DNA of 59,219 nucleotides, filler included, from Jimgerdemannia flammicorona (Eukaryota): assembly GCA_003990765.1 (NCBI GenBank). It is 2 parts of 2 records of this genome, joined end to end, with 100 filler letters (N's around TTAATTAATTAA, not from the genome) between each part and the next. Parts side by side here need not be neighbours in the genome. Positions count along the whole stretch, not along the records: positions 1 to 29,565 come from RBNJ01000486.1; positions 29,666 to 59,219 come from RBNJ01000487.1. One strand, 5' to 3'. The notes below the pieces were generated by a model that did not search any database, was not told the DNA's origin, and saw nothing but the letters and a program-made list of their open reading frames with translations. This document shows positions 1-59,219 of the stretch, piece after piece; within the stretch, counting starts at the first letter, position 1; each line of letters starts with the position of its first letter. Position numbers and translations under genes: made by a program.

Positions 1-153
1 TTTTTGAAGTTGGTTTCTTTTTTGTACTGGCATCTGTAAAAGATGAAGATTGGCTAAAGCTAGTGTATAATAATGAATGTAATGAATAGGAATAGGAGGG
101 ACAGGCGGTTAACGACCATCCCATTCGGCCCAAATAGGGTTTAAAGTACGATT

Positions 154-2745
154 TCAGTTTTCAATTGGCTGGGTTTCGCGCCTGAGCCATTCAAGTGCCA
201 GGCTGCCCTCTTCGAGGAGCGGGCCGACCTTGGAGAGACACTCGGCATGGTACGTGTTCACCCATTCGCGTTCTTCGCGAGAGAGCAGGTGGACGTCGAT
301 GAGGTTCAGGCCGATGGGGACCAGAGTGACGTGCTCGAAGCCGAGGTAACCACGGTCGCCAAAATTATTGCGCAGCTGCACGTCCTTAACGAGCAGCACG
401 TTCTCAATGCGGATGCCGAAGTTGCCATCCTCATAGTAGCCGGGTTCTATTATGAACGTTAATGGAATAACAATTGTGCTCAGAAGCTTTGTTACACAGA
501 ATCGAAGGAATTCGTAATACGTAATAATTCGCAATGACATAAAACTATATCTAAGCCTTCTCTGCCCACACACGCAGCGAGACAGCAAGACATACGTACC
601 ATCCGTAACCGTCATACCAGCCTGCAAAGGCGTCTGGTTGAACGAAACGCGAGTCCCAATACCATGTGGGCCCTCGTGTACGTTGAGGAAAGCGCCGACG
701 CCGTGGCCGGTGCCATGACGAAAATCCAAGCCATCTTTCCAGAGAGCAGCACGTGCGAAAGGATCAAGGAGGTAACCTGCGATGATATACAAATGTGTGA
801 GCAAAACGGAGGGAAAACAACGTCACTTTTCTCGCGAAAAGATCATTGTATGGAAACATGGCGGCTATATTCGCAACGCACAACACATTGGGGGGGGGGG
901 GGTACATACCACTGGTACCTTTCGGAAACGTTGCCGCATCTATCGCGATATGACCCTGCAACACGCGCGTGAAGCACCTCTTCTCATGTGCTGTGGGCTC
1001 CCCAAAATGATACGTACGAGTCACGTCTGTTGTGCCATCCTTGTATTGACCGCCAGAGTCGCACAGATAAATCAACTTCGGATCGATCGTTTTAGCAGTA
1101 GGCTTGTGCGGCGAATAATGGATGATGGCACCGTTGGGACCCGTAGACGAGATGGTATCAAAAGAGAGCCCAATGAAGTCAGCCTGCTGTGCGCGGAGAC
1201 CCGCGAGGTAGTTGGCGGCGTCAACCTCGTCGAGGACGGCGCCGGAGTTGAGTTGAGCCTCGAGCCATGCGAAGTAGTGGTATAGGGCAACAGCGTCGCG
1301 GAGATGTGATTGACGCATGCCTTCGAGCTCGACTTCGTTCTTGATGGCTTTGGAATCGGTAATGAAGGAGCGGACTTCTTCGACGTTTTCCTGGTCGGAC
1401 GAGAATAGTAAAATAAGGTCATGGCGTATACACAGACGATGCGAGATGTGGACCAAGCCTCCCCCATGTAAAATTTTTTCCGAATGGATACAAACTTTGC
1501 CAGCAGCGTCTTGAAGCGCCAAGCTGGTCTTGGGATTAATCAGTAATTTCTGTTGACGAGAGACCAAACATCGTATCAGCGATCGACAAAGACCACAATA
1601 ATAAAGAAATCCCCACAAAAAAAAAAAAAAAGAAGAAAAAAAAAAAAAACCCCAAAAAAAAAAAAAAAAAGAAGAAAAAAAAAAAAATCGAGCAAACCCC
1701 AAAAATCGGTCCGTCTCTCATATCAAACCGCAACTCACCTGTTTCGCCTCCCTCAAACCCTCGTTTATGATGTTCAGATCCTCAAATATTTGTCGATATG
1801 GTTTGAGTACGACCTCGGGGCCCAGGTGCTTATGCACCTCATCCGTAAGCTTAACATCGTCCACATAAAGGGTGGCCTTGTTATTGGTTACAACTGCGTA
1901 CGCGAAGAAAACGGGGTTGCACTCAACGTCCGATCCGCGGAGGTTGAAGAGCCATGCGATCTCATCGAGCGCAGAGACAATAACACCATGGGCGTTACGG
2001 CGCGCGAGCTCTTCGCGAAGGGACGCGAGCTTTTCCAAGTGGGATTTTCCTAATGAAGTGGGAGGATGTCAAAGATGCGTTGAGAATTGAATGACGGCAG
2101 GAACAAGCATGCTAGCACTTTGGTACCCGCCAAAAAAAAAAAAAAAAAAAAAAAACACCAGCATATTTTAAAGGATGCACGACAACTGGGTTCTTCGGCG
2201 GGACAGGCTTCTCGTCACCCCAGACAATGTCAACTAAGTTTTTCTCGATAGGGGCCAGGACGGAGCCCACGGCACTGAGCGAGTCGGTTAGAGTGCACGC
2301 GTCAGCTGGAAGGGTGCACATCATATTACGCAAGGTAAATATTAGTGCCTGATCCGGTGAGCGTGGCGTCCACAAACTGACGATTAATAAGATCACATAC
2401 CGACGGTTATCAAGGTGGAGTCAATGCCGACGCGGGAGCCCGAGGGAAGAGCCTGATATGGCAAAAACATCGATGCGAAAATGTTTGATGCGTAGTTTAT
2501 ACCTTCGGCCCCATTTTTTCGACAGCCTCTCAACTGGTCACAACCTCATTCCGACCACTTTCCTTTCCCTACTCAGATATTGTATAAGCTGACCTTGACG
2601 ACGTACTCCTGCCATGTAGGTACGTCTGGCAACCCTTGCTTCATCAGCGTCCAGTTGGAGTCGAGCTGCTGCGAGGCCTGGAGGAAGTAGCGCCCATCGG
2701 TGAAGAGTGCAGCATCGGTGAGGGTCACAACCACGCAGCCTAGTG

Positions 2746-2787
<42 letters not shown>

Positions 2788-3356
2788 TTGATGGATACAG
2801 ATGGAAAATTCACGAAAAAGGAATATATCAGCATCGGTGGCTAACGTGGAGAAACAATTACCGGCAGACCCGTCAAACCCTGAGATAAAGGCACGGCGTT
2901 TGTCGGTCTCGGCAATATATTCACTCTGCGTGTTGCGAAGGCAATATGCGGGGGGTTTGATCAGAATGCCATGGATCAAATACTGGTGGTGGTTAAATTT
3001 GTGGGTATGTATGTGACCAAGCGAATAATTTACCTGGTGAGCATCCTCAGACGGAACGATGCTATGTGAGAACCGAGAATTTAATCAGCCTGTCGCGCCT
3101 CCAAAGGAGTATGCCACCAACCCTTTTCCTTCACTTCCTCCTTCCAACTCCACGCGGTTCCAGCAGCCAAGAAATAGCAAGATACGTACAAGGCGTGGAC
3201 GTTGATCTCGGGGCTTGCCATGAGTTCCCTCAACCTTGCCACGCGTTTGGTTGTGTTGACAGCAGTTACCATGTTGTGGGTGTTGCGGAGTCGGGGTCGG
3301 ATAAAGAGGTTGAAGGCGAGGAGAGCGTGGGAAGGTCTCCTCCAGACAAGGTTCAT
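154..3356 (-). CDS. ampp: Xaa-Pro aminopeptidase P (peptidase M24B, XPNPEP1-like), 11 exons
   Basis: Exons joined by eye at GT..AG: 3190-3356 (or from ATG 3272), 3034-3061, 2862-2925, 2594-2739, 2401-2452, 2159-2305, 1739-2049, 1496-1549, 910-1390, 600-776, 154-446. This gives an open 611-aa frame from ATG 3272. Motifs: [95 protein letters not shown]. Confidence 0.95.
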
Positions 3357-3835
3357 AAGGATGAACAGCGTGACAGACAGTCACTTGTGGCTTTACCAGA
3401 CATACATATAACCCGTGAATTATTATACATTAATGTCACTAACTGTTTATGACGTCCCTTCAATTGCTCTGGTCCGATAGGAGATAATTAATCCATCTAG
3501 GCGAAACACATTACTTTTTTTTTTTACTTAGTTTCTTTATTTAATTTTATTATAAATTCCTTTATTATAAGAGATAATTTTGTTATGTTTTATAATATTT
3601 AAATTAAAGTAGCCTATTATCGATCAATTTCTGGTGTCGTCACCGCCAAAGCTACAAATGATATTTCTCTTGTCGTGGCGCTGCATATTCCAGATTACAA
3701 GCATCAGATTTCGGCATTTCGTGCATTCAGGCAAAGAAGCGGGGTCACTTTTTAGCCTTGACAGGTTGCTTTATCCGGCGAATCTATAAACCTCAATTCT
3801 GTAGAGTCAGAATTTTCATTTTATTATGTTACGTC

Positions 3836-4030
3836 AGATTTTGGCGCCAGTCATAACCTTCTTAAAAAGGAAATAACCATATAATAAAATAACGATTGAG
3901 GCAGATGCGGACGGACGATTGAGGCGGACGCAGACGGGTGATTGAGGCGGACGCGGGCAGACGATTATAAATAAATTGATAGTAAGTTTCCATCCCAATC
4001 ATCTGTCTCAATCATCCATCCGCAACGATG
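3836..4030. repeat. Dispersed CpG-rich repeat, short copy (GACGATTGAGGC modules)
   Basis: CAGATTTTGGCGCCAGTCA..CTTCTTAAAA..GGAAAT followed by GACGATTGAGGC modules recurs at ~29726-30000. Confidence 0.7.
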
Positions 4031-5474
4031 GACGCGCAAAATCCAACAATGTTAGCTTCGGATAGTATGGGTTTGCTGGTTAAGCATTCCTCAGACCAAA
4101 GTTTGAACTTGTTTTCTCTTCCACTAGGTTTTTGGAAGTGCTCATACCTCCTCTGGGGTGTCTAGCTGAGATGCATAATAGAACACAAGTCAAGAGGATG
4201 ATATTGACCACTTCTCATAATGTCTGGCTAAAGGATCCCTGTGTCATTCAGGAGAATTTGCAATGAGATGAATGTTGACAAAAGTATTACTGGCTTATGA
4301 AATATATTAAAGGTCAGTATTCTAGTATTTTGATAAAATACTAAGAAATCTTATATAGTATGTTCCAAAACTGAATCAATGTTTTATTAAATTTTATATT
4401 TGAATTATTTAAATAAAAATACTCTATATAAATATATTTTATATTATAATATAATATATTTTTATATTAAAAATATTTAAAAATAATAAATTTATTATTT
4501 TATCTTTAAAAAAAATTCTAAATTTTTTTTTTATTGATTTAGTTTTGAAATAAAAATATTTATAAATATTATTTATTTAATAGATAGACAATAAATTGAG
4601 ATATATATTTAAAACTTATTATAGTTATTCTTTTAATATTTCTCTATAATCTTATATAATTTATTTTTAAAATCTTATTTATTTTATCTTTTAAAAAAAT
4701 AATAAAAAAACTGTTTTAAATATATAAATATATATAATATATTATTAATATGCTGAATTCAAACATTAAAGTAATAATATTTTGTCTAAAGAAGACTATT
4801 TAAGTATACTTTCTACTCATAATAAATTATAATTTATTTATTAAATAGATTAGTTATAGTTTGAGATTATATAAATTATTATAGTATTAAATATATATAA
4901 GAATAATAGGAGAATAAATAGATGCTATATAGAATAGACTAAATTAGGTAACTAGAAGTATATAGTATCCTCCAAGAAAACAAAAATCAATTATTTTGGA
5001 TTTTACATATGTATGATATATGCCTTTTTCTGTCATTTTCAAATTTTAGTCAATTAATGTTATATGACTTTATTTTGTATCTTTGATTTAATTTTATAGT
5101 ATCTTAGATATTTGAAATAATAATAATATACTGTTTGAGTATTTACAGTCAGTTTAAAGTAGTTTTGTAGTATTTTTAATATGAAAAAAGTTATGTGATA
5201 TCAATTGACTATAAAATTTGAAGATGATAGAAAAAAACAGATATTATATATAGAATAATTGATTTTTGTTTTATTAAAGGATACTATATACTTTTAGTCA
5301 CCTAATATTAGTCTATTCTATACAATATCTATTTATTCTTCTGTTATTCTTATATATTGTGATATATACAATTGACAATAGAGTACCAGTAACTGCTAAG
5401 ATCAGATGACATAATGGCATGACAATCAAATAGACAGCCTGACCTATTAGGTGATCATCCCAAAAGAAGACAAG

Positions 5475-6116
5475 ATGATCCAAGCCAAAATGAAGACCAC
5501 GTTATTTAAGGAACCATACTCCACCTCAGGGATCGGCACCAAAGAACCAAGTACCCACTACATAATGCCTCCCATTCGCCGATCCAACCAGACCTCCTGC
5601 CGCTCTACCCCTTTGCCTGGCCCAAAGACTCTGATCTTTGAAGCTATCAAGAAGGCCATCTGGTATCCTGATACTTCCAAACACTTGAACTTCTACACTG
5701 AGGACCTTGGACACTTCATCAACTACTGGTATATAATGACCCAACAGCTCAAAGACTCTACTGAACAAATGACCCTCTGGCATGACTACGAAATCGGACA
5801 CCGCCTTCGCAATAAGACTCAAGAAGACGACCAGGAAGACCTCATTGCTGAAATGTTAACCACTAGCCAGCTAATCAAGAGAGCCCTCTGTGTCCACCAA
5901 ATCTTCCGCCATATTCCCTGGACTATAGCATACTTGCAAGGAGTAATAGCTGGCAGCCTCTCCCGCCTTTCAACTGAAGATGCTGACTGGATAGAATCTG
6001 AAGTAGCCAATGCTATTGGCAGCAACTGCATCGCTATAGGAAGCCAACAAACCGAACCTACTCAGCCAGGTTTCCACACCACCCCACTCTCCGAGACAAC
6101 CATCAAGGTCACCTAA
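5475..6116 (+). CDS. LTR-encoded accessory protein of unknown function (family X), intact frame
   Basis: Open frame containing DLGHFINY..WHDYEIGHRL..EDLIAE..ALCVHQIFRH..IAYLQGV. Homologous to ORFs at 27614, 32471, 44703 and 47963. The true start could be ATG 5475 or 5565. Confidence 0.65.
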   Translation: MIQAKMKTTLFKEPYSTSGIGTKEPSTHYIMPPIRRSNQTSCRSTPLPGPKTLIFEAIKKAIWYPDTSKHLNFYTEDLGHFINYWYIMTQQLKDSTEQMTLWHDYEIGHRLRNKTQEDDQEDLIAEMLTTSQLIKRALCVHQIFRHIPWTIAYLQGVIAGSLSRLSTEDADWIESEVANAIGSNCIAIGSQQTEPTQPGFHTTPLSETTIKVT

Positions 6117-6457
6117 TGAGTCTTATGGAGATATTTGAAGGACCACCCATTACTATAGAAGCACCCATTGGAGCTACCCCAACCACCCACCACCTTGTTA
6201 GCCACAATTCACATCTCATTATTTGGGAACTGAATCAAGAAGAAGCCCAAGAAGTTCCTGTCTTTGAAGAGGAGGCCCAAGAACTCCAAGGCCCTGCCTC
6301 TGAAGAAACCCCCTCTGACACTGAAACTGACGAGTCTTCAGAAGAAGAAGAGGAGCAACAGAGAGTCTACCAGTCCTCTGTCCACATTCAAGCAGTTCAG
6401 GGATTGGAAAATATTGTTGAAGATGACTGGCCACTTTTCTACCCCCTCACCTCTTAG
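6116..6457 (+). CDS. Small acidic ORF overlapping the family X stop (TAATG)
   Basis: 113 aa, Glu/Asp-rich. It may be a frameshifted acidic tail of family X; element F carries an acidic tail in frame. Confidence 0.35.
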   Translation: MSLMEIFEGPPITIEAPIGATPTTHHLVSHNSHLIIWELNQEEAQEVPVFEEEAQELQGPASEETPSDTETDESSEEEEEQQRVYQSSVHIQAVQGLENIVEDDWPLFYPLTS

Positions 6458-6604
6458 CCGGCACTTCCCCCCTTTGAGGAGAGATATGATGAAGAAGAAA
6501 TCACAACCCAGCAAGATTTGCCTACCGCGGACGAAGGGTACTATTCTCTCTAGAGTACCGCCCATCAGCCATGAGAACCCAGCTTTTGTCAGTAAGTCTA
6601 TTCC

Positions 6605-6860
6605 CAGTGTTGCTACCCAGTACTACCATTTTCAGCATTTTTGTCAACAGGTCCGAATTCAGCATTGCCACCCTCCACAACTGTTTCTGGCAACAATCAT
6701 CATATATCATGTCAGCTCATCTGAATTCAGTGTTGCTACCCAGTACCACCGTTTTCAGCATTTTTGTCAGCAGGTCCAAATTCAGTATTGCCACCCTCCA
6801 CAACTGCTTCTGGCAACAATCAGCATTCATGTCAGCTCATCCGAATCCAGTGTTGCTATC
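6605..6860 (+). repeat. ~120-bp tandem duplication in solo LTR U3
   Basis: Units start CAGTGTTGCTA at 6605, 6728 and 6848 (partial). Confidence 0.9.
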
Positions 6861-8219
6861 CCCTACAACCCAATCTGTAGTAAATAATAGCCTGCACCTC
6901 GCATCGTGCAAACCAATAACATAAGTTCACCACAACGTAGTATACCTTAGCTTTAGTCGCACCCCCCCTCCCCCATAGCTAGCAAACTTGTATAAATAAC
7001 CCATATTCTTAGAGTGAATAAAGCCTCAGTCAGACAGTTTTACAGAGAAAACACACTGCCTCCAAGAGACCAGAAAAATTCTGAGAACAAGATAACAACC
7101 TAGAGCAACAGATCGCTCAGAAGTTTGAGTTAAAGAATTTTCTCTTGCTACAGAAAGAAAATGTTACCCGACTACCGCCATTCGGACCGCCGCCATTCGA
7201 CCACCATTCGAGACCTGAGACCCAGCCAAGAATTCAAGACTACAACTGCCATGCATTCAGACTGCCATTCGGACCGCGCATTCGACTGCCATTCAAGATT
7301 CAAGACCCGGAAACCCAAGGATACCCAGCCAAAGGACACTAGACCGCCAAAGACCGACCCACTAGCCTACACGAACGACTGCCAGGAATCTTTCAAGTTA
7401 ACCAAGATGGATGAGCGAGCCATCAATCTCCATTTTCCTGCTGTTATCAATTACTACACGAATCGAACAACCTGTCATATGACCATCGACCCGTGAATGT
7501 CACCAATGCCTTCAGATATACATCGCACACTTCGCCAAGTGGCACATTGAGCCGTGCCAGAAGAGAGATAGGGATACAAACCCGACGCCACAATATATTT
7601 AATATTATAATAATTGATATAATCTCAAACTATAACTAATCTATTTAATAAATCAATTATAATTTATTATAAGTAGAAAGTATACTTAAATAGTCTTCTT
7701 TGGATAAAATATTATTACTTTAATATTTGAATTCAGTATATTAATAATATATTATATATATATATATATTTAAAAAGAGTTTTTTTTATTATTTTTTAAA
7801 AAGATAAAATAAATAAGATTTTAAAAAATAAATTATATGAGATTATAGAGAAATATTAAAAGAATAACTATAATAAATTTTAAATTTATATCTCAATTTA
7901 TTGTCTGTCTATTAAATAAAGAATATTTATAAATAATTTTATTCTAAAATTAAACTAATAAATTTTTTTTTAGAATTTTTTTTAAAAATAAAATAAAAAT
8001 TTAATAAAATATTAATTTAGTTTTGAAATATATAGTACTAATATTTTTTTTAGATCTATTGCTCAAAATAATATAATTAAGATATTTAATCTAATTTTGA
8101 TAAAATTTGTACTTACTTATTTTTATATAGAGCTAGTATTTTTATAATAGTATCAATATACTCTTAAGATAGATATAGTATAGTATAATTATCTTACTAT
8201 AGATTAGGATAATTATATG

Positions 8220-10810
8220 ACCTTTCTCTAGTAATATTTGGAGTATATAAACTTCTAGCAACACTCAAGATATCATTTTTGGAGAATAGGTATAAGTAAT
8301 ATAATAACCAATGAGTATTTCAAGATATATACTGAGTAGGACAACTCTAGTATATTTGACTAGTAGTATGTGGAGAGAAGTCATAGCTTGGGGGAGAGTA
8401 TGTGAAACTTACTAACTAGAGAATATAGAAGAGGAGGAGGTGGTACTAAGAGACAGAAGATGGGGAGGATGAACTTTGTAGATAAGATAAAGGAGGAATA
8501 TTTATCAACTAAATTGGAGAGTTGGCTGAGAAAGAGCAAGGAGATGATGAGGGCTATAAGATCTGATGGAGTAGTTCTTAGTAGTGAGAGCAGTAGGGCG
8601 GAGTAGTGACTAGAAAGAGTAAGACTGCTGATAGCAAGAGAACTACTAATCTGGAAAAAAAATTCAAATATAATAGTTAATGATAGATCTGAATAGAGAG
8701 GGGGCATAAGATCTAGAGATCTGATAGATAGTATAATAGACCTGATAGTAGCACTATTACTCAAGAAATCAAGATCAGAATTTACTATCATATTATATTT
8801 CTAAGACTTGGTAGTGATAGTAAGAATAATTCTGAGACTTCTGATCTAGAAGGAGAAGAAAGCAGTCTCAGTGAAATTTTTAAAGAGTCTGAAAGAGGTG
8901 AAGGTAGGCTTTGAGAAGAAGGATATACTGTTAGAAGTAATGAAGAAGAGAGTAGTAGTGGGGGGAGTGGTGATCTCTATGGCCCAGTACTTAATTGAGA
9001 CCTCTGAGTAGTATAGCTAATAGTATTAGATATTTCTATAGTATTGAAGAAGATAGCCAAAGGGTTGATTATAGAGGTCATCAAGGAGTATAAGGAGATC
9101 ATAGATATTGAGTTTTGGATCTAGGAAGATACAGAGTTCAGGATAAGCAATGTGGATATCAAAGTATAGCTAGTGAGTAAGGAGAATATAGAGAAAGCAA
9201 GAGACTAGCCAGCAGTCCTCAAATGAAAATCTGTAAAGTATAAGATCTCAAGAGTAAAAGAGATATTAGAGGAAGAAGAGGACTTACTAGAGATATTAGA
9301 GGATCAGGCTAGGGTCATAGAGAGGAGAAGATTGGTCTGGAGATCAAGATAGTAGTAAAGATCATAAATAGCAAGAAGGTGTGGCTGGATCAGACAGCCT
9401 GAGAGAGGATGTAGAAGAGGTATATTCAGAAGGATCTATTGGCTAAGTTGAGAGGAGGAGAGGCCAGAGAGACCACTATTGGAGAAGTTGGATCAAGGGT
9501 GAGTATCTGAGTAGAGGAGAAGAAAGCAATACCAGAAGAGACCTCAGGTAGGGGGGGAGGCTCAGAGCTGAGTGTAATTGTAGAGGATGAGGAGATGGTA
9601 GAGGGGAAGTACCCTCAGTATAGAGTATCAGATAGGGCTAGAGGAGATAACAAACTATAGGATATACTGAAGGAGGATTGGGACAAGTCAGTGAGAAGAA
9701 ATGTAGAGAGTGGATAGGTGGAAGGGAGAGAGAGAGTAGTCCAAAGAGTAGAAGAGACTGTGGATGAAGAGAAGTAACTATAGATACCTTTCTCTAATAA
9801 TATTTGGATTATATAAACTTCTAACAATACTCAAGATATCATTTTTAGAAAAAAGGTACTAGTAATATAGTAATCAATGAGCATTCTAAGATATATGCTA
9901 AACAGGATGGCCCTAGTGCATTTGACTAGTAGTATGTAGAAAGAAGTCATAACTTGGGGAGAAGCATAAGGGGCTTGCTGGCTAGAGGATATAGTAGGAG
10001 AGGAGGCAGTACTGAGGACCAGAAGATAGAGAGGATGAGCTTTATAAATAAGGTGAAGAGAAATTGACTGATGATGACAACTGGGCTAGAGAGCTGGTTA
10101 AAGAAGGGTAAAGAGATAGTGAGAACTGCAGGTTCTGAGAGAGTGGCCTATAGAGGCAAAGGCAGCAGAGCTGGAAAAGTAGTAGCTAGAGAGAATAGGA
10201 CAGCTAATGGCAAGAAAACTACTAATCTGAAAAAAAAATCCAGATGTGATAGTTAATTAATGGTAGATCTGAACAGGAGGGGGACATGAGATCTGAGGAT
10301 CTGGCAGATGATATGACAGGACTGGTAGTGGTACTATTACTCAAAAAATTGAGGTCAGAATTCACTATCATATTGTGCTTCTGAGACTTAGTAATAATGA
10401 TAAGAATGATTCTGAGACTTCTGATCTAAGAGATGAAGGGGACCACTTCAGTGAAGTTTTTGAGGAGACTGGAAGGGGTAGAGGTCAGCTTTGAGAAGAA
10501 AGAGATGCTGTTGGAGGTGATAGAGAAGAGAGTAATAGTAAGAGGGGTGGTGATTCCTATGGTCCAGTACTTGTATTGAAATCCACAAGTAGTATAGTTG
10601 ACAGTACTAGATATGTCTATAATGGTAAAGAAAATGACCAGAGAGTTAATCATAGAGGCTGTCAAGAAGTATGGAGAGATTATAGATATTGAGTTTAAAG
10701 TTTAAGAGAGTACTAAATTCTAGACTAAAGATATAGATATCAGAGTATAGCTGGTAGATGAGGAGAATATGGAGAAGATAAGGAACTGGTTGGCAGTTCT
10801 TAAGTAAGGA
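8220..10810. repeat. Degenerate partial tandem duplication of an unidentified element (period ~1566 bp)
   Basis: ~8220-9222 aligns with ~9786-10802 (ACCTTTCTCTA..ATATTTGGA..GCAGTYCTYAA). Purine-rich on plus and CpG-free. Confidence 0.8.
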
Positions 10811-11418
10811 CTAGTGATATAATAGAACAAATGAGTAAACAGATAAGATGCAATGAGTGATCACATAATCCAGCAATGATATTATTATATGATTGAGCAC
10901 AATATATATATGATATTATGAATGATAAATATAATAAATAATACAAATGATATAAAAAATAATATCCAGCTTACTCTCAGCAATTAGTACTACAGCAACT
11001 ATTACTACAGTAGCTGATTATTATCTAATAATTGAGGTCCTAATCATAAAGTGTTTTTTGCCACAAATTATCTGATAAAGATCATAATCACAAACCTCAC
11101 TATAGTTACCAAATTTAGTCACTCATACTTAGTTAGAAATCATAGACCAACTTGTATAAATACTCTCAGTTTCTATCTAAAATAAAGTAGTTTTAGTTCA
11201 GTCCTTGATATAAGAATCAAGTCCTCCCTCCACACATACATTTCCCCTAAGTCTTAATAATGACATCTAAGTAACTTTAATATTTCTGACTAAACTCCAG
11301 AAGTCTAATTAACTTCTGCCAGAACTAAGACCAGTATACAAATTATAAAAGACTTAAGTAAACTCATTGAATCTAAATTCTAAGGCAAATTTAGTCTGTA
11401 TATAGCAAAGAATAAGAC

Positions 11419-11871
11419 TGTAACAGTTCTAGTTTCTTTAAGAGGAAGTGGCTAAATCTGGAAGTTCTGATTGGTCTAAAGTAGCTCAAAGAGATACTTA
11501 AAGATTCAAGTATTCTCAAAGAATTTCTAGGAGAAAATATTCTGAGCTTTATTTAGGTAGAGAATAAGGATATTTATATATGATCTAAAAGAAAGATCTG
11601 GAAAGAAAGAGAAATGCTAAGAAATAGGTTTTTGATAAAGCTGACTAATATTATTCTACAATGTTCTAAAAGGTTCCATAACTAGCTAAGATAAGATACT
11701 TGGTGCCAAAGAAAGACAAGAATGTTCTAGTAGTGTCTGGGTACTGAGAGAAGGTTTCTAAGCAAGTAGAAGGTGATGGAACATAGTAGAATATTCAAGA
11801 AATGTCAAGAAAAGACTAACTAAAAGATACAAAAATATACTAAGACTAAATATGACTGTGAAATTGTTATA
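11419..11871 (-). repeat. 3' LTR of element B
   Basis: Direct repeat of 17047-17510; differences are mostly transitions. Confidence 0.93.
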
Positions 11872-12199
11872 TCCCTCTCTTCTTAAGAATTAACATCCTT
11901 ATTGAGTTTTTAGATAAAACAAGACTAAATATACTTAACCAAAATTTCTCAAACTTATATTAGTATATTGGTGGGGATTGGCCATTCTCATATAGGGCAG
12001 AGGGTCTATTACCAGACTAACCAACTGGGAGGGGTTCAAATCCAGCTAGTAGCCTCATTTTGGTGGACTTCTTATTCATTAAATATTCTGCTGATTCTGG
12101 GGTCCCAAAGTAAACTTCCAATATATAAGGTACTGATCATTACTATAGGTTGTCAATAATTCAAGAAAGTCACTATAGGGATTGGACAATATATTTTAC

Positions 12200-15100
12200 C
12201 TTGAAGTCTTGAACTAGATCTTGAGAGTTTTTGAGGTTGACCAGTGGTTCCTAGGTAGTATCATATTTAGGATAACTCATCTACTTAACTAGGTATTCAG
12301 GATAGTGGTAGCAGATTTGTTTGTTAAGAATTTTCTCAACTTTGTACTCAATATGGTCTTTAATAATCACAGAGGCAGAAGGCTTAGGAATTCAACCAGG
12401 GTAGGGTAGTGATTGATTCCAGATCTTGAGGTATGATATATGAAAGACTGGGTGTACTCTTATAGTTTCAGGTAGCTTGAGATGGTAGGAGGATGCAGAG
12501 ACCTATTCAGTGATCTCAAAAGGTCTGATATACTTGAGTTGGAACTTATTTAAAGAGTAGTTGACTTGAGATTATATCTTGAGATTCTTGGTAGATAGTA
12601 GAACTTAATCTCTAATAGTATAAGTGACATCATGGTATTTCTTATCAGCATACTTGGCTTGATGCTGTTGAGTCTTCTGAAGATTCACAGTAACAATCTT
12701 GAATAGTTCATCTATTTTGTCTATAAGGTTCTTAGTGATTAGAACTTATATTTGACTGGTTTTCTTAAAATGGAATAGACTTGCAGAGATCTCAGGATCT
12801 TGACTATAGAGTAACTAGAAAGGGGAAAGACTAGTAGATGATTAGACAGCATTGTTGTATACAAACTCTACATAAGTCAAGTAAATGTCCCAATCATCTT
12901 GCTCATAAGAAACATAGTTTCTAAGTATTTGTTCTAGAGTTCTGTTCATGTACTCAGTTTGTCCATTAGTTTGTAGGTAAAAGGCAGTAGATATAACCAA
13001 TTGGGTTCCCAGAGTCTTGAAGAGGATTTGCCAGAAGTAACTGATGAACTTAGGGTCATGATCACTAATAATTACTTATAGTAGACCATAGTGATAGAAG
13101 ATAGACTTAAAGAAGATTCTTATAATCTCAGGTGTAATAGTATTGATAGTGGTTGGTTCAGTAACCATAGTCTTGATCAGACAGTCAATGAATATAACAA
13201 TAGCATCAGCACCAGATTGAGTTCATGGTAGTTGAGTTATAAAGTCCATGGTAACTTACTTGAACTTCTTAGTAGGAATTGGTAGTAGTTATAGTAAACC
13301 AGCAGGTGCTTGGTTGGTAGACTTATTGTGCTGACATAGATCACAGCTGGCAATATAGTTCTTGATTTTCTTGACTATGTTTGGCCAATAGTAGTGGTAT
13401 TGGATGTTCTTAACAGTCTTCTCAATTCCCAGATAATCAACAAAAGAGGAGTCATGGTGATCTTGCAAAACCTTGTAGCATAGGTTTATGTTTTCAGGTA
13501 GGTAGACTTGATCTTGATGATAGATCAGGTTGTTCTTGACAGTATATATATCCTTGAGTTCATTTGAGAAAACTCTAGTGGCAACTATGTCTTCTTTGTA
13601 AGCTTGCCTGATTTGGTCTTGGAATTCTGATGCCAAGGTGACTTGCATGATTGTGGTGAGGTCTGAACATCTTGATAAGATACATATCTAGTATTATAAG
13701 TGTCTTTCCAGACTTATAGATGATAATCAGATTGAAGGTTTGAAGCTTGAGGCTCTACTTGGCTTGTAGATATAACAGAGTAGATTGGGTGTTAATATAC
13801 TTAAGAAATTGATAATCAGTAATGACATCAAACTCAATATCTTCTAGATAGTATTGCCAGTGGTCTAGTGTATATATTATTGCTAGTAGTTCCTTCTCAT
13901 GAGTAGCTAGCTTTTGTTCAGCTAGGGCCAGCTTCCAGGACTTGAAAATAATAGGGTGATATTCTTTGTCATCATCTTATAATAGGACTGCTCTAATGGT
14001 AAAATTTGATATATCAGTGGTGACTGTGAATTTTAGACCTTGATCTACATTATACAGGACTAGAGTATGGGTCAGGCAGTTCTTGAGTTCTTGAAAGGCT
14101 TGTTGGCAGAAGAGGTCCCAGGTATAGGATATATAGTGGTCTGAGTGCAGGGCCTTCCTCATGAGGTTAGTCAGTGGCTCAGCAATACCAGAGAAGTTTC
14201 TGACAAAGTAGTGGTAATAGCCAGCTAGACCAAGGAAGGATTGGAGTTCTATGAGGTTTGATAGAATGGGCTATTCTTCAATTACTTCTATCTTATGTGG
14301 GTCTACTTGAATTCCTTATATAGAGATAATGTAGCCAAGATATTTGACTTGTTCCTTAAAAAATTCATACTTCTTGAGCTTAGCATAAAGCTTGTATTTT
14401 CACAGAATCTCCAGGACTATTCAAATGTATTTGAGGTGTTCTTCTTTAGTTGTGCTAAAGATCAGGATATCATCAAGATATACCAATAGGAAAATAAATA
14501 GTTGGTCCTTGAATATCTTGTTCATCAGAGTCTAGAATGTGGCAGATGTATTGGTGAGACCAAATGCTAAGACTAGGAATTCATAAAGTCCAAAGGGGGT
14601 CATAAACACAGTCTTGGGAATGTCTTCTGGCTTGATTCAAATCTGGTGGTATCCTGACATGAGGTCTAACTTAGTGAAGTACTTGGCATTCTTGAGAGCA
14701 TCAAAGATTTGATCAATCAAGAGTAGCAGATAGCAGTTCTTGACAGTAAGTTTATTGAGTATATGAAAGTCTATACACATTCACAGAGTACCATCCTTCT
14801 TCTTAACAAATAAGACTAGTGAGCCATAAGGAGATTTGCTTGACTGGATGACTCCTTATGCAGTTCTTCTAGTTCCTTCTTGACTGCTTCAATTTCAAGT
14901 AGTGATATGTAGTATATATGTTTCTTGGGTGGTACAGCTCCTGGGGTCAGTTCAATTTTATGATCAACTTCTCATATAGGTGGTAGACCAGATAGCTTGT
15001 CTAGAAAGATATCCTTGAATTCTTCTAGCAGTAGCTTAATACTTTCATTAACTAATAGTCTCTTGTCTTGTTTCTTGGGACAGATCATTACAACAAAGGC

Positions 15101-16956
15101 ATGTATTGTCTTCTTGAGTGCTTTCTTATACTATATAGCTGACAGTATTGCAATATGGGTCTTGCTCATAGTCTTATCTGTCTTGATCATAATATTAGCT
15201 TCATCTTAAAGTAGGGTAACTTCATTCTTGCACCAATCAATATCTGGATTGTGTTTTGTGAGCTAGAGTTTTTCTAAGATCAGGTTATGATCTCCTAGTA
15301 GTGCAACCTCAAAGTCTACTTATTCCCAATATTTCTGGATCTTGATGGGCAGTTTGGCAGCAATTGACTCAATGGGGTACAAAGTACCATCTATAGTGAC
15401 TATACTATTATTCTTGAGTGTAGGCTTGATAAGAATCTTAAGACTTTCAATGAGATTCTGATTGATGAAGTTCCCTGTAGCTCCACTGTCTATGGGTATT
15501 TGACCTTCTTTCTCTTTGACTAGGCCTTTGAAAATGAGCATAGCTTGAGCTTGATTTTTACTAAGACTTACTACTTAATCAGTACTACCAAAACCCTTTT
15601 GATCTCATTTAGTTTCAGGGAGTTCTTGGACTTCTGTAATCTTGAGTTGACTGGCTTTTTCTAGAATTATTTTTATGACTTGGTCTCCTTCTTTAACTAT
15701 ATAGTCTTGATCCTTCTGGTTGATAAGCAAGACTTGAACTTATCCTTGAAAGTCTGGGTTGATAATATCAGTACCCACATCTAAATAATATTTGATACTG
15801 AGTTCTGATTATGGTACAATTTTAGCATAATGTCCTTCAGGGCATTGAACTGCAATTTCAGTAGGCATCAGAGTGTAGTCCTTGGCTGGAATAGTGACTT
15901 GTTTGACTGAGTGTAGGTCAAGACCAATGGCTCCTTCTGTTTGATATTGAGAGATTTGGGCCTTTAGATGAAGCTTCTTGATATTGAGCTCAAGTTAACT
16001 GGTAGTGAGATTGACAGGTGTGTCCTTGAACAATACAGTGACTGATATTGAGAGTTCACTAGTCTTCCTAGGATATTTGGTTGCAATGTATTCTGTTTGG
16101 TAACAGAAGAAATAGGCTTCAGATTTCTTCAAATGGTTCTTTTCTTCAGAGGTGAGCTTGGTGTTCTTTTTGTTCATGGTATCTAAGTCTATTGGTGCCA
16201 GGCCAACTATTCTTGGTTGGTTTCTGTAAAGTAGTTCTTCTTGTGGTATTCTGGTTTGAAGTAGTTACCAAAGATGATGACATCAAATCTATTAATAATT
16301 CTCATGGCTTCATCAAGAGTTTTGAGCTCTTTTAGCTCAACCTTGACTTGTGTATTTCCCTTTAGACCTTGGACATAGTAGACTATCTTTTCATTCTCAG
16401 ATACTACTGATAGCTCAAGTAGGATTGATAAGAATTATATATTATAGCTTTGTACAGACTTGAGTTGCTTGATGTTCACTAGCTTGTCCCTGACTAGCTT
16501 AGTGGCATTAGCAGACTTGAACTGCTTGTGAAGGACTCTCTTGAAAGCTTTCCAATCTCTGATTCATATATATGAGTATACAGATATAACTATGATATAA
16601 TTGTGCCACCAGATAGCTGCATTTCCTCAGAGAAGTATGGCAGCAAATTGGACTTGCATATCATCTTCCATTCTTGTGAGTTCAAAGTATTGGTCCAATT
16701 AGAAGGTTTATGCATCTGTAGATAGTCCTCCTCAATGGCTATTGAAGGTATCTAGCTTGAGTGGCTTGAAACTGACTGGTACTATGACAGGATATGATAT
16801 ACCTATAATTTGTATTTTCTGCTATTCTAGTTGTACTTGAAGTTCTTGAATTTGGTAGGCCATAGCATTGATCATATCTTCTATACCAAGTTGCTGTCCT
16901 TCTGCTTCTTCTATAGCAGAGGGGTCTGGCTAATAGGCTGACTCTTCACAGCTCAT
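12200..16956 (-). pseudogene. gag-pol pseudogene of element B
   Basis: Many stops. Visible motifs include DLMSGYHQI, LGLAGYY, CDLCQHNK, DFITQL and EYKVEKIL. Confidence 0.9.
15575..15990 (-). pseudogene. dUTPase domain of element B (between gag and protease)
   Basis: GAIGLDL, decayed RSGL, DIINPDFQG, GDQV and KGFGSTD match the trimeric dUTPase motifs. Confidence 0.85.
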
Positions 16957-17046
16957 TTTAGGTTTGTATGACTAGTTGTAACTGGTTTCCGAATTCATGT
17001 GAGGTTTCTTAATAAGGCAAGATATAACAATACCACTGCTACCAAA

Positions 17047-17510
17047 TGTAATGGTTCTAGTTTCTTTAAGAGGAAGCAGCTAAATCTAGAAGTTCTGGTT
17101 GGTCTAAAGTAGCTCAAAGAGATACTTAAAGATTCAAGTATTCTCAAAGGATTTCTGAGAGAAAATATTCTGAGATTTATTCAGATAGAGAACAAGGATA
17201 TTTATATATGATCTGAAAGAAAGATCCAGAAGGATCTTGGAAAGAAAGAGAAATGCCAAAAAATAGGTTCTCAGCAAAGCTGACTAATACTATTCTACAA
17301 TGTTTCAAAAGGTTCTATGACTAGTTAAGACAAGATGCTTGGTGCCAAGGAAAGACAAGAATATTCTAGTAGTGTCTGGATACTGAGAGAAGGTTTCTAA
17401 GTAAGTAGAAGGTGATGGAATATAGTAGAATGTTCAAGAAATATCCTGAAAAGACTAACTAAAAGATGCAAAAATATACTAAGACTAAATATAATTGTGA
17501 AATTATTACA
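17047..17510 (-). repeat. 5' LTR of element B
   Basis: TG..CA termini, adjacent to the PBS. Confidence 0.93.
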
Positions 17511-18389
17511 AAGACTCTTGAAAGATAGAGCAAAAAAGAAAGACCTTTGAAAGATAAGGTACTGCTACTACAACTACTTTCAAGTGAGCACTTCTTCAAA
17601 CTAAAGGCTTCTTAGTATATATTGTATACTAAGTCTCTATGTAATATCTTATTTCTCTAAGTATCTAAAGAATCAGAGAGAGATAGAAATAAGAGTTATT
17701 ACAACTTGGTAGCAGTGGATTATCAAGCCAAAAAGGCACTAAGAATACACTTCTGAGAAGCTAGAACAAGACTAACCTTAGACAGGAGTAATCCCTAGAA
17801 AACTTAGAATAAACTAGCCTAGATAAAGTTCCACAAGAATGATAAGAAAGATCTAGAAATCTTTGCCACCAAGATGAATGCCTACCTTAAAACCATTGGA
17901 CTTACCTATTAGGAAAACAATTTGGCCATCAATGGTACTGGAGCTAACTATCTTTTTACAGCCCTACCAGACTGGCTCACCTAGAAGATTAAGAAATAAG
18001 ATCTTCCCTAAGGATGTCTCCACTACTCATAGTACTTTGCCCAAGTACAAAGAAGAGCCTATAAAATCATTGCTATACAGGCCCTATAAAATCCAGAACA
18101 TAAGAAGGATAACCAAGATAGGAGAAATCTTATCAAAAGGAATAATTAAAGAAATGATCAGAAAAATGATCAAAGGAATAATCAAAGGAACCAGTAAAAC
18201 TCCAGAGGACCAAGACCTCCCACTGAGGATGAAAAGAGGTAGCTTCATGAAAAAGAATTGTACTTCATCTGTAGAAAGACAGGATACATCTTAGTCAGAT
18301 TTCCTGAGAAGAGAAACAGATTAAGCAAACTCAGTAATCAGAACATCACTATTATTGAAGAAGGTCCAGGAAAGAAGAACCCCAAGAAT

Positions 18390-18795
18390 GTCATCAAAGT
18401 ACAGAAGACATAGTACAAGGCTACCATCTCCACTAAGGCTCATTCTACTGATATAAGATATAACCTCTATAGTAGCCAATATCTCATCATCCTACTAAGT
18501 ACCAATACTACAGTATAAATAGCAAGCTTCCAAAGGTACATATATTCACCTTTCTGAGTAAAGTAGCCTGGCTAAAGAATTCAACATTGGGCTAGGAGGA
18601 GGAGTAGTTGATTAAGAATTTATTAGTAAAATCTATATCATCTTATAGAATTTTGGAGATACTTCATTTGAAAAAACAGACCAAAGAATTGCTCGAGCAA
18701 TTATTGAAGAAATCCATCAAGATCTTACTATTGAAGAAGTCTTTAAGCTCTCCCAGACAGACTGTAGCAAGAAAGAGTTTGGATTAATCAACAAA
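18390..18795 (+). pseudogene. dUTPase domain of element C (between gag and protease)
   Basis: SSLAKEFNIGLGGGVVD*EFISK, QRIARA and TDCSKKEFGL are decayed motifs 2-5. Confidence 0.75.
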
Positions 18796-19811
18796 CCTCT
18801 CAGTCAAAAGGTCACCACTATGAAGGAAGATGATGAAAACTGTTACAAGAGAATTATAGATAGTTATACATCATATGGACAATATCCTCATTTTATCTGA
18901 ATGTACTATATGAAACATATTGGTAAATGTTATACATGTCTCTCCAAAGTCTTCAAAATCAATTCTGAAAGATGCTAAGCCCAATAGACTGAGGAACCTA
19001 AACAAGACCACTCTCCTTGTAAAGAATGGAGAGAAACTGACTTCAAGGAGACTAATAGCAACTAAGATAATAATAAAGATAAAGAGCTCAACACCAGCAA
19101 GAAGGAGGACAGTTGCATTAAGTTCATAAGTCAAGTTTACAGACAGAATATCAATATCTTACTTGATAGTAGTGCTACTGAAAACTATATTAGCACCAAG
19201 ACTGCCAAGAGGATTAGAGTCTGAAGCAGACCAACTATCAAGAAAAGAAGTGTTATCTTTAGTGATGGTAAGACTATACCACTGACTAAGATCTGTAAAG
19301 ACCTCTTGCTTAGCAGAGGAGGAAGAAGGCCCAGTGGGAGCCAAGGGAGCGAACCCAGAGCCAGTGTCAAAGTGAACGGAAGACATGTGGAAAAGTGTGT
19401 ATAAGGGGGATGAATAAAGAATGTAACCGAATTTACATCAGCCATTTATTGCCACGTAAAAACATGGTCCTTATATACAAAATACGACATCCCAAAAGGG
19501 AGGACACGCCACAACTCAGGGCGAACCGAATTAGGAACCACATGACTGCCGGAAATAGGCGGAGATAAAGGGGGAGCCAATCCCAGTTGCAGGATAAAAA
19601 TCACAAACAAACACAAACAAAACAAATCCAAATCGAGATTAAAAAACATCCACAGACCCTGGAGGGATGAGTGTGAGCGAGGGGTGAGACCGAAACGGAG
19701 CGAGCCACAGTGAGCCCAAGTGAAGTGAGAGGCCGAAGACAGCAGAGGGGAGCGGAGTAAGGCCGAGACCCCAGAGTGAGCACGAGACCCCGGAGGGGGC
19801 AAGGATGTTTT

Positions 19812-21896
19812 TTAATTCTCTCCAGCAGAACCGGAGGTACCAGAAGGTGACGAAAATGCAAAACGAGAGCAATGGATTAAAGAAGAAACAGAAGGAAGAC
19901 GCGAACGAGCAATCAGAGGGTGTTGGGAAAGAGATGAAAGTCCATGGCATGAAAGAGAAGAGCGCAGGACGGTATCAGGGCATTGAGCGACCCAGCAAGT
20001 ATGATCAAATGGTACGATGAGAATCGGGGGTGGGAAAGAAGAGAGGGTACGGAGAGGGTAAGGGGGGAGTGAGGGAAGGGAGGGGGGGTAAAGGGAAGAG
20101 AGTAGGGAAGAGCAAACAACAGACCATTCAACAGAAGCAAGCAGATCACAAATGATAGAAAGAGGGTAGGCACGATGATGGACCACGAAGTTGCCAAGAA
20201 CCCGAACAGCAGACACCCAATCAGAACGATGGGAGCAGCATAATACAAGATGACAAGCCTCACCACGAATATATTCAAGAAGAGTGCAATGAGGATGATT
20301 GGACAAGAAGTCAGGGAACTGTTGGGAATGAGGAAAATGGGAATAAACAACAGTTTGGAAGGGAGAAAGAGAAATAGAAAGGTCCAAAAAGGGAATACTA
20401 GTCATACCACACACCCAAGTAATAGAATGATGGGGAGGGTAAATGCCCTGGAACACACTAGGAATATCAATACCAGCAACAGCGAAGACAATAAAGTCAT
20501 CAATGTATCGGCGAAAGAAGATATCTCTAGCCTGGAATGCAATGGAAAGAGGTAAAGTAATATCACATAACGCACACAATTCGTGGGCCAGGCCAATGAG
20601 GTTGACAAGGGTGGGGGCACAATTCGTACCCATGGCAATACCAGAAGTCTGGTGGAAGGAGCCAAGGGCCGACTCAAAATAATTAGAGCCGCAGACGAGG
20701 AGCATAAGCTCAACAATGGAAGCCAGCGAAACCGGGGAATCCAAAGAAAAAACCAAGGAACCCAAGAAGCGAAGGCAATCATCGATCTCATCAAAACGAA
20801 TAGCAGTATAGAAGGAAGAGAAGTCACCAGAGGCCAAATGGGAAAAACGGTGAACAGGCACAATGGTGGAGCAGAGAAGGGTGAGCTCCTGAGTATCATG
20901 AAGAATAGTATACTCAGGCCCAAGATGGTGTTGTAAGAGAGCCATCCAGGAGAGAAAGAAGCAGGATAACCACTTTGAAATCTCGGTGGTAGGAGAACTA
21001 TAAGAAGCCGTAATAGGATGCCAAGCCAAAACAGGCTTGCGAACTTTAGGAAGAGCATAGAAAACCAGAAGAGAAATATCCGGGGAGGACAAAGAGTCCT
21101 GGAAGAAGTTAAAAATGGGGTTCGCGAATGGGGAATCCGAAAGTGATCTAGCATGAGCCAGAGAAACCCGAAGAAGAGTGAGAATCTCATCCAATCCAAG
21201 AGCACTAGGCTCGTAAGCTGTGGCTCGAAGGAGGGCAGAAAGGCCATCAAGGTAGAGCAACTTAGGAATAAGTACAAAACCCTGATTCTTATCAGTAACT
21301 GTGAGAAAATGCATAGGCAATTGCTTGACCGATTTAAGCGCGGTATGCACAGCATGGTCCGAAACCAAGCAAGAGCAAGCTCATCCAGGAACGGACAGCA
21401 AGCAAGCCATGTCGAGGAATACGCAGTGTGAAGAGACATTGGGAGGAGGGACCCAATCGCTAGGAACAAAATAGTGAGAGGGCATCTCACCACGATCTTG
21501 AAAGAAAATGGCAAGGTCAAGAGCATAACGAAAATGTATTAGACGAGCCGGATCGGTGAAGGAGAATTGTGAGGGAGTCGCAGGAAAAACAAAGTGAGGA
21601 CCCAAGGATAAGGCAAAGACTTGAAGAGGAGAAAGGGGGCAGTCAGCTGAAGAAAAAGGAGGAGACAAAAGAGTTCCAAGAGAAGAATAAAACCGAAAGT
21701 TCAGGACAAGCAACTGGGAAAGACGAAGGGGGGACAATATGAGGAACCACTCAGGGCGCACCAGAAGCGACGACAGAATCCGAGAAGGGACGGGGACACC
21801 GGGGGAGAACCACGCCAAGGGGAAGTTTAAGAGTGGGAGGCCTTTCCCTTCCCTCTGACTTTTTTTGAAGGTGGTGAGCCTGATGAACGGGAGCAC
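19812..21896 (-). pseudogene. Penelope-type reverse transcriptase with one in-frame TGA (21381-21383)
   Basis: LSPLQVFALSLGPHF, TDKNQG, FYALPKVRK, GDFSSFYTAI, QTSGIAMGTNCAP, RYIDD, PFLDL and a thumb SNHP..IRGE..RAYP. The ORFs 21381-21896 and 19812-21368 share a frame. Confidence 0.88.
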
Positions 21897-23056
21897 ACCC
21901 TGTCAGAGTGCCAGACCTTGCGGCTACAGGCTTTCGTACAGCCCTTACATTCAGGGGCATGGGTGGAGGAGGCGGAGGAGGAACTGGTGGAGGAGGCTGA
22001 AGGCGAGCGAGCAGCCAAAGGGGCAGCAGCGCGAGGAACACCACCATGAGGACAGACGGACTTGGCCAGGTGCCAGTAGGCACGGTGGAGGCGACCGGAG
22101 CAGACAGCACAAGGCCAGGCCCTGACAGGGCGAGAACCAAGTTGGCGGCCATGCTTGGGGGCAGGGGGAATAGAGGAGGAAGCCTTGGCGGGGGAGGGGG
22201 ACTGGGAAGAGACTGACGAAGCCTGGTTGGGCTTGGTGGGGGTCTTGGCGGGGGTCTTGGAGGGGGCCTTGGTGGCAGCAGTGGCGAAGGAACGAACCTC
22301 AGCATGAGTGGCAGTACGAGCTTCGGCGTGGATGGCCTCAGAGACCGAAACCTCAGAGGAGGCAGAGAGGGGAGCAGTGGCGGTGGTGCGAGCAGCGGCG
22401 GCAGTATGTAAAGATTCCTGCTCATGAAGGCGAGTGACAAAAGAGGTACTGGTGAGGAGGAAACGACGTACAGCGTCGATGTCAGTGGTGACAGAAGGAA
22501 TGTCTTGGATGGCGAAGCCGCAGAAGGGGGCAGCATCCGAAAGGCGAGAGGAGGCGAAGGCCACGAAAGCGGCACATGCACGTTGGAAAGAGGCAGAAGC
22601 GGTGGCAGCGGAAGTGGTGGTGGCAGAAGCAGCAGCGGCATCAGTGGCGGCGAGCTTGGCAGTGGCAGTGGTGGCACGAACCTCTTCAGAGAGGGCTTGG
22701 TAGTGGGCCTCGGAGAGAACAGAGTAGCGGACGGCGGGCGGAGCAATGACATTGACGTCACGGCGGAGACGAGCCTCCTTGGCGGAGAGGGCAAGAACCG
22801 ACCGGAACTGAGAGAGGAGCAGACGACCAGAAGGATGAAGGTCCAGGGGGAGGGAAAGGATGGCAGAAGAGATGTAGGTCTCGAAGGAGACAGTGGCGGG
22901 GGTGAAGGCAGGGGGAGGAGGAGGAGGAAGTTCCTCATCCATGAGCTCGTCGACGAGGACAGAGGCCCCAAGGGCAGGCGGTACAGCAGAGGAGGAAGAA
23001 GGCCCAGCAGGAGCCAAGGGAGCAAACCCAGAGCCAGTGTCAAAGCGAATGGAAGA
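21827..23056 (-). CDS. PLE ORF1: Ala/Pro-rich helical protein with two C-terminal Cys/His clusters
   Basis: Open frame from MSSIRFDTG with CAVC..YWH..VC and CKGC..VWH..VC. Its first codons are repeated in all three pLTR copies. Confidence 0.65.
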   Translation of the reverse strand, partial: SSIRFDTGSGFAPLAPAGPSSSSAVPPALGASVLVDELMDEELPPPPPPAFTPATVSFETYISSAILSLPLDLHPSGRLLLSQFRSVLALSAKEARLRRDVNVIAPPAVRYSVLSEAHYQALSEEVRATTATAKLAATDAAAASATTTSAATASASFQRACAAFVAFASSRLSDAAPFCGFAIQDIPSVTTDIDAVRRFLLTSTSFVTRLHEQESLHTAAAARTTATAPLSASSEVSVSEAIHAEARTATHAEVRSFATAATKAPSKTPAKTPTKPNQASSVSSQSPSPAKASSSIPPAPKHGRQLGSRPVRAWPCAVCSGRLHRAYWHLAKSVCPHGGVPRAAAPLAARSPSASSTSSSSASSTHAPECKGCTKACSRKVWHSDRVCSRSSGSPPSKKVRGKGKASHS

Positions 23057-26000
23057 CATGTGGAAAAGCATGTATAAGGGGGATGAACAAAGAACGTAAC
23101 CGAATTTGCAGCAGTCATTTATTGCTATGTAAAAACGCGGTCCTTATATACAAAATATGATGTCCCAAAAGGGAGGATGTGCCACAACTCGGGGCGAACC
23201 AAATTAGGAACCATATGACCACCGGAGATAGGCGGAGATAAAGGGGGAGCCAATCCCAGTTGCAGGATAAAAATCACAAACAAACACAAACAAAACAAAT
23301 CCAAATCGAGATTAAAAAACATCCTTGCCCTCTCCAGGGTCTCGCGCTCGCTCCAGGGTCTTGGCCTTACTCCGCTCCCCTCTGCTGCCTTCGGCCCCTC
23401 ACTTCACTCAGGCTCGCTGCAGCTCGCTCTGTTTCGGCCTCACCTCTTGCTCATGCTCACTTCTCCAGGGTCTGCAGATGTTTTTTAATCTCGATTTGGA
23501 TTTGTTTTGTTTGTGTTTGTTTGTGATTTTTATCCTGCAACTGGGATTGGCTCCCCCTTTATCTCCGCCTATCTCTAGTGGTCATGTGGTTCCTAATTCG
23601 GTTCGCCCTGAGTTGTGGTGCATCCTCTCTTTTGGGACATCGTATTTTGTATATAAGGACCACGTTTTTACGTGGCAATAAATGGCTGATGTAAATTCGG
23701 TTATGTTCTTTGTTCGTCCCTCTTATACACGCTTTTCCACATGTCTTCCATTCGCTTTGACACTGGCTCTGGGTTCGCTCCCTTGGCTCCCGCTGGGCCT
23801 TCTTCCTCCTCAGAAGTTGGACTTTAGTATTATAGATCTCCCAGAACAAGACATTATCCTAAGAAAAGCCTGGTTGATCTAGTATAACCCAGATATTAAC
23901 TAGAGGATCAATGAGGTTAATCTGACCCATGAAGGTAGAAAGATCACTCTAATACCTCAGGAAGATACCAACCATCAAGGAATTAAAATCATCTCTGTCA
24001 TCCAAATGAAGAGACTCTTCTGAAAAAAAGAAAATACTTACTTTATCTGTACTATACAAGAAGTCACCAAAGTCTCAAGTAGTCCAATTCCAGCAGAAGC
24101 TTAAGAACTGTTTGAGGAATTTCAAGATGTATTTCAGGATTCTCAAGAACTTCCACCCAAGCACCAAATTCAACATAGAATTGACCTCATTTCAGGATCT
24201 GAATCTCTATACAAGAGTATCTACCAACTGGCCCAACTCGAACTTAAGACTCTCAAGGATGAGTTGACCAAACTATGGCCCAAGGATATATTGAACTCAG
24301 CTACTCTCCATTTGGAGCCCCTATTCTATTTATCAAGAAAAAGGATGGCTCTTTGTAAATATGCATTGACTATAGAGCCCTCAACAAGATCACCTATTAA
24401 GAATTTGTATGCCTTGTCTAGAATTGATGAGTTATTGTACCAAATCTTCAAGACTAAGACCTTTTTCCTACTAGACTTGCAAAATAGCTACCATCAGATT
24501 TTCACTGATGAGAAGAATATTGAAAAGACTGCTTTTCAAATATAGTTTAGACACTATTAGTTCTGAGTCATACTTTTTGGTTTGATCAATACACTAGCAA
24601 TATTCTAGTATCTGATGAATAATATCTTTAGACTATTTCTCAACATTTGTATCCTTATATATATTGATAATATACTAATCTACAGAGTTATACTACACCC
24701 ACCTCAGACAGGTACTGACTCTTCTGTAAGAACATTAGCTTTATGCTAAGATGAGTAAGTGTAAGTTCTATCAAGATCAGATCAAGTATGTATCTAGGAT
24801 ATATTATCTCTGCTGAAGGTATCAATATGGACTCTCAAAATATATTAGCCCTTAAGAATATTCTCATCTCCACTACTCTCAAGCTACTCCAGTACTTCCT
24901 GGGTATTACCAGTTACTACTGAAGGTTTATTCAAGGATACTCTACTATTGTAGTCCCACTGACCAGCCTGGCCCACAAAGGAGTGAACTTTAAGACTAAG
25001 TGGACCCTTAAGTGTATCTAGACTATAGACTATCTCAAAAGACTCCTTACTAAGGCCCTAGTACTAATTACATCTAACCCTACTAGACTATTCACTCTGA
25101 CCACAGATGTCTCTGACATTGCTATTGGGGTAGTACTTAGTCAAGAAGATCACCCAGTGGCCTATCTTTCCCAAAGCTTAAGCCAGCTGAGATCTGGTAT
25201 ACTACTCATGAGAAGAAACTCCTGGCCATTGTCACTATACTCCAGGAATAGTACTATTTCATCCTAGGATAACTATTTGTAGTCTATACTGATCACTATG
25301 CTTTATAGTATATTCATACATAGCCCATACTGATTCACAGACAAGCCTACTAGATGGAAATCATTGCCAACTTTGATATGGAAATCAAGTATATCTCAGG
25401 AAAAACTAACTGTATAACTAATAGTTTCTCCAGATATATAGAAGATGAACTTATCTTCATAGTTGAGATAATTAGAGACCTTATCCAGATAATCAAGGAT
25501 GACTACCAGCAAGACAGTTCCCTAATAAAATTCCTTCAATTATACCAAGACCCAGAGGCTAAAATCCCAGAACCTATGAGACAAATGTTCAAAAGATTCA
25601 CTTACCATGATAGACTTATCTACAGAGACCATAACAGAGTAATTATACTCAATAATAATACTCTGTAGCTCAATATTATACAGAAACATCATGACACTCC
25701 TGCAGTAGAACATTTTAGTTTCAAGAAGATCTACAATCTTCTCTCAAGAGATTTTTACTGGCCAAAAATAACCAAGGATATCAAAGACTTTATAGTCTTA
25801 TATAAGATATGCCAAAGGTTCAAAAGTGGTAACAAGCTACCAGTAGGACTTCTGTAACTCCTACCTATCTCAAGTCATAACTAGGATTAGATTGCAATAG
25901 ACTTTATTGTCCAGCTCCCTAAGACTAAGACAAGATGAGATGCCATTGTAGTATTAATAGACTGCCTAAGCAAATAAGCCCATTTTGCACTCACTAAGAC

Positions 26001-27613
26001 TACTGTAACAGTACTAGAGATTGCTAAGATTTTCCTCAACCAAGTATTCAGACTATATGATATGCCTAGCACTATTGTGTCTAACTGGGATGTGAAGTTT
26101 ACAAGTAACTTCTGGAAGGTATTCTTCTTCCTCCATAGAATCAAGCTAAAGTTCTTTACTACCTACTATCTCTAGACTGATGGTCAAACTAAGCAAACCA
26201 ATAAAACTCTCAAGCAGATGCTTAGTATCTTCTGCTGTTATAAGCAGAATGATTGGGACAAGTACCTAGCCTATGCCAAGTTTGTCTATAATAATAGCTA
26301 GTAAATCTCTACAAAGAAGACTCCATTCTTCCTAAACTATGGTCAATATTTAAAGACCCCAAGCACTACTATGAAATCAGTAGTCCCAGCAGCCCAAGAT
26401 TTAACTGAGACCATTTCTGATCTTATCTGAATGACAAGAGATGTTCTCATAGAAGTACAGAACTACCAGACCAAGTATGTAAACTTGAAGTGAAGAGAAG
26501 TCTCCTATAATATTGGTGATATAGTTATACTTAGAATAGACTACCTCCACTCAGATACTCTGGCATAATAACCAGCTAAGAAACTCTGGGCTAGAAGAAT
26601 TGGACTATATAATATTGTGGAAAAAGTCAGCAAAGTCAACTATAAGTTGTAGCTTCCCCACAATATTCAAGTACATCCAGTATTCTATATCAGTCAACTG
26701 GTGGACTACTATGAGAATTCTTTTCCTGAGCATACAGTTCCACTACTACCTCCAATTAGAATTAATAATCATGAGAAATTTGAAATTGAGAAAGTACTTG
26801 ACCACAAGATCTACAAATATCCCAAAACAGTCAAGCAGTTTTTTCTCATTAAGTAGAAAAGTTACCCTATCTATAATACTATCTGGGAAAAAGAAGAAAC
26901 TCTGGAGAATACACATGAAGCCCTCTAGGACTATATAGAAACACTTACCCCTTAGCGAGGGAAAGGAACTGTAGCTCTAAGACTTAGAGCACACAGTAAT
27001 AAAAAAAGACACCATATATTTTATTCAAAATATACAATACTGAATATTGCAGAAAAATGAACACTATAATTAATTAATAAGAAAGATACTTAGGCAAAGA
27101 ATAATCTAGCATAGTGTAGCAAAATATATTTGAACAACTCTATTTCATACATCTATATTATCTCCACTGGATTATAATGAATACTTCATATGGAACTTAA
27201 GAAAGCTGATAATGTTGAAACTAATTTAAGCTCATCTATATGACAGATATTGTTACTAGGAATTGTCTCAAATTATAAGAAATACTATTTCCAAGAGATT
27301 TAAACTCCTAGCCATAACAATGAGAGCCCTTGTCCTTGATAAGAATAGCCAGTTCTCACAAATACATCAATGAGATAAAAAAAAAGAGGACTAAGTTCTA
27401 TCAACCCTGTGTAACTATAATTATGATATCTTGAAAATTAGGATTTTCTTATATGACTAGCACATGCTCTGTTTATAGCAATAGATTATACATTCTGCTA
27501 GAAAGTATGATCAAATTAAGATTATACCAGACAGACAAATAAGTATAAATACTCAAGGCAAAGAGTATACCACAATCTCTATCTCTCTCTCCTCTCCAAA
27601 AGATAAGATAAGA

Positions 27614-27872
27614 ATATCTGCTACCCACTACCAAACTACCCACTATAGCCAGCCCCTTCCAAGCCAGATTGACCATCTCTTTGGACACATCTTGGTCACT
27701 ATCCAAGGAAGGAACTGCTACTCTGAGACCCTTAATCTCTCCAGCCAGGACCTAGGACAGTATATTCTTAACTACCATGAACTTATTAAAAGGGCCTATC
27801 TTACTACCAGCCACCTAGAGATCTGGTATAAATATGAAATTGACTACTAACTTCTCCAACATATAAAGGACC
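27614..27872 (+). pseudogene. Truncated family X accessory ORF downstream of element C pol
   Basis: QPLPSQIDHLF..LNLSSQDLGQYILNY..LEIWYKYEIDY aligns with TPLPGPKTLIF..LNFYTEDLGHFINY..TLWHDYEIGH of ORF 5475. Confidence 0.65.
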
Positions 27873-29183
27873 TTCAGTTTGGTCATCAGTTTTAGAATAG
27901 AAGGCTATAGATAGTACAAGTTTTGTTCTAAAGTATATATGGAGGGCTTTTCAGAAATAACTGGTAAATTTCAAGTCTTGATTACTAATAATGATCTTGG
28001 GAAGACCATAATAGTAGAAGATATTGTCAAACAAGAGTATGGCTATATCTGGTGCTATTGTAGTAGTAGTAGTTAGTAAAAAATGAGCTTATTTGATAAG
28101 ATAGTTCATAAAGATAACAATTGTATCCTTTTTATTCTTAGTTTAGAGTAGTTGAACAATGAAGTCTATAGAGATTTGTTTCTAATTAGTAGATAGTACT
28201 GGGATAGAGTAAAGTAAAGAATGAATCAAACTCTGGAATAAATGCTAAGAAACTATATTTTCTACAAGTAAAATAATTGGTATAAATATCTTACTATAGT
28301 TGAATTTGCCTATAATAATAGCAAGCAAGCCTCTCTTAGAATGACTCTATTCTTTATCAATACAGGACAAAATCTGAACACCCTTCTGATACTTATCTGA
28401 ATTACTGATGAACTCTCCACTATTGAAGTCATTGAAGAATTCCTACTCTGAATGTATAATTTAAGTCAGATTGAAATTGAGAATTTATCTCAAGCTCAAG
28501 AACAACAGTCATAGTATATCAATCAGCACTACTGAGAAGAAACTTTTAATATTGAGAAAAAGTTCTATTAGATATCCAAGAATACTGAGTTGACAACCTC
28601 AAGCACAGACCATCTACAAAGCTGAACAGCAAATTTATTAGACTATTCAAAGTCATTGTACAAGTCTCTCCAACTTTTTATAAATTAGTACTACCAGATA
28701 CCATCAAGATTCATCTAGTCTTCAATGTCTAATATCTTAAGTAATATAATGAAAATGATGACAAGCTATTCCTAAACTGAATCATAAAACCACCTATACC
28801 TGTTATTATAAATGACTAAGAAGAATACAAAGTTGAACAAATTCTCAATAAATGTGGCTATAAGAACTATCCTAAATATCTTATCAAATAGAAAGATCAT
28901 CCAATCTATAATACAACATGAGAATCTATGACTAATCTCTAGAATACTACTGACTTAGTTCAAGAATATAATTCTTTGAATAACTGAAATCTGAATACTC
29001 CAGCACCTATCAGTCAATACTATATATTATCCCTCTCAAACATTAAGTACTCTTATAATCATTATGAATAAAATCAAGAACTCAGCAAGATAAGACAAAA
29101 GAATACTGACTCTCTAGAAAATAGCAAAACTGAAAGCCAGTCTATTCTCTCCATACCACTGGTGGGAAATGAGATATAGACAT
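27873..29183 (+). mobile_element. Gypsy integrase-chromodomain fragment with inverted 5' segment
   Basis: ~27873-28208 reads integrase on minus (ISIDFIVQL..AFYSKTDDQTE). From ~28218 the plus strand continues RMNQTLE..VEFAYNN..EEYKVEQIL. Confidence 0.8.
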
Positions 29184-29565
29184 TGTAATGGTGACCCCAG
29201 AATGATGACATCAGCACAGGAGACAGCCTTTCTTTACAAGCCACCAGATCAGAGTACAAGAAGATCATATAGCATGCGAGATGAGCAATGATGACCAACT
29301 GTGAGTCATTGTGACCACAGCACAAGCATCCTGAAGAATATAAAAGAAGGATCAAGGAACCGCAGTAGCAGCAGCCAACAAGAACCCCAATCCCAAAATA
29401 GCTCAAAGACTTACTACAAACAAAATGCCTGCTGCCCGCCAAACCTCAAGGTCAAGGAATCATCAAGGTATCTCGGTCGAGGAAAGGATGTTTCAAGACA
29501 TCAGAAGAGCCATGAGGATCCGCTCAAGAAGGACTCCTAGCGTCAACCTGGGTACTGCAGACCCT
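29184..29565 (+). repeat. 5' part of an F-family LTR cut by the contig end
   Basis: Nearly identical to 47721-~48103. Confidence 0.9.
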
Positions 29566-29665
29566 NNNNNNNNNNNNNNNNNNNNNNNNNNNNNNNNNNN
29601 NNNNNNNNNTTAATTAATTAANNNNNNNNNNNNNNNNNNNNNNNNNNNNNNNNNNNNNNNNNNNN
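29566..29665. other. Artificial contig linker/gap
   Basis: 44 N + TTAATTAATTAA (stops in all six frames) + 44 N. Confidence 0.97.
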
Positions 29666-29725
29666 TTTTTTTTTCATATTTCTATATAATTTTTTTTATT
29701 TATTTTTATTTTTATTATGTTGGAA

Positions 29726-30566
29726 CAGATTTTGGCACCAGTCACATACTTCTTAAAAGGAAATCCCATATAAATTTATAATAATATATAAATTTTATAA
29801 TACAATTTAAATTTTATGATACTATATAATTTTATAATACTATAATAATAAAATAAATGTGGCAGACATACGGACGGACGATTGGGGCGGGCGCAGACGG
29901 GTGATTGAGGCCGACCGGGCAGACGATTGAGGTAATATAGAAATGTAAATGTAAATATAATATATCTGTCGTCTCAATCATCCATCCGCGTCCACCTCAA
30001 TAGTCTGTTTGCGTCTGCCTCAATCGTCCGTCCACGTCCACCTCAATCGTCAGTCCGCGTCCACCCCAAACGTCCGTCTGCCTTTACCTCAAACGTCCAT
30101 CCACGTCCACCTCAATCGGTCCGTCCACGTCCGCCTCAATCATTCGTCCGTCTTTGCCTCAATCGTCCGTCTTTGCCTCAATAGTCCGTCTTTGCCTCAA
30201 TCGTCCGTCTTTGCCTCAATCGTCCGCCTTTGCCTCAATCGTCCGTCCGCGTCCGCCTCAATCATCCGTCTTTGCCTCCCGCGTCCGCCTTAATTAACCG
30301 TCCGTCTTTGCGTCAATCATCCGTCCGTCTTTGCCTCAAACGTCCGTCTTTGCCTCAATCGTCCGTCCGCGTCCGCCTCAATCGTCTACCTCAATCGTCC
30401 GTCCGCGTTCGCTTCAATAATCCGTCCGCCTTTGCTCAATCGTCCTCCTCAATCATCCGTCCGCGTCCGCCTCAATCGTCCGTTCGGGTCCCCTTTAATT
30501 GTCCGTCCGCATCCATGAGATGACGGAACGACGATTGAGATGGAACGCCGAACGACGAATGAGATG
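29726..30566. repeat. Dispersed CpG-rich modular repeat, long copy with a CCTCAATCGTCCGTC array
   Basis: More than 20 imperfect ~19-23-bp units at ~29965-30510, flanked by modules in the opposite orientation. Same start sequence as the copy at 3836. Confidence 0.85.
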
Positions 30567-30802
30567 ATGGATTTTTGAAATTGGAGTTTTTTATAATGAG
30601 ATAATAAAAAAATAAATAGCCGGTTCGTTTCCCCTTCAGGATTTTTAGCCTAGGTGCAATAACTTGAGTACCATCAACCTCAGCTTCAAAATAAAAGTTC
30701 TGGTATAACAAACATTTCCCCTAAGAAATATAAAAACTATATAAATCCAAAACCCAGTCAAAATGAATTCAAAAAAAAAAAAAAAAAAAAAAAACAAAAA
30801 AA

Positions 30803-30847
<45 letters not shown>

Positions 30848-32009
30848 CAGAAGAGTTTCTTACTGTCTCACAGAGCAAAATGATCAATAGCACTTAAGGA
30901 GGTTGAGTTCAGATTAAGTTTTTAGCCTGGTATATAAATATAATATTATAACAAATAATAAAATAATCTAGTTATATATATACTTAGAGAGAGACAGAAG
31001 GCAACAATTTTGATAGTTATATTTTAATACAAATTTTTACATAATGACATTACTATACTAAGAGTTAAATTATTAATATCAGAATTATATAATATAGTTT
31101 ATCTGATAGTAATAATATTATCTTTAAGGGGTTTTCTCATTAAAAGAATCTAAAATATTAATATAGAATAAAGTAATATTCTTATCAAGAACTCTCAGAT
31201 CTGACTTGTTAACAATTCTGAATCTGATCAACTTGAGATACAAACATGATATCTTTACCAGTATAAGACTCTGAAAGTGATTGAAAAAGTCAAGGTCAGA
31301 AGATTTCACATTACTGCAAAAATTTTAAACTAAGTATACAAATTTGATACTGGCTATGATCTCTACTCAAGTATGGAAATAATTATCAAACCAAATAAGT
31401 AAGTAATCATTAGTATAGATATTGAAATAAAAGTTCCCAAAAGAACCTATATATATCTGTTTTATAAAAAGAAGTAGTCTGGCCAAGAAAGATAAACTCT
31501 ATGTAGTGTAATATAGTGGATACTAAGGTGGGTAAGTACATTGGATTTCTTTATCTTAAATTCTTATCTTCTTGACTCCCAGAGTCAGTAGTTCCTTGAG
31601 GCCAAATGTGTTTAAAGAGGTAATCCTGAAGGTCCTTTTATTGGTATACTTGTTCTTTTTCTAACACTTTCAATCTGAGGTTTATTCACTCTAAGATACT
31701 GAGTTATTTATACAAGTTTGCTAGCTATATAAAGGTGGCTAAGTAATAAATGAGTTATTTGGACTTTGTCGAAATATTTGGACAATGTCTAAATGCTATA
31801 CTAAATCAGAACATTCGATTTGGATGATGTTTAAGAATTTAGACAATGTCTAAGAATTTAGACAATGTCAAAATCGAGGACTGCTAACTATAAGACTATA
31901 CTACTTTGGGACTGGGTACAATCAAGTATCTATTCCCTATTTCCTTCTTCCAAATTTGGCTGTACCATCACAACTTCCTCCTGAATAGATGGTCTCATCC
32001 CTGAGGTAT

Positions 32010-32471
32010 CTATTCAAACTCCCAGACTTCAACTGTCTGTATGATCTTGTACTGTGCAATTTGCTGTATGACTGTTTCCCAATGATGTCTTCTCACTTTC
32101 TCAAAGTCAGTGGGGGTTACTCTTCTCAGGTGGTCTATTGCTGGTTCATCCTCTCGGAATAACTTGTGGATTCTTTTGGCAATAGTGATCTGTGAGTGGG
32201 AGAGTTGACACTCAGCAATCCAGTCCTCTTTGGTTTTTGCTGGATCCTGATTGAGCACCTGTCTAAGCTTGAAGTACTCTTGGAATTCTGCCTGATATTG
32301 ATAGGCTCTAAAGTGCGAGATCTAAGAGAGATAAGTCTACACAATACTCTGAATATCCTCATAGTATGCCTCTATGGTTAGAGGCTCAGTAGTGTGCCAT
32401 TGTCTTTCAATGGCTCTTTGGGCAGCACTAGTGATCTTGAGTATCATTGCAGTGCTTTGGTTATTGGCCAT
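32010..32471 (-). pseudogene. ORF3 (family X) of element D in env position
   Basis: The ATG overlaps the pol end (YHGQ*). 153 codons with two internal TAG: FQEYFKL.QVLN..EDWIAE..SQITIAKRIHKLFRE..AIDHLRRV. Confidence 0.75.
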
Positions 32472-35400
32472 GGTACTTCTTGAGTCGGTTTTGATGAATA
32501 GTGGTGGAGATTATTGTGCCTGAGGGCTTTTATAGCCAGAAAGTAGTCCCTTTTATATCTTGCACCAGATAAGGTCCTTCCCACTTGGGCTCTAGTTTTC
32601 ATGATCAAGAGGCTTCTACCATATTCTGATACACCAGGACTTCATCTCCTATCTTGATAATCTCCAGGGGCTTATGGGTTTTTTCTGCATTATTCCATTG
32701 CAGTGTCTGCACCTTGATTATGTAATCCTCTGCCTTTTTCCTGATCTGGTGCAATCTCCATATCTCCATATCCACATGCTTCCAAATTGCATTATTACTT
32801 GCTGACAAACTTCCACCAAAACTTTCTTCACTGAATAGCATTTCTCATGGTATAAAATGGGTGCTTTGTGATCATATATCCTGCAGAGTGGATAATGCTA
32901 TTGGAAGATAGTGGTCCCAGTTTCCGTATTCATCACAGATCTTGGCAATGATATTCTTGAGGGTCTTGTTGGTTCTCTCTGCTTGTCCATTTCCTTATAG
33001 GTGATATGCAGTGGTCTTGATGTGTTGGATCTTATACTTCTTATAAAGAATCTCATGAAACTGGTTGACAAATTTTGTTCCTCTGTCTGTGGTAACTTGC
33101 TTTGGGGTCTTGAATCAGCAGATGATTTCTTTGTGCAAGAAATCGGCAATTGACTGTGTATTGGCTTCCTTGAGTGGTCCAGCCTCTACCTATTTTGTAA
33201 ACAGGTCTACTATTATAATAACACATTGGTTGCCAGTCAATGTCAGGGGTAGGGGGCTGATTACATCCATTGCAATGTGGATAAATAGTATCAGTTCAAT
33301 GTCTGCTGATCCAGAGGCTTGATCTCGTCAGTCTTGTTTCTGTTTCTGGCATTTGTCACAGGTCCTGACAAATTGTCTGATATCTTCTTCCATTCTGGGC
33401 CACCACAAGGTTCTTCTTGCTTTGTCAAATGTGTTTGTTCCTCCTATGTGACTTTGTTCGTGTATTTCTTTCATTACTTGATTCTTCCGGTGCTCGAGGA
33501 TGACTAATTGTTGTCCTTTCTTAAGTATTTCTCCATCAGTTTCGAATTGTTTCCATGTCTGATTAATAATTGTTTTTGTCCATTCTTCCAGATACGGGGG
33601 CATCTTTTGCTGCCCCAGGTAGCTGATGATTCCATAATACAGCTCTCTATTCATGGTAATTTCATGGGAGTGGGGTCCTTCGGGGTGTCTATGAGAGGGT
33701 GTCAGCATTGGCATTGGTTCTTCCAGGGTGGTGGGTGATCGTGGTATCGTATGCTTGCAGCTTCATGATCCATCACATATAGATTCCTTTGGGCTCACTG
33801 GTAGTGAGCAATCAGGTGAGTGCCAAATGATCTGTCTGGATAGTGAAGTATCTGCCAGCCAGATAGTAGTAGAACTTCTCCATAGCCCAGATGACTGCAA
33901 GGCATTCCAACTTATATGATTCATAGGACTGCTCAGCTCCTCGGGTACCTCGGCTGAGATAAGCTACCATATATTCAGTACTATTTTTCTTTTATGCAAG
34001 GATAGCTCCAAGTCCCATTGCACTGGCATCTATCTGCAGAATAAACTCTTGAGTCTAGTTAGGTCTTCTCAGGATTGGGGCCTGGATCAATCTGGTCTTG
34101 AGCTCGTCAAAGGCTAGTTGCTGCTGCTGAGTCCACTGAAACTTGACCTCTTTTCTGAACAGATCATAGATAGGACTGGTGATGTGGGAGAACCTTCTGA
34201 TAAATATTCTGTAGTAGGATGCAAGTCCCATGAAGGCTTGGGCTTCAGTGATACTGGTAGGTACTGGGTATGCTGCTACTGCTTTGATCTTTGTAGGGTC
34301 TGTATGTATTCCTTCACAGTTGATAATATATCCAAGGTATGCAGTTTCTTCTTCTCCAAACTTGCATTTCTTGGGCTTGATGTAGAGGCCTTGTTTATGA
34401 AGCCTTCTGAGAATTTTCTTGATATGTTCCAAGTGCTCCTTGGCAGTTTGGCTGAAGATGATCACATTATCTACATATACCATCATCCATTTTTCCATAA
34501 CATCCCTGAAGATGCTATTCATTATTCGCTGGAAGCTTGCTAGTGCATTGCACATTCCAAAGGGCATGCAAAGATAGACATAGGTTCCATCAGGAGTGAT
34601 GAAGGCTGATCTTTTGCTGGCTTCAGGTGTAAGGCCAATTTGATAGAATCCTGAGAACAGATCCAGAGTGGTGTAGAATCATGATTCATTCTCCAGCATG
34701 ATAAGAATATCACCAATATTGGGCAACAGTTGTCTGCCCTTCTCTGTGACCTCATTGAGTCTTCTATAATCTGTGCAGAGTCTTGGTACAAACTCTCCTG
34801 GTTGGCTTCCTTTCTTTGGTACAAGGATGATGGAGGAGGACCAAGGGCTACTGGCTTCCTTTCTTTGGTACAAGGATGATGGGGGAGGACCAAGGGCTGC
34901 TGGCTTTCTCAATGATACCAGATTCCTCCATTTCCTTAATCTCCATCTTGAGCCATTCCCTGTATGCTGGTGGAATGGGGCAGGCCTTTTGATAGATTGG
35001 CTTTGCATCTCCAGTATTGATATTATGATAGTACAAAGGTTTCTTGGTCTTAATGTCCTTGAAATCTGTGGCCAGTATATCCTTGAATGTATGCAAGAGG
35101 CTCTGCAATTCTTCCCTTAGGGGAAAGTTCCTTCCAATTGTATAGATGTATTTGTCTTGACTTTTCTCCTTCTTGTGCTCCAACTCAGTGATCTTAGTTG
35201 CTGCAAGGACTCCTCTTCCTGTAGAGCCGAATCCAGCCCTTCCTCACTGAGTTTGTCTGATGTTCGCAACCTCCTTGATCCTTGGATTAAGGACAGGTAG
35301 GATGAGCATTTGTACCAGCTGATCCTTCTTCCTTACTTCAAATGGAATGGTTGGGTTGTGGTTCCTGGTGAGGAGGAGAATTTCTCCCATATAGTCTGAA

Positions 35401-37683
35401 TCAATAACTCCTCCTTCTATCGATATTTCGCTCTTTGCTAAGCTACTCCTTGTCTTGAGGATTCCAACATGATTTGGCAGAATGATTACTTCAATTCCTG
35501 TTCCTAGAATGGTGGTGGTCTGTGGTTTGAGTATTGTGTATGTTGTGGTAGATAGGTCCATTCCTGCTGCATTCTCTGACTTGTATTGTGGTATGACTGC
35601 ATCAGGGTGAATCCTTCATATCTTGACTGTGATATCTTCATCCTCATCATCACTGTCATCTATTAATTCTGGTGGTCTATCTTCTAGTTCCTCCTGGTTC
35701 TCCTTTGGCTTGTTGGTGATCTTCTTCACCTCAATGATACAAGAGTAGCAGTGATCCAAGTGCTGGGCACAGTACATTCTTTCACCATAGGGGCACCTTC
35801 CTAGTGGGGCATATCTATCTGCGATTCTCATATATCATTCTTCTTCTGTCATTTGCTTGCCTTTTTCTTTCTTTGTAGTAACCATGTAGGCTTCTTCTTC
35901 TTAGTCTTCCTCCATCTCAGGGCAGGCTCCTTTGTGGATATTGATGGGAATTCTGATCTTTTTTCCCCAGTAGATGATCTGTATCTTCTGTGCACTGAGA
36001 TTGATCATGGCCTTGGCTTTGTGAAGCCACTGATTACTGATGAGGATATCATAGTTGGTTGCATTGGTGACAATGACATCCACAGGGATAGTGGCCTCTC
36101 CAAACTTGATTGGTATGTCTTGGATCTTTCCCAAAGGTGTTGCTCATATGTATTCCATCAGCTGTGACAAATACCAGTTTGGTGGCTTCTTCTATTTCCC
36201 AGCCTAGGTAGTCTACTGCTTTCTTAGTGATGAGACATCCTCCTGCTCCCATATCAATAATGGCTTCGAAGACTCGATCCTTGATCTGGCAGGTAGCATA
36301 GGCTGATGTTTTCTGATTATCTTCACTCTCTTTATCTGAATCTTCTTGTGCATTATTGGCTTTGATTATTTTCCAACCTTGGTCTTTGCCGATATCTGAG
36401 ATTCCTGTCCTCATTTGTTGTCTGAAGGTTGGGATTTCTGCTAGTTGGCTGAAGGTTGCATTGACTTTTTGGTCCTTGAGGTCCTTAAAGATATCATACT
36501 TGAAGGTCTTGCTCTTACGCAATCTCTGCTCCTTCTTCCCTTTACTTAATGGGGTGGTGTTTCTGATGATATCTTCTACTACTCATTCAAGTTTAGCATC
36601 TTGTTCCAGCTCCATATCTTGATCAGCTTCGCTCTGCTGGTTCTCTTTTTCGATGACCATTTCTGGTTGTCTTGTTTGTATCTGGGTCTTCTTAAGAGGT
36701 CTGCCTGGAGGTCTTTTGTAGGGACTGGATCAGACATCCTTCTTGCTTGAGGTGGCAGGGTAAGCTTCCCATTCCTCCCTTTCTTTCTCAGATTTTCCAG
36801 TCTCCTCGAAGGTAATAGTGTTTGCTTATTCATGGTTCCTGGTTGCATTGCTTAGATTGGCCTTTTGCTTGATTTCTGTCATGCATTCGGAGGCATAGTG
36901 GTCTTCTTCTCTACAGTTATAGCATGTTACTGATTGTCTTACATTTATAGTGGTAAACTTCTGTACTGGCTTCTTCTTGAACTCTTTGACTACATCACTA
37001 AGGTGTGCAGTCATTTCTGTAAACTGTTTGGCCAGTTCCTCCATTGGGTCGACCCTTCTCTGGTCTTGTGGTTGTGGTTGTGTATTCCAGTTGACTATAG
37101 TAGCCAGAATTGTATTGGTGACCCTTAGTGCTTGTTTGATTTTTACTCCAGTTATCCTTTCCATTGTATGGCCTTGAGGGTGTCTGGCAGTCCAGTATCT
37201 TTGAGCATAGGTAACCTTCTGTCCCAGATCTAGTAGTGTTGGAATAGATCGAATGGCTAAAGCGATTTCTTGGTGAATGCCTTTCATAAAGGTATTCTCA
37301 GCCACTTGGTCTTGAACTGCATCAGGGTAATCAGCAAGAACTATTTGATGTCGGATTCTTGTATAGAATGTGTTTTGGTCTTCAGACATTCCTTGGCAGA
37401 TAGTATTCAGTTGATCTTTGAGTGCCTGTTTGATTTCATCTGTATAGTAGGTTGCTTGGAGCCAGGTCTTAAAAGCTATAATTCTTGCTGGATCATCAGC
37501 TGCTTGTACATTGGCTGCAGTAAATGTGGTTCTTACTGGGCCTCGGAGGTTTACAGAGAGTAGGGCTACTTGTTGTGCTGCACTTAAGGTCCTTATAGTG
37601 GTATACTGCTCAAAATCATCAATGAAGATGATGATTGATTTGTCAGATGTATATCCATGGAATATGGGGAGTCTCATATCCAT
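32461..37683 (-). pseudogene. gag-pol pseudogene of element D (dUTPase ~35215-35630)
   Basis: ORF-track fragments: gag 36826-37683, IIDMGAG protease, TRSSLAKS..GGVIDSDYMG, MPFGMCNA, CDKCQKQK. Confidence 0.92.
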
Positions 37684-38924
37684 TCTATCTAATTGTGTTG
37701 TGTGGGTTCTGGTTGTGGTTGTTTGTTATTCAGCTTAAAAGTGAGGGATTCATCTTGAATCACCAGCCAATAGGCACCAAGTTGTAATATAGTGGATACT
37801 AAGGTAGGTAAGTATATCAGATTTCTTTATCTTGAATTCTTGTCTTCTTGACTCTCAGAGTCAGTAGTTCCTTGAGGTCAAATATGTTTAAAGAGGTAAT
37901 CCCGAAGATCCTTTTATTAGTATACTTGTTCTTTTTCTAACACTTTCGATCTGAGGTTTATTCACTCTAAGATACTGAGTTATTTATACAAGTTTGCTAG
38001 CTATGCGAAGGTGGCTAAGTAATAAATGAGTCATTTAGACTTTGTCAAAATATTTGGACAATGTCTAAATACTATACTAAATTGGGATGTTTGATTTGGA
38101 TGATGTCTAAGAATTTAGACAATATCTAAGAATTTAGACAATATTGAAATTGAGGACTGCTAACTATAAGGCTATACTACTTTGGGACTGGGTGTGATCA
38201 AGTGTCTATTCCCTATTTCCTTCTTCCAAATTTGGCTGTACCATTACAGTAGCTAGAAGAGTTATAAACTAAGAATTCAAAGGTAAAATCAAGGTCTTGC
38301 TATATAATACTAGATAGAAAGTAGTTGAAATTATATGTAGAAAATGAATCATCTAAGCCATTATCAAGATAATATATAATAATCTTAAAGTTGAAGAAAC
38401 AAATGAACTGTCATCTCTTAATAGAGGAGAAAAAGCTTTTAGATCAATAAAAAAACATCCTGACAAGACTAAGAAGAAGACTAAGATATAGAAAATTATT
38501 CAAATATTTGAAGAATCTCCAAAAATGATATTAGCACATTACTGATAGATATATTTCAACAGAATGATATTATTATAGAATCAAGATATACTATTTTAAA
38601 TATATAAAAGAATATATTATATATATCTTTGATTTTAATCCAAGAAGTATAAGCTAATTATTTCAGAATAATAAGACAAAGAAATTAAGAATATCAATAA
38701 TAAAGATAGAGATATATAAGATTGAAAATAAGAAGTTTCTTCTTCAGAAATAATTACTATCTAGTAAGATACTAACTCTGAATATATCTATCTATAAGGA
38801 AAAATTAAAGAAACTCTGTTGAAGTTCTAATCAATAGTAGAGTATATATGTGCTACCTTAACAAAAAGACTACTGACAAGTTCAGACTTAAGATATAAAG
38901 AAACCCAGAAGGAAATATTACTAT

Positions 38925-41900
38925 TGTGATAGTTGATCTAAATTAGTAATATAAATTAAGAGAATAGACATTTGATTGCAGTATTTGAATCTAATTTCCA
39001 AATATAGTATAGTCTTACAAATAGCAGTCATATTTCACAAATGTAGAAATATTTAACAAATGTTAAAGTATTCACAAATATTGAGATTTTACAGATATTA
39101 AAGTTTTGATAATTATTAAAGATTTAATAGATATTAAGGATTAACATCTGTAAAAAATAACTTATAGAAAGCATAGTCATAACTTAGTCTCATATTTAAT
39201 AGTAGAATTAATATACAAATCTATATAAATATCTCTAGTATCTAGAGTGAATAAACCTTAGATCAAAATAGTTCAAAGCAAAGAGAAAGTAAGAGAACTA
39301 GTAAGTCTACAGACAGATATACTTCAAACTCACCCACTCCTATCACTGCAGAGTCAAAGAAGATCAAGTTTTTAAGATACAAAAATCTAGCATACTTATA
39401 CAGTTATGTATCTGCTATATTATAACTTAGTACCTATTAGCTGGTAATTTAAGATAAATATCTCACTTTTAAGCTAAATACTAAACAATAATTGCTACCA
39501 TCTGAACAACTATACAAATTGAATCAAGATATTCAGATAAGATAAATATAAGACCACTAGTATTCTACAGATATATTTCAGATGAATTGATCATCACATT
39601 TATTGATAACTTTGAGTAGTATGCTGCTCTAAGGATCTTGACAGTAAGACAGTAAGTAGCCCTTATGCTCTTCAGTCTCTGAGGACCAGCAAGAGTAGTA
39701 TTTATAGCTATAACCTATGTAGAAAATAATTATAATACTATACTAGCAGTACAGAAGGCCTGGCTCTGAACCACCTACTATATAGATAAGATCAAACAAG
39801 CTCTGAAAGATTAGCTCAATATAATATATCAAGGAATGAGCAAGGATCTAAACACATTTTACACTAGAATCAGATATCAGATAATTCTTACAGATTATGC
39901 TATTGCTATCTGAAATCAAGTAGCAGAAGTAACCTTTATAAAAAAGGTTTACTTAGAGATATATAGCCCTGACCATCTGCTCATTACTAGTGGTTCTAGA
40001 TCTAGTACAAAAGGTTACCTATGCTTAGTGATACCAGATAGCTAGACATTCATAAGACTATATAATAGAAAGAGTTACTAGAGTTAGAATCAAAGCACTC
40101 AAGACAACTAGCATAATCTCTACTATAGTAATTAATTAAAATATATCTTAGCAAAGCTACAGAATAATAGAGAAATAGTGACACTATAGAGGAACCTATT
40201 AAGAAGTTTGCTAAAATAACTACCCATCTAGGAGACGTGGTAAAGAAAATTAGAGAAAGAGACTGCTGCCTAGTTCAGAAGTTTGCTACCATCTCAGACA
40301 AGAAGAGAGATACCTGCTACATCTGTGGAGAAGAAGGCCACTACTCATATGAATGTATAAGTGAAACCAAGTGCAAGGTTCAGCCAAGCAATGCTACTTG
40401 AAATAAGAAACAGACCAACACTATTACCTTCAAGGAGATTGGAGAATTGGATGAAAAAAAATGAGAAGTCTATCTTACTGAGACTATTAAGAAGGATGTC
40501 TGCAAGAACTCTACAAGAGACCACTAGAGAGACCCAAGAAGAACCTTGTGGAAAAACAGATAAAGACTACTATAGAAGGCCAAGCTGAAGAAATAGATCA
40601 AAATATAGAACTAGAACAGGCTGTTTAAGATATCATTCAAAGGAACTACCCTAGCCAGTGAAGGAGAAAAGAAGAAAAAGTTTCACAAAACTAAGACCTT
40701 TAAGTATGATATCTTCAAGAATCTCAACCAATAAAAGGTCAATATAATTTTTGACTAGCTGGTAGAAATACCCATATTCAGATAGCAAATGAGATATAAA
40801 CTTACTGAGATAATCAAGGAGTAAGATTGGAAGATAACTAAGGCCAATAATATTCAAAAAGACTCTGGAGAAGAAAGTGAAGAAATTATAAGATCTTTGT
40901 TTATGCAATCTATCAGATTGAAGATAGAATCTTTAAAGTCATCATTGATAAAAGTAAGAGGATGTTTTCTCAGCAAGAAAGCAGTAGACCACCTAGGTTG
41001 AGAGGTTAAAGAAATAATCAAATTAGTATTTGTTACAGCAGATAGTACAAGAGCCACATCTTTAAAAAAGATCTGAGATATTTCCATTAAGTTTGAAAGA
41101 GCAATAATCTCAGTAGATATGATTGTAACCAATGCAACTAACTATGATATCCTTATTGATAACTAGTGACTTTATAAAGCTAAGACAATAATCAACCTGA
41201 ATGTCCAGAAGATGCATATTATCTACTAAGATCAGAAGATATGAATTTCCATCAATATCAACAAAAGGGTGCTGTCTGAGATAAAGAAATAAGAAAGTGA
41301 GCAAAAAGAAGCCTATATGATAACTACTTAGAAAAAGAAAAAGAAGATTGAATTGATTAGTAAAGAGAACTGGTGCAAGAGGATTATAGAAGGATATACA
41401 CTATAAGAAGTTTATCTCCATAGAATTAAGATATACTGTATGGAGTATATCAATGATTACTACTAGTGTACCAGTAGTATCAAGAATATCTACTATAAAA
41501 AAAGACAAAAGGCTCTCAAAAAGTAGACAAGAGAAAAGAAGAAAAAGGAAGAGAATGATAAATCACCAATCCTTCTGGAAGACAGTGATGATGAAGAAGA
41601 AATCAAGGTCAAGATTCACAGGATCTACTCTGATGTAGTTTTATTAGAATACAAGTCAGAAAATGCAACTAAAATGGATATTACTACAGTAGAAAAAACT
41701 ATACTCAAGCCCCAGATAACTACCCTACTAGTAACTAGTCTGGAGATAACTATTTCAAAAGACTATATTGAGATTCTCAAGATAAGAAGCAGCCTGGCTA
41801 AGAGTGAGATTATGATTGAAAGAGAAGTTATTGATTCAGATTATATTAGAGAGTTACTATTTATTGCCAGGAATCACAACTTTATAATTCCATTTCTAAT

Positions 41901-44900
41901 CAAGAAGAAGGACTGATTGGTATAGATGTTGATCTTCTCAGTTCTTCAGTCAAAAATCATGAAAGTCAAAAAAGTTAGAGAAAACAGAAAGAGAAAAGAA
42001 AGAATTTGGATCTATAGAAAGAGGAGTATTCATTAGCACTAAGACCACCAAACTAGATTACAGAAAGAAGAAAACCACAAATAAGTATAGCTATAATATT
42101 AGAGATGAATTCCTGCTTAAGAAAGAACTTAAGAAGATACTTTATAAATTCAAGAATATCCTAACCACAGACTTTAAGGATATCAAGAGAAAGACTCCAC
42201 ACTACTATCATGATGTAGATATAGAGGACACCAAACCAATCTATCAAAAAGCAAGACCAATACTGCCAGCCTACCATGAATGGCTCAGAGAAAAAATCAA
42301 GCAGATGGAAGAAGCTGATATCATCAAAGAAGTCAGTAGCCCTTGGGCTTCACCAGTTGTACTAGTCCTAAAAAAAGGAAGCAAGTCAGGAGAATTCACC
42401 CCAAGACTCTGCACTGATCACAGAAAGCTTAATCTGATTACCAAGAAGAATTGTCAGCCATTGCCTCTCATCAGTGACATTCTTGTAACCTTAGGAGATA
42501 AAATACAGTATTATAGTATCTTGGACTTATATTCAGGATTCTATCAAATTAACCTCATAGAAGTAGTAAGTGAGAAGTCAGCCTTCATCACTCTAGACTA
42601 AACCTATATCTATCTATAAATATTATTTAGAATATATAATACACCAGCAAGCTTCTAGTAAATGATGAATAAAATATTCTGCTATAACATAAAAGGATAG
42701 ATAATGGTCTATATAGATGATATTATTATTTACAGTAAGACAGCTGAAGAATATCTACAGCACATCCAGTAGATAATGGAGAAGTTAAGACAGTATGACT
42801 TATACATCAAGCTGAAGAAGTATAAATTTGGAGAAATTGAAATCTCCTATCTTAGCTATATCATTAACTGAAATAGAATATATACAGACTCTCTTAAGAT
42901 TCAAGCAGTAATAGCATATCCAAGGCCCACCACAGTTACTGAAGCCCAAGCCTTTATGGAACTTATCTCTTACTACTGTAGATTTATCAAAGAATTCTCC
43001 AATATTGCAGACCCAATCTACAAACTCAACAAGAAGGATGTCAAGTTTCAATAGATCAGTAGATAACAGAAAGTATTTGATAAGCTCAAGATCAGGCTGA
43101 CCAAAGCACCCATCCTCAGAAGACCAGATTGGACTCAGAAATTTATCTTACAGACAGATGTATATACACAAGAACTAAGAGCAGTCCTGGCTCAGAAGAA
43201 AGATAAAATAGAATATATAATTACATATCTCAGCTAAGAAACCCAAGGAGCTGAAAAAGAGTATGAATCTTATAAGTTAGAATATCTTACAGTTATCTGG
43301 GCTATAGAGAAGTTCAACAACTATCTCACAAAAAGACACTTCACTATTCAGATAGACCACTCAGCCCTTACTTAGCTACTGATCATCAGACAATCCAAAG
43401 GAATCTATGTCAGATGGATTATGAGGTTATAAGCTTATAATGTAACCATTATGTACTGCTCTGAAAGAACTAATATCAATGTAGATACCCTCTTATAGAT
43501 ACTTTAAAGAACTCTCAATCAACAAATCAACTATAAATAAAAAACTCTACTATAGAATTATCACCTATTTGGAATAGTAAAAGATGCTCTGATATCTAGA
43601 AGAATGGACATAAATGGTTATTAACAGAATATAGAAGCAATTTGAGACTAATAGAGAAATACTAAAAAAGAAAAAGCTACTAGTCATACCCAAATACAAG
43701 AAGGATTAAGCAATAAAATTAGTATATGAACTAGCTATTTAGGAGGAACAAATATATATAATAAAGCAAGAAGGATAATATGGTAGCCAGGAATAGAGAA
43801 AGATATCAGATGATTTGTCAAATATCAGAAATAAAAACAAGATCAACAAAATCAAACTCCTGGATCAGCATATATAGAACTAGTACTCTTTATATATAAT
43901 GTAATAGATATAATTGGTTTTCTATCCTTAACTTTGACTAGTAACTGATATATTATTATTATCATAGACCTTTTTACAAAACATATAAAGGCAGGATCTC
44001 TTAAAGAAGCTAATGTATAGTCAATTGCTGATTTCTTTTATAAAGAAATTATCTGCTTATTTAAGACCCCATTGCAAGTAACCACAGATAGAGGAACAGA
44101 ATTTGGGAACTAGTTCTTTGAGGTTCTCTACTAAAAGTATAAGATCTAGCACATTCAGACTACAGCCTATCACCTTTAGAGAAATGGACAAATAGAAAGA
44201 ACCAACAAGACTCTCAAGAATATCATCACCAAGATCTATAATAACTATGAAAACTAGGATCACTATCTGCCAATAGCATTATCTACTCTTTGGGATATCT
44301 GATCATAAAGTACCTATTTCACCCCCTGAGAGATACTGTTCAGAGAAGAAAGTTCTCAAGGAATCTTATTATTCAATAGAGATACTATATGTAAATATAT
44401 AGATACAGAAATATGAAGACTATACCAAATCAGAAAGATGGTCCAGGATTACATAACCAAGATACAAGCACTATAATGGAATAATGCAGAAAAGATTCAC
44501 AAGCCTCTGGAGATTATTAAGATAGGAGACAAAGTTCTAGTATATTGAAATATAGTAGAAGCTTCATAGTTGCAAAAGCTGGAGCCTAAGTGAGAAGGAT
44601 CTTACTTGGTGTAAGATATAAAAGGAACCACCTTTTGACTATAAAAACTCTCAGACACAATCATCTCTACTACTATTTACTAAAACTAACTTAAGAAGTA
44701 TTATGACTAATTAATAAAGTACTACTATAGTCCTCAAGATCACTAGTGCTATACAATAAGCCATGGAAAGACAATAGTATACTACTGAACCACTAATTAT
44801 GGAAGAATCCTTTGACAGTATCCAGAGTATAATTCATATACACTTGTCACAAATCTCACATTTCAAGGTCTACTAGAACTAGACTAAGTTTTAAGAATAC

Positions 44901-45712
44901 TTCAAGTTGGGACAGCTCTAAACTTATAGCCAGAGTTAGAAAAAGAAGACTAAATCAGAGAATATCAGCTCTCTCATATTCAGATCACAATTACTAAATG
45001 AGTTAATAAGCTATTTAAAGATGATGAGCCAGCTCTAGCTTATTTCTAAGGAGTAGTTCCAGAATACTTTAAATATATTAAGAGATAGTATTGGGAGAAT
45101 GTAATAATACAAATTATATAGTATAATGAGATACAAATTATAGAAGCTTGGGAGTTCAAGTGAATGAAATATTTTAGAGATAAATCACCTATTCAGAAGA
45201 AAGTTGTGATGGTTGATCTAAATTAGTAATATTAATCAGAAGAATAGATATTTAATTATAGTATCTGAATCTAATTCTCAAATATAATATAATCTTACAA
45301 ATAGTAATCATATTTCATAAACATAGAACTTTAACAAATGTTAAATTATTCACAAATATTGAGATTTTACAGATATTAAAGTTTTGATGATCATCAAAGA
45401 TTTAACAAATATCAAGAATTAATACTTATAAAAAGTGACTTATAGAAAATATAGTCATAACTTAGCCTTATATTTAGTAGTAGAATTAGCATACAAATCT
45501 GTATAAATATCCTCAGTATCTAGAGTGAATAAACCTCAAATTGAAATAGTTTAAAGCAAAGAGAAAGTAAGAGAACTAGTAAGTCTGTGGGCAGATATAC
45601 TTCAAACTCACTTACTCCTACATCTCAAAGACTCTGCAGAGTTAAAGAAGATCAAGTTTTCAAGATATAGAAATTTAATATACTTATATAGTTATGCATT
45701 CACTACATTATA
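38925..45712 (+). mobile_element. Full-length Ty3/Gypsy element E (relative of D, more decayed)
   Basis: LTRs 38925-39424 and 45205-45712, 4-bp TSD CTAT, same PBS/leader and domain order as D, dUTPase ~41600-42020. Confidence 0.93.
44703..45163 (+). pseudogene. ORF3 (family X) of element E
   Basis: LKITSA..EYFKLGQL..QITITK*VNKLFKDDEPAL..EAWEFK*, orthologous to ORF3 of D. Confidence 0.7.
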
Positions 45713-46577
45713 CTATATTTAGAAATAAAAACAACTTAGAAACTCTTTAAAATCTGCAAGAATGTACTTCTAGATATATATCATCAGACAATAGTCTCTA
45801 TATATCTCAGCAGAATGATATAGCTGAGTAATTTAACTATATAGCTATAGAAATATATATATAATATTTAATATAGCTATATTGAGTATTTTTATTAGAC
45901 TAAAGTTATAAATATAATAATTTACATCTATAATCATTATATATTTTAAGTATTGAGTAAAGATTTCAGTAATAATAAATACTTCAGAGATACTGGTCAT
46001 ATATCTGAGAAATTATAGAGTAGAACTAAGTCAGATATATCTTATTTGTATATCTTTAATTGCAAGATCTATATATACATATACTTAATAAAAGTAATAC
46101 TAATTAATATAAATTTGAGTCAAAAGTTGATAAGTAAATATTTTTAGAATATAGTGACAAATCTTATTAGATCTGGAATATTAAGAAATAATATATAGTT
46201 TTAAGAAAAAAAAGAAGATTAAAAATCTTATATATATATATACACTCATCAGAACCTCTACATCTTAGCTAGTATAAATGTAACAGTTAGCATAACTATC
46301 ATCCTCATCTTCAACTACTCTAGTAGTAAAGAAAATATTTTTTTCAAATATAGCTAATTAAAAATTATTCATAGCTACAGCCAGAGATATCTGAGTTAAG
46401 AATAATAATAAAAATGACAAAGCCTCTAGTGATGAGGAATTCTCTATAAAAATCAAATAAAAGTGATCTAATATTTGCTAAAAACTTATTCTGAATTAGA
46501 AAATTATTAGAATACATTAATAAGCTCAGATGGTAATATAATAAGAACCATATGAGTTATGCTGATATATCTATACC

Positions 46578-46802
46578 TAGTACTCTCAATAAATTGAATT
46601 GAATCAAATTTGACCCAAATTTAATTTAATTTAATCAAATCAAAGATCTAATTCAATTTGAGATTTAATTCAAACACTTAATTTAATTTGAATTTGATTT
46701 GATTTAAACATGATTTAAATTGAAAAAATCCCAATTCAATTCAATTTGAATGACTCTCAATTTGATTTGATTTGAATTGATTTGATTCATTTTGGAGTAC
46801 TA
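46578..46802. mobile_element. hAT-like MITE (225 bp)
   Basis: TIR TAGTACTC..GAGTACTA, 8-bp flanks TCTATACC/TCTATATC, internal TTCAA/TTGAT microrepeats in inverted arrangement. Confidence 0.65.
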
Positions 46803-47962
46803 TCTATATCTCTTTCTACTATACTGGTTATAAAGTTTTAATAGATAATCTTCTAAGTCTCTTTTCTATAACTTTTACTCCCTCTATCTCAGATTAGTTT
46901 GTTATACCTATTGCAGAATAGTGAGAGAGAGGTAATTATGATGAGTTGCTCCTTTATTAATATCAGATTAGTACTTTTCTCACTTTTTTATAATTTCTGA
47001 ATCTCTGGCTATATCTGAGATATATCTGTTTTAGTATATGTAGCATCTTCTTTCTTTTGTTGTCATCAATAAGATATTGTTATAGTATATTATGGACTAT
47101 ATAGAGAGTCAGCTAATCTTAGACATCAAGTACCAGTATAGGTTACCTATAGATTATCAGTATCTATAGTAAAGTTCTCTGAGTTTTGACAAGCTTTCTG
47201 ATAAGTATAGTTCTGATATAGGTAACTACTTTTTAAATAGTATCAGGATGAGAGAGGAGATAGCTATTATAGATAAGTAAAAGGATAATTATAGTACATT
47301 AGTTGAGTATTAGGCTAATAATAGTTATTGGGATTATTATAGATACTACATCAGTAAGATCTTCTAATTTGTACAGAGTAGTTAGATATATAGTAGATAT
47401 TACTCATAGTAGCTCTTAGTAATATGTGAGATTAGACTTCAGTTGTTTGAAGGCCTAAGATATCTGGTTAGCTATACTTAACTAGAACTAGGAGCTGATA
47501 TAGTAATATAATTGAGACTTATAGACTTAAGTAGTAGAGTATTGAGAGTCTTCTCTCACTTTATATATAAGTTCTTTACTTACTCTATCAGAGAGAACTA
47601 GATCCTATTCACTGTTTTGTATCTTTTGGAGAATTTTTTCTTTATCTGTTGCTCTATTTGGGGTGATAGAAGTTTTGCTATATATATATATATCTAACTC
47701 TGATATGGTCTTATATATATTGTAATAGTGACCCCAGAATGATGACATCAGCACTAGAGATAGCCTTTTCTTGCAAGCCACCAGATCAGAGTACAAGAAG
47801 ATCATACAGCATATGAGATGAGCAATGATGATCAACTGTGAGTCATTGTGACCACAGCACAAGCATCCTGAAGAATATAAAAGAAGGATCAAGGAACCAC
47901 AGTAGCAGCAACCAACAAGAACCACCAATCCCAAAATAGCTCAAAGATTTACCATAAATGAA

Positions 47963-48781
47963 ATGCCTACTGCCTGCCAAACCTCAAGGTCAAGGAATCA
48001 CCAAGGTATCTTGGTCAAGGAAAGGATGTTCCAAGACATCAGAAGAGCCATGAGGACCTGCTCAAGAAGGACTCCTAGTGTCAACCTGAGTACTGCAGAC
48101 CCTTATCACTTCATTCCCTACTGCCATGAAATGGAAACAAGGATTACTATTGCTACTGAATGCCTCCAAATATAGCAGGAGTATGAAATAGGAAACCTCC
48201 TCTGCTGGGAGTTCCCACAAGCCAGTACCCAAGAGCTACAAGATGCCACTCCCATGGATATATATGAAACAAGGACAGCTAAGAAGATTCATCAGATCTT
48301 CAGGCATGCACTATGGTCGATCCCCAACTTAGAGTATATTAGAGTCTCAGACTTCAGAGACCTATCATCCCGCCATATCAATGCACTAGAAGCCAGGGTG
48401 GCTACAGAAGCCCAGTCCACTATCACTCTCAATAGTGAAGAAGTAGAAGACTTCTGGCACCCTATCCTTCAGGACAACCCAGACCAATTCCTGCAAGGAT
48501 TGATCTCAGTATTCTAAGGCCCAAGTATCCAGGTTAGATCTCTCCAAGACCCCACATTTGTTCCCTATTTTGTGGAAGAGAACCTCATAGACTGGAGAGC
48601 TCCAGATCTTGTTCCTGATTTTCCCACCACAGCTGAATGTGATGACATCATTGGCGATGACGTCATCCCATGTGACATTGACATATGTGAGACACATAAC
48701 AAAGCATGTAAAAATGACGAATTCACAGATCTCATCTCCTTCAGTGATGATGATGACAAGGATGAAGCTCTCAGGTCCTGA
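47963..48781 (+). pseudogene. Family X accessory ORF inside the LTR of element F
   Basis: ORF-track pieces 47963, 48254 and 48572 share one frame, broken by TAG/TAA: DPYHFIPY..QEYEIGNLL..TAKKIHQIFRH..IPNLEYI, plus an acidic tail. Confidence 0.75.
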
Positions 48782-49358
48782 ACTTTCTGTTCTAAGTTCT
48801 GTGTTATACTGGATAATGCCAGCACTGGTATTCTGAGGTAATGCAAAATTGTTCCAGTACCTGTATTTTGATGTGACACTAAATAATGCCAGCATCCTGA
48901 ATCTGTACAACTATTAGTACCAACTTTGGAACTTAGTAGTTTTAGTTATTGGAATTTATATTTAGCTTTATATCTTAGCAACCATTAAATTGTATTTTGT
49001 ATAAATACCCTTCTTATTTCCTCTGAAATAAAGTCAGTTCCTCTCAGTGCAATATACATACTTCCTTGCAAGCAATCTAAGAGATAACAAGACAGTTAAA
49101 GATAAGAAGTTTGAGGACTATAAGACCTTGGGAAGGCACTCCAATAAGAACTTGCTTATAATAACTTGAGTTAGTCCAAGAGATATACCTTGAAAAGAAT
49201 CTGGCATATTTGAAGGACTCAGCGACCACTACGTGATAACTTGGTGCCCATTGGCTGGTGATTCAAGATGAATCCCTCACTTTCAAGCTGAAAAATGAAC
49301 AACCCCAACAATAACTACCCTGACTACAAGAGTCACCCCTGCAAGAATTCAAAATAAG

Positions 49359-52300
49359 ATGGAAATATGTCCCCCCATATTCTATGGATATACTACTGAA
49401 GAGTCAATCCTGACCTTCATTGAAGACTTTGAACAATTCACCACTATATGAGCCCTTGTGTGCATGCTCAATTGGCCCTTCTACCAGTCAGCCTCAGAGG
49501 ACCTGTCAGAGACAAGTTTAATGCAGCCACCATTGCTGGTACTGATGTAGTCAAACTTATCAATATGAAGACCTTCCTCAGAATAACATATTATACTGAA
49601 GAGATCAAGCAAGCTCTCAAGAATCAACTCAATACTATGTATCTGCCAGGGACTTAGTGAAGATCCCAACTCATTTTATACCTGAATCTGCCACCAGATT
49701 GTCTTAGCTGGCTATGATGATGCCCTCAAGGAACAAATAGTGAATTCAACCTTCCTCAAAGGAGTTCACTCTGAAATTGCCCTAGCAATCTGGTCTACCC
49801 TAGCTGCACTGACCCTTGATCAGAAAGTGGTCTTTGCACAGAGATATTGGACTGCCAGACACTCTGCCGAACACTCAATGGAGAAAATAACTGGTATCAA
49901 GATGGAGCCATCAAAGTCAACTAGTATCTTATTTGCCACAGTTGTAAACAGACAACCAACCCCACCTACCCCCAAGACAGCCAAAGCTGACCCAGTGGAA
50001 GAACTTGTCAAGCAGTTTGCTGAGATGACTGCACACCTCGGTGATGTTGTTAGAGAAGTCCAAAGCACTAACAGGAGACCAGTGCAGAGATTTGTAGCTA
50101 CTACAGAAGAATGCAATATTATATGCTTCAGATGTAGAGAAGAAGGCCACTATGCAAATAGTTGCATGATCAAAATGAGACACAAAGCCCAACCAAGCAA
50201 TACTAGCAGAACCAGAGAACAAACCAATACAGTAGTCATCGAGGAGATTGGTGACACTGATGATGAAGAATACTATGAGGAGCTTGAATTCTACACTACT
50301 ACTGAAGATACCAGAACCTGGTCCAAGCCCTATGACAAGAAGAGCAACAGCAAGCCAGTTGGAAGACCAAAGAAGACTCCAGCTGTCACTATTCAAAGCA
50401 AGACCCAACCCAAGGAGATTAATCAAGATATGGAGTTAGATAAAGCTGCCTGCCAAATTATCGAAGGCACTACTCTAGTCTCAGGAGAAAGTGAGAGCAA
50501 GAAGGAACAGAAGTCATGCAAGACCAAGATTCATCAGTATGATATCTATAAAGACCTCAAGGAACAGAAGGTCAATGCTACTTTTAGATAGCTAGCCAAA
50601 GTCCCTGCCTTCAGACAGCAGTTGAGAGTAGGACTTGCAACTACTGCTAAGAATCAAGAGTATAAGATTATAGAAGCTCACAATGTACAGGAAGAATCAG
50701 AAGACTCAGATAAAGAATCTGAAGACCAGCGCAAGACATCAGCCTATACTCTCTGCCAGATTGAAGACTGTATCTTTAATGCCATCATTGATACTGGTGC
50801 TGGAGGATGCCTCATGAGCAAGAAGGCAATTGACCACCTAGGTTGAGATATTGAAGAGTCCACCAAGATGGTCTATATCACAGCAGATGGTACATGAGCT
50901 ACCCCCCTTGGCAAAATCCAAGAAGTCCCCATCAAGATAGGAGGAGCTACCATCCCAGTAGACATAATTGTTATAAGTACCACCAACTATGACATCCTCA
51001 TCAGAAACCAATGGCTTCACAAGGCCAAGGCTATTATTGACCTCAATGCCCAGAAGATGCAGATCAACTACAGAGGAAGAAAGGAATGAGTTTCTATCAA
51101 TGTCCACAAAGGAGTCCTGCCAGGCATAGAGGAAGGAGATGAAGAAGACACAGAGGTCTTCATGCACTCAGTGAACAAGAACAAGAACAAGACACACAAG
51201 CTCACAGATGAGCAGTAGTATAACAAGATCATTGATAGATATACCCCTCAAGGAAGATGCCCTCATGGTACTAGAATGTACTACTCTGAACACCTGAATG
51301 ACTGCTGGTTCTGTATCAGTGAAGTCAGGAAAATCCACCAACAGAAATATGAGTAAGAAGCAGCTAAAGCAAAAAGGAAAGCTGAAGAAGATGACCAGCC
51401 CCCAGAGCTTCAAGCTGACAGTGACAATGAGGAGGAACAAGAATCAGACATCACCCTCAAGGTCAAGAAGTTTCACCCTGAAGCCAAGATCCCAGAATAC
51501 AAGACTGAAGGAGCCATAGGAATGGACCTTGCCAGCATCCAAAATACTACCCTCAAACCACAGACCACTACCCTACTTGGTACTGGAATTGGAGTCAAGT
51601 TGCCAGAAAACCATGCTGGAATTATCAAGACCAGGAGTAGTCTGGCCAAAAGCAAAATCTCAGTTAAAGGAGGAGTAATTGACCCTGATTACACTGGCGA
51701 GATTTTTCTCATAGTCAGAAATCACAACCACACCACCCCCTTCGAAGTCAAGAAATATGACAGGATTGGCCAGATGCTGATCCACGAAATCAAGAAGCCT
51801 AAGATCATAGAAGCCACTGAACTTATCAAGACCAAGAGAGGAGAACAAGGCTTTGGATCTACTAGAAGAGGAGTCTATGCCGCCACCAAGATTACTGAAC
51901 TTGAGCACAAGAAAGATAAGGACCAGAACAAGCACACATATACCATTGGAGAAAACTTTCCTCTGGAGGAACAACTTCTCAAGATCCTATACCAGAATGA
52001 AGAAGTACTTGCTATAGACTTTAGAGATATCTACAATCAAGAACTCAAGTACTACCACAAAGTTGACACTGGTGATACCAAGTCTATCTATCAGAAAGTC
52101 AACCCCATACCACCTGCCTACAGAGAGTGGCTGTGAGCCAAACTCAAGGAAATGGAAGAAGCCAGAATCATCAAGCAAGCTATCAGCCCCTGGACCTCAC
52201 CCATTGTCCTTGCCCTGAAGAAAGGAAGCAAGCCTGGAGAGTTTGCACTAAGACTCTGTATTGACTACAGGAAACTTAATGCCATCACCAAGAAGGATAG

Positions 52301-54630
52301 GCAGCCCTTGCTGAATATTCAAGAAATCCTTACCACTCTTGGAAGTGAAGCCAAATACTACACCACCTTGGATCTGTTCTCAGGCTTCCATCAGATCAGT
52401 CTCACTCAAGATGCCAGTGAGAAATCAGCCTTCATCACACCTGATGCCACCTATATCTATCTGTGAATGCCATTTGGAATGTGCAATGCCCCAGCAAGTT
52501 TCCAACGAATAATGAACAGAGTCTTCAGCAATAAGATTGGAAAATGGCTCTTTATCTATGTTGATGATGTGATCATCTTCAGCAATACTATATGGGAACA
52601 TATCAATCACATACAGCTAGCCCTCAAGAGGCTCAAGAAGCATGGCCTCTACATCAAGCCTAAGAAATGCAAGTTTGCAGCTCAAGAAATTGCCTACCTA
52701 GGACACCTCATCAACCAGACTGGAATCCACACAGACCCCATAAATATTGAGGCTGTTGCAGTCTACCCAAGACCCAGAACAACTACAGAAGTCCATGTCT
52801 TCCTTGGACTGTTCAGCTACTACAGAAGATTCATCAAAGGATACTCCAACATTGCAGCACCTATCTATGAGCTACTAAAGAAGGAGACCAAATTCAAATA
52901 GACCAAGGAGCACCAAGAAACCTTCAATGAACTCAAGACCAGGTTGACCCAAGCACCTATTCTCAGAAGACCAGACTGGAACCTAGAATTCATCCTGCAG
53001 ACAGACATGAGTGCTATAGAACTTGGAGCAGTCCTAGCTTAGAAGAAAGATGGACATGAATATGTCATCTCCTATGCAAGCAAAGATACCCATGGAGCGG
53101 AACAGAACTATGAGTCATGCAAGCTTGAATGCTTAGCAGTAGTTTGGACAGTAGACAAGTTCCACTACTACCTAGCTGGAAAACACTTCACTATTCAAAC
53201 AGACCATTCTGCTCTTGCCTGGCTATTCCACACTCTGAACCCTAAAGGAATATATGCCAGATAGATCTACAGGCTGTAAGAGTATGACTGTACTGTCAAG
53301 CACCACTCAGGAAAGACCAATACCAATGCCGATGCACTCTCAAGAACACCCCAAAACACCCCCATCAAGACTACTCAACATGAATAAAGAGCTATACTAT
53401 GGATTAATCAGCTATCTTGGGCAGCAGAAGATACCCAACCACCTCGAACCCTGGACAATCACTATCATCAACTGGACTTGGAAACAGTTTGAATTAGACA
53501 ACACTACACTCAGAAAAGGAGGAAAGCTAATAATACCTGAACACAAGAAGTATCAAGTAATGAAGGAAGTATATGAGCAAGGACACTTAGAAGGAACCAA
53601 TACATATGACAAGGCAAGAAGAACCATGTGGTGGCCCAAGATGGAAGAAGACCTGTGCCAATTTGTCAAAGGGTGTGACAAGTGCCAAAAACAGAAATAA
53701 GATCAGCAAGACCAGGTACCCAGATCATCAAGAATTGAGCCTATCCTCTTCCACCACATTGCAATGGATATTATTAGACCACTACCAGTAACACTATCAG
53801 AAAACTGCTATATTATAGTTATTGTAGACCTCTTCACCAAATAGATAGAGGCAGGAGCATTACAAGAAGCCAATGCCCTCTCTATAGCTGACTTCCTATA
53901 CTAAGAAATCATCTGCCACTATAAGACACCAAAGCAAATCACAACAGACCATGGTACAGAATTTGTCAATGGATTCCACGAAATAATATATCAGAAATAC
54001 AAGATCCAGCACATCAAGACCACTGTGTACTACCCTTAAGGAAATAGACAGACAGAGAGAACCAACAAGACCCTCAAGAACATCCTAGCAAAGATCTCAG
54101 AGACATATGAGAATTGGGATAACTATCTCCCAACTGCCCTTTCTGTTCTATGAGACATATGATCACAGAGTACACATTTTACCCCAAGAGAGCTGCTCTT
54201 TAGAGAAGAAGATTCTGATGGAACCTCAGCTACAAATCTAGACCTAACTTGGAGATGGGTTGATGCAGAAATCCAGAGACTACACCAAATCAGGAAGAAG
54301 GCTGAAGATTACATCACCAGGTCACAAGTACTGACAAGAAAGAATGCGGAAAAGAATTACAAGACCCTAGAACCCATCTGAATTGGAGAAATGGTTCTAC
54401 TATATCAAAATATGGTAGAAGCCTCATGATTGTGAAAACTGGAGCCCAAATGGGAAGGACCCTTCTATATGCAAGATATCAGAGGAACTACCTTCTGGCT
54501 TAGAAAAATCTCAGAGACCATACTGTCTACCATAGTACATAGGAACAGACTCAAGAAGTACCATGAACCTATACAAGAGAAGCAAAATGTGATGATCACC
54601 CATGAGGTTCTAGTCTGCAAATCATAACAG
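49359..54630 (+). pseudogene. gag-pol pseudogene of element F
   Basis: CFRCREEGHYANSC, TRSSLAKS..GGVIDPDYTG..RGEQGFGST, LDLFSGFHQ, IYVDDV, CDKCQKQK, EPKWEGPF. Confidence 0.93.
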
Positions 54631-55069
54631 CATGTCCTGTGACCAGCAGGCTATCTGTCTGGACCATTCTCTAAGGGATATGGTACTGGCAACTACTCAT
54701 CCATGAGACTTTTGAAGTCAGAGGAGTTTGAACCGTCAACTGATTGGTCAAGATCAGAATCAGGCTCTTGCTCTATATGAAGAGAGCAACCCTTCACCAT
54801 CATGCTAAAATACAAAGGGAAGATGCCAGCCCATAAATACTAGTTTTCAACCCCTTGCCAGAGGTTATAGGATCAGCAAATTTTTCAAGACTAGACCAAT
54901 GAATAAGAATGCTCAGAAAGATCCTTATTCAGGAGAAAGATGTAACGGTGACCCCAGAATGATGACATCAGCACCGGAGACAGCCTTTCCTTGCAAGCTA
55001 CCAGATTAGAGTACAAGAAGATCATATAGCATATGAGATGAGCAATGATGACCAACTGTGAGCACCAAA

Positions 55070-55393
55070 ATGTCAAAAACCTTTATACTTTCCGGACTAG
55101 TCATGGACGATGAAATCCAAGGCATATTCTACATCACTGGCTTCTCACCCAAAGTCACCCCCAAGGTTAAGAGGATTGCTAATGATATCTACCAGATCGA
55201 TTACCCATGCATGATCATCACCAGATCCTGTCCTGTGCTTCAAATCACACCAGAGTTTACTCCAGGCAACCCAGCCATCACCATCACCATTGTCAGTGCA
55301 GATGAGAATACAGCAAAAATCCAGTTCTATACCAACACCGGCGAAACCGTGGCTTCGAATTTCAGCTTCATGTTGGTGGAAAATTCTCCTTGA
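55070..55393 (+). CDS. Intronless 107-aa beta-rich protein, probable retrocopy fused to the LTR
   Basis: The ATG lies 7 nt after the LTR break. Open frame, AATAAA at 55449, A23 at 55502-55524, CpG retained. Confidence 0.55.
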   Translation: MSKTFILSGLVMDDEIQGIFYITGFSPKVTPKVKRIANDIYQIDYPCMIITRSCPVLQITPEFTPGNPAITITIVSADENTAKIQFYTNTGETVASNFSFMLVENSP

Positions 55394-55524
55394 TTTGGTT
55401 GTAGTACCCAGTAAATGTATCAATCATATTTGAATGCGGATGTCCAGAAATAAAATTATTCAAATGTCCAATCGGGAGTCCACGTGTCAAACTTGACACT
55501 TAAAAAAAAAAAAAAAAAAAAAAA

Positions 55525-56279
55525 TGGATAACTCGGATAACTCGGATGGCGTGGATTCTTCCTGAATCAGCTTCAACTGGGAATACTACTCGGGTGGTGC
55601 GAGTTCTTCCAGATTGGGCTCTTCTGGAAATATGAACAACTGGTGGTATTCTTTTGGGAAAGGGTCTCTTGGCAAAGTTGTGTTAAAGACTGGCTTTATT
55701 TGCGTGACGGATCACTGCAAAGTTGCATCAGAAACTGGCTTGAGCAAGGCGGCTTTCTTGGGAAGGCGGAGAATAACTTGGAAATGGCAGCTTATTCCTT
55801 AAGCAGCAGGCTACTCAAAAGGCGGCAAAGTTCTTCTTGAACTTAGGCAGCAAATCCTCAGGCTTATCTGGCAAGCGAACCAATAGTTCCAAAAGTGGCG
55901 AAGTTCTCCTTGAACTTAGGCAGCAAAATCAGCTTTGTATCGGAAAGTGGACCAGAGTGGGGAAAAGGGACCAATGCTCAATCTTTAGAGGCTTCTTTGG
56001 TTTACTTCAACTTTTCGGACTAAGGTTTATTCACTCTTGTCTCTGGGGTAATTTATATAAGTTGGTTACTATCTGGTTACTATGTGGCTAACTATAGATC
56101 TGCTACTTATGGCAGGTGTACAGAGTCTGTACAGGTAAACAGACCCTTTCTGGTATGTCTGGCTATTTATACAATTTCCGCAGCAATGATTGCTGGTTAC
56201 TAAGCTGTGTGTTCATGTTATCTTTGTTCGCGTCATCTGGTTAAGATATGATTCAGGTGGTACATCTTGGCTTGTCACA
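55525..56279 (-). mobile_element. Probable LTR fragment of another family, opposite orientation
   Basis: The minus strand starts TGTGACA..CAGATGAC like LTRs A and F and contains an internal ~45-bp duplication (GCTGCCTAAGTTCAAG). Confidence 0.4.
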
Positions 56280-56379
56280 ATAGATAGGTAAATAGATAGA
56301 TATATATACTATATTATATATATATAATTATAAAACTTATTAGTAATTATCTCTATTTTCTATAAAATTTATAAGAGAA

Positions 56380-57090
56380 TGATGGAAATATATCACTCCA
56401 GCTTAAGATTGGATGAATGATGGACATATGCTATATTAGCTTAATATCAGATAAACAATAGACATATGCTACTTCAGCTTGAGATTGAGTGAATGATAGA
56501 TATATACTACTCTAGTCTGATATGCTACTTCAGCTTGAGATCAGGTAAACAATAGACATATACTGCCCCAGTCTGATATATTACTTCAGCTTGAGATTGG
56601 ATAAACAATGGACATATACCACCCTAGTTCAATATACTACTTCAGTTTAAGATTGAGTGAATGATAGATATATATACTACTTTAGCTTGAGACTGAGTGA
56701 ATGATGGATATATGCTACCCTAGCCTGATATATTACTTCAGTGTAAGATTAGATAAATGATAGACATATACTGCCCCAGCTCAATATACTACTTCAGCTA
56801 AAGATTAGATAAATGATAGATATATATGCCACTTCAGCTTAAGACTAAATGAATAATAGACATATGCTACCCTAGTCTGATATATCACTTCAGCTTAAGA
56901 TCAAATGAACAATAGATATATATAAATATCACTTCAGCTTGAGATTAAATGAACAATAGATATATATATATATCACTTTAGCTTGAGATTGGGTAAATAA
57001 TAGATATATATACTACTTTAGCTTAAGACTGAGTAAATGATAAATATATACTGCCCCAGTCTAATATGCTACTTCAGCTTGAGATTAAGT
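56380..57090 (+). repeat. Tandem array of 38/57-bp units (TACTTCAGCTTGAGATT core)
   Basis: More than 10 imperfect units, some with an extra ~19-bp segment. Confidence 0.88.
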
Positions 57091-58399
57091 AGCTACTTTA
57101 GGCATCTGCTCCAAACTTATTAATATGTATCTGCTCTGAACTCATTAATGTACCCATTATCCTTATCCTTATACCTACATATTTCTAATATATCAGAGAA
57201 GTATAAAATAAAATATAATAATACTTACATATTGGCAGACACCAATTGCTCTATTTTTCTGATAATAGTTATATAAATCTTTCATATATTTAGGCTTCAA
57301 AGTACATACAGACTCTATAGCTTACCATTTTGAGCTTTTTGCTTATGAAAGCTGTATATATATCTACTAACTTTATAAGATAAAGATGGATTCCCCTTCT
57401 ATCTACCTTGTAGAGAATCAAAGTAAAATCTTTGATCAGACTATTGTACGATTTCACTATAATGCCAGCTGACAGCTGCCATTATAGTTAAATACTATAA
57501 TATTAAATATATAAATAAATTAGTTAATAACTTAATAATTTAATTAATAAAAATATTTCATAAATAATAAATAAAACTTACTATTCTATCCTAATAGCCA
57601 AACTTATTATCTTATTCATCTGTTTTGTTTGGAAAATCACATTATTAAAATATATATATAAAAATATCTGAAGATATTTATGCTATTACAATATTAGGAT
57701 TAAATATCTCATTAAAGAGCTTGTTATATTGTATTGCTTGAAATTCTTCATATAGATTTTAGATTCTAAATATATTTAATAAAAAATCTTATAAATATAA
57801 ATCTTCTTTATATATATTTAATCAATATTACTAATATATATTATCTGGTATATTGAGTAAGAGTATGTAAAGCAATATTATAAATCTCTTCTTGAGCTAT
57901 ATATTGAACAAAGTCAAATCTAATAGCTTTTCTAGGTTCTTCTAAAGTAGCCTCTATAAGAATTGCATCAGAACATACTGTATTTTGTCTATCAAACACC
58001 TTTTGTTCTGCAATCTCATCTTCTTTATCTAAAAGATCAGATCCAACTATAGCCTGTTCTTCTTTAAGTAGCTTTTGTACTTTAAAATTAGTAGCATAGT
58101 ATATATTTTTGATCTAAGATATATAAAAATAATAAATTGTAATTGTTAAATATATTTCTAAATATATATATCATTTTTGAATATCTATCTTAGTCTATGC
58201 CCATCTATGTTCAATTTTTGAGATCAGTTCTAGTAACTAGCTTTTTGATCAGTAGTAAGTCTATAATTAATATATAGATAAAGAAAATCTTTTCATAGAC
58301 AATATATTTCTTATATAATTTCTGTAATAAAATATTGTTAGTTGATTGGTTAGTTATTTAGTTTAAGAAATTAATTGTAGTAATAAAGTATATTCTGGC

Positions 58400-59205
58400 T
58401 CCAATCTAATATCAAAGCTGAAGTGGTATCTATTTATCATTTACTTGATCTTAAGCTAAAGTAGTATATCAGGCTAGAGAAATATATATCCCTCATTCAT
58501 CTGGTCTTAAGCTAAAGTAGTATATATATCTATTGTTCACTCAATCTCAAGCTGAAGTGGTATATGTCTATCATTCACTCAGTCACAAGCTAAAGTAGTA
58601 TATATGTCTATTGTTCAAGCTGAAGTGGTATATGTCTATTATTTACTTAGTCTTAAGCTGAAGTAGTATATATGTCCATTGTTCAAGCTTAGGTGACATA
58701 TTGGGAGAGGCAGCACATGTCTATCATTCACTCAATCTTAAGCTGAAGTGGAATATATGTTCATTGTTCACCTAATCCTAAGCTGAAGCAGTATATTAGG
58801 TGGGGCAGTATATGTCTATTGTTTACCTAGTCTTAAGCTAAAGTGATATATGTCCATCATTCATCTGATCTTAAGCTGAAGTGGTATATTGAACTAGAGT
58901 AGCATATGTTTATTATTTATCTGATCTTAAGCTAAAGCAGTATATCAGACTGGGGTAGCATATGTCTATTTTTTACTCAATCTCAAGCTGAAGCAGTATA
59001 TCAGGCTGGAGCAGTATATGTCTATTGTTCACCTGATCTCAAGCTGAAGTAGTATATTGAGCTAGGGCAGTATATGTCTATTGTTTACCTAATCTCAAGC
59101 TAAAGTAACATATTGAGTTGAGGCAATATATGTCCATTGTTTACCCAATTTCAAGATAAAGTAGTATATTAGACTAGAGCAGTATATATTTATTGTTCAC
59201 CTGGT
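58400..59205 (-). repeat. The same 38/57-bp array in inverted orientation (arm of a probable foldback-type DNA transposon)
   Basis: Units AATCTCAAGCTGAAGTA are reverse complements of the 56380-57090 array, enclosing ~1.3 kb of decayed sequence. Confidence 0.85.
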
Positions 59206-59219
59206 CTCTTTTTTTTTTT

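Follow-up and report, generated by a model that had tools for sequence, protein, structure and literature searches.

A candidate accessory protein family carried as an ORF3 or inside the long terminal repeats of Ty3/gypsy retrotransposons in Jimgerdemannia flammicorona

One protein family, here called X, is encoded at six loci (in elements A, C, D, E and F and in a truncated F-type copy) within a 59,219-nucleotide stretch of Jimgerdemannia flammicorona DNA, joined from two records and referred to below as the window (Table 1). X lies at the 3′ end of its elements in two ways, either as an ORF3 (D, E) or inside long terminal repeats (LTRs) of 1.5–2.2 kb (A, F, the truncated copy and probably C). 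Patterns of substitution indicate that X is very probably a real accessory gene under selection, and it adds to the known "additional ORF" genes of LTR retrotransposons. Our overall reading, which we prefer while holding it short of probable, is that X is an accessory gene in a small clade of fungal Ty3/gypsy elements whose pol carries a dUTPase, and that its product may act in trans as a regulator or adaptor. An initial annotation of this DNA had proposed homologous frames at five places and the start of a further F-type copy at 29425; each frame is present where it was placed and an X ATG is found at 29425, which brings the count of loci from five to six.

Table 1. Positions of X and of the retroelement features around it, numbered along the window.
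Feature	Position	Strand	Remarks
X of A (long type)	5565–6493	+	stop-to-stop frame 5451–6116
X of C	27613–27874	+	mutated N-terminus; ATG changed to ATA
X of truncated F-type copy	ATG at 29425	+	LTR start 29184; first 47 X codons
X of D (short type)	32010–32471	−	153 codons, 2 internal TAG stops
X of E	44703–45163	+	heavily mutated; one frame change near 44910
X of F (long type)	47963–48781	+	272 codons, two internal stops
Element A, solo LTR, 2235 bp	5358–7592	+	TGTGA...CCACA ends; 4-bp target duplication ATAT
TATA-like box TATTTAA of A	5503–5509	+	56 nt upstream of X ATG; aligns with GAATATAAAAG of other LTR-borne copies
Two 99-nt direct repeats of A	6605–6826	+	123 nt spacing, 93% identical; between X and second TATA box
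Second TATA box TGTATAAATA of A	6989–6998	+	downstream of X
GTGAATAAAGCC block of A	within 6989–7025	+	AATAAA 7017–7022; downstream of X
C-type LTR fragment	27251–27874	+	start weakly inferred, solely from a TGT and the point where homology to contig L001 begins
Truncated F-type LTR	29184–29565	+	92% identical to 47712–48103
Element D, Ty3/gypsy	31507–38248	−	LTRs 31507–31972 and 37783–38248 (92% identical); 4-bp target duplication CTAC
Element E, D family	38924–45712	+	LTRs 38924–39424 and 45204–45712; target duplication CTAT
5′ LTR of F, 1516 bp	47721–49236	+	end from LTR-terminus and primer-binding-site homology to D
TATA box GAATATAAAAG of F	47873–47883	+	80 nt upstream of X ATG
Second TATA box and degenerate AATAAA block of F LTR	48998–49037	+	downstream of X
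Polypurine tract and first 122 bp of F 3′ LTR	54926–55062	+	5′-LTR homology ends 55062

Searches within the window by tblastn link the X frames of A and F (E = 2.9e-10 over 145 aa), A and C (E = 6e-5) and D and E (E = 3.6e-21), but join A or F to D with an E of only 0.009–0.12. This weak link was confirmed at the profile level: an hhalign comparison of seven long-type (LTR-borne) with three short-type (ORF3) sequences gave a probability of 92.7, E = 4.1e-7 and a score of 50.4 over 113 columns. The scores of 100 column-shuffled versions did not exceed 20.9 (E of 0.028 or worse), a reversed version scored 16.4, and the gag proteins of D and F gave E values of 0.3 and 0.44. A lack of profile similarity between the two forms had been named beforehand as a possible refutation of their kinship; the similarity found is significant. 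The blocks W/F-x-D/E-Y, ED-x-I-x-E and A-x-x-x-H-x-I/L-F-R are spaced identically in A and D. On these alignments, the LTR-borne and ORF3 forms are related members of one protein family.

The shared motif had been described as crossing chromodomain and non-chromodomain lineages. The motif itself holds, but the chromodomain lineages are not confirmed: none of the 179 window ORFs of at least 70 aa, among which the pol genes are mutated, matches a chromodomain model. The families had also been called not visibly alignable as DNA, which is true of X between D and F and fails both for D and E, which share 66.7% identity over 6.2 kb, and for the gag-pol of D and F (~69%).

Intact relatives of X found in other assemblies are 153–342 aa long and are labelled "hypothetical protein" or carry no label. 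One of them (P0005) matches F, C and A with E values of 9e-46, 2e-27 and 5e-22, and another (P0009) matches D and E with E values of 8e-78 and 6e-40 and is 78% identical to the X of D. In all, the searches yielded 13 relatives of the short type and 15 of the long type. Only six representatives among 1.84 billion searched reach an E of 0.001 or better, all of them on short contigs and none with a family name or a Pfam domain. Because the family is this small, its alignment is shallow and the structure models are of middling confidence.

Comparison of X copies reveals the marks of a protein-coding sequence. In all six pairs, synonymous change exceeds non-synonymous change (pN 0.30–0.51, pS 0.69–0.82), and differences are most frequent at the third codon position, then the first, then the second in 6/6 pairs. 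The four pairs with finite dS give omega values of 0.13–0.40, which are rough because dS is saturated (and infinite in the other two pairs). A dN/dS near 1, likewise listed in advance as a possible refutation, is thus not what the pairs display, and the earlier proposal of a conserved, selected retroelement accessory protein, in the env position or inside an LTR, is supported. Unbroken X ORFs are kept at about 30–45% amino acid identity; those of contigs L001 and L002 (291 and 323 aa) are ~45% identical to each other.

All four internal stops of the D and F frames lie one C-to-T or G-to-A change away from residues in relatives; in F, the TAG at 48173 and the TAA at 48515 are each one transition from a W and a Q of the relative P0008. 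The frame of A, earlier annotated as intact, is intact in its N-terminal domain. A 2-bp insertion at 6087, a frameshift relative to 325-aa relatives, causes its acidic tail to be read in another frame: by tblastn, residues 1–177 of the relative P0001 align at 5565–6095 and residues 171–314 at 6077–6493, and the two bases are missing in related contigs (X1, X2). The stops or frameshifts in most window copies are what could be expected if X were no gene and its frames had stayed open by chance in related repeats. We regard this as extremely improbable, given unbroken ORFs at such low identity, conserved motif spacing, the codon-position bias and pN < pS in every pair, and a long–short profile match far above its shuffled controls.

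The family matches no described domain. Hmmscan assigned no Pfam family to any of seven full-length X proteins at E values up to 1, nor to the X-bearing window ORFs at E values up to 0.01, and the best PDB sequence match has an E of 0.59; a match to a described transposable-element domain, also set out as a possible refutation, was therefore not found in these searches. Both structure models are all-helical (pLDDT 67.8 and 60.7). Foldseek returned no PDB match at E ≤ 0.001 and none in BFVD for the first model, for which the best VIA-align Z was 4.4, to be read with its pLDDT of only 67.8. Our guess from the models is that the core, of ~130 aa, may be a new all-helical fold. The N-terminal part has a pI of 5.1–6.8. 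The tail of the long form carries a net charge of −15 to −27, with 19–26% Asp+Glu and 9–13% Pro, and might be organised, again as a guess, as a proline-rich linker followed by an acidic tail studded with hydrophobic residues and ending in two hydrophobic residues then LNF. In the short X of D and E this long acidic tail is absent, and the C-terminus is only a short acidic-aromatic stretch (WEFE).

Two identities for X were considered and set aside. An env or env-like ORF3 is ruled out by hydropathy, which gives no signal peptide or transmembrane segment: the highest 19-aa Kyte–Doolittle mean is 1.09 across 12/12 proteins and the first 20 residues are hydrophilic, in agreement with the initial annotation. 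Derivation from Gag or capsid, as in Ty1 p22, was rejected on the gag comparisons given above.

The X of D and E begins in an overlap with the pol stop and terminates ~40 nt short of the 3′ LTR, just ahead of the polypurine tract. Element D encodes a CCHC gag, protease, dUTPase, reverse transcriptase (RT), RNase H and integrase; its X ATG, in the context ACCATGG, overlaps the last pol codons, and 37 nt separate its X stop from the 3′ LTR. Situated on the pol strand between pol and the 3′ LTR, the X of D and E qualifies as a sense additional ORF (aORF), a class that excludes A, F and the truncated copy because their X is inside the LTR. X shares the strand of pol in D, E and F, and the dUTPase is located between protease and RT in B, D, E and F. 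A polypurine tract joined to an LTR-start motif occurs at the 3′ LTR junction of each of D, E and F and nowhere else. The copies differ in mutational load: E is heavily C-to-T/G-to-A mutated, and the mutated copies E, C and B have a GC content of 0.31–0.42 and a TA/AT above 1, whereas the nearly unmutated A, D and F have values of 0.41–0.48 and 0.59–0.77.

For element A, filled and empty sites were compared. It has no gag-pol, and its insertion site is the right arm of an AT-rich inverted repeat (4454–4896 / 8033–7593); in the related contig X2 a purine-rich tract directly precedes the same A-type LTR start. Inside this LTR, flanked by its target duplication, X is followed by TATAAATA (6991–6998) and the AATAAA. 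This second TATA box and AATAAA are conserved in A, F and L002, and 6989–7025 is inferred to be the promoter and R region for genomic RNA. The 99-nt repeats vary in copy number among related contigs (joints skipping 184 and 189 nt) and are possibly enhancer-like. In F, the TATA box upstream of X is identical in the truncated copy (29336–29346) and in L002, and the LTR start is contiguous with the X start both in F and, independently, in the truncated copy. No element in the window has X in both LTRs of a full copy, only the first 122 bp of the F 3′ LTR being left. The C fragment begins ~315 nt past the end of C pol (26935) and stops at ~27873, where an inverted integrase fragment interrupts it; its X probably lies in an LTR.

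By their predicted signals, A and F have the layout of a U3-encoded accessory gene. We consider it somewhat probable that LTR-borne X forms its own transcription unit in U3, in which a conserved TATA box 56–90 nt ahead of the ATG is followed by a conserved leader, the ORF and finally the LTR AATAAA, while the second TATA box just before the AATAAA would drive genomic RNA. Since such a unit is self-contained in the LTR, each LTR, solo LTRs included, could express X independently of gag-pol. X may act in trans, as an adaptor or positive regulator serving its own family; in the simplest version it would stimulate LTR transcription by bringing in host machinery with its acidic tail, comparable in function to foamy-virus Tas or HTLV Tax. 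This is our leading guess, held as possible but less than likely: the helical domain is not basic and no DNA-binding fold is recognised in it, and the short X of D and E lacks the long acidic tail. A further suggestion, made with similar reserve, is that every long LTR may be an autonomous gene, with its own promoter, leader and LTR poly(A) signal, making a trans-acting regulator for the whole family, and that the gene moved between ORF3 and U3 in sister families. If the cassette is expressed, solo LTRs would be working genes rather than inert scars, with a dose that follows element history, and X would offer a handle on retrotransposon self-regulation or defence-fighting in a repeat-mutating fungus. 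Some families carry X in U3 and their close relatives carry it upstream of the polypurine tract, which provides a natural experiment.

Other functions may be weighed against a positive trans-acting role, among them anti-silencing, copy-number control and targeting, which the initial annotation had suggested and which stand as guesses. X could serve copy-number control, as a dose-dependent inhibitor made from every LTR, so that transposition drops as LTR number climbs; Ty1 p22, a copy-number restriction factor, is a functional parallel. X is under purifying selection, and because the cassette in the LTR seems autonomous and is retained in solo LTRs, its dose would track LTR number. This would not hold for D and E, where X is outside the LTR, and X has no gag similarity, while the copy-number-control factors known to us are gag-derived; we judge this function unlikely. 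More closely tied to the particle, X could be a cofactor that binds Gag or integrase, for instance a targeting subunit where the integrase lacks a chromodomain. The overlap of the X start with the end of the integrase frame in D and E fits coupled expression, the acidic tail could bind basic partners, and the failure to detect a chromodomain adds a little weight, limited by the mutated state of the pol genes. LTR-borne X is seemingly uncoupled from gag-pol expression, and a cofactor role appears improbable.

It is about as improbable that X suppresses host defence (RNA silencing, heterochromatin or repeat-induced mutation) and so shields the transcripts or DNA of its family. Heavily mutated copies beside nearly unmutated ones imply that these elements are under strong defence pressure, and small RNAs from retrotransposons are abundant in some fungi (PMC8365987). 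No RNA-binding fold and no known suppressor fold is recognisable in X, and X-carrying copies are mutated like the others, so that the idea is purely circumstantial. X might finally be a captured passenger without a role in the life cycle, kept for host benefit or by hitch-hiking, since LTR retrotransposons do capture extra ORFs (PMC5408684, PMC7264820). Its retention under purifying selection in several diverged element families and at two positions, and the scarcity and anonymity of its relatives, make this very improbable.

Extra genes of LTR retrotransposons are known, and to our knowledge few have a function. Sense aORFs between pol and the 3′ LTR of Ty3/gypsy elements have been reviewed for plants (PMC7264820), and an 'add. 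ORF' of function not known is drawn for fungal elements (PMC2864245). The X of D and E matches these in position, orientation and conservation among copies, but belongs to another protein family, has no Pfam match and is not env-like. X also occurs inside the LTR in sister families, and the consulted parts of the same two reviews (PMC7264820, PMC2864245) describe no such gene. Some fungal Ty3/gypsy elements carry a dUTPase (Postia, Phanerochaete, Tuber Tmt1), a feature shared with B, D, E and F, and an LTR-borne gene is not described for them in the part of the source consulted (PMC2864245). Our literature search returned no description of a protein gene embedded in a fungal retrotransposon LTR.

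A nearer case is brtn, reportedly an extra gene of Boty-like retrotransposons of Botrytis (Zhao et al. 2011, Virology 417:248), which resembles X as a fungal Ty3/gypsy accessory gene near the 3′ end. The brtn gene is antisense, and the elements that carry it bear a chromodomain and have target duplications of 5 bp (PMC4227169). X is sense, and its elements have a dUTPase, duplications of 4 bp and no detected chromodomain; the two are set apart by description only.

Retroviruses offer parallels of layout. MMTV sag and HIV/SIV nef are protein genes in or overlapping U3, and so are present at both ends of the provirus. X is alike in its U3 placement but has no sequence or fold similarity to them (BFVD), and it is a fungal retrotransposon gene with an apparent TATA box of its own and no transmembrane segment, whereas the Sag protein is a glycoprotein of the membrane. 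The transactivator genes of foamy virus (Tas/Bel1) and HTLV (Tax) are, like X, 3′-terminal, and the layout of a structured N-terminal part and an acidic C-terminal part is reminiscent of an activator; no homology was detected, and the helical domain of X is not basic. By this analogy, if each long LTR is indeed an autonomous gene, X could tentatively be seen as a retrovirus-style regulatory gene, with the placement and logic of tas, tax, nef and sag, that arose independently in fungal Ty3/gypsy elements.

Homologous frames of a small accessory protein family, X, had been reported by the initial annotation in a solo LTR (A), in the LTR retrotransposons C, D, E and F, and in a further, truncated F-type copy, and related frames do lie at these places (Table). 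In-window tblastn E-values were 2.9e-10 for A-F, 6e-5 for A-C and 3.6e-21 for D-E, and were weak (0.009-0.12) for A or F against D; no X was found by tblastn in retrotransposon B. Related X loci were fetched with a 7-sequence X alignment. Intact relatives from database searches, which match the window copies strongly, include, among others, P0001 (325 aa), P0005 (214), P0006 (342) and P0008 (247) of the long type found in A and F, and P0009 (153 aa) and twelve others of the short type found in D and E; the metagenome contigs L001 and L002 hold complete X ORFs of 291 aa and 323 aa, respectively. The LTR-borne long type and the short type encoded after pol (ORF3) share profile-profile similarity (hhalign probability 92.7, E 4.1e-7, score 50.4, 113 columns) far above that of 100 column shuffles (scores ≤20.9, E ≥0.028); the reversed alignment scored 16.4. 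Derivation of X from Gag was rejected on the basis of hhalign against the gag proteins of D (E 0.3) and F (E 0.44).

Table. Positions of X copies, host gene, retroelements and LTR signals in the window.
Feature	Coordinates	Strand	Remark
Host peptidase M24 gene	154-2068		Pfam scan
X of A	5565-6493		
X of C	27613-27874		
X of D	32471-32010	minus	
X of E	44703-45163		
X of F	47963-48781		
Truncated F-type copy	29184 (LTR start), 29425 (X ATG)		
Element B LTRs	11419-11869 and 17047-17508	minus	
Element C	26935 (pol end)		5′-truncated
Element D LTRs	31507-31972 and 37783-38248	minus	
Element E LTRs	38924-39424 and 45204-45712	plus	
Element F	47721 (LTR start)	plus	
Upstream TATA box, A	5503-5509		TATTTAA
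Upstream TATA box, F	47873-47883		GAATATAAAAG
Upstream TATA box, truncated copy and L002			GAATATAAAAG
Upstream TATA box, L001			CTATAAAAG
AATAAA of A's LTR	7017-7022		

LTR retrotransposons lie nested in the window, beside a host gene. The GC content of the window swings from ~28% to 54%, and the TA/AT ratio exceeds 1 in AT-rich stretches, which fits the expectation for fungal repeat-induced point mutation. Elements were defined by self-comparison of the window and by scanning every stop-to-stop ORF of ≥70 aa (179 in all) against Pfam; none of these ORFs matched a chromodomain model. D, E and F belong to the Ty3/gypsy group and encode CCHC gag, protease, dUTPase, RT, RNase H and integrase, the dUTPase lying between protease and RT; B also has a dUTPase. 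D is alignable with E over 6.2 kb (66.7%) and with F across gag-pol (about 69%) in the self-comparison.

Several other repeats were observed. An AT-rich inverted repeat (GC 0.15; 4454-4970 and 5283-5350 + 7593-8033) has arms of ~500 bp and a loop of ~310 bp; the solo LTR A is inserted in its right arm. An AT-rich, unannotated tandem duplication of ~1 kb (8220-9195 and 9786-10776) is 74% identical at a spacing of ~1570 bp. Long A-rich runs occur at 1557-1725 and 30703-30870, with up to ~80 consecutive A near 30780, and satellite-like arrays of a 56-bp tandem repeat lie in both orientations at 56372-57090 and 58404-59208. A GC-rich (0.48-0.54), unmutated unit at 19312-23811 has split repeats, direct (19312-19651 / 22985-23324) and inverted (19316-19816 / 23811-23311). 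On its minus strand lie proline-rich frames and a frame of 522 aa that shows reverse-transcriptase-like motifs (GIAMGTNCAP ... RYIDDFIVF); none of the unit's frames has a Pfam match at E ≤0.01. The unit resembles a retroelement of the DIRS/Ngaro type or of another non-LTR type.

The two X types occupy different positions. In D and E, the X ATG (context ACCATGG) overlaps the final four pol codons, the X stop lies 37-40 nt ahead of the polypurine tract and 3′ LTR, and both elements have 4-bp target duplications. Judged from its sequence, A is a solo LTR with X inside, because this 2235-bp unit (5358-7592) has TG...CA termini, is flanked by a 4-bp target duplication, is inserted in one inverted-repeat arm while the other arm keeps the empty site, and in one related contig is directly preceded at its start by a purine-rich tract, like a 3′ LTR junction. 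The F LTR (47721-49236) has terminal bases and an adjoining primer-binding site homologous to those of D, and contains X wholly; in the truncated F-type copy the LTR start is likewise contiguous with the X start. Only 122 bp of the F 3′ LTR are left, and we rejected it as a second X copy, 55063-56400 being without X. Past those 122 bp, sequence unrelated to the LTR and unmutated (GC ~0.43), with a poly(A)/K-run, takes its place. In C, X lies ~315 nt past pol, and homology to contig L001 starts at TGT (27251); this copy, too, is probably inside an LTR, a placement with a weak basis.

A second C-like integrase fragment is found at 27873-29183, in two pieces, the first inverted (28220-27873) and the next direct (28224-28969), and the truncated F-type LTR begins ~215 nt after the latter. 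This arrangement may reflect LTR exchange between pol lineages or simply a nested insertion. Entry of X into the LTR merely through an upstream shift in the position of the polypurine tract is not supported: the LTRs of A and F hold no vestigial motif downstream of X, and a search allowing up to 6 mismatches found the polypurine-tract-plus-LTR-start motif only at three ordinary 3′ junctions. An origin of the LTR-borne leader from the pol 3′ end of a D-like element was rejected, as only one of ten comparisons beat nearly all shuffles (reached by 3/500; the other nine by 45-340/500).

In all LTR-borne copies the X ATG is preceded by a TATA box, at a distance of 56-90 nt, and directly by a conserved leader. 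Downstream of X, three of four aligned sequences (A, F and L002) have TGTATAAATA and then GTGAATAAA-CCTCAGTCA. We infer that X would sit in U3 under a promoter of its own and use the poly(A) signal of the LTR, and that the second TATA box, downstream of X, would drive the genomic RNA. Two 99-nt direct repeats lie 123 nt apart in A (6605-6826), with copy number varying in related contigs, and a ~30-nt GTCAGGCGGAAC...TCAGAACA motif flanks X on both sides in L001 (172-200 and 1471-1506). Such direct repeats may be enhancer-like elements.

Among A, F, L001 and L002, pN (0.30-0.51) is below pS (0.69-0.82) and codon position differences rank 3 > 1 > 2 in 6/6 pairs; for the four pairs whose dS is finite, omega is 0.13-0.40, dS being saturated. 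Set beside these values, the view that X is no gene at all is scarcely credible, and a mere passenger gene is very unlikely. The X frames of D and F have four internal stops, each one C-to-T or G-to-A change from a residue found in relatives. X of A had been taken as intact, but carries a 2-bp insertion at 6087 that is absent from related contigs, and is therefore not fully intact. The three runs compared with A's LTR are DNA contigs labelled soil metagenome. Relative to two of them (X1 and X2; 5200-7750), A mostly has A in place of G and T in place of C, with 36+33 such differences from X1 against 14+13 the opposite way; even this 'clean' copy therefore bears mild G-to-A and C-to-T mutation.

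The protein matched no Pfam family and, by profile search, no PDB sequence usably (best E 0.59). Its model gave no usable match in the PDB (Foldseek), in BFVD or in a wide VIA-align search (best Z 4.4), and the best ESM Atlas score, 0.88, is under the 0.9 lead level. Neither a TM segment nor a signal-like N-terminus was detected, in agreement with the initial annotation. The models are all-helical at middling confidence (pLDDT 67.8 and 60.7), the predicted core lying at about residues 20-170 in long forms. The N-terminal part is near neutral (pI 5.1-6.8); in long forms it is followed by a linker rich in proline and a very acidic tail (net charge -15 to -27). This tail is interspersed with hydrophobic residues and ends in a shared motif, two hydrophobic residues then LNF. 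The short form has a conserved acidic-aromatic stretch at its end. Among the possible functions we tentatively favour that of a trans-acting positive regulator or adaptor using the acidic tail; in the simplest version, X acting through this tail would be an LTR activator. A factor controlling copy number is a somewhat doubtful candidate, and a suppressor of defence or a cofactor of the particle or of integration each seem unlikely.

Retroviruses have genes in U3. A literature search, which left the brtn study and some supplements outside its scope, found no description of a fungal LTR-borne protein gene. Among the additional ORFs of LTR retrotransposons, a sense ORF located 3′ of pol is a known kind (PMC7264820, PMC2864245). 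The Botrytis gene brtn is antisense, and the elements in which it lies bear a chromodomain and have 5-bp duplications (PMC8365987, PMC4227169), whereas X is not antisense, the two being compared by description only. Unnamed additional ORFs are also drawn in Botrytis elements (PMC8365987, Figure S1). We rate X, with an LTR-borne form not found described in fungi, as a variant of the known kind of additional ORF.
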